Source: Spirogloea muscicola (Eukaryota). Taken from it: 47,857 nucleotides of DNA. The notes below the pieces were generated by a model, which ran no database searches, was not told where the DNA came from, and was given only the letters and a program-made list of their open reading frames with translations. Where the stretch lies: positions 1,134,336 through 1,182,192 of the forward strand of contig WELB01000007.1 of the NCBI GenBank assembly GCA_009602725.1. Reading direction: 5' to 3'. How positions within the stretch are numbered: the stretch's first letter is position 1; every line of letters begins with the position of its first letter. Both the position numbers and the translations under genes were made by a program. Positions 1 to 47,857 of the stretch are shown here, one piece after another.

Positions 1-3000
1 CGGACGAGGCGGAAGAGGAGGAGGATGGCGAGGGCGCGGAGGTGGTGATGGCCGCCGCCACGCCGCCGGTGGACGGCGACCACGCCGCGCTCGGCTACGA
101 CTTCGCGGCCGACGAGGACCGCGACTCGGTAACGACGGCCGAGGCCTCCCCGGCCCACTGGCTTGCTGCGCCTAGGCGCCTCGGTTGAGAGCAGGGATGG
201 CATGGCCGCCCTGAAGGAGCTCAGCTCCAAGGCTGGCTGTCAGTTGACAGTGGCAGTGTTCAATGGCCTCCTGGATTGGCGCAGGCGGTCAGCGAGCACG
301 ACACGAACGCGGCGCAGGCCCGGCAGGGCAAGGACATCCAGGGCATCCCGTGGGAGAGCCTGCACTTCACGCGCGACAAGTACCGCGAGAACCGGCTCCA
401 GCAGTACAAGAACTACGAGAACCTGGACCACTCCCACGACCAGCTCGAGCGAGTGGGCCACCTACCTTCCCGTCATGGCATGCGGCTCTCGTTTCCTTAG
501 CACGTTCTTTGTGGGCCTTCTCTCGGTCCTTGTTGCTGCTCTGTGTCGCTGGCCTTGTCTTTGCTGCCGCTGCACCTTCGTCCACTGCTTGCCCAAGGGC
601 TGGTCCTGCCCTCCAGTCCCTTGATACTCGCAATTGCCAGTAGCAGAGCATGCTTCGGTTGCGGTCATGACTCAGTGAGGGCGGTCTTTGTCCCACTTCA
701 GGCTCCTGCTGATAGTGGTCTGCATCCTGTGCGGACGAGGGCTGAGCACCTGCTTTGGCCTTGATGTAATTGCAGGAGTGTAAACAAGTGCAGACAGGTG
801 GCAAGTTCTACGATTTCCGTTACAACACGCGGTCGGTGAAGTCCACAATCGTCCACTTTCAGGTGAACAGCCTCTGACCATTGCAGAGCGTAGCACCAGA
901 CCCCTTCTCTGGAAGCAGCCCCAGTTGTCAGCATTGCACAGATGAGAAATCCATGAGCTGTTGAGTCTGAGTAAGCCCTGGTCATTCGACCCCTACATAC
1001 AACCATTCTTATTTTCTTGTTGTCAAATTGTAGCTGCGCAACCTGGTATGGGCGACATCAAAGCACGACGTTTATGTCATGCATCAACACGTCATAAATC
1101 ATTGGTCACCAGTGAGCAGGAAATCCAAGGAAGTCCTCAATTTGGGCGGCACTGTTACACCCGCTCCTAACGTGAGTGTCATGCCTCGTCTGCGTGCCAA
1201 TAAACATTGTCTTTCTTGCAATCCAGGTCTGTTGTTCTTTAGCAGTATGACAGTCTGATTGCAGAGATTCTTCATGGAGTCATAGGCATTACCATTGTAA
1301 TTATGCAGGTAAGCATGCTAGTTCTTAACACTGTCTTACAATATCAACACCCTTAGACTACATACTGAAGGATGTCATAGCATTCTTTTGCTGCTTGCAG
1401 GCTGATAGGAGCCTTTGCCAGCAGAGGCTTGGTAAGGTGCAGATTAGTACCATGTGCGCACGACGAAACCTTCTGGTTGCTGGAGGGTTTCATGGAGAGA
1501 TGGTTTGCAAAGTATGTTCCAAGTTGCTCATCTTTGCAAGCTCATCATAACCTCTATGCCATGATCGACGAGCCTGCAGTCCTATGCTGCCTTCAGTGAT
1601 GACCAAAGTCTCTGTGATGACAATACTTTTGCAAGCCTCTACAAATTTCAAACTACTGACAAGTACACCCTTAACTTTGACTGGCAGAGGCTTGAGAGCC
1701 CAGGTGTCTCGTATTGCTCTAAGATTACGCATGACGAAAATGCTATCACAAATGCAATTGAGATTTTTGATTCTGTGAGGTAAGGATCCAGCTTAGAAGA
1801 AGGACCACTAAATGGCTGCAGCACTTGCGGCAACATATTGCCATGCTTGAGCAACATGTAAGCCCACATGATCATAACGTATTACACAGATTTTGTGGTC
1901 AAGTTGGGCAGACCTGCCTTTCACAGGTCAACTGTCTAACCACTGTATCAGGTGAGGCATGCACAATTAGGGATCTTCTTGTGACTAGTAGCTCAAGTGG
2001 ATCCTTGCTTGTTGCAATTATATCTTTTGCAGCAGTGGGATGAGAGTGATGAGCTCAAACAATGACTCAATGGTACGCGTATTTGATGGCGAAACATTCT
2101 GTACACTTCATCGCCACAAATTTCCTTGGCCAGTCAATGTGAGTATGCAGTTTTGGGTACTTTACAAAGCATATACATCTACTTATGACGAGCTTCATAT
2201 TGGCTGCATATTACTGCTCTTGGAAGACTTCTCTCTTACTTGAATATGAGCTGCTGAGAAGCTGGATAGGAGCTGCTGCTGACCTGGGTCATGGTGCCAT
2301 GCAGCACACCTCTGTTAGTCCAGATGGGAAGCTTGTGCTTGTTGTGGGCGACAATCCAGAGGGTCATCTTGCTGATAGTCAGACTGGCAAGGTGATGCTC
2401 TCAGTAACCCCTAGAAGAAGAAGAAAGAAGATGAGGCAAAGTCTCTCTCGGAGGAGAGCTGCAGGAGTCAGTGCCTAGGCATGATTCAAAATGTCCCTCT
2501 TGTATTGCTAAGTTCACATACTCAGAGAGCGAAAAATCCCAAGCCGCAAATTGCAAACGGTAGGCACATAATCTCTCTGTTCCCATGCTATTGATAAACA
2601 GACGGTGGCTACCTTGGAGGGCCACCTTGATTATTCGTTCGCTTCAGGGTGGCACCCAGATGGACATATTTTCGCCACTGGCAATCAAGACATGACTTGC
2701 CGGTTGTGGGACCTACGTTTCCCAAGTGCAGCGTTTGCATCCCTGAAAGGCCGTATTGGGGCCATAAGGTCAATCAGGTTCACAACCGATGGCCGATTTA
2801 TGGCCATGGCGGAGCCTGCGGACTTCGTACATGTTTTTGACATCAAGCAGGTCGACTTCCTTGCTGTGTAGCCTTGCGGTTACTTTGTGAGCAGCATCGT
2901 GAAGCTATAAAGCTGCTGATGGATGCTCTCTCTCCTAGTGCTTTGCTTGGTAGTGCAGCTTCCAGTCTCATTACTAGTGGGACATGCTGGCTAGGCTTGA

Positions 3001-3279
3001 CTACCACAGTATCTGGGAGGCCAGCAGCATGCAGCAGAGGTATGCAACTTGACTGTTGGCAGGGGCAGTTGACGACCTCGAGTACTGACAGCAGGTCTGC
3101 TCAACACACTGCAGGGCTTTGCACGCAGTCAAGAGATTGACCTCTTTGGGGAGGTAGCTGGCATCTCCTTCAGTCCCGACTCCGAGGCGCTGTATGTAGG
3201 GGTGGCAGACCGCACGTATGGCTCATTGTTGGAGTTCAACCGCCGCCACAACTATACCTTCCGGGATTCTTTCATATGA
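1..3279 (+). CDS. WD40-repeat protein (uncharacterised plant/fungal C2A9.03-like family), multi-exon, 5' end outside window
   Basis: Spliced exon peptides: DTNAAQARQGKDIQGIPWESLHFTRDKYRENRLQQYKNYENL (~285-450), KSTIVHFQ, LRNLVWATSKHDVY, VMSSNNDSMVRVFD, HTSVSPDGKLVLVVGD, LEGHLDYSFASGWHPDGHIFATGNQDMTCRLWDLR, QEIDLFGEVAGISFSPDSEALYVGVADRTYGSLLEFNRRH...SFI* (stop 3277-3279). GT-AG boundaries are visible. Family name is from recall. Confidence 0.88.
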
Positions 3280-4340
3280 AGGAGTTTATTCTGAACTTGT
3301 GGTCACGGGCTGCCCTAGGCACTTACAGTGTAGTAGTGCAGGATCTCCGTCCGTAGTGGCCTCATTCACGCTGAGAGCAAAGGCAGTGAGCAGCAAACGG
3401 CAGATTGCAGTCTGAACTGTACACTGTGAAGTTGGTATTTGCATCTGCATATCTGGCCAAGTCGTCGTACGGCAAGCACGACCTCTTGGAGCATCATGAC
3501 TCCTCTACTGCATTGGAGGACTATACTTGGAGGTTAGTACTGTGCATGGTCAGTTGCTCAGGAGATTGCTCATGGGTACGCCTCGGTGATGCCAAAGGCA
3601 GCTGGAGCTTCTCGGCGTTGCTTGGTCGGTGCAGCACATGCCTCTATCATGTGGTATGTAGGGCGTGCAACATGGGGGACTGAGGATTGTGGACAGTGGG
3701 AGGACGGTGCAACGGGAGGAGCGACGCAAGATGTGATGGACAAGATAGCCCGCAAGAGAGCAGCGGCTGGCAAGCTGATCATAAATGAAGTTAAATGAGC
3801 GCGCAGTGACATTGGACTAGCCAGATTCACGGTGGATGTGCCTGCGGGCAAGCTTCAGGTGGACTACGGTGCTGCAAGCTCAAAGTCCTGCCACCTCCAT
3901 GAAGCTTAAAGTGAGGCAACTTCACAACTTTCGCTTGGACTCTCCCTGGGATCATAGATTGCAGGGAAAGCATGGTTGGCAGTAGTGATGGCAGTAGCTT
4001 GTGACATACAACGGACGACTGCTCAGGGCACTTGGCAATGATCTTATTAGCGTCCTGATATCTGTTGGCGTAAGCATCAGTCAATCATCAATCAGTTGCT
4101 CGACAGTACAAGGTGTTCGGTATCATCAGCAGATTTTCGTCCTGCTCGTAAGCCACAAGCTGCCCACCGACTGCCGCGGAACCAGTCGGGCCAGATGCTG
4201 GGGGAGGGAGGACTGTCAGTCGCCATGGAAAGAGCGCAGCAGCAGCAGATAGCGGGTCGAGGCCAAGGAGATCGAGCTCGAGGCGGGCCTGTGTCTAACG
4301 CCCATGTGTCTGCCGCATGCGCCTCGTGTGGCTTTCGCCA

Positions 4341-5184
4341 GAAGAAAGTGCTCTCCTAGCGGAGGTAGAGGCTGGGAAAGGCCAGCCCAAAAAGGATAGA
4401 CAAGGTCCGAAGAGCCGAGAGGCGCCTAAAGCCACACAACTAGACACGAGACAACTGCAGAAGGAAGCCTAGTAACCACGGGTGAGCAGCAGCAAGTCGG
4501 AGAAACTCGCAGCTGGGGAAGAGGCACCCCGCCGAGAGCCAGATGGAGCAGCCATGGCGCGGTCTGCTCGCAAGTGAGAGAGAGAAGGGCTCGCCCATTG
4601 AGGATAGGGGCTGGGGAAAGCCAGCGCAGGAAAGAATGAGCGAAGTGCGAGAAGGGGCCAGGGGAAGCACTAAGGAAGACGAGCACGAGAAGAAGCTGAG
4701 CAGCTACGAAGCACTTAGTAACCCCTGCTAAGCAGAAAGTGGCACTCCCAATGGAGGCAAGGGCTGTGAAAAGCCAGCCCGGAAAAGAATTGACAAAGGT
4801 TCGAAGGGGCCAAATGATGGAGGGGCCTGAACAGCGCTAAGCAGCTACGAAGGGGCCTGAAGAAGCTATGTCAGAACGGGGGAGGATGGACCAGTCAGTA
4901 GTTACGAGTGAGGAGCCTCAAATCCGACAGACCAGCTGCCCCAGCGCTAAGCAGCCTCAGGTGGACTGCAGAAGTAGAGCGCGCCCATAGAAAAGAAAAA
5001 GCTGCAGAGAGCTGGAGAGAAGAGCGCGCCCTTAGAAAAGAGGGGCTGGCAAAGCCAGCCCAAAAAAGAATGGACAATGTCCAAAGCCAAAGCAAGAGGA
5101 GCCGGAGAAAGGACTACACTACAACATACTGCAGAACACAGAGACGATGCAGAGGAAAGCTCAGTACCCACGAGTGAGCTGGAG
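4341..5184 (-). mobile_element. Cluster 1 of nested 5'-truncated RLE (CRE-like) non-LTR retrotransposon 3' ends
   Basis: Four ORF-terminal segments ending (L)L(T/S)R(G/N)Y* (stops near 4469, 4715, 4895, 5161), each followed by a 3' UTR with the GGGCTGGC..CCAGCCC hairpin. TSDs gctaagcag (4727-4735/4946-4954) and gagctggag (5009-5017/5176-5184). Near-identical copies elsewhere in the window (4736-4940 vs 13235-13440; 5020-5180 vs reverse complement of 46580-46740). Confidence 0.85.
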
Positions 5185-5589
5185 GAGCGAGCTGCCGCTG
5201 CCTCCGGGCCACAGGCGCCAGTCGGGAGCGAGCGGCCGACGTCTCCGGGAGGCCGGCGGCCGCCACGGGCCGGCCGGCCACCCCCGGGCCGGGCGCCGCC
5301 GACAAAACCCTCCGGGCCGCCAGCGTCGGGCGGCAGACCGTCCGGGAGGCCCGGCGGGGAATTCGGGCCCCGGGGTCGAGTCGGAAGTCCCCCGCGCTGG
5401 ACGCGCCGCCGACCCGGCGCCGAGCGCGCGGCCATGGCGGCGGCGGCGGTGGCGGCGGCGGCGGCGGGCACGCAAAAAGCTGGCTCCGATCCAGGTTCTT
5501 GAACCCTAGGGGTCGTGCAGGAAGCCCTTTTCCGGAGGCCTCCGAGAGCCGCCATGGCGGCACCGGCGGCGGCGGGGGCGGCGGTGGCG

Positions 5590-5591
<2 letters not shown>

Positions 5592-5680
<89 letters not shown>
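5592..5680 (+). repeat. 89-nt poly(A) run ending at a single-N contig join
   Basis: Seen directly. It follows a GGC-rich tract and abuts the N at 5681, so it is probably an assembly or read artefact. Confidence 0.8.
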
Positions 5681-5681
5681 N

Positions 5682-7928
5682 GGCGAGGAGGCGGCGGCGC
5701 GGCGGGGCCCGCCGGACGACGCCCGCTGGGCGCGCGTGTTCGCGCTCAAGGGCTCGCCCGTCGTGCACTTCGACGCGTGGTACGCCAAGCGCGGCAGCCT
5801 GGGCCGCCGCGCCTTCGCGCGCCTCGACGGCTCCCGCGTCCACTCCGCCGTAGATGCCGCGCTGGTGAGGCTCCCAGCCTCCCGCCGCTCGCCGCGAAGG
5901 CGAGCCGCCATGGCGAGCCAGCCGGGCCCTGACGGCGGCCGGGCCCTGACGGCGACGCGATCGGCGGCGGCGCCAGCTGCTGCGGGGGAAGCGGGTGTCT
6001 GTGGTGGGCGACTCGCTGTCGGGCCACCTGCACATGGTCTTCCTCATCGCCCTCCAGGAGGCCGGCTACGAGGACTTCGTCTCGCCCGTCCGCCACAGGT
6101 GAGCCGCCACCGCCGCCGCCGCCGCCGCCCAGCAGAAGCAATCAGGCGAGGCGGGCTTAGTGAGGGACTCCTGCTTCCAGGCTGCTGGGCACTAGCCGTC
6201 GCGATGGTCGCCTTGGCGATCCTTTCTGCACGGTGACAGTCAGTGGGAGAGTCACAGCGGCAACTTGAAACGATGCCGGAGGCCCTCATTGCTCGCCGAG
6301 TCCTTGCCGCTTCCTACAAGGGGCTGAGATCTGCTGCTGGCGGTCCAGCGGTTGCTGCCTGCCCTGTGTTTGAGCAACCTCTTGGGCCTGCGATGCTTTG
6401 TCTCGCCATCAGAAGTCCGTGTCTTCTCCTCTTATGTCTTTTTCGGCAGTGGGCAACAATGCGCAACCCCACTCTTTGCTTGCTCAACAAGCAGATTGCT
6501 GACAAATGCAAATTTTCCACGTGGACGGGAGTTCTCGCCGCTCAGCTCACACTGTTGTTGCTGGTCTTACATGATCCCTGTGGTGTCTTGAGCAGCTTCT
6601 ACTGCAATGGCACCCGAGATGACGTGCTGGCTGATGCGCCCCGCCGCCTCATCCCCCTCGAGGACGGCGTCCGAGACTACTGGGCCAAGAAGCGGACGCT
6701 CCAGCACGAATGTGACAGCATCATCAGGAAGCACACGCTTAGTGGCCCCTTCGGTAACATGACGTGGACCTACTTCGAGAGTGAGCCCCTGCTCCTGCTG
6801 CCAGCAGTCATCTCCGCTGCACTGCACCGTAGAGACTGCGTGCTACTGCAACCATCTGCGCCCTACCAACCATCAGAGCTCGTCAGCTTGCATGAACTGG
6901 CTCACGCTTGAGAAGTCGCCTCCCTTCTCTCCCTCTTGTAGTCATTCCTGATAAGCGCGTGAGCTCCTCCTTCCTTTGGCTGTGCGGTGAGCCATGGCTG
7001 TGTTTGCATTGCTTCACACGCCCTTGCGCACTTGATCCAGCTTATCAGATGGAGCACGAGGACCTTCGGGACTGGAAGTATGTGCTCTGGCCGGCGTTGT
7101 TCGACTACATCCTCTCCACTTCTGACGTGGTAGAGATCCTTTCCTCAAAGTACGGCTGAAGCACGCTCGTTGACTGAGCGTGCACATTGGCCCACCTGTG
7201 CATCAATGAGCCGCTTCTGCATTGTTGCCCCCCTGAGGTGGCCCCTTGGATGGTGCCAGGTCATTGTGAATCTTGGGATTCACTACAATGTACCGCAGAC
7301 ACGGCATTTGCGCAAGCACCTGCAGTACCTGGCAGGCAAGCTTAGCGAATTCAACCGGCAAGAAGGGAAGCTTGGCTTTTTCCGAGAGACACTGCCGCAG
7401 CACTTTGCATCCTCGGATGGCTCCGGCACCTACCAGAACGTCTTCATCAATGTGCAACCACTGGAGGTGGTGTCCAGATGCTACACTGTTCCACATTTGA
7501 AGCTCCAGGTATGCAGCAGCGGCCTGCACAGCCAAGGCTGGTCGTGATCCCACCATTAGCCCTGGATATCAGTGAGCTGCTGATGCACCCCCACCCCCCT
7601 GTCCCTGAGCCCTGCCCCCTGACCGTGCGATGCTGGCACAGTCGACTCTAACTTGGATCGTGTCTGGCGGCAGTACTGGAGGGCTGACCTCATGCACAAG
7701 TTGGCCGAAAAGGAGGGTGTGCTGGTGCAGAAGGTGTTCTGGGAGATGGACTACCACGAGCACCACTTTGTGAAGACATTTAGCTTGGGTGCACGTGACT
7801 GCACGCACTTTGCATTTGTGCCCCAATGGTGGGCACCGGTGTGGGACACTATGTACAGGACAGCATGGAGGGGCCTATGCCAAAATGGCATCCTCCAAGC
7901 CCCCAACTGCACAAACTCCATGTTGTGA
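5682..7928 (+). CDS. TBL/PC-esterase-like SGNH-fold protein (putative polysaccharide O-acyltransferase/esterase), multi-exon, 5'-partial
   Basis: Exon 5977-~6099 encodes LLRGKRVSVVGDSLSGHL (GDS motif). Later exons give DVVIVNLGIHY, FFRETLPQHF and, near the C-terminus, ARDCTHFAFVPQWWAPVWD (DxxH motif). This is the motif order of TBL/PC-esterase proteins. One internal splice phase (7508/7642) could not be reconciled by eye. Confidence 0.7.
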
Positions 7929-8554
7929 CGCAATGCTCAGCGTCGGTGGCCGGGCCTGGGGGGTTCCCTGCGCTTAGATCGATAATAAGACGAGTAAAGC
8001 TCGAACTGACACGTCATGTCTCTCACTTGGCAGCGTGAATAGGGTGGGGCCAAAGTGGGGAGGAGGAGTTGCCAAGGCTTTACGTCTTTGAGAGGAGGTG
8101 CAGAGCCATACAGGCAGCTTGGCTTAGCATGCACCGAGCTTGGCAGCTAGAACAATGCCAGGGTCTTGCTTGAATTGGAGATGGATTACAGCGCAGTGCA
8201 GGCTGCTAAGCGCATTCAGCAGAGAGAGGCTGTGCTCCTCTAAGCAGAAGAAGCTGCAAGCCTGCCCTGGCAATGCACGATGTCAGCTTCCACTTGGCAC
8301 TGGGGTGACTTCCTTCTGTACAGTTAGTAAGAGTTCTCAGCCTGCGGAGTGGATTGGTGTCGGCTGTCTTGGCGGGAATACTCAAGCTGCGTAAGAGCTG
8401 AAGCAGCAACAGTCTTATGCTGGTGGATAAGGATAAGATGTAACCTGTGGAAGTGAGATCGCTTCACGTCCGCAACTTGCATGACTCCGGAGCCCTGTGC
8501 GAAGCCGCAGTGGCAGCCCCCCGGCGGACGACCGTCCATCGACGCGCAGCAGCA

Positions 8555-9306
8555 TCAGAGCTTGGAGGAGGACACGATCACGCCGTCGGCGTCGGCGTAG
8601 AGCCACTCGCCGGGCCGCACGGGCACGCCGGCGACGGCGACGGGCACGTCGGCGGCGCCCTCGCCGCGCTTGAGCGACTTGACGGGGTGCGGCGCGAGCG
8701 CGCGGACGCCCAGCTCGCAGGCGTCGATCTCGGCGGTGTCGCGGACGCAGCCGTGCACCACCACGCCCGCCCACCCGTTCTTCTCCGCCAGCACCGCCAG
8801 GCTGCCGCCCAGCAGCGCGCAGCGCAGGCTGCCGCCGCCGTCGACCACCAGGACGCGGCCGCCGCCGGAGCCCTCCAGCGCCGCACGCACCAGCGTGTTG
8901 TCCTCGAACACCTGCGCCCCCCCAGCCAGCGCTCGCATCCCGGCAGACCATCAGGCCATCATACTACTCGAGCTGCCGCAAAGACCAGGACGACGGCTGG
9001 ACGCACGTCAGTGGCGTCCCAGCTCGCCATAGCCCGCCGCCACCGTCGCCGCCGCTTCCGGCACTAGTGGGATCGACGTTTCAAGGAGCACTGCGGGATA
9101 CTGAGGCCCGAGCACTGGCGGAGAGCCGGGGCCCTGGCGAGCCGAGGGGGTTTCCGGCGCGGCGGGCCGACCTTGAGGGTGCGGACGGGCCCGCAGAAGG
9201 CGGCGCGGCGGCCGTAGGCCCGGAAGACGGGCGGCAGCGCGCGGAGCTCGCCGCTGGCCAGCGCGCCCTCGTGCGCGTCGCACAGGTCCGTGGTCGCCAG
9301 CCTCAT
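8555..9306 (-). CDS. RraA-like / 4-hydroxy-4-methyl-2-oxoglutarate aldolase, 2 exons (9306-9172, 8911-8555), ~163 aa
   Basis: [11 protein letters not shown]...[22 protein letters not shown]...[17 protein letters not shown]...[14 protein letters not shown]...[15 protein letters not shown]. Canonical GT-AG intron 9171-8912 in phase 0. Confidence 0.93.
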
Positions 9307-9459
9307 CGTCGGCCGCCCCGCCNGGCTTTTGGCAGCGATGGACAAGGCAGCAGCAGCAAAGGCGATGGCGCCAGAAGACAGCAGATCATATACTTCTATG
9401 AGGGGCTTCCCTCCTCTTATTGATGACAATTCTCATTGCGGCTTGGCTGAGATACTGAC

Positions 9460-10040
9460 CGTGTAGATTGTCCTCAAGATTGCCGTGTTCAAAGAGATCG
9501 TAGACCAGGAGGCGCAGCTCGCCCTCGATGCAGTAGCCAATGAGAGAGGCGACGTGCCGATGGCGTACTGCACCGAGCATCTGGACCTCCGTCTGGAACT
9601 CGCGGTCGCCATCAGGGCCGTCACGCGTCAGCACCTTGACGGCAACCTGCCGCCCAGCCGCTGCCGGCGGCGGCGGCAACGTGCCCTTGTACACCGTGCT
9701 GCAGCCGCCTCGGCCGATGACTGCCGCGTCAGGGTAGCCGCCTGTGGCCGCCGCTAGCTGCGCGTGCGTAAACGCCACCCAGTGCGATTCGAGGCCGGCG
9801 ATGAAGCGCAGGCTCGCCGCTGCATCGTCCCCCGCCATCGGCGACCCGCAGCTTGACGTCGGGCTGGTGGCGTCGCCGCCAACGGCCCACGCGTCGGCAG
9901 CTGCTGTGCTGCCGGCAGGACGACTACCGCTGCTACCGCCACCGTCGTCGCTGTTGCGCGGCGAGAAGAAGGCGTCCTCCGTGTCCCACCCACCAGAGAC
10001 GCCGGGCTCGTTACTGCCACCTTCACTCGATGGACAGCGT
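9460..10040 (-). pseudogene. RLK/Pelle (receptor-like cytoplasmic) kinase fragment: N-lobe exon only
   Basis: FTHAQLAAATGGY...IGRGGCSTVYKGTL...VAVKVL...GDREFQTEVQMLGAVRHRHVASLIGYCIEGELRLLVYDLFEHGNLEDNLH, then a GT donor at 9459. No downstream kinase exons before the single N at 9323. It may be an intact gene broken by the assembly. Confidence 0.75.
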
Positions 10041-10089
10041 GGCAGCGGCGGCGGCGGCGGCAGCGGCGGCAATGGCGGCGGCGGCGGCG

Positions 10090-12661
10090 CCTCCGCTGGC
10101 AGCGGGCCGACGACGTACGCGAGCAATGCGAGCCTGGACGCCAAGGTCACCATCCTCACGCGCGTGTTCGAGATCGCGACGCAGCAGACCGAGGTCAGCG
10201 CCACTGTGCCCCCCCTGCAGCGCAGCCGCCGAGTGCAGCGGCGCCCTTGCACTGCAGACGATCTTATGATGGCCACGCGCTTACGTGGGACCAGGTGGAG
10301 CACCCACTCTGCTTGGAGTGCACACGAGAGCTCTGCAAGGAGCTCGAGGCTGAGGTCGACGAGGTGGAGCGCGACATTGTCGCGTACTCCGCGCTGCTGG
10401 TGGAGCTCGAGGCTGAGCCATCGCACGGCATGACCCACGCGGACTACTCGCTAGAGAAGCAGAAGGTGAGCCGCCGCCAATGTGCGGCTGCTCGGCAAAG
10501 AAAGCTAGCATCCCAGTTGCCTCGAAGCCGGTGCCCATCTTATGGGGGTCATGTGCTAACATGGCGGTAAGAGGAGCTCGAGCGAGCAGGCCTCCTGTGC
10601 CTCCTCAATACAATGTGTCAAAAAGCCCATCTTTGCTGATCTTTCCGCTTCGGCTAGTCGGGGCTTCCATGTGCTGACGTTGCAACCGTGCATTGGCTGC
10701 GCATTACCACGAAGACAGCACTATGACAGTGCCGTGCAAGCGGCCAGCATTGTGTCTTGTAAGGAACACAAAGAGGTACCGGGGAAGGTGCTGATGAAGC
10801 ACGTTGGTGCCAGTGTGCTGTAACGGATGCAAGGCCAGTCACATACCAGCACTCTTCTGCTGGGCGGGGCAGGCGGAGGAGGAGGAGCAGAAGCTGCTGC
10901 GGCAGCTCCGGGGCGTGGAGGAGCAGCAGGCGGAGGTCCAGGCGCAGCTGGCAGGCCTCAGCGTCAAGTCCCGTGAACTTGACGAGCTTGAGGAGCGGTG
11001 AGATATGAAGCTCCATACTGTGCTCCACAGAAACCTCGCCCTGCTACTCCTGGCAGTCAACTAGTGAGCTATGTGCCTTGCGAGGCGGTTGCTCTGGTCA
11101 CAGCTAAATTTGTTCGTGGTGCACACCGGTCACTGCAGATATTGGCATGAGTTCAACGACTTCAAGCTGCAACTGGCGTCACACCAGGTTTGCTGCAGAC
11201 ATTGCACCCCTGTACGCTACATCCTGACCCCTAGATTTGAAAGTGAGAGTACTGGTAGCCAGTTAGCATCTCACACCCCTGACCCAAACACTTACTGTCT
11301 TCTCTTGCTGCTGGTCACATGTCACCAGTCTTGCAAGGAGGCCAGCGCCAGCTGTGTTGCAGATTTGCTGCTCATGCTCCCCACAGCGCAGCAAGGGTTG
11401 AGAGGGGACGCTCACCTGCTGAGCTTGCAGTCAATGATGTCAATGACGTGCGCAGGAGGAGCGCGATGCAGTGTTTGCCAAAATTGAGGTGGCGTCTGCT
11501 CAGCTGGAGGCCCTGAAGCACGTCAACGTCTTGAATGACGTATTTTATATTTGGTACAAGGACGACTTTGGCACAATCAGCAACCTCCGTCTTGGGAAGC
11601 TGCCTCACATTCCGGTTGATGCCTTGCACCTCCATCAAATGGAATTGGGGCATACTCCTTCTCAGCTCTCTGGCTCGCAAGTGTCTGAAGCAATCTGTCC
11701 GAGCAAGAAGTGCATGCCAGAGTTGCCAGGGCTTCTTACGAGAGCCGTATGCGCGAGTAGGTGGAGTGGGACGAGATCAATGCAGCATGGGGCCAGGCCT
11801 GCCTCCTCCTTTTCACCATGGCTCACCTGTGTCGCGTGACCTTCTCGTAAGTGCCCCCAGATGAAGCAACAGCAAAGAGGAGCTCCTATTGCAATGGGGA
11901 TACTGTCATCCTGATCCGTGGGCAGGATCTGAGTGCGACTTGCGTGATTGGTAATGCATAGGTACCGGATCCTACCTATGGGAAGCTATCCAAGAATAGC
12001 TGACAGCAAAGATACCTACAACCTGTGCGTCTCCTCCCACTCTTCGAACTCAAGTGAAGACCTGAGAGCTGCTTGAATTCTCCTTTAAAAACAGGCAGAC
12101 AACCCCACTGTGGGCACTGGGGAATAGATGCTAGATAAGTCAATCTGCCGAGGCTCCTCACTTTTCTGAGCTGTAGTTGCTGCAGTTGTTGCAAACTCCA
12201 CCTTTGATGACACCGTGCTGCAGTTTTGGGCCTGTCAACATCTTCTGGAGCACCCGGTATGACAAGGCCATGGTGTTCTACCTCGCCTGCCTCAAGGAGT
12301 TTGCTGACTTTGCGCACGCCCGTGACCGCGCTGCTGAGCTGCCTCCTGGCCAATCCTGCTTCCAGCTTCCATACAAGTGAGGCTGTTGCTTCAGGTTCCT
12401 CATGCAGCGCTGGTGTCTCTGTGGGGTTGGCAAGCTTCAGGCAGTCCACTGCACATCTGATCCCCAGAGGCTGGTCACTGATGCAGAATTGAAAATGACG
12501 AGGTCAACGGGTTCACAATTAAGCAGAGCTTCAACCGTGAAGAGCGGTGGACCAAGGCACTCAAGTTCATGCTGTGCGACCTCAAGGCCTGCCTAGAGTG
12601 GCTCTGCACTGCTGGACGTGGCACGCCCTCGCACCCAACCTCAACAGAACCCAAGGCGTAG
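10090..12661 (+). CDS. ATG6: Autophagy protein ATG6/Beclin-1, multi-exon, N-terminus not found
   Basis: [147 protein letters not shown]. Stop at 12659-12661. Start coordinate is approximate. Confidence 0.92.
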
Positions 12662-13100
12662 TGCCTCAGGAGCAAGCGGCAGCCCCCTTCATTGGTGGCC
12701 ATGTACATACAGCAAGCTGTTTGTTGCTTCGTCCGATTGAGCCTCTTGGGGTCTCAAAGAGGTCTTTTTCTTGTCACTTGGCAGCGGTACTGCTTAGCTG
12801 GCAAGTGCTGACTCTGTCTACGCTGGCCTGGTCGCGGAGGGGTTACGGTTGTTCTTCGCAGCAGCAGGCACTAGAGAATGCTAGGCATGTGCCTTGAGCA
12901 GGGCCTTGAATAGGTCGTCAAGAGGGAGCCTGCAGGTGGGATGCGCGCCCCTAAGAGGGCGGCGTGTTCCAGCACAAGCTGCCTTGGAGCCGCCAGCCTT
13001 GCTGGAGCCAATTGTGCCGGCGGCATAGCTGAGCATGGTGGCGGCGACTAGGCGTCAAACCGTGGACTAGATGCTGGAGCGATGCTGCACGCCCCGTGCA

Positions 13101-13861
13101 GGTTGTCTTCCTGGGCTAGTTTTATACAGCCATCGCCTCTTCATGGACAGGATTGCTGTGTAGGGGCAGAGGGCCAGTGGCGACAGTGGCATGGGCGGGA
13201 GAGGGCTCGCTTGAAAGTAAGCCTCTTCCAGTAGAAGTGGCACTCCCAATGGGGGCAAGGGCTGTGAAAAGCCAGCCCGAAAATGAATTGACAAAGTTTC
13301 GAAGGGGCCAAATGATGGAGGGGCCTAAAAAGCGCTAAGCAGCTACGAAGGGGGCCTGAAGATGCTATGTCAGAACGGGGGAGGCTGGACTATTCAGTAG
13401 TGACGAGTGAGGAGCCTCAAATCCGACAAACTAGCTGCCGGAAAACTATCCCCCTGACGAAAGCCGGAGGCCGCAGCGAGAGCACGGCCAGCACGCAGAC
13501 GCAAGGCGTGGGCCATGGACCGCTGAAGGGAGACGGACAATCGCGTACGATATACCTAAGCCCACGAGCCAGCGGAGGGCGATGGCTGTGTTTCCCTAGC
13601 TCAGAAAAAGAGGGAACAGCTTTCGAGGGGCCAGGCAATCACTAACGAAGCTCAGGAGGAATTTTCATGTACTGCAACAATCGAAGTCCAAAGTGGCCAC
13701 GTACTGAGAGGGAATGAAGTGTACTAAGAGATCGAGGGCCTGTGTGGCCAAGTACAAAGGCAAGCACATTGAAATGAAACGGCTGCTGAGCGGCTGTGAA
13801 AGCCAGCCAGATGCAAACAGGTTTTTATGACGGAGCCACAGGCTAGGCAGACAGGGCGCTC
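13101..13861 (-). mobile_element. Cluster 2, part a: stacked 3'-end remnants of RLE retrotransposon families
   Basis: 13235-13650 is the same family as 4736-4945 and encodes ...RLSVSLQRSMAHALRLRAGRALAAASGFRQGDSFPAASLSDLRLLTRHY* (stop 13394). 13780-13860 is the UTR shared with 23580-23670. There is a degenerate plus-strand hairpin end at ~13101-13160. Confidence 0.8.
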
Positions 13862-15283
13862 TTAGTAACCCCGTGTCAGCAGTAGGAAGTCAGATGAGCT
13901 GAGGGGAGAAAGAGCAACCCCGCTGCGCAAGCCAGAGGCTGCTGCAAGGGCGCGACTTGCGCGGCGATGCAAAGCAAACGCTTGGGACCGCTGTAGGGAC
14001 ATGGATAAACGCATGCGATTGCAGGACACAAGACCAAAAGGCACCGAGCCACCGGGAAGGGGTGTACCCTGTTCCCGGCGCTGCTGGTCAGCTTGAGATG
14101 CCAGCAGCGAAAGTAACGAGTACCACCGACCCCCGTAACACCCATGGATGTCCATGGCCAGGGGGTAAAAGGCATCACCCGCCGGGTGGTCCTTGTACTT
14201 GTGCATTTTCTACTGTTCGGCCACCTTCACGGCATAGCCGGTCTCAGAAGTCACAGGGCCCTTCGTCCAGAAGCTGTCGGTTAGGACGACGTCCATGAGA
14301 AGCCGCTTGCCACCTCCCAGGGGTTCATTCTTTTTTGGGCCGGCTTTGCCAGCCCCTCTTCTCTATGGGCGCGCACTTCTCCCAGGGGGACGCCAATTAG
14401 ATCGACACGCCGCGTCCAAGGGACCCCGTTGCGGAGCTGGACGGGCATCACCCCGGTGCTCTCCGCCGCCACTTGATATCCCGCCTCCTTGACGATGCCA
14501 TACTTGGCGTCACGTAGGAAGTGTGGGAGACCGTGCGCTCACTTCCTTTGGCACACCTGAGCATGTGGTCACCCATGAGCACTGCATCATGCTCAATAAG
14601 CCCACCTTCACATTGGGTCACCCCTGCCAAGCACAGGGATGGTAAGCCAAGACGGCGGCGCATACCATCGCAAAACAAAGCATTTTCCATCCGCAAGCCC
14701 GCAGGCAAAGGCAAAGCGCGGAGCCACTCAGACGCTCCCAGAGACGAAACAGATAGGAGTCGAGCCTGGCCTCGAGCATCCCCTTGGAGGAGACTCCGAA
14801 GATGCTCCAGGTTGCTCGTCTGCAGCACAGGAAAACCGCGATTGAGCCTTAACATCAGAAACGTCAGCCCAGGCAGCAAAACTAACAGGCTCATTCACCA
14901 GAGGCGGGTATGCGGCAAAGAGGTCCTGTTGGCATGCTTTGAGAGTCACTTGGAAAGGCAGACTCCCCTGAACCACGTTACTGATGTGAGGCGCCAATAC
15001 ACGACGTTGCTCAAGGAGGAATCGTCCAGATATGGACGAGGCCACCTGAGCCCAGCAGCCAAGGTACGCTGGTCTGCATAAGCGGACCAAGGGGCGACAA
15101 CCAAGCCCACCGTGACGTATGGGCGAGCAAGCGCGGCCAGATTAACTGGTGGCTGGGAGAGGCCAGGGATGGGCAGCGTACATTGCACCAGTGCTGCTGG
15201 AGACTGCTCTAGGAGTGGGTGAGCAATCAGATCAGCAAGGCATTGCTGAAGCTTGACATCAATGGATGCATAGACCTCATCCA
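13862..15283 (-). mobile_element. Decayed CRE-like RLE non-LTR retrotransposon: C-terminal ORF region (post-RT segment, Zn-knuckle, restriction-like endonuclease), cut by the gap
   Basis: After removing two mini-insertions the frame reads QCTLPIRHGGLGCRPLVRLCRPAYLGCWAQVA ... QARLLSVSSLGASEWLRALP...MRRRLGLP...CEGG...DHMLRCAKGSERTVSH ... RRVDLIGVPLGGGKRLLMDVV...AE Q*KMHKY...FYPLAMDIHG...RLSMSLQRSQA...LLLTRGY*. Frameshifts and one in-frame stop are present. Clade assignment is from motif recall. Confidence 0.85.
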
Positions 15284-15638
15284 NNNNNNNNNNNNNNNNN
15301 NNNNNNNNNNNNNNNNNNNNNNNNNNNNNNNNNNNNNNNNNNNNNNNNNNNNNNNNNNNNNNNNNNNNNNNNNNNNNNNNNNNNNNNNNNNNNNNNNNNN
15401 NNNNNNNNNNNNNNNNNNNNNNNNNNNNNNNNNNNNNNNNNNNNNNNNNNNNNNNNNNNNNNNNNNNNNNNNNNNNNNNNNNNNNNNNNNNNNNNNNNNN
15501 NNNNNNNNNNNNNNNNNNNNNNNNNNNNNNNNNNNNNNNNNNNNNNNNNNNNNNNNNNNNNNNNNNNNNNNNNNNNNNNNNNNNNNNNNNNNNNNNNNNN
15601 NNNNNNNNNNNNNGCCGCTGCCGCCTCCAGCCGGCGCC

Positions 15639-18600
15639 ATGCAGTACCGCGGGGAGCCCCCCGAGTACCACTTCCGTCCCGCCGGCCGCGGCGGCGGCGC
15701 CGCCGGGCCCTCGCCGTCTGTGAGCGCGCGCCCCAACCCCCCGTCCTGCTCTTCGCCGCACACCACGGCCGCGCCTCCGGCCGCAGCCGCCGCGAGGACC
15801 GCGGGGGCCTGTACTCCCCTTGGGCCACCGTGGAGGCATACTCCCATGTCTGCGCAGGCAGGGCTGGCCTTTCCCCTCCTTTCTCAGTGCTGACTCGTGG
15901 TTACCGAGCGGGTCAGCTTGGCAGCAGGTGATGTACACCTGTCGATGTCCTTGCCTCTGTACTTGGCCACCCAGGCCCTCCACCGCTCAAGACAACCTCC
16001 ATATCTCAGTGCTGGAGGCAGGCCTGGACGAGTGCGTGCCTCTGCTGCGGGCACTGAGCTTGTCGTGCCGCGGGCCCGTGGGCGTGCAGGAGCTCCCGGC
16101 CTACCGGGAGGGCTTCCCAGGCGGCCAGCGCGGGCCGGGGCCTCGGCCAGGCGACGGGGGCCGCGGCAGGTTCTCCGACCCCGCCGCCCGGCGAGACCGC
16201 GACGGCGCCTACAAGCACGACGGCGGCGGCGCGTCGCCGGCCAAGGGCCTTTACGTGAGCGGCGCAGCTACTTGCCCCTCTGCTCTCGCCCTGGACGCAC
16301 GGCGCACCGCGCCGATTTGCCTACCATCAGACGCTTTCCGCGCATTGTCTCGCCAGCCTCTGTCACTGCTGTGCGCGTGACAAGTGCGGGTGTCCGGCAC
16401 ACTCAATTATGAGCACTGTGGTTGTGGCCTTGCAGGACGTCAGAGGGCCCTACCCAAGTGACAGGAACGGCGGCAGAGGCCAAGCTGACCGTGGGCTTCC
16501 AAGGTCTGACGACTACGACGGCAGGGGAGGCGAACGCAGAGACCGAGGGCCTCCACCTCCTGGCCGCAAGGTGAGTGCCGCAGTGTCCCGTTGTCGTCGG
16601 GCACTGTTGCTGGTCTACCTTTGTGCGCCAATTATGTGTGGGAAGCCGTTAAAAGAGCAGCAAGCTCGTCATATGCAGGCAGCAAGTGATCCGAACGACA
16701 TAGGTGAGCCAACGGAGGTCCTCTGGGTGGGGTTTCCACTGTACCTCCGCGTGGACGAAGCGGCCCTGAGGCAGGAGTTTGCGGTATTTGGCGAGCTGGA
16801 GCGCATACGCGCCTTTCCCGGTCGCACGTATGCATTCGTGCAGTTCAAGCGCCTGCAGGACGCCATCACGGCCCGGGAGGCGCTGGAGGGCAAGCTCTTC
16901 AACGACGCGCGTGTTCATATTAAATACTCAAAGACCGAGGAGGAGAAAATTGCGGAGCGCAAGGACGATGTGGGCCCGGGCTCTGGCAAGAAGCTCTTGC
17001 GGGGCCTCACAGATGCCCATGGCGGGGATCTCTACCACGATGCTGTACCACATGCATGGGGGCCCTCTGGGGCCGGCCTCGCTCACAGCGAGGGTGATAT
17101 CCCCAGCTGGCAAGGAGGCCCTGCGCGGGACGAAGCGCATCTGAGAGAGTTTGCTTATCGGGATCCCAAGCGCGCACGGATGGCGGGGCAAAGCTTTGGT
17201 GACGGGCAAACAGTCCTACCACTGGAGTCACTCGCCGCAGGTGTCGCATACGAGCACGGCCGGTTGCCGGCTGAGTCAACTATTGATGTGGGCCTCAAGC
17301 CCGGCCCTCCAGGCTTTAATCCTGGCCCCGTTCCCGGCGCCCCGGGTCAGCCGCTTCTTCAGGCGCAGTACTCGGACCGGAATGCCGCGTGGTTTGGTTC
17401 CGTGGCCAAAGGTGGCGTGCACGTGTGCAAAGCGCGGTCGTCGTCCCTGGGCAAGCCCCTTGATGCGGCATTGTGAGTTGCTCCGAGCAGCCTACTTGTA
17501 CACGTCTTGTCAGTGGGGAAGTGGCTGCTTACCTGTTGCAGGTGTGTTGCAGGTGCAAGCAACAAGGCGTAGGCTACTTGCGTCTCACTTTGCGCAAGCT
17601 GAGTCACTGTGCAGCTTGGCTGGTTGCTGGTACTATTTCTCAATAATCTTGTCAAGCACTTCATTAGCTGTCCAATCGGCTCTTTCCTGGGTGCAGGCCG
17701 GATGTCATTGACTGCCGAGCACGGACAGACCTCGACATCCTAGCGCAGCATGTGTATCAGGCCGGTGACTTTGGTGTGGTTGCGCTCCTGCCTGAGGAGG
17801 ATCCGGACGTCCCACCATACGAGGAGTTCGTGCAGTATCTTGGAGAGAAGCGGCGCGCCGGCGTAGGAGAGCTCGCCGATGGCTCCACGCTCTTCCTGGT
17901 GCCTCCGTCGGACTTTGCACAAGTTGTCCTCAAGGTCCCCCGCAATGACTGCCTCTTTGGGCTCGCTCTCAAGTACCCCCCAAAGCAGCCGCTGGTAGAC
18001 AGTAGCCATACCGCGGGGCCGCCGGCCCCGCCGCTGCTGCCGCAGTCGATGCAGCACCAGCAGGCGCTGTTGCAGCAACAGCAGCAGGCAGCAACAACTA
18101 GCGCGCAGGCGTTTCAGCCGGCGTCCCATGCGCCACCGTCAGGCCACTATACGCAGCAGGTGCAAGGTTCGCAGCAGCAGTACGCCCCACCCCGTGCACA
18201 GGACGTTGCTGTGTTGCCTGGGCAAGCAAGGCCGGGGCCTGCGCAGGCGCCGCTGGCCAGCCAGGGGGGCCCTCCGACGGGTGCGGCGGCGACTTCGTCC
18301 CAGCTCTCAGCGCTTGCCGGAATTCAGGGTCTCACGCCGGAGCTTCTTGCCACCATCAATGGGCTGCTTGCCAGCAGTGGTCAGCCTGCTCTCCTGTCGG
18401 CCGTCCCCCCAGGCATTGCAGCCCCGCCGGGCCCGTCACCGCCGCCGCCGTCGACTATGTCGGGCGGTCCTCGGCCTCCTCCACCAGCAATCAGAGGCCC
18501 TCCGCCACCTGTAGGACCTTCTTCCAGCACCGCTGCGGCTGTGGTGGGCCCTCTTGGGGGTCCTTTGCCGGGCGTCTCGCTGCCATCCTATCGGCCGGGC

Positions 18601-19068
18601 ATGTTTGCGTCCTCTGGCACTGCGCTGCCGCCGCCGCCCAACTGGCAGATGCAGCAGCCACTGCAGCACCTGGAGGCGGCGACAGCGTTGCAGGCTCACC
18701 AGAGCGGCAGCTCAGGGGCAGCACTGCAGCCGGCGGGAGGGGCAGGGCCGTCACTGTATGCGGCCCAGTTTGCAGGCCCGCCCCGGTTGCAGCAGCAGCA
18801 GCAGCAGCAGCAGCAGGCGCAGCAGCATCAGCAGGGGCCTCTTCCGCCTGCCACCGCAGCTCCCGCCAGCGCGCTGCAAGGCTTCCAGGCAGGCTCGGCG
18901 CCAGCACCTCTGCACTCGGCGGCCTTGTACCCGCCGCCGCCACTGCCGCTGGCGCCGCAGCAGCAGCCGCTACCAAGGCCAGGCATAGGGATGGCCGCAG
19001 CACCAGCGCCGGTGCAGCTGCCAGCCGACCAGCTCGCCCAGCTGACGGCGTTGCTTACGCAGAGGTCT

Positions 19069-19148
<80 letters not shown>

Positions 19149-19830
19149 GCCGCAGCAGCAGCAGCAGCAGCAGCAACTGCAGCAGCAGCAGCAGCCGCAG
19201 CCGCCGGTTGTGCCCCAGCCGAACCCACTGCAGCAGCTGCAGCAGCAGCAGCAACTGCAGCAGCAGCAGCTGTATCAGGGGGCTCCTGCTACGGTCCCCC
19301 CGCAGCAGCCAGCACAGGCAATGATGATGCAGCAACCCCAGTACAGGGGACCACCCCAGCAGTACCAGCAATACCAGCAGTACCAGCAGCATGCGATGCA
19401 GCAGCATCCGCTACAGCAGCATACGGTGCAGCATACGCAGCCGCCGCCACAGCAGCAGCTAGCCTCGGGCACGAGCAGTGCCTGGGATCAGCAACAGCCG
19501 CACCACCAGATGCCGCGACCGACACAGCCGCAGCAGCAGCAGCAGCAGCCACATCCACAGCAGCAGCAGCATAACGCCGCCACTTTGCAGGCGGCGCAGC
19601 ATCAGCAGCAGAATCAGCAGCAGCAACAGCAGCAGCAGCAGCAGCAGCAGCACCAGCAACAGCAGCTCGTACAAGCAATGCCGCCGTCGCAGCAGATGTT
19701 GCCTGAATCGTCAGGGGCAGAAGGGGATGATAAGTCAGAAGCAGAAAAGCAGAAGCGTTTCCAAGCCACATTGCAACTTGCTGCCGCACTCCTCCAGCAG
19801 ATGCAGCAGCAAAAACCGGCTGGGACATGA
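15639..19830 (+). CDS. FPA: FPA-like Spen-family RNA-binding protein (RRM + SPOC + Q/P-rich tail), multi-exon
   Basis: RRM PTEVLWVGFP...FAVFGELERIRAFPGRTYAFVQF...LEGKLFNDARVHIKYS. SPOC domain WFGSVAKGGVHVCKAR...|PDVIDCRARTDL...YEEFVQYLGEKRRAGVGELADGSTLFLVPPSDFAQVVLKV. FPA-type C-terminal helix KRFQATLQLAAALLQQMQQQ. The true start may lie in the upstream gap. Confidence 0.85.
19069..19146 (+). repeat. (CAG)26 coding trinucleotide repeat within a larger Q-rich region (~18790-19810)
   Basis: Uninterrupted CAG run seen directly, in frame in ORF 17752..19830. Confidence 0.9.
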
Positions 19831-21619
19831 AGACAATCAGTGCACAAGGCAATCAGCTTGGGAACCTTGAAGGTATACATGGAGACAACCTACTTAATGA
19901 CATGGCACAATAGTTGTCGGTAATGAAGCAAGTAATGTGAGAGTGACTAAATGTGAAACACTGCCTGGTCAGCGAGGCAGTGACAGGGTTTACTGGAGGT
20001 CTCGCACTCCCAGCTCAGCTGCCATATGCCTCTTGGAACGCTCAGCGTCGCGTGCATCAAGTGCACCCCACCATAAAAGTCACGATCCTGAGAGCTGTAG
20101 GTGCCCAAAATGCGGAGTAGCAGAAGCTTGCACATTACTTTAGCATCATGCAATGAGCTGCCTAAAGAAGGAAGGGTGTTGCTGCGATGATCCTCACATC
20201 AGATCGTGGTCAGTGCTGTATCAGGCTGTTACCTTAGAGGGGTGCCTGACAATGTAAGAGCCCCTAAGTGAGAGAAGTTGGTCATCGTGTCGCTTGTGTA
20301 CAGATTGAAGTAATGACTAAACCTGCTCAAAGCCAGAGCTGCATGCAGATTGCAACACCTGGACATGAGAACACTGCGCTACACGTGATGGATGCGTCTA
20401 TACTCTAGGAGGCAACAGACCGTGCAACCTGTTCGCTCTTAGGAAATGCCAAGAAGCCTGGGCTCTGTACCTGACAAAAGCTGTCCCTGCTTCCTTGAAC
20501 CTTGACAGAAACCATGCAGAAGCTTCACCAGCTAAGCTTTGAGGTGATGGAGAGGAGGCCGCTAGGGAAGTGTTTAAGTATCATCACAAGCTCTCAAGCC
20601 CTTGGAAGGCTGCCGCCGCATCACACTGATTAAGTGCTGCAGTAAGAGACTCGAGTATGATGCAGTCTTCGAAATTGTGGGGTGTTGAGGGGCGTTTTGC
20701 CTGAAGCCATTTCAGCTGCATTGCAACAAAAGCTGTCACTAACATTTGGCAGCCTTTGCAAGAGGTGTCTGGTCAACATCAATCGTCAGTTGCAACATCA
20801 ATTGACGGTGCAAAGAGCAAGGCACAAGCTGCAACTGCCTGCAGGATGTGCGAGGTTGTTATCGCAGGCTGACTGCTTTACCGGGTGCCAATTAAGTCCC
20901 GGTCTGCTTGTCTGCCTCACATCCAGTGAAGCACTCACAATGTTGCTGCTGCAAGTCTGGGACTTGCACTGTTGCACTACAGCAAAACCTGGAGAGTACA
21001 TGTCGTGCTGATCAATTAGGAAACTGCCTTGTGGCTCATGAGTGTGGACAACAATTGTGGACAAAAAATGACTCGATCATAGCACTGCAGCTCCAGTTGC
21101 TGCATCAAGATGTCTAAGAGTGGATCATCATAAGCAGGCTAAATTCATTTTACGCCATCACATCCACTGTGGCTGACACGTGACACCACAGCCAAGACAA
21201 TGAGGTGACCACGCGTAAATCGACGCTCAGAAACTGCAAATTACCAAGTTGCTAATGTGATTGCAAACGGTGGTCCCATAACCACATGAACGACATTGTT
21301 GCCATACACAGAAGAGAGAAGAGTATGACAATTATTATGTAAGATGTTTTAGTATATCACTAATATATGTTGGGCTTCCTTTCATCCGCCCTCTGCAGTA
21401 TGCCCTCAATAAAATTGGGTTGCTCCACTGAGATGGCCGGAAAGAGCTGGCCGAAAATTAGCAAAGCTGTGGTCGCAATCCAATCTTCTGCAACCCACTT
21501 GCATAACAGAAGTGGGCATTGGTTTAAAGACAGGCGGCACTCTTTGTGCGACGGGGCCTGGCAAGCGTAGGTTGGTGAAGCGGGAGCAGTTGGTCTTGTC
21601 GGTGTCATAGTGGTGGACT

Positions 21620-23870
21620 TTAGAGAGATGGGCTCGCTTATAGAGGATAGGGGCTGGGAAAGCCAGCCCAGTTAAGAATGAACAAAAACCAAAAGTCCTT
21701 AGGATGGCATAAGCCAACCTTTCATATGACGAGCGGCGGACTTAGCCGCAAGCCTTAAGCAACGCCCCGGCTCAGACTCAAATGGGTGATGACTTCTTGA
21801 TGGTGAGGAGTATCATCGCCATCAGGCTCAGGTACACTGTAGTGAGCAACCCGGCGAACGAACTCCCTGGCGTGTAGTCATATGCTATGAATGCGCCATG
21901 AGCCTGTTGTCTGTTGGACGAGAGCATCAATCTGGAAGGTGTAGCAGTGGAGACGAGGAAGGAAGTGGTCTTTCTAAAGAGGTGGCAAGTTGGTGTAAGA
22001 AAATGTGTCAAGTGAGCGAGAAATTGAGGGAGATGGAGGAGATCTTCAAGTAAAGAGGGAAGGCGCGCAGTGTGCATAGGATGAAAGGAGGCCAACCCGA
22101 GTTTAGGTAACAAGACGACAGCAAAGCTGGAGGGGGACCTCAGTACCCACGAGTGAGCACAGACAAAGCCGACAGGCTAACTTGGGGAGCCGGAGCACCG
22201 CCACAGAAGCCAGTGGCCTGGCTAAGACACGCCCAGCACGCTGGTAGATTGCCAATGCTTGAAAGCTGCAGACAGCGAAAGCCACCTTTTGTGACATGCA
22301 ACTATTGCGTGCGGAATCCTAGACTGCACAAAGCTGCCCCCCCAGCTGCGGCGACGCGAATCAACCAGCTGGGCCAGATGCTGGAGGAGAGAGGACAAGG
22401 TTAACGGCGCCATGTGCATTCTTCCCATAAGGCAAGTACAAGGTTCTGAAAGGGCCCAAGTAAACAGCTCTTTCAACGCAAGGCAATGGCTGTGAGAGGC
22501 CAGCCCACAGAAAGTGAGCTCCTCCAAAGGGGGCGGGGCTGTGAAAAGCCAGCCCAGGAAGAACTGACAAGGTCCAATGGGCCGGGTGGCGCCAAAACCG
22601 CCCAGCTATGCAAGAGACTACAGCGGATGGGAGCTTGGTAACGAGTCAGCGTCGTAAATCGGAGTAACTTGCAGCTGGAAAGAGAGAATGAGGCACCTGG
22701 ATGAGACCCAGAATTGGCAGCCACAGCGGGGTTGCCCACAAGTGTACCGTGTGAGCTTGGGAACGTTGGAGAAAGTTTGGCTCTCTTGGAAGGAGACAGG
22801 TAGCCGCATGCGGAACACCTGGGCAGGCGACCTGGCGGCGTTGAAGCCGGGCAGCTCACCTTGCGGTCCCTGCCGACGATCGATGGCCGGCCGTGTAAGT
22901 CGCTGCAGGAGGTGCACTGAGCTCTTCCACAAAGAATTGACAAGGTCGAAGGGGCAGAAAAGCGCTGAAACACCGAGTAAACAAGTACCATGTAGGAGAA
23001 GCACTTCCAAAAGCCAGTCCAGAAAAAATGGGCAAGGTCCCCAGTGCCGAAAGGGGCTGAAAGCACACTGCTGTGCGAGAGACTACAGCGAACGGGAGCT
23101 TCGTGACACACACAGCCGTCCCCCTCTACTGGAAGAGTCTCTCTTCATAGTAAGCCCAGAGCCCAAAGGAATGAACAAGGTCTGAGACCTGAGAGGGCCG
23201 AGAGGCGCAAACAAACACGAATCTATTCTCCGTGATTTTTGTGCGAATGACGCTCAACCTCTGGTCAGCAGAGTGCAGTGATCGGAGTAAGGAGAAAATT
23301 TCTGCTACTGCGGAGTTACTAGGCTCCCATTCGCTGTAGTCTCTTGCATAGCTGTGTGGTTTTGCCGCCTCTTGGCCTTCTCTTGGCCCAGGGGGAAGAA
23401 GAGAGAAGCGCGGCCAGATTGACTGGTGGCTGGGAGAGGCCAGCCCAAAGAAATGGACAAGGTCTGAAGGAGCCGGATGGCGCAAAAAGCAAGGTACTAA
23501 GAGGGAAAAATGCTTCCAACAGAAGCTTCTCTTTTTCCCAGAGGGCGACTGCTGTGCGAGGCCAGCCCAGGAAGGAATGCGGCTGCTGATACTGAAAGAG
23601 CGGCTGTGAAAACCAGCCAGATGCATACAGGTGGTCTTGACGGAGCCACAGGCTAGGCAGACAGGGCGCCCTAAGATGTGCTTGCCTTTGTACTTGGCCA
23701 TTTGGCCTTCGTTTGTTTCAAATACACGATATTTCTCATAGTACCCGCGGGTCAGCACCAGGAAGGCAGCGCTTGCTCGAAGTCAGATGAGCTGAGGGGA
23801 GAAGGCGCGGGCGGTGCGCATGAAATTGAAAGGGAGGCCAGTTCTAGCCTTACAAATGTCCTGTTCACTG
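21620..23870 (-). mobile_element. Cluster 3 of nested RLE retrotransposon 3'-end fragments (several families, mostly minus strand)
   Basis: Hairpin ends at ~21650, 22490, 22540, 23430, 23550 and 23600. ORF-terminal segments at 22140-22410 (same family as 47268-47520), 22637-22900 and 23740-23800. TSDs ccaca (22505-22509/22927-22931) and gaag (23762-23765/23779-23782). Confidence 0.82.
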
Positions 23871-24456
23871 GGTAATGAGCTGGCTAAGGGGGACACTGAT
23901 ATATCCCCGAAGGGGAGGAAACAGAATAACAAAGGGGCCAGATAAAGCGCTGAGCCATACAGGGACTCCACGTGGCCACGAGGCACTCTGTACCAGAGGG
24001 CGACGCGGACTACGACACTCTCGCAGCTCGGCCTCGCCGGCGGGCCGGGCAGCGCGGCGGGCCTCGCGGCGGCGATCGCGGGCATGGCGCCGCCGCCNNN
24101 NNNNNNNNNNNNNNNNNNNNNNNNNNNNNNNNNNNNNNNNNNNNNNNNNNNNNNNNNNNNNNNNNNNNNNNNNNNNNNNNNNNNNNNNNNNNNNNNNNNN
24201 NNNNNNNNNNNNNNNNNNNNNNNNNNNNNNNNNNNNNNNNNNNNNNNNNNNNNNNNNNNNNNNNNNNNNNNNNNNNNNNNNNNNNNNNNNNNNNNNNNNN
24301 NNNNNNNNNNNNNNNNNNNNNNNNNNNNNNNNNNNNNNNNNNNNNNNNNNNNNNNNNNNNNNNNNNNNNNNNNNNNNNNNNNNNNNNNNNNNNNNNNNNN
24401 NNNNNNNNNNNNNNNNNNNNNNNNNNNNNNNNNNNNNNNNNNNNNNNNNNNNNNNN

Positions 24457-27400
24457 CGGCCGCCGCGGAGGGCCGCCCGCCGCCCCGGACGCTGCCGCTG
24501 CGAGAGCGCAGCGTGCCGGCCACCCCGTGGGCTCGCGTCATGGGGTGAGCCCCCGCCAGACGGCGCGGCACGGGCTTGGCAGTGCGCCGATGGCCGGTCG
24601 TGCGCGCGCTCTGCCGAGCATGGATCAGGGTCCAGGCTTTAAGGTTTTAGGGTTTAGGGTTCGAACGGGCGGACGTGCTTGGCGGGTGCGGATGGTGCCC
24701 CACGGCCGCGGTCTCACCGGCGCGCTGCCTGGCTTGTGGCGGCGCCCCAGCCAGATTCGCGGGCTTGGGGGCGGACCTGGCGCTGGGCACCCTCCAGGAG
24801 TCGGCGCGGCGGCTCCTGGTGGGCACCGGCAGCGGCGGCGAGGGCGCCGGGCGGGCGTTCAGCGCGGCGCTCACGGAGCGCAACGCGGAGCGGCTGGCGC
24901 TGGCCCTGTGCCGCATGCGCGGCGCAGCGCTCAAGCTCGGCCAGATGCTGAGCATCCAGGACGAGGCCATCTTCCCGCCTCAGGTGATGTGGTGGCCTGC
25001 GCCAGCAGCACTTCTACGCCGAGGCCCGAGCCTGTGCCCTTTGACGGCTTGACAAGTTGCAGATCCAGATCCGGGGCGATTGTGGATCATATTACTGCAT
25101 GCTGTAAGCCAAGAGGCCGAAGTATGTCATGTGGGCGTTGTCTGGTATACAGTTCTGGTGAGCTTGTTAGATTCAGTCAAAGCACGCTGGCAATCACTGC
25201 AGCTGCTGTTGATAATCTAAAAGCACTAGAGATCATGCAGACTTCCTCTCCGGCTGCCCTTCCTTGTCTTGTGCAACAAGGGTTGGTCTTTTTGCAAACA
25301 GAGTTGGTCTTTCTGAATGCCCTTTGAGAACCTGGTCTGCATGCACCCTGCTCCGCAGATCCTGCAAGCACTGGAGAGAGTAAGGGCTGGCGCGGACGCG
25401 ATGCCTCGGCGTCAGCTGGAGCAGGTTCTGACGGCGGAGCTGGGCCCGGAGTGGAGAAGCAAGCTGGCGGACTTTGACTTCGTTCCCATGGCAGCTGCCA
25501 GCATCGGGCAGGTCACTGCACAGGCCGCTCTGGGATAGAATGTCGGGTCGCATGAGCACGAACATCGAAGCACCAGGTCATGTTCTGACGTTGCAAGCTA
25601 ATGCACACAGAGCACTGCACAGGAGCAGATGTGCAATCCAGGAGAAGTGCATGTCTGCAACTTTGCATTTTCGCTTCGCAGACATTTCCTTATTCCAGCA
25701 GCAACAAGGAGTCCCTGCTGAACCTCTCGTGAGATGCTGTGCTTAGTGCTACTGAAAGTTGGAGAGCTTTCCTCCTGCCAGATGTGTCTAGCACACATGC
25801 TGGGGAGGCCGGCGGCTGAGGCAGGTGTGGCTGATGTGGCCATGGATCCTGGCGAGTTGACTCTGCCAGGTGCACAGGGGGGTGATGGCAAGCGGGCAGC
25901 ACGTGGCAGTGAAGGTGCAGTATCCGGGGGTGGCTGACAGCATCGAGAGCGACATTGAGAACCTCAAGCGGCTCTTGCGCTTCACCAACCTTGTGCCCAA
26001 GCAGCTGTACCTTGACCAGGCTATGAAGGTGAGCATCTTGCAGCTGCGTGCAGCACAATCATCCACTCCTCTTGCCATTGGAGCGTTCCTCACAACGACG
26101 GGCATTTGCTAATGGAAAAGGCTATACGTCCCAGGTTCTTGGGTTGGCTTCCTTGACTTCGCAGCATGGCCATGCGCTGAGCTGCCTCCATTCCTGAGCC
26201 CACAGTCACGACTGACGGCAGGTAGCCAAGTCTGAGCTAGCCAGGGAATGCAACTATGTGGCGGAAGCGGAGAGCCAGAAGCGGTACCAGGCGCTGATGA
26301 AGGGCGAGCACGGTTATCACGTTCCTGACGTAATAGACGAGCTCTCAAGCCGGCGCGTGCTCACCACCGAGCTGGTTCCAGGTGAGCAGCTGAGCCTCCT
26401 TTATGCTGTGTAAGGGTCAAGCTGTCTGAGGGCGAGATATTTTGTCCTGTCAAGGTTGGACTTCAAACGGAAATTTGAGCAGATTGTCAATCTCAACCTC
26501 TGTGTGCCCAGCGTGCAGGTCTGACCATTGACAAGGTGGCGAGTCTTGGCCAAGACGTCCGGGACAGCGTAGCAGAACGTCTTTTGAGGCTCACCCTTCG
26601 AGAATTATTTGTCTTCCAATTTATGCAGGTGAGCTTCAGCCTGTGCTTCAGGTGCTTCACAGGTGGCCCTGGTTAGCTGCCGGTGCCTTGAGAAATGGCA
26701 ACTCAGCTTCTTAGAACAATTAACATGCTCCCAAGCTGCAGCCTGTCATCCTTGCGCGAGTGTGTCATTTCTGGTGGATATTTCTGGCCTAGAACAGAGC
26801 CCTGATAATGGAAGAATGAGTTTGGACATTCTAAGCTCTGTACTTGCCGAGTAGGTACTGACTGGTGACCTCAGCTGTGCCTCTGCCGTGTTGCACATTG
26901 ACAGACGGATCCAAATTGGGGCAATTTCTTGTATGATTCTGAGACTGACACGATCAACCTCATCGATTTTGGTGCAGCGCGCAACTATCCTAAGCCATTC
27001 ATTGATGACTATCTGCTCATGGTAGTCACATACTGCCTTCAGCACTTTGACATCATGCATTTTATGATACGAGACCGGCCATAATAAAGTCCTGGGCAAA
27101 TAAACCATGGCATCACATTGCAATATCCAGGTCTAGTACCTCCCCTGCATGGAGCAAATTTGACCTCTGGTCATGATTCCTTTCCTAGGAGCTTACTCTT
27201 TCTGACAATACAGGTCTTGATAGCGAAGCAGCGTACTGTGCAGGTGCGAGCATGTGCTGATAGAAACGGAGACAAAGTCATTGCGATGTCAAGGCGACTG
27301 GGCTTCCTGACTGGCGACGAAAGTGAGGTGCTGCTCGACGCCCACACGCAGGCGGCCTTCATGGTTGGCTTGCCCTTCTCCAAGCTGGGCAACTTTGACT

Positions 27401-27795
27401 TTCAGACAGGGGACATTACGAGGAGGTAAGCATTCACACTGCTGGCATTGTGTACATCATAAGCATTGTGCTGTGGTCGCCTTTGGCTATCAGCAAAGTG
27501 TTCTGCCTGCTGGGGGTAGTCCATGCATCTGACAATGGGTCCTACACTTGATGGGGGCTTTAGGGTCACGGAGCTGGGAGCAACGTTGGTGCAGCACCGC
27601 TTGACGCCGCCGCCAGAGGCGGCATACAGCCTTCACAGGAAGCTCTCAGGGTGCTTCCTCGCATGCATCAAGCTCAGAGCCCGCCTGCCTTGCAGAGCCA
27701 TGTTACTGGACATCTTTGATAACCACGAATTTGGAGCACCTTCAGCAGAGGTCGAGCAGACGCAGAAGACTGTACAAGAAGCTCAAGCTGCATAA
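24457..27795 (+). CDS. ABC1: Mitochondrial ABC1/COQ8-like atypical kinase (UbiB family), multi-exon, 5' end in gap
   Basis: [26 protein letters not shown]...[37 protein letters not shown]...[11 protein letters not shown]...[38 protein letters not shown]...[37 protein letters not shown]. Stop ends at 27795. Confidence 0.93.
24638..24662 (+). promoter_or_regulatory. Telo-box-like interstitial telomeric motif in a 5' intron of ABC1
   Basis: TTTAAGG TTTTAGGG TTTAGGG TT seen directly. Regulatory role is inferred from plant telo-box (AAACCCTA) biology. Confidence 0.5.
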
Positions 27796-28674
27796 GACAG
27801 CAATTTCAGGGTCATGGGGTAATGGCGAAATTTCACCACCCAAGGCTGCTTAATTAGTCACTCTTGTGACTAATGGCTGTGACAGAATAAGTGCCAGCTA
27901 CAAGCTCTGTACATGTAGCAACTTATTTCTGCACTCTTAGTACCAGCATTCTATGATGTATTCACAGCGCGTGACAAGCCACACCTATCCCTACAATTTC
28001 GATGTGAAGGCTATGCAAATGTTGCCACTTGGCATTGCAGCAAGGATATGTAGAGCAATCTTTTGTGGATAGACATGTGATAGCTCATGTTAGATCCCAG
28101 CTGTCAATCTTGTGAATAAATCAGGGCATTCACACTGGCTTGAGCAGACTCAGACACCCTGGGTTTGCACCTGTCGTAGCCCAGTGCTAAATTCCTGTAG
28201 TGTTGTACAGAGCTCACAAAAGTTGCTTACAAGACTGTAACATCCGAAGATGAAGCTTTTGTAGGCAATTAACTACAGAGAGAATGTGATTGGCATGGAT
28301 GCTTTCAAGCCCAAGATTCACGCTGCAGATATGCATGACTGCGTAACTGTGCTCACAGTAAGAAGCTGATCCGCCAGGCACACTATTAGGGGGGGCAGAC
28401 TTCAGGCAAGAATTGTAGCTGGTTAAGAAATTGGGGGTTTCAGGTGGATGAGTGCTGGACGTGAATTGCAAGGAGTCCGACATGCCTCTCTTCAAGCAGG
28501 CTTCTCTCTGTGATACCTTTTTGACAGCCATCTATCCCCAGATCGCTTAAATTGCTGAGCTCTGCAATTTGGCAGAGTTAAGGTTCCCAAGAGGCCCTTA
28601 CCACAGCAGCTGTACCAGCTAAAGGGGATTAAGGAAGTGGCACGGAATTATACTAATGGACCACTGAGTGAGGG

Positions 28675-31600
28675 CTATGATCTCTCTGCAGCGGCCTCAG
28701 CAGCTCGTTGCCGCAGCATCTCATTGACTGCTGCTCGCCGCCTTGACTCCATCTGTAGCGTTAATCGCTTCAGATGATCCTTCAAGTCTCTACACAGCAC
28801 AACAGCAAAGCCATGCAATTACATTCAGTCATGGAAAGCATAGCATGAGAGCTTGCGCAAAGTTGTGAAAGGTCCTTCTCAGATGACCCAAAGACCCATA
28901 TGACAAGGCAGCAACAGTGAGTGGCCAAAGCTAGGCTGTACGCCTTACTTGCACCGAGGCACTCGGCACCCAGGCTCTTTGCAGGATCGTGCATGGAGCT
29001 GAAGGAGAGTCCACATGCGCTTGCAGAGCGTGCAGCCCCCCGCCACTCTGATGTTGCACATCCTTCCATGCCAGAACAATCGCTTCACGCTGCTGCACTT
29101 GGGATATCCGCAATTCTGCCTGATGGTACACACGGACGCATGTCCCAGCAGCTCCATCATCTTCCGTAGCTGCAAGGAGTCAAAGCACAACTTTTGATAA
29201 GTAGCCCTTCATACCTATATAAAATGACGGTCTGCACACAAGCACCAAGTTGAACGCAGTTGCTCCAGAGAAGGGACAACCCTATTACCTGTAACACTCG
29301 CTGCTGACGGGCCTCCTTATTCTGTGCGTTGCGGTCTTGAGCTGATGGATGAGGCACGAGCTTGTGCGGATGCTTGTGTGACTCATAGCACAAGTTGCAG
29401 AGGTCAAAATCGGGGCAGACATCACACCGCCAGCCAGCACCAGTCTCAATATCCTTCTGGCACTTATTGCAAGTGCAAACGAATGCTGGGGCTGTTGGGT
29501 TGTGCAAGTGGTACAAGACCATCATGCTGGAGTGCTTGGCCCGCCGCAGGGTGTCATACTGATAGTGGTTGCCCTGGCAGAGAGAGAGGAATGCTTGTCT
29601 TGTGTCAAAAAATTCGGACTCCATAATCTCATCTTGATCCCTCGTCTCGGCTGGCGCATCCACCACCTTCTCCTGCAGCCCATACAGCAAAGACTTGATT
29701 CAATGAGTAGGTAGATTATTGAGGGGCAACATAAGGAAATGCTTCTGTTTTATGAGACTACACCCCAGTCCCTCAAGGACCTCAGCCGTCCACAATATGC
29801 TGAAGCCTCAGCCTCATTCGGTTTGCAGCTCAACTCAATAACAAAGAAGGTATACAGGGGTCCCAAGAGAAGATTCTGACCATAATCAATGGATGGGCTT
29901 CTTTCGCTGCTATTGGATGTCTATCTTTATCATCCCTTCGGACTTCAGCATCATAGCAACTGTGCCAACCAAGAAGTAATAGTCCATTAATAGGTGCTGC
30001 TATACGTGCTGAATGACTAGTGAGGTGCATGTCTAGGTATCTCAAAACATTGACCATGCAAAGAGAAATTCAAGGAAGCACATTGACCATCACCATAAGT
30101 ATATTGTTACGTGCTGACCTCCGACACAAATTGAAGGAGGGGCATTGGGCACAATAATAGCGGAACCCAGATGTGATGAAGTTTCGACAGTGGGTGCAAC
30201 AGTGATGCAGATGGACCATGATGAAGTCCTCCTTCATGGGCAGTATTGACTCCCCCAGCTGGATTTAATAACGTCAATCAGTCAGCTAGAAGTCTCAAAG
30301 CATGCTATGGTACGTCCAGGTAGAGAGGGGAATAAAGTAAGTGTCAAAACAAGTCAGAGGACAGCCAAAGTCTTGACATGACAGACCCAATGTGCAAAAT
30401 TCAGCCCTGGCCCTAGAGAGTAACAGCTGCAATGCTGCAAGCATCTCAACACGATGTAGCTTGCCTATGCCAACACATACCTTGTGCATGAGCTGAAGGT
30501 CCAAGGAAGCATTGGCAGGTAGCTCCTCTGGCTCTGGCAGGCTCTTCCCACCACGCTTGTTAGGTGCCGCCTTGGTCTGCTTCTTTCCCTTCTTCAGGGT
30601 CTTCTTTTTTGCGTCCTCCTTCCCTTCCTCCTGTATCTCAAAGAGGTACTATGTTCATGCTGCAGGCTAGTGCACCTGCATTTGGACACACAAAGACCAG
30701 CAAAAACCTGGGACATATACGTAGGAGGAGGACCTGAAGCTGGAGAATCATGTCCTCGGCAGCACCAGGCCAGTAGTCCCCATCGAAATATGGTAGCCTG
30801 GCAGCTGTGACCCTTGCCCTGCTCTCTCCCGTGGTCACAAAGAATGTGTCGTAGAGATTTACAGTCTCCACCACAATACCCTCATTGGCTGCCTTCCGCA
30901 ACATTGAGAGATACCTACAACCACTCAAAAACTTGATAAGACTCTAACAATGGCATCAGGTTGCTTGCAAAGACACCTCCACTTGTTGCTCAAGAGGTAA
31001 AGAGAGACTGCAGCACTCTTGAAGTTTGGTGTGTTTTGACATTTGCCAGACTTTTGCCATGGCTAAAAAGGAGCAGTTATGAGAAATTAGTTCTACACAC
31101 CACTCTCGAAGCTTGTCAGACTTGGGAGTCTTCTGTATCTCTGGATGGCAGTAGAGTATGTAATCCTCCCCTTTCAGCGGTGGACAAGCCCAAATGTAGC
31201 AGCTGCTGAATCCCCGCAGCTTGCAGAAGTCTAAATATGCAATCTGCACATATAGACATACCAATATTCGGACAGCAATTATAGCAGATTCAAGAACGTG
31301 ACATTGATACACAAAAGATTCTGAGCACAGTGTGTGCAAAAAGACCTTCATGCATTGCAACTAGCCATACCAGAATCTCGTGGTATATGTATGTGCGAAG
31401 CGCGTCTCCAGACACTGTCCTGACGTCTGGCCGGAAGTACTTCACAGAATCCAGATAGGATAGGTAGACTCTTCTATGGTTTGGTTGAGCACAATCTGCT
31501 CCAAATTCTTGCACGTACATTCCAAAGAGGCACACCTCCACGCCTTCTATCCGTTGAAAGAGGAGGACGACCTAGACAGATTATCGAGCCCACACCTTAA

Positions 31601-34600
31601 GTACCAGAGCAACAGCTTCAAAGAATTGCCTTCGCAGCAAGAAGATGAAGGTCTTGCGCCCCACATAAATGTTCTGCAGCCTTTGTAGTTGTGCAGCACT
31701 TGCACACAAGCAAGGGTTCGAGAAGCTGGAGGTACCAAAGCTCACAAAGACCTGCAATCGTAGGTTAAATAACGGCATATCTATACTTCATTTTCATTTT
31801 CCTCTGCATAGAGGACACATTGCTCAAAGTGACCTACCTTGGACTTGTATGCAAACTCAGAGGCGTAGTCATGCTCCTGGAAAATCTCTAGGAATCTTGG
31901 CTTGGTTTCCACTTTCTTGTCAACTGAAGATACCACCCTCACCACAAGCGCTTCAGCTGCAGGAACCTGCTCCATCAAGGCAATGCAGTCAGCGCCAAAG
32001 CCCATAAGCAATCATCCAAGACATACTTGTAGCAGCTGATAGCATCAAAATGCTGTAGCTGGCGATGCGTGAGGATGCGTCCCTTGCGCCTAACATCACA
32101 CACTTAAGCTATGTAATCACCTCCTCTGGTGGCTGCCCTGACCGCGCTGCTCTTTCCTTCCTCTCCTGCTCAAGCTTCACTGTCAGTCTTCTCTCTAAGT
32201 GGTCGCTAAGAACTGTCTTCGGAAGGTCCTTGGCTCCAAGAACAGCAGATGGGGGGAGGGGTTGTCGATTGCCAGCTTCCATCTCCCTGCAACAACATTC
32301 TGGGCAAGTGTATGCAGCCTCGCCGCCCTCATTGCGACGGGCATTGAAGAGAGCGCATATCTGGTGTTGCCACTTCTTGCACTCATCGCATTCCACCCAC
32401 TGCACCAGGAGAAAGCAACCATTCATGTCACTGGCAACAACATGAGCACAACTTAAGGTTTGTTCAAATTGAATTGTCTATATTATCAACAGTATGTTCC
32501 TCTAATTAAGGGAGCAAATACAGGTCCAGGGCCAAAGTGACTGATCAGATGTGCAAGATACAGTACATTAGCAGCACTTACCCCTTCCTCTGTTTCTTCG
32601 TCATTTTTCCGCTTCTCCAACCTAGCCTTTTGGTAGGTTGATCCTTCCATCTCCACAACATCGCCCTTGATATCACCGTAGCAAGGCCCGCAAAAGTAGT
32701 GCCTCGATTCTCCTATGCCAACAGTGTAGTACACTGCGTTCCTCTTGATTCGTGATCCACACGCAGTGCAGTATATTGGAGGTGGTTCAAAGGAGAGTCT
32801 CTCCATGGCACAGAGTGGGCATGCATTCTCATTTGGCTCCATGGCCTGATTCTTCTCTGCCCTAGCCTTGCTCTGCATATCACAACCAATCCAAACCTGG
32901 AGTCAAAAATTGCTGGTACCTATCAACGTACTGTCAATGCACAGCTTCATTCCCCCCCTCTTCAGGGGTCCTCACATCAAGGTCAGCAACCCTGTCAGAA
33001 GTACAACGGACCATGAAGTTGGGGTACAGGGCGCACTGCTCACCTGGCCCACCCACTGTTTCAGGCCTCGAATGTGCTCCCTTATCATCTGAGGAGTGAA
33101 GAGCTCCATTAGGGAGGCTGCTCCACTCTTCCTCGCTTTTGGCGCCATGGCTGAGGCATTTGCCAAGGCTGACGTTGAAGAGGCCTGGGCTGCAGCCCGC
33201 TGGCTGGCTGAGGCAGCGGTGACTGCCACAGGAGCACCTGCTACCTGCTGCGCCAAGGGCCTCCCAGCCTTGGCCTCTTGCTTTGGCACTTTGCCATTCA
33301 GAGCTACAGACTCGACCTTGACAGGAAGACGATGTGTAGTGCCCAAGCTGCTTGCTTCCAGCTTCACCTCTGGCTTCACCTGACCTGCCTCTGCTCTGAG
33401 ATCGACCTTGGAAAGAGGCTCGACTTTCACAGCAGGCACGTCGGCCTTGACTCGAGCAGAGGGCAAGTGCTCTCCGTGGGGCTTGGCAGTGGCAAACCCT
33501 ACGTTCACCTTAGCAATCCTCTCTTGCTCCACAACATTAGCACCAGCAAGTGAAGCTGTCATAGATGTTATCTTTGGCTTCTTGCTTGGGGGTGGCGATG
33601 CAGCTGAGCCTGGAGATCCCACGCCATCCACATCTTCCTGCTGGCGCATTGCAGAAGCAGCAACTTGGCCAGGGCCTGGCAACAGTCCAGCAGGTTGAGC
33701 GGGCCCCTGCCCAGCCAAACCGCAGCCGGTAGCGGTAGTCCGCGAGGCCTGTTGCGCCTGCGCAGCATTGTTGGCTGCCGACGCCCTCTGCTGATGTACA
33801 GCCCTCCTCACCGGCTCGCACACGGGGCATCTCGTGTCCCTGCAACCCTTGTGATGCTCAAGCAGCGTCCGCGTGGCAATACAGCGTTGGTACGTACACT
33901 GAGGGTCCCGGCAGGCGGAGACGTGAGCCCACAGCTGGCGTGCCATGCTGCAGTGCAGCGTGGCCGTGCACTGGCCTTCAGGAGCCGTGCATTTGCTCCC
34001 ATGTCGCAGAAAGTGGAGCCATCTTTGCTGCTTCTGGTACTGAGCTGCCCGTTGGGGGTCCACAGCTACCGCTGGAGCCGTGGTGCTTGGCGGCCCCGCT
34101 GCTCCAGCATCTGCACGGGCTTGCGTCACAGCCAAATGCTGACCTGGCTTCTGAATCCGTGCTTGCACCTGAGCTTGAGATTGAGCCGGGCCCTGAGCCT
34201 GCGGCTGCGACTGCCCTGGCGTCAGTTGAGAAGCCTGCGCGAGCGCCTGCACGTGACCCTGGCCCTGCCCTTCAGCCTGCTCCAGCGCTCCAGCTTGCCG
34301 TGAGTGCAGATGTTGATCTACACTCGCAGGTACTGTCTGCTGGCTGGCCGACAGGTTTGCCCGCCCATCTTTGCCCTTCACCAGAGCCTGCTGCCGCAGC
34401 AGATTCATTGCGGTGCTGCCCACCTGCTGCTGAAGCTTCTGCTGTGGCTGCTGCACGGACGTAGTAGTGGAAGTATCTGCACCATACGTGGTTCCGTGAC
34501 GCAACTGATCTGGCGGCTGAGTATCGTGCTGCTGCGGCTGCTGCTGCTGCTGCATTGGTGCCAAGCCAGGCACTGGGATCATTTTGCTGAGGGGTTGATG

Positions 34601-36472
34601 GCCCTCGGACACAGGCGCTGTGGGCACCATCAATGGTGGCGTGCTGCCGAGCCCTCCGCCCAGATCCGCAGCGTTCATAGCCATGCTTGAGGGGTTTTGC
34701 ACCATGGCTGTCATGCCAATTGAACCTGCAGCCAGACATAGCAAAGTAAATGAATGACCTTTGACTGGTGCTGATATGCAAAACTTGACAGCATATATGT
34801 CCTGCACTAACATACGTGCATGACATGTTCACTATAACAACCTTGAAGTCAACAACGCAAGAGTTGGGAATGTGGAGATAGTTGTTGACATGATGGTGGG
34901 GACATGTATTGTGACAATTAAGCGCAACATTTGACATTGCTCTTCCAACTATGATACTGGTGGCTCTGACGAGGACAAGTCTACTGCTTAAAACTTTCAG
35001 GCACGTGGGCTGCACGTGCAGGTCACCCATATCCTCCAATCTTTCTACAGATGACACCATGATTCATCAACTGGCAGTCCTATGAACACGAGCATGGTGC
35101 TCTTGAGGTCCAACATAGGTAGTTGCCTTTTGACGGACTCCGGAGATGAGGGGATGAGAATTATAAGTGCACCTGGCATACGGAGTTGCTGAGTCTGCTG
35201 CCGCTGGCGAGCCTGGGACTGGAGCTGCAGGCTCTGCTGGTGCTGCTGGAGGGCATTGGAGGAGCCATAGCTCCCCACGCCATTCATCATGGTGCCATTG
35301 GTCAACGGGAAGCCCTGGCCGTTCGCCATGGCCCCTGGCATCCTCGCCGAAGTCAGCTGCTGCTGCGGCACCAGCATGCCGCCGATGACTCCGCCAGGGG
35401 TGGGTATCATGTTGCCAGGATGTGCCCCCATCATGTTGCTGCCAAACCCTCCCACGGCGGTCGGCATCGAGTTGGAGCCGGGCGTGGGCATCATGCTGGC
35501 GCCCGTGCCCATGGCGGAGCTCGACGCCGGCGATGGTGGCCTCTGATGCATCTGCATGCCCTGCCCTCCTGCGCCATTGGCAGTTGCAACCTGGCCACGG
35601 TTGACTGAGGGCATCATCCGCTTTGCGACCTGCTGCAGCCGGTGCTCCAGCGTGGAGACATCCGCATACACCTCCTGCGGCAGCACACATGCGAAGGTGA
35701 GTCATCATGCCATGCTCCCACACATTCTACAGCTGCTGCTGGGGCTGAGCCATAGTGAACGATGCATAAACCCTCTCCGCTTGTTCTCCTCAGCAGCTGC
35801 TCCTCGCCTCGACCCCCCTGTAGACCGGCGGTCACATGTGCATTGCCTCCCTGCCCTCGCCGTGCGCCCTACTTAGGGCATGTTGACTGCACCCTGTACT
35901 GTGGCCCTGAGCTTGCAAGAAGCGGCCCCTAAGTCCTCCCGCAGCTATGCACGAGCCTGCAGCAATTTCGTGCACAATTGCCAACGGCTTGCTCTGCCAC
36001 CGGTGCTGTAGAAGCAGAAGGCGACTGAGGGCAGGCCCCCGGAGATGCATGCGCAAGGCCAACCTTTGAGGAGGCATCCTTGTACAGCTCGTCTTCCAGG
36101 CACTTGACGAAGTCGGTCAGCCGGTTGGCGGGCTGCTGCGGCCGCCGCTGCTGGAACAGGGACAAGCTGAACCAAGGCAGCAGCACAATGACGAGTCACG
36201 AGAAGCCCCCACCCTCCATGGCCACCCGTAGATGGTCATGACGTTAGCCCGGCGCTGCGAATCAACGGTGCTGCAGCTGTGTGTGCCGGCCCGAAAGCAT
36301 GCTGGCCAGCCGTGTGGGAGGCGGGGGGCGCTCACATCTGCTGCAGCACGGCGGTGCGGAGCGAGGAGTCGCCGTCCGTCTGCCAGGTCCGCCAGGCATT
36401 GGCGCCGAGCCCCGCGGCGCCCGGCGGCGACTGCTGCTGCTGCCGCGGCCGCTGCACCACGTTCGCCTGCAT
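28675..36472 (-). CDS. HAC1: HAC1-type CBP/p300 histone acetyltransferase, multi-exon
   Basis: TAZ ([13 protein letters not shown]...CPVCEPVR); [80 protein letters not shown]...[50 protein letters not shown] fingers; C-terminal [15 protein letters not shown]...[14 protein letters not shown] at 36472, stop 28677-28675. Confidence 0.95.
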
Positions 36473-36568
36473 CTTGCCGGCGGCGCCGCCCGGCTAGCCG
36501 GCGCCCGCCGGNCCCCCGTGGCGCCGTACCAAAGCTCCAGCGGCCTGCAGCCGCCGCCGCCGCCGCCT

Positions 36569-36602
<34 letters not shown>

Positions 36603-36655
36603 AGGCTCAAGTGGTCATGGATTAGGGTAAGGCGACCTAACGTTGCCGGGCGAGG

Positions 36656-36674
36656 CCCTAAACCCTGAACCCTA
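36656..36674 (+). promoter_or_regulatory. Telo-box-like motif upstream of HAC1
   Basis: CCCTAAA CCCTGAA CCCTA about 190 bp upstream of the HAC1 ATG (across a single-N join). A G-box CCACGTGG lies at 36993-37000. Confidence 0.45.
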
Positions 36675-38120
36675 GGAATACTTGACTAACTGAGCCAGTT
36701 AGCCAACTAGCTATGAATTAGATTTCGGATAGATTCCGGTTATCTGAGCCGGTGACGGGACCACGGTGACGGGCGGTCCGGGGCCGCACCTGACGGTGGG
36801 CAGTTTGAGTCCTCTGCGGGTCAGCTCCGGGGCTGGGGGGGGCCTACGGGCTGGGGCCGGGCGCCGCCCCGGAGAGGACATCCGGTCGAAATCCGGGCGG
36901 GCCAATGAGCGCGCCGGGCACGATCCGAGGACCCGGGCAGCGCGGATCATCGGCGCTGGCCGGTTGCGTGGGATCCGACGGCGCGCAGGGAGCCACGTGG
37001 CGGGGGGCTTGTCTCCGTTCCCTCCCCCCAGTGGCCAGGTGACCAGACGGCGGCGGCGGAGGCGGCGGCGGCGGCGTCTGCGGCAGCGTCCTGCCAGGCA
37101 CCTCAGCGGCCTCCCCGTCAGCCGTCGCGGCCTGGCTGCGCACGGCCGGGCCGAGCGAGGCGGCAGCAATAGCTGGGCCGCTTCTCTTCAGACACGGCGG
37201 TGTGTCGCTACACCCGACGGCTCCCGTTGTTGGCTCCTCTGCCGCTCGGCAACGCCACCTTCGCCTTGTCCCGGCTACCGATAGCTGCTGCTCTTGCCTT
37301 GTGGATGCTTGACGGGACAGCTACGAGATATTGCAAGCGCAAACATCTGGCAATCACTGGCTCGTCAATCCAGTTGCATTCCCTCTGCGTGTTGCTCGCC
37401 AGAACACAGTGTATGGCCTTGCTCTTATGTAAATTGAACGCCAAGGTGAAGGAGCTAGTCGTTTTTCAATGTCTACTCTCTCGCGACGCAAGCACCCGTG
37501 GTCTTGGGGTCACGTGGACTTGCTGAAGTAGTTTGCCAGTCCAGCATTCAGACAACTGCTGATCTCTGCGAAGCTTGACTGAAGGGGGTATAGACTTAGG
37601 TCTCGTAATCACTTTCACAAGATTTCACAAGTGCGACGGCCTCTGGCCTGAGTTGGCACACGCTCTGTAACTTGTGTGGTACGCAGTGCCAAGAACGGGA
37701 TTGCTTAGCACGCCTGCATAGAAGAGGTTTAGTGCATCAATGTAATCTATTGCTCATTGTGGAAATAACAACAACCTTACGGCATCGGTACAGACACTTT
37801 CTAGAAATTCTGAAGCTGCAAGCTGCAGCCAAGGCTGACGATTGCTGGACTGTCTCTGCAGCATGCGCATGTAAGCTGGTTATTGTTCTTGAGGAGTCGT
37901 GCACAATAAGAGATTATGCAACAAGCATCATGGCATGGCTACCAGTACAATAACCACCTGTGACCTTCAATGCACAAACCAACCATGTCCTCCATGACAC
38001 CCCTCTGTGCCACGCCGATGTTGCTCAATAAATTGCAGACACAAACTCGCTTGCAGTTATACCTTGCTGTGCAGAATACTTTTCAATTTGGACTAGGGAA
38101 TGGGACAGTTGTTACTAAGT

Positions 38121-40661
38121 TCAGATTCCAAGGAGCAGAGCAGCAATTGCCATACTCGCGGCTAATGTGACTGTGGTGGTCCTAAGGGTTGCCGATGATG
38201 GAGTGGAGACAGGGGTGTCAGAGTAATCGAAGCTCCCAGGGGTGGACAGCGCGTCCAGCCTATTGGTCAAGGCTTCTAGGGGACCAAGGTACTCCACGAT
38301 CGTCGTGCCGGTGGGCACGGGCTCCGTTCCAACTGCGCCAGGGCTGAAGATGTTGCCACTGCCGGAGAAGAGCAGGCCCGACGCCTGCGCGCGCACATTG
38401 GCGATGTCCAGAACGGTGAGCAGCTGGCTGCGGTCCTGCTCGTTGAAGTCCGAGCGTATCAGCAGGGCCTTGCCTGGCACCGCTCCAAATGAACAGTCCC
38501 GGTAGGAGGTCAATGGCGCGCACCCGCCCTGCAACATTCAAGGAGTGATGACACATCAGAGGTCAAGCAGGTCAGACGGCAACTCGATATTGAAACACTT
38601 GTGAGCACCCGCAGTATGCGATGGGCTCCGCCTGCCAGGTCAAGTAGCACTTGGACTCCCCACTTTAAGAAGGCAGGCAACAGGGCTGAAGGCTCTCAGC
38701 TTCATCCGCCACTACTCTGAATATGGCTGTAGGTACTTACGGTGGGGCAGAGGAGCCGGTAGTTGTCGTGGCTCTGGAGATTAGACCAGGAGGTAATGGC
38801 GTTATTGCCGCCTGCAGCGTAGTTGAGTGGGACGTTGTGCTCAGTGAAGGCCACATCGTTGTCGCCCTCCACCAGGCACTTGAAGGCGCCCACCGGCCCA
38901 AAGAACTGCAGCATCCACATCCTCGGACTGCTAAGCTTATTTGGCTGTTGATGCTGCCGTTGCAGCTTGCCTTGCTTGCATCGTGGGTTGCAGCTGCGAA
39001 CAAGACGCTAAAGGCTGGCGTCCTGTTCTCTTTCCATCAGCAGTAGCTCAAGGCCAACTTTCTCCTTTTACGTCAATGGCTGGAATGGCATAACCGAGAG
39101 AGGGCAAAGAAGTGCGACTTCTCAAGCAGGGTTCCGTGTGGGAGCAAGGGATGCGTACATCGTCATTGACATCGCAATTCTCAACACTGCTGCAGGCGGA
39201 GCAGATCTTGGCGTCGCCCTCACTAGCAGCACAGGACTTGTCAAAGAAGCCCGCCACGGATTGGATGTCGATGGGCTGCCTTGATGTCCTGAGCATCCCA
39301 ACACGCACCTCGTCAGTGACTTAGGAAAAGGTCAGAAGTACTAAGGAAGTTGGCTACAATCAGGTGGATCAGATCCAGACGTGGTGTCGCAGCGCTCCAC
39401 CTGTTGACGAGGCTGATGATGGGCGACCCCCCACTTGTCATGTAGCCGATGGGTGCGTCCCAACCAGTCGTTTGTCGGTAGCCCGTGTGGCACGACGACC
39501 TGCCTTGTAGGTCCGCCAGTGTCGTTGCAATGCTGCCAAAGGGGGCAGTCAACGGGCACCATGTCAGCAGCTGCAGCGCCCTTGCCTCGGTGACCAATTG
39601 CTTGCGTGGCCAGCCTTGATCAGTCCGCCCACTTGCATGTATCTTACGCTCGCAGCGTGCATGACGCAGAATAGGTGGAGGTTGCAGCCTGCCGGCCTTG
39701 TACCTGCAGAAGGACGCATGCACAACTGCCACGCTGTAGTAGATGCCACCAATCTCGCCTGCGAAGCGCTCGCGGATGTACGGAACCAGGTCGTACTTCT
39801 GGGCATAGACCAGGGAGCCAGCATTGAACATGCCAAGGTCTGCGTCGCCAGCGGCGACCATGTCGATGCAGCCTTCGTCCCCATTGCCGCGTACGCTGCA
39901 GGATGGACCTTGCAAAATCATCAGGCGGCATTCTTGCTAGTACATAAAGGTGTTGGGTTGCAAAGTGCACAGCACATTGACCTTGCAGGACTGCCAAGGC
40001 ACGGTAGTAAAGCGACTGCGTTACGGGTGCCCTGCAGCCGATCCAGGTACCTAACGACACGGTGAGCGGTAATGACTACACTGTCCCTTTCAAGGAAGAA
40101 GGGCAAGTGGAGGGAGGCGAGCATGCCGAGGCCTTCAAGCCTGGCGAAGGGGTTGGGACAAGAGGAGGATAGAGGAGCCCCACGGGAGGGAAGGAAGGAG
40201 GAGGTGTGAAGGAGGTGGCGACCGACCAGCTCCAATCGTGGTGCTCGTTGAGATAAGGCGCGTACTGCTCTAAGGTCTGCAGCACCTCCACCATCTGCGA
40301 GCAGAAGGCCAGCTCACTTGCCTGCCCGACGCACCACCGGAGGGCTGCACGATTGCACGAGTATGTGTCGGCCGTCAGCACTAAACGGCTCGAAGAGGCT
40401 GCAGTGATTGGTCTGTAATCGAGGCCGATCCAGAAGATGGCTAGCGGGAGATGCCGGGTAACATCCTAGCAACGTGACGTTCAGCCGCTTCTGCACTTGG
40501 CACCCGAGGTTGGCAGGAGGGCGGTCCGTTCACAGGAATGGAGGCAGCGCCGTCTTACGCGTCTTCGTGGCATTGAGAATGGGGTGATTCTGGGCTGACG
40601 CGCCGCCTGCGGCCGCCAGGACCGTGAGGAGCATAGTGAACGCCGCCGCCGCGAGACCCAT
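38121..40661 (-). CDS. Single-lobe transferrin-like protein with signal peptide and probable GPI/TM C-terminus, multi-exon
   Basis: Signal MGLAAAAFTMLLTVLAAAGGASA. Transferrin motifs LRWCV, CIDMVAAGDADL, YYSVAVV, LQGRSSCHTGYRQTTGWDAPIG, FFDKSCA...ICSAC, GAFKCLVEGDNDVAFTEH, YRLLCP, DCSFGAVP. Ser/Thr-rich then hydrophobic end TLAASMAIAALLLGI*. Confidence 0.88.
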
Positions 40662-41443
40662 GTCGGCGGCCTGCCGCAGGAGAGCCAACGGGTACTGTCT
40701 GCCAGAAGCAGCAGAGTGGGGTTGCCGACCAATGCTGGTGACGCCTTCACGGGGGCGAGCACGGCTCTTCCGCCCGCCCTCCTGCAGCGGTCTGCTCGCT
40801 GTCGCTGCGCCGCTGGGGAGGCCCCTTTGCCGCGCTCCTTTGCCGCGCTGGCTGCCCCGCCGGCAAAGAGGGCGGCGGCCTGGGGGAGGCGGCGCCGAGC
40901 GAGGCCAGCAGGATGGGAAGGTGGCGAGGAGGCGAAGCAAGGCGGGGAGACGGCGGAGGAGCTGGAAGCAGGGCCTGGGATGGGGGCGCTGGGAGGAGGA
41001 TGGCGGGCTGGGGGCCTCCGCTGCCGCCGCCTGGACGGCGCCGGAGCACCTGGGATCCGGGACCTGACAGCAGAGGGCAGCCGGGCTGCCCCGTCGGAGC
41101 GCCTGACCTCCGCACCCTGCTGGAGGCGGAGTCGCCGTCGGCTTCCCCGCAAATGCCCCCTGGCTGCGCCCTTGTCAGATCTGACCGACTTTAGGAGCTG
41201 ATACGACAAATGTCCCCCGCGGCTGAGCAGCCTCCTGGCATGGTTTCAGAGCTGAGAATCCCCGTTCCAGGTAAAGGCAACAGACCACTCCCCCCTCCCC
41301 GACCCGCGCCCCCCCCCCGCAAACCCCAAGCGGAGGCGCCTCGGGTAATGCCGCCGCGCCGCTCCAGTTAGGCCGCCGTTTGCTAGTCCTACTGTCAGGC
41401 CCGGAGCTCGGAAAGAAGCGCCCCCCCCCCCTCCCCCCCCGCC

Positions 41444-44325
41444 ATGGAGCTCGGCCCCGCGCCGCTGCGGCCCCCGCGCTGCGCCNNNNNNNNNNNNNNN
41501 NNNNNNNNNNNNNCGGCGCAGCCCGCGCGGCGGCGCTGCCGGCGTCGGGCGAGGCCGGGGACGACCCCGAGCCGCCGCGCTTCGCGGTCACGGTGGATGC
41601 GCCCGACGCGAGCGTGCTCGCCGCGGAGTTCCCGCTCGTGGGCGTCCCGGCGCTCCCCTGCTTCAACGACGTCATCCACTGGTGCCCGCCCTGCCCCAAC
41701 CCACTGACGAAGCGAAGAATGCTAGGGGCTTATGGTGCAGTCCTTGGCACCGTGGTGCAGGTGTTGTGGTCATAGTCTTAAATTCCATCGTCAGGGTCTT
41801 ATCGTACAGGATCTCGGGCTGCAGGGTTCAAGTCATGCGGGCGACGAAACTCGTCGCCGGACCCCTCGGCAGGCCCCGTCTGGGCCATGGTGGCCGCGCC
41901 CGCCAGCAGCTCTGAAGCGCAGTGTGCCAAGTGCTTGACGGTCGTCGCTTCGCGGCTGGCCTGCTCGCCGCACTCTCCTCCAGGTTCAGCGCGTCGCTCG
42001 TGCTCCTCATCGCGCTCGCCGACGGGCCGCTGCCGACGCTCATCCTGCCCAGGAACGCCGCCCTCCTCGTCCTCGCCGCGGTGCAGTGGGTGTGCCGCTT
42101 CTCCACCTTCCCTCCTCAAGTGCATCTTGGGGTCTTGCAGCTTTCCTTTGACAACCCACAAATGTCAGTCTCACACCTAGGCCCCACAACTGAAAAGCAT
42201 CCGGCGCAGTGAGGCTCCCCTGAATGCTGACTCCGAACCTTCTGATCCTCTTTAAGCATAGACTCTGCATACCTGATGCAAATCTTCAAACCCTGAATCG
42301 AAGCGGATGGTGTCAGTAGCAGGTGATAATGTCATGGCTGTCCATGCTACAGCTGTAAGGGTGCACAGCAATATGTGTCCGTGTTGTGTGATGCGGGACC
42401 AATAACGGCTATTGATCTGCCTCCAAGCTGAGCTCTCCTTGGGGCGTGTCGCCCTTGGCTGGGCTTGTTTCAAGGAGGCAGGGCCTGTTCGTCGTCCCAA
42501 CTGTCAGCTACTGCAAGGTGGCTGGCTTCGACCTCAAGCGCACCTTCCTCCTTGCAAGGCAAGTCAGTGCGAGCTATTTCTATCTGCAATATCAACCGCC
42601 TCAGATGCAGGCAGTGCATGTGGAGAACGAGTGGACCTTGAGGTGCTACTTTCCCTGCACACACGGGTTGAGGCAAGCAGTCACACACTCTCACCACGCC
42701 CCAGGCTGAAGAAGCGGTTCGCATTTGCGGGGCTGGTCGGCGGCGTCAGTGCCTGGGTGCTGCTCACTGCCACCATCTGGCAGCGCCTGTGGGCCTTCTC
42801 CGCTTCCCTGCCTGCGCCGCTGCCCAACAAGAGCGTCCTAGGTAGGCATAGCACTCATTGCTGAAGTGTTCTCTGCGCGTGCTGTCGTCTGCACTGGCTT
42901 GACTGCATCAGGAGTGCACGCTGCAGCATGCCCGATTGCAAGTCATCTTGGCAGGCACAGGCACATCAAGATGCAATGGACTGAAGTCCTTTCATTCTGC
43001 GGTGGAGCAGTGTCCATGTTCGAGCACTATCCCTCGAGCCCGGCAGGCTGGGTCTACCTCTTGGCGACTGCTGCGCTGCTGCCAGCTGTTGCTGAGGAGC
43101 TGCTTTTTCGTGGCTTTGTTTTGAGTGCTCTCAAGCCGCACCTTGGCAGGTACGTCAGTCCAGCCTTACAGAGATCTGCCCGTCTGCTCAGATCCTCGAC
43201 CTGTATACGTGCTCTGTTCCTTGATAGCTGGATTGCTAGCAGCACAGCTTGACAGTGGACGTTGACACCCACTTTGCAAGGTGCCGGCACCCCTGTAATA
43301 CCAGAGTGGGGAGAGGTGGTTCTTGATAGCTGCAAAACGCGAGGTAATGATGATGTGCAGAGTGGACGCTGTCATCCTCGCCGGTGCATTGTTTGGGATG
43401 TTCCATCTCAACCTGCCACAATTCTTTGCGACCACTGGTGAGCACCTGTTGGCTCAACCAACAGCCGACATTCTCCTGGAATCGTCCCATGATGTAGGAC
43501 CTGGAGGTGGGAGCTGCCAATAGTCTGTTGATACTCAATCTCTTGAGCTCACTACTGAGCAGGTCAGGTCGAAAACTAGATCAGCAGCCTGTGCCTGCCA
43601 TGCCAGCTGCAGACCTTCCAATGCCTCACCTGGCTAAGTCTCAGGTGGCATGTGCAGTCCTTGGCATTGCAGCTGGCGCTTTGGCGGTGGCTTCCGGCAG
43701 CATTTGGGCACCCATCACTCTCCATGTCGCTCACAATGTCGCAGCTCTCATATATGGAGGCAAGTCTCAGCTTTTAAACCTGTTTCAATTGTGCTGTGAC
43801 TGGGTTTCCCTGTCTCTATAGGCCACTCGTGTCAGTCATTCCCTTTGTTGTTGAAGTAAACAGACAAATGGTTCCTCTGATTTTGTGCTTGTTTGGCTGA
43901 GTCTGCATAACCTGGGCTCTCATAGAAATATTGCAAGGAGACAACTCCCTCACGTGAGACTTTGGGGTTGTTATAACAGCCCCAGTGTTTATCTTAACAT
44001 CCTTTGTCATGGGTAGATACAGTCAGAATATTAGGCTGTGGTTAAGTACTGTGTGGGCCTTCAAGAATCTGCATGACTTATGTGCCTGGCTGTCACCTCG
44101 CAAGTGCTAGGACCTGTTTGTGGGATCTGCCACTGACGGCTTCAGCTCAGCTGGCCTGCAGGTATTACTCATTCTGGCACCACCATGGCAAGGAAGACGC
44201 CAATACCGCAGCTTCCCATCCAGCTGGTAGTGCCTGCAATTATTGGCTTCGTCATCTTTGCCTTCATGATACGCCCTGGCTGGGAGCGCACTCGCTATGA
44301 TTATTGGAACAAGGCCAACCGATAG
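41444..44325 (+). CDS. CPBP (CAAX protease type II / Abi / Rce1-like) intramembrane metalloprotease, multi-exon
   Basis: Motifs AVAEELLFRGFVL, GALFGMFHL and SIWAPITLHVAHN, with several hydrophobic segments. Last exon 44162-44325 joins in phase through a GC-AG intron. Start is uncertain because of the gap at 41486-41513. Confidence 0.85.
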
Positions 44326-44569
44326 GATTTGTGCCTTCCGCATTTCATTATTTCGACATACCGGTCGTTGACAACGTCAGCATGCAGCTTTATCTGCCTA
44401 AACCCAGTAGATCTTGTCCGTGTCCTTAGCCGCGTGACGAGAGCTTGTCTTTGAGGTGTATAATTGTCTAACTGAATCGCAAGTCATAGTGACCCTCCAT
44501 TATGCTTCTTCAGCGCCCTGCTGGCCGAGCTTTTTCACCACTCACTGCTGTGCAATTCTGTGAGCCAAC

Positions 44570-45790
44570 TTCGGTCTCGTTGACCAAAATAGAAAGAGCT
44601 CTTCCAATGTAAGGCAGTTGCTGTGGTTTAGGAGTCCAAAGGAGTGCACAAGGTCTGGAAGGGATACAGCCCTTGCCCCCTTTGGGAGAGCCACTTTCTG
44701 TGGACCTTGTATGTAGTTTCTGGGCTGGCTTATCACAAAGAAGACGTTCCGGAATGGTGGGCTCATGTGCACCCCGCTCGATGGTCAGGAAGAAAGAATG
44801 GCTGTCCCAAAGGACACGAGGGCTGTCATAAGAAGAAAGCGCGGCCCAATTGACTGGTGGCTGTGAGAGGCCAGCCCTTCGCACTCCGACTCCTTCAGAC
44901 CTTGTCCTTCCAGCCCCTATCCTCAATGGGCGAGGCCTTCTCTCTCAAGGGCAAAGGGGGCAAGGGTTGTGAACAGCCAGCCCGAAAACCAAATTGACGA
45001 AGTCCGAAAGGGGCCAAAAAAGCGCTGTCTCAGAGCTGGGGTATGATGGATGACTTGGCAACCACGAGGAAAGAGTATGGAAGATGTACAAAGTTTGAAG
45101 GGCCCAGAAAAGCGTTAAAGACCTCTGTATGCCCCTTCGGACCTTGTCATTCTGCTTATCACAGCCCTCGCCCCCTTAGAAAGAGCTCACTCTTCGCATG
45201 TGTCAGCCTGTTTGCAGCGAGCTCAGGCTCATGCTTTGCACCATAAAGCTGGTCAAGCCTTAGCTTGTGGCACAAAAGCTTGTCAACTGCCGTCCGGTTT
45301 CCGGGCATCAGTCAACGCCCTCGATGTGCGCTCTGGCGGTCTCGGTCCAATGCTCCCTTGCCTACGCCGTCCACATGCGAGCAGGCCGTGCTATGGCTGC
45401 CGCCTCTGGGTCTCGGCGGAGTGCCTCTTTCCCTGCAGCGAGCTACTCCGACCTGAAATTGCTCACTCGCGGGTACTGAGCTTCCCTCTGCATCGTCCTG
45501 TATTTTGTAGTGTTTTGAGGTATAGTCCTTCGGCACCTCTTTCTTTGGCTTTGAACATTGTCCATTCTTTTTGGGCTGGCTTTGCCAGCCCTTCTTCTCC
45601 GTGGGCGAGCACTTTCTTCTTTCTGCGCCATCCGGCTCCTTCAGACCTTGTCCGTTACTCTGAGGTAAGCGTGGCCACATTGACTGGTGGCTCGGAGAAG
45701 CCAGCCCAAAACACTACAAAAAGAACAAAGGACGAGAAGGGGCCAGGGGAAGCACAAAGAACAACAAGCACAAAAAGAAACGAAGCAGCT
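44570..45790. mobile_element. Cluster 4, part a: mixed-orientation stack of RLE retrotransposon 3' ends
   Basis: Hairpin or terminal motifs at ~44665, 44720, 44860, 44910, 44970, 45160, 45575 and 45690. Plus-strand ORF ends SACLQRAQAHALHHKAGQALAC (~45200-45270) and SLAYAVHMRAGRAMAAASGSRRSASFPAASYSDLKLLTRGY* (stop 45477-45479). Confidence 0.8.
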
Positions 45791-45799
45791 ACGAAGCAC

Positions 45800-46890
45800 T
45801 CAGTAACGCCTGCTAAGCAGCCTCAGGTCAGAGAGACTGGGTCGGAAGCGGGTCCCCTGGCCAGAGCTAGAGGCAGCACAGAGAGAGCCCTTCAACCGCC
45901 GCCTCGTTCACGACATCGATATTTCCTAACGATCCCCCTTCGCCGCCATCCCCCTGCGCGCACGGCGGCGGCAGCAGCGGCAGCGGCGGCGGCGGAGGCG
46001 GCGACGGGCCCGCCGCCAAGCGCGTCCGCGCCCAGCTGGATGGGCATTGTTGAGGTGTTTTCCACAGCCTCCTTGAAGCCCGCCTCCCCTGCATGCCATC
46101 TCGCAGGAGATCGTGGGAACCGGTCCGCTCGCCCCCGTGCGCGCAACGGAGCATATGCGCAGCCAGCTCCGCAGGGTCGGCGTGACGGACACCACACTCG
46201 CACTGTGTGACGCCCACGAGGCAGGGAGGGAGGAGGCCAAAGAGCCGGTGGACCGCCGTCCTGAAGACCTCATCGGGCATGGTGAGCGCCGCGTAGAGTG
46301 GGAGCGCTGATAACCACGCCGCCGCCCTGGGGGAGGAGGCTGAGAGAAGCCGGGCGCGCCCGCGAAGGTCAGACGGAGGGAGAAGCTCCACGACCTGGTC
46401 AGAGGCCGCTTTTCCAACCAGCGCCGTGAAGCGTGCCTGGGGGTACGCAGGTCAGGGGTGCGGGCGAGGTGGACGAAAGCCCTCGCCGTCCACATGCGAG
46501 CAGGCCGTGCTATGGCTGCCGCCTCTGGGTCTCGGCGGAGTGCCTCTTTCCCTGCAGCGAGCTACTCAGACCTGATGTTGCTCACTCGTGGGTACTGAGC
46601 TTCCCTTCGCATCGTTTCTGTGTTCTGCAGTGTTTTGTAGTGTAGTCCTTTTCCTGCTCCTCTTTCTTTGGCTTTGGACATTGTCCATTCTTTTTTGGCT
46701 GGCTTTGCCAGCCCCTCTTCTCTATGGGCGCGCACTTCTCTGACGAAAGGGACGGCCTGCTCCGACACGTTGAAGCAAGCGCGGCCAGATTAACTGGTGG
46801 CTGGTGGTGGTGGCTCCGACACGTTGGGGTGGACCGCCAGGAGCCCGTCGCGGGCAGAGCGGAGGGCAAACCTGCAAGGGCAGCTGGGCA
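45800..46890 (-). mobile_element. Decayed CRE-like RLE retrotransposon fragment (Zn-knuckle region) carrying two nested insertions
   Basis: RARLLSASSPRAAAWLSALP...FRTAVHRLFGLLPPCLVGVTQCECG...AHMLRCAHGGERTGSHDLLRD aligns by eye with the peptide at 14500-14800. Insertions with TSDs at 46472-46749 and 46759-46826. Confidence 0.85.
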
Positions 46891-47100
46891 GAAAGCAAGG
46901 TACTAAGTGCTGAGACGGCAGCAAGGGGACTCTCAGTAAACGTCTAGTCAGTAGATACAAATGGGAATAGGTAGCAGGCGGATAGACGCTAAAGAAACGG
47001 TGTTAAAGGAACAGCTCTTCCAATTCACAAGTGAAAAGCCAGCCCGAGAAGAGTTGACAAGGCCGAAAGAGCAAGCGCGGCCAGATTAACTGGTGGCTGG

Positions 47101-47857
47101 GAGAGAGAGAGAGAAAGAAGAGTGCGCGCCCATAGGGAAAGGCGCGCGGGGCGCATGAAATGAAAAGGGAGGCCAATTCAAGCCAATACACAGTTCAAGC
47201 AGAGGCGAGTGCAAAGTAAACAAGGCTACATAATATAGAGACCTAAACTAGGGTGCCTAAGGTGACATTAGTACCCACGGGAGAGCACGAACAAATCGGA
47301 CAAGCTGACTTGGGGAGCTGGAGCGCCGCCACGAAAGCCGGAGGCCCGACTTAGAGCGCGCCCTGCACGTTGATGAAGAGCGGCTTGCGAGCGCAGCAAA
47401 CAAATCGAGAGCCGCATTCTATAGTATGCAATTAAGGCCTGTGGAATGCTGGAGTGGCCCAAGCTGCCCCCCCGACTTTTACGACGCGCATCAACCAGCC
47501 GGGCCAGATGCTGGATCAGAGAGGACCATTTCAAGCCGTAGCCGCCATAGATATCCATGGCACACGGGCAAAGATGGTCCCCTCGGGGATGGTCCTGGTA
47601 GTGCCGCTCCTTCTTGCGCTCCGCGCTGGACGTGGCCCAGCCAGACACGGTTGACGTGGGTGTGCCAGCCTTGTATGCGTCGATCAGTACCACGTCCAGG
47701 AGCAGACGAGGCCCACCGCCCCGGGGGGTGGCGACCACGTCCAGACGCCGCACGTATGGCTTGCCGCGCCTGAAGGAGATTGGCATGATGCCGGACACCT
47801 CCATCGCCGGATGATACCCCGCCTCTCGCAAAATTCCAAACATTGTATCCCTGAGTA
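47101..47857 (-). mobile_element. CRE-like RLE retrotransposon 3' part (endonuclease domain, stop, 3' UTR, (TC)n tail), continues beyond window
   Basis: ORF 47268..47843 ILREAGY...E...RRLDVVATP...LLLDVV...AERKKERHY...PCAMDIYG...RMRLSICLLRSQA...LSRGY* has the PD-(D/E)xK RLE layout. The UTR ends ...CGCGCGCCTTTC(TC)n near 47101. Confidence 0.88.

Follow-up and report, generated by a model that had tools for sequence, protein, structure and literature searches.

A conserved stem-loop near the 3' ends of Spirogloea muscicola RLE retrotransposons, a probable signal for reverse transcriptase recognition

Results

The window, a 47,857-nt stretch of Spirogloea muscicola contig WELB01000007.1 analyzed at its full length, holds four small intergenic clusters of motif-bearing fragments within 48 kb, and the motif copies are 3' ends from about eight related types of restriction-like endonuclease (RLE) non-LTR retrotransposon. 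An HMM built from 20 copies recovered 31 partial or whole copies versus 0 in each of 10 shuffles, with 30 of the 31 inside or at the edge of element clusters and a weak match at 13096 as the sole copy just outside them. A strict hairpin pattern produced 16 matches at 13 loci (three are the same hairpin on the opposite strand) versus a mean of 0.65 and a maximum of 3 in 200 block shuffles, confirming the copies located by an earlier sequence-only reading of this DNA. All copy counts refer to the window only.

The leftmost fragments lie on the minus strand. A 5'-truncated type F 3' end (4341..4576; 35 ORF-end codons, stop at 4471, 129-nt UTR, hairpin at 4369-4388) adjoins a type D 3' end (4580..4735; ORF end ..LLSRGY*, hairpin near 4608-4627), whose upstream part resumes at 4946-4965 past a 210-nt type C insert (4736..4945) nested in the type D ORF end and flanked by a 9-bp target duplication (TSD), CTGCTTAGC, at 4727-4735 and 4946-4954. 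A 158-nt type A insert (5018..5175) bears the 9-bp TSD CTCCAGCTC and adjoins an older A-like end. Successive insertion is favored over template jumping for this array, located at 4.3-5.2 kb, because two of its units carry their own TSDs.

Further along the minus strand, a type C 3' end (13232..13552; 52 ORF-end codons, stop at 13396) precedes a type I element of at least 1.7 kb (13556..15283), cut by an assembly gap at 15284. Its coding part, disrupted by a frameshift, a stop and two inserts, comprises the RT-thumb region, a CCHC zinc knuckle and an RLE, and its 3' part comprises a stop at 13864 and a 309-nt UTR in which family sequence runs at least 75 nt beyond a first hairpin (13790-13809) and includes a degenerate second motif copy (13566-13637). 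A 55-nt type A insert on the plus strand (14324..14378) lies within the RLE coding region with a 10-bp TSD, CTCCCAGGGG, and a 44-nt type B insert on the minus strand (15125..15168) lies within the thumb region with a 6-bp TSD, GCCCAT, which is weak alone (p=0.23) and is flanked by sequence reading ..CTLPI and PIRHGGLG...

The next fragments are also on the minus strand: a type D 3' end at which a TSD was looked for and not found (21623..21700), a decayed type E ORF end and UTR lacking the canonical hairpin (22040..22440), a type G 3' end with a hairpin near 22536-22555 joined head-to-tail to a type H end at 22458-22515 (together 22458..22744), a type B end at 23400-23489 with two more hairpin copies, one of type I, at 23534-23578 and 23594-23649 (together 23400..23700), and a type E end with a 4-bp hairpin variant, GGCT..GGCC (23790..23875).

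Toward the right edge, short 3' fragments of types C, B, D and H in mixed orientation (44591..45195) are followed by a plus-strand type A 3' end (45333..45618; 48 ORF-end codons, stop at 45477) and a minus-strand end, designated DB (45661..45870), in which a D-like ORF end and 5' UTR part (76% identical to 4717) lead into a B-like terminal module, so that this end is possibly chimeric. A host RLE ORF fragment on the minus strand (46113..46830; pre-knuckle region and zinc knuckle) is interrupted by a 262-nt type A insert on the plus strand (46480..46741; 8-bp TSD GACGAAAG) and a 40-nt type B insert on the minus strand (46773..46812; 14-bp TSD CAACGTGTCGGAGC). A twin-priming inversion at 46113-46741 was ruled out because the plus-strand piece has its own 8-bp TSD. 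On the minus strand, short A-, B- and H-type ends (47006..47131) sit head-to-tail directly after the terminus of a type E element that runs off the window (47132..47857; open 195-codon RLE domain, stop at 47270, 139-nt UTR, 4-bp hairpin variant).

Judged by their predicted proteins, the elements are RLE non-LTR retrotransposons, as had been proposed. All stop-anchored ends read ..L[TSL]RxY*, the C-terminus of the RLE ORF, and window ORF pieces match P0014 (E 6e-18 and 1e-14), a full-length RT-zinc knuckle-RLE protein that carries RVT_1 (E 7e-19) and has R2 proteins as its best solved relatives in the PDB (E 9e-7). A C-terminal CCHC knuckle is followed by an RLE of PD-(D/E)xK type; window ORFs 46113-46451 and 47271-47855 contain the zinc knuckle and RxD..D..KxxxY, and residue spacing across knuckle and RLE is 12/8/19/17/14 in the closest relatives. 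The RT core is missing from the window through truncation, the gap and the window end, leaving the thumb region only; of the 17 relatives scanned, 11 have an RT domain. Compared to the CRE REL consensus C-X1-3-C-X7-8-H-X3-4-C-X9-10-RH[DN]..E..[RK]PD..[DE], the order and the catalytic acidic residues are kept, and the differences are a C-to-H spacer of 12-13, a slightly short C-to-HD/N spacer and replacement of the R of RHD and the P of RPD. We call the elements CRE-like by motif resemblance.

Named relatives are Spirogloea and Closterium proteins; none of the 30 relatives looked up is a named CRE reference protein. Pfam returned nothing significant in seven window fragments and seven close gene models, a homolog search restricted to proteins of 1592-4545 aa found none, and Atlas matches were unnamed clusters and one cluster with RVT_1 in 15% of its members. 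The translated motif occurs in 4 of the 173 proteins fetched, where it falls within predicted Spirogloea gene models.

These elements exhibit the hallmarks of target-primed reverse transcription, namely 5' truncation, a fixed 3' end and variable TSDs. We found TSDs of 6-14 bp at 6 of 21 ends tested, flanking inserts of 40-262 nt, with null p values of 0.004-0.035 for five of the six; five of the six TSD-flanked copies lie inside other RLE elements. The six sequences are mutually unrelated, indicating no single conserved target of the kind used by the site-specific RLE elements R2, SLACS, MoTeR and Utopia; four start with C and three of those with CT. Template jumping is possible for the 15 ends without a TSD. 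A 9-nt candidate TSD at 47120 was a self-match and was dropped.

As the sequence-only reading held, motif ends in the window have no poly(A) tail: short C/T runs follow instead, with pyrimidines at 93 of 114 positions in the 6 nt after 19 3'-complete ends and a longest A run of 3 within 30 nt. The poly(A) signals AATAAA and TGTAA are absent from 11 UTRs. Public DNA contigs support the position of the terminus, as 161-189 records per run diverge at the family C end (4737), beyond which agreement falls to 0.38-0.40 and the consensus starts C/T-rich; contig joints connect ends of different types. The contig comparison also hinted at a genome-wide AT-to-GC drift, which type A copies do not show (changes C>T 7, G>A 4, T>C 3, A>G 2). 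Part of the proposed terminal CTT(C/G)TC is tail or target duplication. In seven types the hairpin is placed 22-25 nt ahead of the terminal CTT, and the spacer that separates CAGCC from the T of the following TGG or TAG is about 11 nt, shorter than the 12-15 nt first suggested.

The hairpin itself consists of a GGCTG/CAGCC stem that contains a one-base bulge; its loop, 5 nt long and mostly pyrimidine, is closed by a G-C pair. Pairing over 20 copies reaches 90.7%, with the loop-closing G-C in 20 of 20. Identity across six type representatives, inflated because copies were chosen by motif, was 0.83 for the hairpin versus 0.55 (0.44-0.76) for the 5' UTR part, bearing out the expected excess of stem conservation over flanking UTR; the terminal module and the preceding 30 nt each gave 0.61, and shuffled values were 0.49 for the 5' UTR part and 0.45-0.52 overall. 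ORF C-termini are 32-80% identical between types. The UTRs are less diverged than the "otherwise unalignable" of the sequence-only reading: 4332-4576 can be aligned over 264 nt with 46491-46749 (71%) and over 243 nt with 22509-22744 (70%), each alignment including about 105 nt of ORF end. That reading also gave all families one architecture, which applies to the nine of 11 sufficiently long stop-anchored UTRs that contain the canonical hairpin (an unbiased count, the other copies having been picked by motif) but not to family I, which continues past its first hairpin, nor to family E, whose two UTRs lack the canonical form and which retains only the 4-bp variant, with U-G replacing U-A in two of three copies.

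Its description of a kept stem with varying loop and spacer holds as sequence, loop and spacer being type-specific, but not as compensated pairing, since none of the five core pairs shows a compensatory change among the 20 window copies. The covariation score on these copies was 0.061, against 0.045 after shuffling, and 70 of 500 shuffles reached it; the core pairs are invariant and therefore uninformative for covariation, and RNAalifold on the 20-copy alignment gave no consensus structure. Stem probability was 0.78-1.00 in 7 of 10 copies folded and the stem was not favored in the other three; folding z-scores of canonical-motif copies were mostly weak (+0.2 to -3.2). A possible outer helix between the TGTC(C/A)A and TGG segments (P at least 0.93 for types A and D, and in F a single apparent compensatory change) is not claimed, as cognate pairs did no better than swapped pairs in a permutation test (p=0.37, and 0.10-0.59 when other windows and sets were used), and a small GAC/GTC hairpin is paired only 68.6%.

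Rfam 15 covariance models gave 16 matches at E up to 5, none overlapping any motif copy, and our literature search, with Repbase, Dfam and subscription journals outside its scope, found no account of the motif or of RLE elements in Zygnematophyceae. Metagenomes scanned with protein alignment gave 239 pattern matches, none confirmed. A separate metagenome scan with a motif pattern gave a single match, L001, which is an A/T-rich, bacterial-looking coding region without an RLE match and is attributed to chance.

Discussion

We consider it likely that the stem-loop is the RNA signal that each element's protein uses to bind its own transcript and to position reverse transcription, because the elements are RLE retrotransposons, the motif marks a true 3' end and exceeds the flanking UTR in conservation, and no poly(A) is present. 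The element's protein would bind the stem, and the fixed distance from stem to terminus would set the start of cDNA on the nicked target with 0-3 nt of microhomology, while the variable loop and spacer would keep each family mostly specific to its own RNA. The nick would have little sequence specificity and cDNA synthesis would usually abort early, with copies accumulating in older elements through either a preference or the tolerance of such sites in a gene-dense genome. This keeps the recognition module of the sequence-only reading as the most likely function; what that reading termed an undescribed retroposition system would be the known design of stringent LINEs.

Terminal hairpins are typical of Helitrons, and many copies are merely 40-90 nt, which could suggest that they are not LINE 3' ends but a SINE family, Helitron ends or ribozyme-bearing Penelope repeats. 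This is very improbable given that longer copies run into RLE ORF ends, TSDs measure 6-14 bp, no copy matches Rfam and the ends read CTT plus a C/T run, not CTRR. Alternatively, hairpin and pyrimidine tract might make or protect the 3' end of a non-polyadenylated transcript through termination, cleavage or stability instead of binding RT. The absence of poly(A) and its signals, the fixed distance to the end and the two motif copies in family I would fit such a role, yet no Rfam ribozyme or processing element matches and tested LINE precedents favor protein binding, so we regard it as distinctly unlikely. We also find it improbable that the motif is simply the best-kept relic of common descent, a G/C-rich inverted repeat without special function in a drifting pyrimidine-rich UTR. 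Some types' UTRs do still align, covariation was not found and copies were picked by motif, but over the same tree identity is 0.83 versus 0.55, the 22-25 nt distance is held while spacer sequence changes, and nine of 11 independently anchored UTRs carry the hairpin.

It is also unlikely, if somewhat less so, that the shared module is a lineage-wide docking site usable by any family's protein, with mobilization in trans and swaps of terminal modules. The same stem sequence recurs unchanged in types with widely differing ORF ends, the DB end has the composition expected of a swap, the upstream UTR of a B copy at 23446 is F/G-like, and joints between different types occur in contigs, though shared homology alone can yield these. 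Against this stand the type-specific loop and spacer, and all long copies lead into an RLE ORF end, with no non-autonomous partner bearing a foreign 5' part seen. The cross-mobilization once suggested has no direct support, and in zebrafish L2 the same arrangement gives strict cognate recognition, in which the variable loop blocks exchange and swapped stem-loops do not retrotranspose (PMC4176376). We hold out only a small chance for the fuller version, in which a very abundant, non-site-specific CRE-like RLE lineage in Zygnematophyceae would use the invariant bulged stem as common docking site and ruler, sharing RT in trans, exchanging modules at the hairpin and targeting one another into a self-nesting network, with a cis-signal of about 55-90 nt.

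If the stem-loop is the recognition signal, as we favor, the stringent 3'-tail mechanism would extend to an early-branching RLE lineage from the algae that are sister to land plants. It would also supply a short, well-bounded RNA signal to pair with an RLE protein; such proteins are of interest for RNA-templated DNA insertion. Short inserts are no proof that so short an RNA suffices, since a full-length template was probably used. Fragments of this kind are very common and occur in translated form within Spirogloea gene models, and a curated consensus would therefore improve annotation. No new class of mobile element is revealed; this would be a known strategy in a little-studied lineage.

Comparison with known systems

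The design is best read, by analogy, as the 3' recognition stem-loop of stringent-type LINEs, as in L2 and monocot L1. L2 elements (ZfL2-1 and ZfL2-2 in zebrafish, UnaL2 in eel) likewise carry, close to the 3' end, a small stem-loop whose stem is interchangeable and whose loop is family-specific, followed by short repeats rather than poly(A), and in zebrafish the shared stem with its variable loop gives family-specific recognition (PMC4176376). They differ in using an APE endonuclease instead of an RLE and in a sequence unrelated as far as seen; stem-loop function is shown in L2 (PMC4176376) and inferred only in Spirogloea. In the monocot L1 lineage (LINE1-1_ZM group), a 3' hairpin is common to diverged families and conservation is far higher in the last ~45 nt than elsewhere (divergence 0.144 versus 0.570). 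That group belongs to the L1 clade and has compensatory stem changes and partner SINEs, in contrast to the invariant stem here and a window with no SINE sharing the 3' tail; most green-algal LINEs end in non-poly(A) repeats (PMC3472496).

The CRE group (CRE1/2, SLACS, MoTeR, FoTeR, Cnl1) resembles our elements in a single ORF with RT, a C-terminal CCHC knuckle and RLE (in ours, seen in relatives), in the motif order CxC..H..C, HD/N, E, RxD, D and in many truncated copies (PMC12857005), and MoTeR forms head-to-tail arrays (PMC7367193). CRE elements have fixed targets (telomere repeats, spliced-leader genes), whereas ours have none, and ours differ in a C-to-H spacer of 12 versus 6-8, SH[DN] for RH[DN] and RLD/RVD for RPD/RAD (PMC12857005); no shared 3' hairpin was seen in the parts of the CRE-group literature covered. 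R2 shares RLE and RT, provides the best PDB matches of P0014 and requires its 3' UTR for retrotransposition (PMC4176376), but it is specific to 28S rDNA, in contrast to the unrelated TSDs here, and the similarity is confined to part of RT (E about 1e-6). Zepp of Coccomyxa and Chlorella, another green-algal LINE, likewise builds up in clusters of nested copies (PMC3446292), although it belongs to the L1 clade with poly(A) (PMC3472496) and forms one cluster per chromosome, compared to four small ones within 48 kb in Spirogloea (PMC3446292).

Occurrence and conservation of the hairpin

We found that the GGCTG/CAGCC hairpin picked out by the sequence-only reading is a real feature of the window: an HMM built from 20 copies recovers 31 partial or whole copies versus none in 10 shuffles, and a strict hairpin pattern matches 16 times versus a null mean of 0.65. 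The window is eukaryotic sequence with many genes and many introns, whose ORF translations bear what we take to be WD40-, ATG6-, FPA-like, ABC1-kinase-like and HAC1-like resemblance, and the motif copies lie in four intergenic clusters that, together with two small outliers, span about 8.2 of the 47.9 kb. Public DNA contigs aligned on 4250–5250 gave 10,502–18,540 placed records per run (records, not copy number), with high depth across terminal motifs and stop-codon regions, and the element 3' ends are clearly a high-copy repeat genome-wide. Metagenome contigs yielded no motif except one chance match. Just beyond the second cluster, 13096–13139 (plus strand) holds a weak isolated copy, a GGCTAG/ACAGCC variant resembling the second motif of family I (letters are our labels for 3'-end types).

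Alignment of 20 copies gives the core GGCTG-G-C-(pyrimidines)-C-[A/C/none]-CAGCC, predicted to form a hairpin of five stem pairs, a single bulged base and a G-C pair that all 20 retain. As had been proposed, the stem is conserved beyond its flanks: among six type representatives, identity is 0.83 in the hairpin, 0.61 in the terminal module, 0.61 in the preceding 30 nt and 0.55 in the 5' UTR (0.45–0.52 when shuffled), in copies selected by motif; the unbiased figure comes from UTRs located by the ORF stop codon, 9 of 11 of which carry the hairpin. In seven types, CAGCC and the terminal CTT lie 22–25 nt apart even though the spacer sequences differ, which suggests a ruler. No Rfam family matches the motif copies; chance Rfam matches came from a long ORF at 17668–19830, presumably an FPA-like gene, in which a SPOC-like region is followed by extensive CAG/poly-Q stretches.

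Covariation, put forward earlier as a check on the stem, was not found in the core pairs (their score is equalled or exceeded by 70 of 500 shuffles), RNAalifold returned no consensus structure, and a cognate-versus-swapped test of an outer helix failed (p=0.37). Predicted stem probability is 0.78–1.00 in seven of ten copies folded and 0–0.38 in three, one of which lacks an arm. In family E, two of three copies carry no more than a 4-bp version (GGCU/GGCC), and the spacer is longer. The 3' UTRs are not "otherwise unalignable", since some align along their length.

The element protein

The ORF end ..L[TSL]RxY* precedes each motif copy of sufficient length, and longer fragments encode an RT-thumb region, a CxC-x12-H-x3-C knuckle and a restriction-like endonuclease (RLE) domain. 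Between types, ORF C-termini are 32–80% identical over 22–52 residues, so the types are genuine families within a single lineage. Among 1.84 billion representatives searched, 591 relatives scored E up to 0.001, and RVT_1 is present in 11 of the 17 scanned. One relative, P0014, is a complete single ORF of 1096 aa that matches two window ORFs (E 6e-18 and 1e-14) and has R2 proteins as its nearest solved structures. The nearest named relatives are Spirogloea muscicola gene models (61–77% identity), followed more distantly by Closterium proteins (among the Closterium relatives are CAI5991264.1, CAI5964925.1 and CAI7885163.1), which points to a zygnematophycean alga as the probable host. Four predicted Spirogloea-type gene models (P0001, P0002, P0021 and P0056) contain translated hairpin and RLE fragments, indicating element clusters annotated as genes; another relative, P0011, is an RLE segment repeated in tandem roughly ninefold.

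The order of RLE motifs agrees with the CRE/SLACS/MoTeR consensus (PMC12857005), although the C-to-H spacer is 12–13, the C-to-HD/N spacer is slightly short, and the R of RHD and P of RPD are substituted. By motif order the elements appear CRE-like.

Insertion anatomy and the 3' end

Target-site duplications (TSDs) were found at 6 of 21 ends tested, flanking inserts of 40 nt (TSD 14 bp), 44 nt (6 bp), 55 nt (10 bp), 158 nt (9 bp), 210 nt (9 bp) and 262 nt (8 bp). Five have null p values of 0.004–0.035, against a chance expectation of about 0.7 such matches per 21 tests; the 6-bp case (p=0.23) depends on the host reading frame at its flanks. The six TSD sequences are unrelated, and therefore there is no fixed target; three start with CT. 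Five of the six inserts sit within the coding remnant of another RLE element (binomial p 0.0007–0.011 for a background of 17–30%), a post hoc comparison in which targeting and tolerance are not separable. At the 5' junction of the 40-nt insert (46773–46812) is an extra CAC repeat, resembling RT slippage or non-templated addition.

The ends lack poly(A), as originally noted: short C/T runs follow the terminal CTT (pyrimidines at 93 of 114 bases across 19 ends), with no A run longer than 3. The true end of type C is marked by a breakpoint at which 161–189 contigs per run depart from the window sequence; beyond it they agree little with one another and begin C/T-rich, which rules out poly(A) for this family. 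Family I sequence extends at least 75 nt beyond the first hairpin, to a degenerate second copy. At 47006–47131, three tiny ends of different types lie head to tail after a type E terminus, their TSDs not clear, possibly through template jumping. An 89-nt A run at 5592–5680, after very GC-rich sequence and up to a single N, lies on the 5' side of a cluster and on the wrong strand for a tail; it is probably an assembly artefact.

In 4582–4735 (type D) and 4341–4576 (type F), the window letter is in the minority in 29 of the 40 best-supported of 158 difference rows of one public DNA run; in 21 of these 40 rows the window has G/C versus A/T in most contigs, and in 2 the reverse. Within 4615–4698 there are eleven T-to-C changes, read in element sense. 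Because decay in type A copies is of the ordinary C>T kind, this bias may come from a single hypermutated copy or from an old subfamily. Elsewhere, minus-strand exons at 38100–40500 resemble what we take to be a transferrin-like protein.

Proposed mechanism and relation to known elements

We consider it most likely, with moderate confidence, that the stem-loop is the RNA signal for the element's protein. By precedent, the protein would recognise the stem-loop, nick DNA with little specificity, and start copying the RNA at a set distance downstream, within the C/T tail and aided by 0–3 nt of microhomology (compare the CT-starting TSDs); the junction features themselves are observed directly. 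A wider reading seems unlikely, in which the hairpin is a docking site common to the families and allows both the cross-mobilisation suggested by the sequence-only reading and self-targeting. Exchange is hinted at only by the DB end (45661–45870), where a D-like ORF end and 5' UTR are fused to a B-like terminal module; this is possibly a recombinant at the shared hairpin, explicable without trans-mobilisation. In zebrafish L2, the protein accepts the stem of another element but rejects its loop, and retrotransposition is lost when whole stem-loops are exchanged (PMC4176376); by analogy, the common layout of shared stem and variable loop would favour family specificity over sharing.

Searches of the open literature turned up no account of the motif or of the lineage. 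The 3' stem-loop is real and probably undescribed, and the CRE-like RLE lineage that carries it is abundant and lacks site specificity. It would act like the tail of a stringent LINE, a known design whose RT recognises a structured 3' end, rather than as part of the "undescribed retroposition system" first proposed. Diverged families of a monocot L1 lineage share a conserved final 45 nt that folds into a hairpin, and among green-algal families poly(A) occurs in 2 of 15 L1, 0 of 8 RandI and 0 of 6 RTEX, so its absence is ordinary for algal LINEs (PMC3472496). Insertions of Chlamys elements are reported to be 5'-truncated and very short, with a median of 128 bp (PMC9977147), Zepp forms nested clusters (PMC3446292), MoTeR forms head-to-tail arrays (PMC7367193), and target specificity is weakened in some RLE families (PMC4640811).

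Follow-up and report, generated by a model that had tools for sequence, protein, structure and literature searches.

The stretch of Spirogloea muscicola DNA analysed here (the window, 47,857 nt in length) carries a nest of retrotransposon 3' ends between the end of a WD40 gene and a GC-rich stretch that precedes the next likely gene. The WD40 gene was recognised by a Pfam match (WD40, E 3.5e-10) at 2572-2868, and its last exon likely ends at 3279. The GC-rich stretch contains an 89-nt A run ending in N (5592-5681), which is likely a gap filler; the N gaps at 15284, 24098 and 41486 likewise lie in or near GC-rich DNA. Further along the window, an intronless RraA-like gene occupies 8555-8950 on the minus strand (Pfam PF03737, E 3e-38), a long CAG-rich coding stretch at 19060-19700 specifies polyglutamine, and about three degenerate plant-type telomere repeats lie between genes at 24636-24662, with one such word near 5503.

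Anatomy of the nest

The nested pieces, here numbered as units, consist of the end of an ORF, a 3' UTR and a TC tail, and are truncated at their 5' ends. Within the nest all five have the same orientation, on the minus strand, which bears out what had been read from the sequence alone. The host of the nest, unit 1, ends with its TC tail at 4341, and its main part (4341-4576) comprises a 3' UTR of about 130 nt with a stem-loop, a stop near 4470 and the last 35 codons of the ORF. It is 70-73% identical to three window copies and matches a C-terminal profile at 4472-4576 (E 2e-20), the profile itself having been built with the unit 1 peptide included. Unit 1 continues at 4964-4972, where it aligns with intact relatives, and at 5009-5017, and its final recognisable bases are found within 5176-5189. 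Unit 2 sits in unit 1 between the two copies of a 3-nt repeat (4574-4576 and 4961-4963), and is itself split into a 3' part (4577-4735, with tail, UTR, stop near 4716 and last codons) and a 5' stub (4955-4963, ending in the right repeat copy) that is identical base by base to 45821-45828. Between these two parts, three codons before the unit 2 stop, lies unit 3 (4736-4945, 210 nt), flanked by a 9-nt repeat (4727-4735 and 4946-4954); it follows the family sequence as far as 4940 and then has 5 extra bases. Unit 4 (4973-5001) is made of 24 nt of family terminus and 5 A-rich bases, and is flanked by a 7-nt repeat (4966-4972 and 5002-5008). Unit 5 (5018-5175, 158 nt), which belongs to a young high-copy subfamily, also sits in unit 1, and is flanked by a 9-nt repeat whose left copy is the unit 1 segment at 5009-5017 and whose right copy lies at 5176-5184. 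The Russian-doll nest proposed by the sequence-only reading is therefore real, and its hosts rejoin, but its depth is three rather than five: units 2, 4 and 5 are siblings in unit 1, units 4 and 5 interrupting neither each other nor unit 3, and unit 3 alone lies in unit 2. Once unit 1 is emptied, the sites of units 2, 4 and 5 fall 34, 36 and 38 codons before its stop, all within 21 bp.

All four repeat pairs occur at the coordinates first given for them, around inserts of 384, 210, 29 and 158 nt. With words drawn from the window, the chance of a repeat pair within 13 start positions is 1.5e-4 for a 9-mer, 1.4e-3 for a 7-mer and 0.20 for a 3-mer. The GTG duplication around unit 2, two of whose three nucleotides are also the element's own next bases, is thus as weak by itself as had been cautioned. 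The rejoining of the hosts is a stronger test than the repeat pairs themselves. First, the removal of units 2, 4 and 5 leaves one open frame across all three sites; the unit 1 that results can be aligned over the unit 2 and unit 4 sites with the copy at 46484-46741 (74 of 91 positions identical) and resembles the copies at 22510 and 45622 as far as about 5189. Second, unit 2 emptied of unit 3 matches, as claimed, an uninterrupted relative that has the empty site (45665-45877, minus strand): 129 of 170 positions are identical against 45662-45828, as are 27 of the last 28 columns, which run straight over the unit 3 site. For unit 1 itself, no flanking repeat was established.

It had also been proposed that the insertions would fall if the supposed target-site duplications were already internal to the family sequence, and this is found in part. 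Besides the overlap at unit 2, the first 4 of the 9 nt in the right repeat copy of unit 5 are the element's own next bases, and the repeat word of unit 3 recurs inside unit 3 at 4836 and in a relative of unit 3 at 13334. The unit 3 insertion stands despite this internal word, because the host matches for 8 more bases past the repeat. The 14-mer at the right junction of unit 3 (4942-4955) is identical to 4832-4845 inside the unit, and its 5' junction looks like a locally templated join; published accounts of how LINE 5' ends are joined describe both microhomology and extra bases with a local template (PMC4760211; PMC4245944). In units 3, 4 and 5, the last 2-3 nt of the repeat match the purine-rich complement of the element tail.

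The first reading overlooked an older remnant just left of unit 1, on the same strand (4136-4228). This decayed piece of the same family, unit 0 (4136-4340, minus strand), derives from the nuclease-coding region and adjoins unit 1 in the same orientation. It is matched by nhmmer at 4136-4228 and 4145-4214 (E 0.0018 and 0.0006), and its extension to 4340 is gapped and weak (131/216). A continuation of unit 0 beyond the nest was looked for and none was found. We rejected the reading that unit 1 had inserted into unit 0, flanked by 6 nt repeated at 4336-4341 and 5216-5221: the supposed continuation was no better than shuffles, 1838 of 2000 of which reached its score, and the 6-mer match has a 2% chance in that stretch.

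Units 4 and 5 might stem from one event, either by aborted priming and re-priming 9 bp away or by later local duplication of the unit 5 end, which would bring the number of events behind the nest down from five to four. We regard this as somewhat unlikely. Unit 4 belongs to the same sub-lineage as unit 5 (24/28 against the 46741 copy), the two have in common two diagnostic bases that differ from the copies at 46741 and 14378, they lie 9 bp apart, and 4966-5001 and 5002-5045 resemble an imperfect tandem pair. A plain duplication, however, requires that one copy, although the element is young, lost 9 nt and underwent about four further changes. Moreover, a contig that its bin depths assign to another locus exactly matches 4978-4996, so that the sub-lineage exists elsewhere and could supply two inserts. 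The claim of repeated independent insertions holds as far as later insertions into earlier copies are concerned; given the two diagnostic bases that unit 4 shares with unit 5, it does not extend to five surely independent events.

Identity and age of the family

The family is a high-copy LINE with a C-terminal restriction-like endonuclease, of the R2 group. Its 3' end is fixed (12 hand-picked 3' termini align) and its copies measure 29, 40, 44, 55, 158, 210 and 262 nt, and up to about 1.5 kb. Fixed-length SINE or MITE elements and intron-type elements were rejected, because the lengths vary and the pieces run into an ORF. A conserved 3' stem-loop structure was rejected as well: a stem of 6 bp was predicted for the 12 termini, yet none of its 6 pairs shows a compensatory change, so that the prediction is no evidence of structure. 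The longer window copies (13700-15281, 45665-46471 and 47100-47857) carry the same C-terminus upstream into the nuclease and zinc knuckle. The longest open stretch of the family ORF (47268-47855, minus strand), which identifies the family, runs from the restriction-like nuclease through the stop and holds the signature E-x17-RxD-x14-D...KxxxY; the knuckle, C-x1-C-x12-H-x3-C, lies at 45867-46451. The window ORFs for knuckle and nuclease align with residues 809-1088 of the database relative P0015 (E 3e-17 to 2e-13), downstream of its reverse transcriptase (RVT_1 at 358-558, E 6.6e-19), and the short unit 1 peptide matches the same protein at E 0.01. A full HMMER search with P0005 returned 402 proteins at E <=0.001, and RVT_1 was present in 17 of the 21 long relatives scanned. 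The RT domain is known from these relatives alone, there being none in the window, and Pfam gave nothing relevant on any of five window peptides.

The word-indexed search found eight relatives, 61-77% identical, all of them EukProt gene models with SM0000 ids, which we take to be models of Spirogloea muscicola, a zygnematophyte alga. Such searches returned only models of this one organism (these eight matches, and three in another query) or nothing, and a PDB search gave no match under E 1. Among ten relatives looked up for names, nine were unnamed and one was a 'hypothetical protein'. The eight closest database proteins are gene models wholly or partly built from LINE pieces. Models P0001-P0008 and P0021 are made of, or fused to, several LINE pieces, likely by annotation contamination, P0006 being fused to a WD40 protein. 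Two other models deserve mention: in P0009 (755 aa) an 81-aa unit of the family's nuclease end is repeated about nine times in perfect tandem, as either an element-born satellite or an assembly artefact, and P0122 joins an RT to a ubiquitin C-terminal hydrolase (Pfam UCH, E 1.6e-57), possibly as a LINE-protease fusion or a fused gene call.

An RT followed by a C-terminal CCHC knuckle and a PD-(D/E)xK-type nuclease, in one ORF, is the layout given for the R2 group in the accounts we drew on (PMC3636483, PMC5678591). The Spirogloea family has this order of RT (in the relatives), knuckle and nuclease, together with a fixed 3' end, variable 5' truncation and target-site duplications, the last being a feature of the CRE and R4 clades. 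Set against the SLACS/CRE motifs as presented in PMC12857005, the order and the nuclease spacing fit, whereas the knuckle has 12 residues from the second C to the H and a further spacing of 8, against 7-8 and 9-10. Individual residues also depart from the SLACS/CRE pattern, with S for R before HD/N and L for P in R/KPD. The nuclease and knuckle motifs resemble those of the CRE clade, and the designation 'CRE-like' is a lead suggested by this resemblance. The literature on zygnematophyte algae, searched outside Repbase and most subscription journals, yielded no description of the family, which is possibly undescribed.

Identity to the best window relative rises from the outer to the inner pieces: from the 70-73% of unit 1 to 76% for unit 2 (against 45665-45828), 93% for unit 3 (against 13232-13439) and 92% for unit 5 (against 46580-46741). 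The depth of single contigs, relative to single-copy contigs of the same run, is about 1x for unit 1, 11x for unit 2, 14x for unit 3 and 135-245x for unit 5, ratios that are rough, come from single contigs and are not copy numbers. An order in which the outer pieces are older and the inner ones younger is consistent with later insertion into earlier copies. Together with the full-length RT protein alignments, it upholds the original view of the pieces as retrotransposon 3' ends and of the nest as the product of such later insertions.

A distinct subfamily is found mostly as termini of 40-50 nt (15125-15168, 23395-23446, 44830-44877, 45664-45710, 46773-46812 and 47066-47100); some of its copies are 100% identical over 31-37 nt, and they are very short, recent inserts. 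The copy at 47066-47105 has a long (GA)n end and begins inside the stem-loop of the preceding short copy, in a GA-rich loop, an arrangement that fits tail-target pairing; no right-hand repeat was found for this copy.

Target sites, orientation and assembly support

We placed 25 termini in the window by hand, eight of which have a flanking repeat of 3-14 nt at the expected place. Six of these repeats, of at least 7 nt, came from a scan, a 3-nt and a 6-nt one were added by eye, and other candidates of at least 7 nt were discarded on visual inspection, being internal to homologous sequence or distant from the end of a copy. The 3-nt repeat is that of unit 2, against 6-14 nt for the others. Four of the eight inserts make up the nest, and the other four lie in two long copies. 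In the first of these, a 55-nt copy (14324-14378, plus strand) is inserted ANTIPARALLEL in the nuclease region, antiparallel to its host and with a 10-nt repeat, and a 44-nt copy (15125-15168, minus strand) is a parallel insert with a 6-nt repeat found by eye. In the second, a 262-nt copy (46480-46741, plus strand) is inserted ANTIPARALLEL in the linker region, again antiparallel, with an 8-nt repeat, and a 40-nt copy (46773-46812, minus strand) is a parallel insert with a 14-nt repeat. Same orientation is thus no general rule of insertion in the window, where two of the eight repeat-flanked inserts are antiparallel. Nor are the sites restricted to the last ~50 codons, as had been suggested: the four nest sites do lie 3-38 codons before the host stop, but the four other inserts are in the linker or nuclease region.

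Half of the repeats (four of eight) end in a tail-matching AG, AGA or GAG, with P 0.002 against the AG frequency of the window and P 0.011 against that of the element strand; the other four have no AG end. AG on the family's priming (antisense) strand outnumbers AG on the coding strand by a factor of 2-3 (298:111 for short copies and 233:121 for long ones), so that a 70% bias towards parallel insertion is expected. The six parallel and two antiparallel inserts agree with this prediction, yet they do not differ from 50% (P 0.29). That three sites should share 21 bp of a host 265 bp long has a probability of about 0.013 under uniform insertion, by a post hoc hand calculation, and a simple AG bias leaves this clustering unexplained; if units 4 and 5 had a linked origin, most of it would vanish.

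The same clustering inside unit 1 could instead reflect true self-targeting, in which the nuclease or RNP would favour a target within the ORF end of its own family and insert in tandem like Cnl1 or Zepp. It is also in line with this that all eight repeat-flanked inserts lie within family copies, but that sample is biased, the clusters being where the search looked, and the family's four intergenic clusters together occupy about 16% of the window, so that nesting would be common by that alone. Of 111 contig joints, 15 were shown, and in 8 of these the body of one copy passes into the 3' terminus of another on the same strand, with sides of 20-37 nt; this counts for self-targeting and is a weak hint that such nests are widespread. 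Two gene models on other scaffolds, P0001 and P0002, hold several same-direction family C-termini, weak support given that the models are spliced. Self-targeting is improbable, in our judgement, with two of eight inserts antiparallel, with sites that are scattered between the linker region and a point 3 codons short of the stop and share no motif beyond AG, and with a setting in a gene-dense stretch and at no chromosome end.

A faulty assembly, joining dispersed high-copy repeats into what looks like the right half of the array, is very improbable: although the region borders a poorly assembled stretch (the A run and N at 5592-5681), very close relatives of units 3 and 5 exist elsewhere and the 14-mer at the right junction of unit 3 is repeated within it, mis-joins switch between homologous positions and would not yield flanking repeats and an in-register host at four sites, and the inside-younger age order and the same insert anatomy at four other window places also speak against it.

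Public contigs from four runs of one sample, probably the assembly's own and thus not independent, bridge the left junction only. They cover 3900-4670 at single-copy depth and span 4340/41 in all four runs with no mismatch. The junction of units 1 and 2 is crossed by contigs with just 26-30 letters on the right side, against a criterion of 31. A contig at 4699-4735, of about 11x depth, departs from the window sequence after 4735, as uninterrupted relatives of unit 2 would; in two of the four runs, none of the contigs listed at 100% identity crosses 4735/36, and the bin depths of X1 leave no room for one. Bins 4950-4969, 5010-5029 and 5190-5260 are uncovered in both of two runs and 5188-5560 in all four, gaps that carry no inference: the records were filtered, rare routes from one high-copy repeat to the next are lost in contigs, and DNA rich in GC is prone to drop-out. 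An empty allele of the locus appeared in none of the 15 joints shown of 111, nor in any of three at 100% identity.

Insertion mechanism and known nested LINEs

The locus is probably a three-level nest of five 5'-truncated LINE 3' ends. It was likely built up by target-primed reverse transcription on four or five separate occasions, in intergenic DNA that tolerates inserts, and priming by the TC-rich tail likely took place at AG. The process would involve 1) nicking by the nuclease with little sequence specificity; 2) pairing of a nicked strand ending in AG with the TC-rich tail of the RNA; 3) reverse transcription that would halt early, after 24-270 nt; 4) sealing of the 5' end by 2-4 nt of microhomology, as may have occurred for units 2 and 5, or with a few extra bases, as for units 3 and 4; and 5) retention of the inserts, the spot between the WD40 gene and the GC-rich stretch presumably being neutral. 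Parallel nests could accumulate in this way without true self-recognition, because the priming strand of old copies offers AG 2-3 times as often and the host would lose nothing by inserts in such copies.

Nested arrays of 5'-truncated LINEs are already known in algae and fungi, as Zepp and Cnl1, and the locus is in that sense an ordinary phenomenon. Cnl1 of Cryptococcus, which is grouped with CRE1/2, SLACS, CZAR and MoTeR in one account (PMC12857005), is described in another as having many 5'-truncated copies and inserting within earlier ones to form nested tandem arrays (PMC9942834). The likeness lies in a REL-type LINE whose truncated copies are nested in its own earlier copies. The arrays of Cnl1, however, lie in subtelomeres and are said to be tandem by preference, whereas the Spirogloea nests are small and intergenic, mix several subfamilies (70-93% alike) and include antiparallel inserts. 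The counterparts in Coccomyxa and Chlamydomonas are Zepp and ZeppL; clusters of nested LINEs are reported from a green alga (PMC3446292), and Zepp is given as L1-type (bioRxiv 2022.06.16.496473). The Spirogloea family differs from L1-type Zepp in its C-terminal restriction-like nuclease and TC tail, and it forms four small clusters in 48 kb where Zepp has one large, probably centromeric cluster per chromosome. The tail of Zepp is poly(A), and its successive insertion, in work by Higashiyama of 1997, is said to leave 3' ends in the same direction. We do not class the locus as a strict self-targeter, because both the uniform tandem orientation and the chromosomal confinement of Cnl1 and Zepp fail here: two of eight inserts are antiparallel (those with 10-nt and 8-nt repeats), and instead of subtelomeric or centromeric arrays there are four small clusters between ordinary genes, such as the WD40 and RraA-like ones, in 48 kb.

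Target-site duplications are reported for all known CRE elements in the account consulted (PMC3636483), and the family resembles the CRE clade (CRE1/CRE2, SLACS, CZAR, MoTeR, FoTeR) in having these and a single ORF whose RT, zinc knuckle and nuclease follow one another as published for the clade, at distances close to the published ones. CRE elements are mostly specific for spliced-leader genes or telomeres, whereas the Spirogloea family occurs at varied sites. One might go further, on doubtful ground, and see here an undescribed, recently active, very high-copy CRE-like LINE family of the land plants' algal sister group. Such a family would have lost strict site specificity, its TC tail would pair with AG-rich strands, and its own antisense strand would be a favoured landing pad, giving small dated nests across gene space. 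It would then occupy a middle position, with the site-specific CRE elements on one side and Cnl1 and other strict self-targeters on the other.

A single locus matters little alone, nested LINE stumps being already known. Nests of this kind supply a relative chronology of LINE subfamilies, and the LINE pieces contaminate gene annotation. Hundreds of short junctions would let the target rule of a LINE with a restriction-like endonuclease be read from one genome, and that rule is relevant to the ways in which R2-group elements acquire and lose site specificity.

Follow-up and report, generated by a model that had tools for sequence, protein, structure and literature searches.

A 55-nt insertion in a retroelement of Spirogloea muscicola is most likely an extremely 5'-truncated copy of a CRE-like LINE family

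Within a 47,857-nt stretch of the Spirogloea muscicola genome (contig WELB01000007.1, positions 1,134,336 to 1,182,192), which was analysed as a whole and is referred to below as the window, we examined a 55-nt segment bordered by a 10-bp TSD in the endonuclease region of a decayed LINE. We consider it very probable that this feature, hereafter the index insertion, is real and was made by an ordinary LINE mechanism, as a 5'-truncated TPRT copy. Indeed, longer copies of the same family in the window run back into the C-terminus of a LINE ORF, and the insert is therefore most likely an extreme 5'-truncated TPRT product. The coordinates of the index insertion, its host and the main related copies are collected in Table 1.

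Table 1. Features of the index insertion, its host element and related copies (window positions)
Feature	Position	Strand	Basis or remarks
5' TSD copy, 10 bp	14314..14323	+	present once at the empty site in contigs of X5 and X6
Insert, 55 nt, antisense relative to the host: end of the 3' UTR of LINE subfamily A	14324..14378	+	alignment with sister copies
3' TSD copy; first 3 nt (CTC) also equal the family end	14379..14388	+	sequence comparison
Hairpin	14337..14355	+	8-bp stem and 3-nt loop in sister copies; here C14341 faces A14351 (mismatch)
Host: decayed RLE-type LINE, subfamily D	13776..15283	-	tblastn; post-RT region, CCHC finger, endonuclease, C-terminus, own hairpin-bearing 3' UTR
First catalytic Asp codon, host endonuclease	14401..14403	-	aligns with R2Bm KPD
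Second catalytic Asp codon, host endonuclease	14291..14293	-	aligns with R2Bm KPD..D motif
Further mini-insertion in this host (sense): 3' end of subfamily B, 44 nt	15125..15168	-	6-bp TSD 15119-15124/15169-15174; starts in the hairpin 5' arm
Related reference element	47111..47855	-	open endonuclease-domain ORF 47268-47855 (leaves the window); the 3' UTR has a CT run at its end
Subfamily A copy, 262 nt, 5'-truncated (ORF C-terminus and 3' UTR)	46480..46741	+	lies antisense in another LINE ORF; 8-bp TSD with G as first base; TCTCT end
Subfamily A copy, 158 nt	5018..5175	-	9-bp TSD starting with CTC
Subfamily B mini-insertion, 40 nt	46773..46812	-	14-bp TSD; without the hairpin 5' arm

The two 10-mers are identical and cannot be extended on either side, and 55 nt lie between them. 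An earlier note on this DNA had described a 55-nt insert with a perfect 10-bp TSD, and both the repeats and the letters of the insert are as given there. The chance that a 10-bp repeat borders a given segment is approximately 1e-6 with fixed ends and 1.4e-4 when ±5 nt of slack is allowed at both ends. Removing the insert together with one repeat makes the minus-strand reading of the host continuous and, as had been claimed, collinear with the open ORF of the reference element (hereafter the 47k ORF). When this endonuclease ORF (47271-47855) was used as a tblastn query, the frame shifted from -2 to -1 exactly at the insertion site (65 nt mod 3 = 2). The insertion point falls between the two invariant catalytic aspartates, which bears out its placement inside the endonuclease core of a related element. 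Compared with other copies, the insert shows 3 differences over 59 columns with the copy ending at 46740 and 5 over 59 with the copy at 5016-5075, and it corresponds to the last 55-58 nt of the longer copies at 46480-46741, 5018-5175 and 45365-45620.

Read contigs were also compared with window positions 13700-15280, including runs X5 and X6, which come from organisms other than those of X1 and X2. The empty site, with 14301-14313 joined directly to 14379, was found in two contigs of X5 and two of X6, and it was absent for X1 and X2 among the 15 joints listed of 120. Read depth peaked over the insert, a value that sums over contigs and was not used as a copy number. The region is dense in repeats, with an assembly gap 0.9 kb away, and no piece bridging the filled junctions of the index insert was present among the read-contig pieces listed. 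These observations would suit a chimeric assembly of repeats, or a capture of LINE cDNA or DNA at a break without the endonuclease. However, the duplication is a clean 10 bp with no loss of target, the insert ends at the family 3' end, and four other frame-verified insertions share the same anatomy, which makes capture or chimerism highly unlikely. A TPRT copy thus remains our preferred explanation of the index insertion. Its arrival need not have inactivated the host, since this element carries further stops and frameshifts; indels were seen at 14521 and 14809 in the read-contig comparison. The host stop codon lies at about 13862-13864, and its other end runs into the assembly gap at 15284.

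The proteins nearest to the 47k ORF were eight EukProt gene models labelled SM (61-77% identical), a style of label that probably denotes a zygnematophycean alga. A full-length relative, P0010 (1067 aa), was 32% identical over 98% of the searched P0003 region; its cluster includes a Klebsormidium subtile transcript, and Closterium proteins are also found among the full-length relatives. These relatives have a single ORF with an N-terminal zinc finger, RT, CCHC finger and PD-(D/E)XK-like endonuclease (RLE), and RVT_1 was detected in all 12 long relatives scanned (P0010 and 11 more). With a 30-sequence family profile, the best PDB matches were R2 proteins (E 1e-45), and the C-terminal profile aligned with the CCHC finger and KPD..D motif of R2Bm (E 1.8e-6). 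P0004 alone gave no PDB match, and matches in the ESM Atlas were confined to unnamed clusters. In the window, the host and the 47k ORF carry the CCHC/endonuclease part, and the longer copies reach the C-terminus of an ORF with homology to the 47k ORF (tblastn, 4472-4576). Neither a full-length copy nor an RT core is visible in the window, where the host is cut by the assembly gap, so the link of the family to an RT comes from relatives at about 32% identity. No Pfam LINE domain was found in 30 window frames, in the seven nearest gene models or in P0001-P0005. Through its relatives, the family is thus predicted from sequence to have the architecture of the R2 group (RLE non-LTR elements). Related loci were absent from the viral contigs and prokaryote genomes searched, and two were found in metagenome contigs, of which only one (L001, 89% identical to P0010) has a 3' end.

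In the window, a profile built from 11 ends gave 27 matches at E < 0.05, which include the 11 training copies and fall into several subfamilies. We hand-picked 19 ends and searched for TSDs up to 1500 nt upstream, a reach which, together with the nesting that breaks long copies, favours short inserts in the sample. TSDs of 6-14 bp were accepted at 8 of the 19 ends, at eight unrelated targets, and no acceptable TSD was found at the other 11 ends examined. The TSD-bounded inserts measure 29, 40, 42, 44, 55, 158, 210 and 262 nt; hence, five of eight are 29-55 nt long, and three of these five begin inside the hairpin. Skipping the insert restores the host reading frame in five of the eight, including the index insertion. 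Two accepted TSDs are weak, namely a 6-bp repeat within the CT run at 47113-47118 and the repeat at a 29-nt piece (4973-5001) that may be a tandem duplication. As the window copies share a common 3' end and differ at their 5' ends (55, 158, 262 and >250 nt), a TPRT origin is indicated. Read backwards from the 3' end, the longer subfamily A copies have a 3' UTR of about 140 nt and then the C-terminus of the same ORF type. For the 44-nt subfamily B insert in the same host, the empty-site joint 15118-15169 was found in X1, X2 and X6 and was strong in X1 and X2. At position 15126, 71 contigs of X1 and 86 of X2 leave the window sequence; read on the element strand, their consensus is rich in pyrimidines, and their agreement of 0.37 points to diverse flanks.

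The many tiny copies (five of eight TSD-bounded inserts at or below 55 nt) would also be expected if the insert derived from a short non-autonomous RNA, a SINE-like partner sharing the LINE 3' end and copied whole or nearly so. Stem-loop 3' ends are typical of LINE/SINE pairs, according to an excerpt of PMC3747384. However, the 5' ends vary from copy to copy, the longer copies extend into the ORF C-terminus, the best-supported loose ends upstream of the insert are ordinary family UTR (among the 24 loose ends listed of 1162), and no Rfam family was found in the window. We therefore find a SINE-like source very improbable and retain 5' truncation of a LINE transcript copy as the more natural account of the short inserts.

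Other arrangements of family copies were observed in the window. The decayed LINE ORF at 46086-46960 (-) contains the nested 262-nt subfamily A copy (antisense) and the 40-nt subfamily B insert (sense), and the reading is continuous when both are skipped; the 40-nt insert at 46773-46812 has extra CAC repeats at its 5' end. At 4330-5184 (-), truncated 3' ends of different subfamilies, at least five of them, are stacked head to tail; among them are a 210-nt insert that lies, with its 9-bp TSD, in the last codons of another copy and the 29-nt piece with its 7-bp repeat. At 44830-44908, a subfamily B 3' end is joined at the first base of the hairpin to a more upstream part of the same UTR in inverted orientation, an arrangement that looks like a twin-priming 5' inversion; no TSD was found there. 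A second candidate twin-priming inversion, at 23598-23700, was dropped, as it consists of an end of subfamily D next to a piece of subfamily F.

No poly(A), taken as four or more A within 30 nt, was present at any of the 19 ends. Instead of adenines, at least four pyrimidines follow the conserved core in 16 of the 19 ends (background 7%), with a mean run of 7.1 nt against 1.1 nt in the background; the counts take in bases of the TSD, and in three B-type ends they pass over one purine. The runs are irregular CT/TTC units of variable length with no fixed repeat unit. The extensions in sister copies are TCTCT (to 46741, where the TSD that follows has G as its first base), TTCTTCT and TCTCTCTCT; in read contigs of X2, TC or TCTC is added past the index end. 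At the index insertion itself, the end is ambiguous by 3 nt, and the true end possibly lies 1-3 nt into the 3' TSD copy. According to the earlier note, the index copy fixed the true 3' end of the family. This claim had to be abandoned because CT/TTC runs in sister copies and contigs go past the proposed terminus, which the TCTCT end of the 262-nt copy exceeds by two bases. The accompanying view that the family has no tail was correct with regard to poly(A) and overstated with regard to these variable runs. We think it probable that a short CT/TTC run of variable length stands at the family's end in place of poly(A).

The hairpin is present in the index insert, as noted earlier, but the label "hairpin-only" was loose, the hairpin being mismatched and covering 19 of the 55 nt. 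With its C-A mismatch, the insert folds no better than shuffled sequences (z -0.3). For three sister copies, z was -3.1 to -4.2, and it was below -2.9 in four of the first six folds. Across 11 copies from several subfamilies, the 5-6-bp hairpin core is near-invariant (93.8% of cells paired), and a search for covariation found no two-sided (compensatory) stem change in these 11 copies. The 29-nt insert has no hairpin and three other inserts begin within it, so the hairpin is not needed in the inserted product. The clustering of starts at the hairpin, seen in three of the five small TSD-bounded inserts and thus in small numbers, would fit a stall at a bound stem-loop. Two other copies, at 47111-47200 (-) and 23797-23849 (-), carry the last 14 nt of subfamily A; they lack the GGCTGG hairpin and have another GC-rich stem upstream. 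With its GC-rich hairpin some 25 nt from the end, the insert also resembles a Helitron terminus, and a Helitron 3' end (hairpin and CTRR) or a MITE was considered. Helitrons, however, are not known to make TSDs and end in CTRR, whereas the index insertion has a 10-bp TSD and the end CTTCT; furthermore, no terminal inverted repeats were seen on reading, and a LINE ORF lies upstream. The TSD and the upstream LINE ORF refute this origin, which we regard as practically nil in probability.

Beyond the window, 13 of 15 positions match the hairpin core in the 3' UTR of the metagenome locus L001, 30 nt past the stop codon, a level reached in 1 of 3000 resamples (a post hoc comparison at one locus); the hairpin/end profile search gave no match at this locus. 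In this Klebsormidium-type full-length relative, a hairpin-like 15-mer is followed by TATTGT-like repeats (3770-3830). A 29-nt family-end pattern had no matches in metagenome contigs.

The earlier note had further observed that the TSD starts with CTC like the element terminus, and the first 3 nt of the 3' TSD copy indeed match the family end. From this it had proposed microhomology-assisted priming. Five of the eight TSDs start with CT or TC, for which the raw frequency is 13% (P 0.0015). Under a null that allows chance extension into the CT tail, 21% of random sites look CT/TC-starting and P(≥5 of 8) becomes 0.012; it is 0.038 without the index case and 0.11 when the weak 47k case is removed as well. 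The five frame-verified TSDs start with CT (two), C (one) and G (two), and both of two subfamily A copies overlap by CTC. The excess is thus in the direction predicted by pairing, but it is weak and missing at two frame-verified inserts, and microhomology-assisted priming is suggestive only. With the same TPRT origin, the CTC overlap could instead stem from chance or from a weak endonuclease preference for CT/TC-starting sites, with no RNA-DNA pairing. The rate among random sites, the P values that rise as cases are dropped and the two TSDs starting with G speak for this second explanation, while the direction of the excess and the CTC overlap shared by two subfamily A copies speak against it; we rate it only a little below an even chance. 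RNA-target pairing would at best be optional, and the observed pattern would equally be expected from a nuclease preference.

Under the TPRT model that we favour, the RLE would nick the bottom strand where the 10-mer begins, and the RT, likely bound to the 3' hairpin, would begin on the CU-rich RNA end. Whether up to 3 nt of pairing helped priming at the index site is, in our estimate, evenly balanced. Synthesis would have ended 13 nt above the hairpin in the index copy, and a top-strand cut 10 nt away followed by fill-in would have generated the TSD, with at most 1 nt of microhomology at the 5' junction. The family inserts without a fixed target, as judged from eight different sites, and its landing in another LINE is probably explained by the density of such DNA here.

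LINE-fragment clusters are dense between the genes of the host genome, at 44300-47857, 21600-24100 and 12900-16000. The EukProt models P0001, P0002, P0006 and P0009 resemble chimeras of LINE fragments, some of them with real genes, and are likely annotation artefacts. Exons of host genes encode a protein kinase (9386-10450, -), a protein with RRM and SPOC domains and long CAG repeats (16259-19830, +), which we take to be Spen/FPA-like, a TAZ zinc finger (32972-34828, -) and a transferrin domain (39313-39936, -). An 89-nt poly(A) run at 5592-5681, which ends at a single N within GC-rich sequence, is possibly an assembly artefact.

Taken alone, the index insertion is routine LINE biology, and its value is as a pointer to the family. 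RLE LINEs are mostly known as site-specific elements with R2-type or telomeric ends. The five TSD-bounded copies of at most 55 nt among eight, the three of these that start in the hairpin and the 13/15 core match at L001 led us to a broader reading, which is speculative and which we hold to be rather unlikely as a whole: streptophyte algae, from Klebsormidium-type relatives to this genome, would harbour an undescribed lineage of non-site-specific RLE LINEs with an L2-like hairpin and CT-repeat 3' end, whose RT would usually abort at the protein-bound hairpin, leaving TSD-flanked micro-insertions of 30-60 nt primed by 1-3 nt of pairing. If the family were promiscuous and used a 20-nt hairpin and a CT-rich end, it would provide an RNA handle of less than 60 nt for testing template choice by RLE proteins and for testing whether short RNA-DNA pairing steers insertion, with relevance for R2-type gene writing. 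Numerous insertions of 30-60 nt would escape the usual repeat annotation and could cause frameshifts in this algal genome.

Among known systems, the CRE clade (CRE1/2, SLACS, MoTeR, FoTeR, Cnl1) shares with the relatives described here a single ORF with zinc finger, RT, CCHC and PD-(D/E)XK-like endonuclease. TSDs are reported for all known CRE elements in the accessible part of PMC3636483, and they occur here as well (8 of 19 ends, 6-14 bp). In FoTeR, truncated copies outnumber full ones and the 3' end is a simple repeat (PMC12857005, in excerpt). In contrast, most described CRE members are site-specific, with spliced leader or telomere targets, and the family studied here was found at eight unrelated targets that are neither of these repeats. 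The SLACS/CRE1/2 endonuclease consensus, as given in an excerpt of PMC12857005, matched 0 of 30 relatives in its strict form and 21 of 30 when loosened, and no named CRE-clade protein was among the matches of protein and profile searches with the family and its relatives. Since the strict pattern was absent from all 30, we file the family on its predicted features as CRE-like, a label that falls short of established membership in the CRE clade.

RLE elements without a strict target are also known from the HERO clade, some families of which prefer microsatellites (PMC4640811, partial text); our family would likewise be an RLE element without a strict target. No class of non-specific RLE LINEs of this kind was found in the available part of PMC11096116. 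Likewise, our literature search, which covered main texts outside supplements and Repbase Reports, found nothing on RLE or CRE LINEs or their 3' ends in streptophyte algae; repeat tables of algal genomes may already class this family. For SART1Bm, R1Bm and MoTeR, pairing of 3-4 nt of RNA with the nicked target has been proposed to start reverse transcription (portions of PMC7265360 and PMC3636483). Those elements are site-specific, whereas any pairing in the present family would involve 0-3 nt, be optional and occur at unrelated sites.

A parallel for the 3' end comes from the "stringent" tails of the L2-clade elements UnaL2 and ZfL2, in which reverse transcription starts, with slippage, on a short simple repeat behind a conserved 3' stem-loop (PMC1636434, in part). 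The family described here may similarly have a conserved 3' stem-loop, followed by a short repeat-like run. It differs in that its stem is short and without covariation, the role of the stem is putative, and the run is made of CT/TTC at irregular length. L2 elements use an APE endonuclease. The APE groups are listed in the accessible sections of PMC3636483. By analogy with these systems, the family may work like a 5'-truncated LINE of the R2 group with an L2-like 3' design, that is, a stem-loop and a simple repeat.

Follow-up and report, generated by a model that had tools for sequence, protein, structure and literature searches.

A gain of 17 nt at positions 23762-23778 was found in the window, the 47,857-nt stretch of Spirogloea muscicola DNA that was analyzed. 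The 17 nt most probably consist of a target duplication and the terminal 9 to 13 bases of a second retrotransposon family, family B, left by TPRT that halted at about 9 to 14 bases and whose 5' end was still joined. This reading is based on the absence of the 17 nt from the informative paralogues, on the direct repeat and the terminal match, on the orientation opposite to that of the host, and on the longer sister insertions flanked by target-site duplications (TSDs).

The gain lies near the end of the ORF, on the minus strand, of a REL-type non-LTR retrotransposon fragment. Read directly, 23762-23782 is GAAG-GCAGCGCTTGCTC-GAAG, where GAAG occurs once in the paralogue (13875-13910), which bears out the original prediction of 13 extra nucleotides flanked by GAAG. 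The last codons of the host ORF (..SSSDF/LVLTRGY; 23741-23803, minus strand) carry the resulting frameshift: the minus-strand ORF of the paralogue ends in ..SSSDFLLLTRGY*, and the copy at 23762-23778 is shifted by 17 nt after ..SSSDF. The paralogous LINE copy without the 17 nt (13865-15283, minus strand) comprises a post-RT region, CCHC, REL domain, and ORF stop, and the host 3' UTR (23575-23669, minus strand) belongs to a family that is high copy in the run contigs. The host flanks of the gain are identical to the paralogue at 41 of 46 positions. Eight other ORF-end copies in the window were aligned; two of these (15887 and 5164) are not homologous across 23762-23778 and are uninformative, and all six informative paralogues lack the 17 nt. 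The empty site is represented by these paralogues only.

Four public DNA runs (X1 to X4), all from one sample, contain the stretch. A 130-nt contig of X1 covers 23707-23836 with no differences, and its depth of 39.8 is that of a single locus, compared with a summed X1 depth of 2146 just to the right of the gain. A contig spanning the gain is listed for X1 and is not among the contigs listed for X2 or X3. A contig of X4 (depth, 318.8), from a different host copy without the family-E insertion described below, covers 23740-23769 and either carries the 17 nt or merely aligns to the first 8 bases of the target. Host copies bridging to 23779/23784 account for 9 of the 12 contigs listed out of 209, and the 13-mer is found in none of those listed. 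An assembly artefact as the source of the 17 nt is ruled out by the spanning X1 contig. The original prediction was to fall if the 13-mer belonged to the host consensus; this origin is ruled out by the paralogue alignment and the run contigs, since the 13-mer is absent from the informative paralogues and from the listed bridging contigs. Because paralogues lack the 17 nt, an X1 contig spans them, and the bridging contigs are without the 13-mer, the gain is a genuine, derived feature that is seldom found among host copies.

The 13-mer at 23766-23778 (plus strand) is read as a family-B tip in sense orientation, opposite to the host element. It matches the family-B terminus in the copies at 15125 and 47069 (exact copies) and 46773 at 12 of 13 positions, as originally predicted, or at 13 of 14 when the preceding G is counted, with an exact match over the last 9 to 10 bases. 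These copies are 3' fragments on the minus strand, of 42 nt (15125-15166; 6- to 8-bp TSD) and 40 nt (46773-46812; perfect 14-bp TSD) inside LINE ORFs and of 37 nt (47069-47105; no clear TSD) in a head-to-tail chain of termini; variants occur at 23401, 44834, and 45667. The 5' junction of the 40-nt insertion has about 9 nt of (CAC)n-like sequence (46804-46812) that is absent from family copies, possibly from slippage or untemplated addition.

The terminus itself was examined with the X1 contigs aligned on 15100-15189 (n = 1048). Among those listed, contigs break off at 15125 (45 contigs), 15126 (72), 15127 (15), and 15129 (45), with a flank agreement of 0.38 to 0.41. Because contigs break off there with unrelated flanks, and because TSD-flanked copies also fix this position, ..GCTTGCT(C) is the true 3' terminus of family B, without poly(A), and the 17-nt gain ends at it, as a product of TPRT should. 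The X1 depth profile over the same interval is shaped by edge effects and does not represent a truncation spectrum. Family B is a high-copy, LINE-type, poly(A)-less family, whose fragments of about 40 to 50 nt, arranged head to tail, are also present in the run contigs; a search of metagenome_contigs with the exact 31-nt donor pattern yielded 0 loci. One diverged copy (45667-45860, minus strand), in which a B-type terminus stands behind a LINE ORF end (..LSDLRLLSRRY*), is the only one that links the family to an ORF; the family also has a 3' stem sequence in common with ORF-linked families, and the RT domain is found in relatives and not in the window. This stem, GGGCTGG..CAGCC, occurs 25 to 45 nt before the C/T-rich end in families A, A2, B, D, and F and is a candidate RT recognition element.

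The 17 nt can be divided in two ways, each with one mismatch. In the first, an exact 4-bp TSD (left copy, 23762-23765) is followed by 13 nt (23766-23778) that match family B at 12 of 13 positions. In the second, an 8-bp TSD (23762-23769 and 23779-23786, 7 of 8 identical) encloses 9 nt (23770-23778) that match exactly. The right copy is the same as the target sequence of the paralogue, and relative to this empty site a duplication is present in either case, of 4 bp exactly or of 8 bp at 7 of 8 positions. With 41 of 46 flanking positions identical to the paralogue, one change within 17 nt is to be expected. By alignment the two divisions are equally parsimonious, which would leave the TSD length ambiguous; the 8-bp TSD is somewhat preferred, because neighboring insertions have TSDs of 6 to 14 bp. 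In PMC2912911, 5'-truncated L1 copies are described as having more short TSDs, most of which lengthen once a substitution is permitted. An A at donor position -11 would favor the 13-nt division; the contigs differ, although no variant letters are listed there. Of the claim that TPRT was aborted at about 13 nt and resolved with a 4-bp TSD, the aborted insertion with a TSD is supported, given that local templates match worse and that sister insertions measure 29 to 262 nt, and the figures of 13 nt and 4 bp are not established.

How readily such a structure arises by chance was assessed in several ways. By itself the 13-mer motif is weak, with 0.25 matches per shuffled window. When the 17-mer was compared with six termini in both orientations, its score was equaled by 6 of 20,000 genic control 17-mers, and when random 9-mers followed the same 8-bp repeat, none of 20,000 reached the observed score and 23 reached a score of 9; these p-values are somewhat optimistic, because the tested termini were picked from this window and do not represent all families. 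That the 17 nt are an 8-bp tandem duplication plus 9 untemplated bases resembling a terminus by coincidence is very improbable in light of these 9-mers, even with the weakness of the motif and the several trials implied by about two dozen other gaps of at least 4 nt, many of them noise, in ten alignments of paralogues. A blind scan of the window with nine termini returned the 17-nt event as its top hit. Of 100 null windows, 1 had a terminal score of at least 11 combined with a TSD score of at least 6, and 22 had such a terminal score combined with a TSD score of at least 4; with a 4-bp TSD, the blind-scan hit is not significant. The window has 2 short terminal matches whose TSD score is at least 6, against a null mean of 0.81, so there is no excess beyond the 17-nt event in this window, in a scan that requires an exact terminal 8-mer, missed family-A fragments of 29 nt and about 20 nt, and therefore undercounts.

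Templated end joining typically produces insertions of such a size, and a staggered break might have been filled in with bases copied from family-B cDNA, RNA, or DNA or from a nearby template, without an element endonuclease. Family B is very abundant, and 22 bp away is a related terminus, of family C and inverted (9 of 13 positions, 8 of 10). The best local templates within 2 kb, however, reach 10 of 13 positions with at most 8 contiguous, against 10 exact bases and 13 of 14 positions for family B, and the inserted piece ends exactly at the last base of the family, which random DNA capture would not predict. We therefore regard such a repair origin as quite unlikely.

Other 3' fragments in the window show what longer insertions of these families look like. 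Clear TSDs were found in 7 of 16 other fragments, measuring 14, 6 to 8, 10, 7, 9 to 12, 8, and 7 to 9 bp for inserts of 40, 42, 55, 29, 155, 262, and 107 nt, respectively; the remaining nine had none or had short or low-complexity repeats, so this set is biased toward recognizable repeats and short TSDs may be undercounted. The 17-nt event sits at the bottom of the local size series of 29, 40, 42, 55, 107, 155, and 262 nt. Two nested insertions lie close to it: a family-E 3' fragment of about 66 nt (23674-23738, plus strand) in the same host copy, with a degraded duplication of about 7 bp read by eye, and a 107-nt family-C 3' fragment (23804-23910, minus strand) with a TSD of 7 to 9 bp (23795-23803 and 23911-23919). 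Another very short insertion, at 4966-5008, is a family-A 3' tip of 29 nt whose 7-bp TSD is perfect. On the minus strand at 47031-47230, a family-C end, a family-A tip of about 20 nt with a (CT)n tail, the 37-nt family-B end, and a family-D fragment stand head to tail, a chain that could reflect template jumping or serial insertion. At least seven REL-LINE families, related to one another and without poly(A), contribute 3' fragments to dense mutual nests in intergenic clusters at 4340-5180, 13235-15283, 21620-23910, and 44660-47857, and no long terminus matches were found in the genic stretch of 24.5 to 44 kb, a distribution that could reflect target preference or selection.

With family-B copies of 37 to 100 nt common nearby, the 17 nt could also be the remnant of a 40- to 100-nt insertion with an 8-bp TSD whose 5' part was later lost by microhomology-mediated deletion. 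The host copy is old, as its 41 of 46 identity to the paralogue indicates, and target and element are partly similar at the 5' junction. This history requires a second event, ending exactly at the left TSD and sparing it, and the local size series already reaches down to 29 nt with an intact 7-bp TSD; it is unlikely.

The preferred course, an aborted insertion by TPRT, would run as follows. A REL-type retrotransposon protein would nick the minus strand at 23779, with priming on the last base of the RNA and no 3' microhomology. Reverse transcription would then halt with a cDNA of about 9 to 14 nt, and the plus strand would be nicked 8 (or 4) bp from 23779. Joining of the short cDNA would make use of the imperfect similarity of target GTCAG to element GGCCG, over 1 to 5 bases, and the present GGCAG would stem from one later substitution or from mixed repair of the imperfect duplex. 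A stall of the RT at the base of a hairpin is a possible cause of the halt: in family B a 4-bp hairpin is predicted whose end is 13 nt from the terminus, and this would account for a stop at that point. The fold of this hairpin is not significant (z, -0.44), and compensatory changes were found in 0 of 9 pairs.

The class of the host element was assigned from its proteins. ORF pieces in the window match P0003 and P0005, and P0003 is 70% identical to window 47313-47855. Pfam gave no match in two ORF pieces of the window and no RT in P0001 to P0008. A search with P0005 found 402 relatives, of which 150 were listed and 17 long ones were scanned with Pfam; 13 of these 17 passed the RVT_1 cut-off, with the domain placed upstream of the region that matched, and the PDB matches of one RVT_1-bearing relative were R2 proteins only (9nl3 and 9dou). 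The Atlas search returned eukaryotic clusters only. The host families, which we take to resemble the CRE clade, are by these sequence criteria REL-type non-LTR retrotransposons: RT followed by a CCHC knuckle, xHD/N, and PD-(D/E)xK-like motifs was found in the host family. A relaxed REL consensus derived from PMC12857005 fits 51 of 154 stored proteins, P0003 included. A sequence-specific target of the CRE/R2 kind was not seen at nine junctions, which have nine different target sequences, too few for a logo, and unrelated flanks (agreement, about 0.4). Predicted gene models P0001 to P0009 include translated LINE ORF and 3' UTR fragments, and in P0006 a LINE fragment is fused to an EDC4/WD40 gene; REL-LINE repeats seem to be poorly masked in the annotation of this organism.

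The rest of the window is eukaryotic in character, with Pfam domains of ZZ zinc finger, transferrin, RRM, kinase, and APG6 types. Its closest protein hits bear EukProt identifiers beginning with SM000, the form used for the zygnematophyte S. muscicola. A transferrin-domain exon (39313-39936, minus strand; Pfam E value, 1e-10) was observed in this alga, as were an RRM gene with long Gln tracts (16259-19830, plus strand), a ZZ-finger gene of CBP/p300-like appearance (29157-35700, minus strand), and overlapping antisense ORFs at 9386-10570 with kinase (minus strand) and APG6 (plus strand) matches. A few degenerate TTTAGGG-like units adjoin a GC-rich block at 24644-24661.

Severely truncated TPRT products are already known, and the 17-nt gain, as read here, is such an event of unusually small size. 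The 5'-truncated L1 copies described in PMC2912911 likewise join a 3'-anchored copy to a direct repeat at the target, their short TSDs also extend with one substitution, and the empty site is inferred from a host repeat there as well. Unlike L1, the element here lacks a poly(A) tail, and its endonuclease appears to be REL type rather than APE. Neither hallmark of poly(A)-only L1 insertions (a poly(A) tail and a TT/AAAA target) was found, the termini in the window being C/T rich. Insertions of poly(A)/poly(T) only, such as that in NF1 exon 25 (PMC3219598), are also severely truncated, with the extreme 3' end of the RNA alone copied; those tails are 60 to 178 bp long and cannot be assigned to a donor, whereas here 9 to 13 informative bases name the donor family.

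Truncated R2 insertions joined by end joining, as described in PMC11331408, also involve an RT of the REL-type superfamily, have a precise 3' junction, and show a 5' join with little or no microhomology. R2 is specific to rDNA and mostly joins opposite the first nick, in contrast to the families here, with no common target at 9 junctions and TSDs of 6 to 14 bp. According to PMC12857005, the CRE, SLACS, MoTeR, and FoTeR elements also have a CCHC-like knuckle, xHD/N, and E and D motifs C-terminal to the RT, and their truncated copies likewise outnumber full ones; in comparison, P0003 has a longer knuckle spacing (12 residues between second C and H) and the motif RLD instead of R/KPD, and no telomere or spliced-leader targeting was seen in the families here. 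In the literature searched, with most subscription journals outside it, neither these families nor a traced insertion of less than 20 nt was found described. The original prediction that insertions this small can escape detection agrees with the L1 screen in PMC2912911, whose limits were 50 bp and 10 kb for the insertion and at least 5 bp for the repeats, and whose 50-bp floor would miss a 17-nt event.

The finding concerns a single old event in a dead repeat, with no evident function. It suggests that retrotransposition can finish when the cDNA spans about one helical turn, and since there is no poly(A) tail, the donor of even a very short product can be identified, as it cannot be for L1. 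It is doubtful, though conceivable, that REL-LINE RTs of this organism often stop 9 to 14 bases in, at the base of the first 3' hairpin, and yet finish integration, leaving thousands of TSD-flanked insertions of 10 to 30 bp that are unseen by repeat annotation and account for a measurable fraction of small insertions. If such events are common, they would be mistaken for ordinary small indels, and the distribution of their lengths would show the stall sites of the RT and the position of the second nick.
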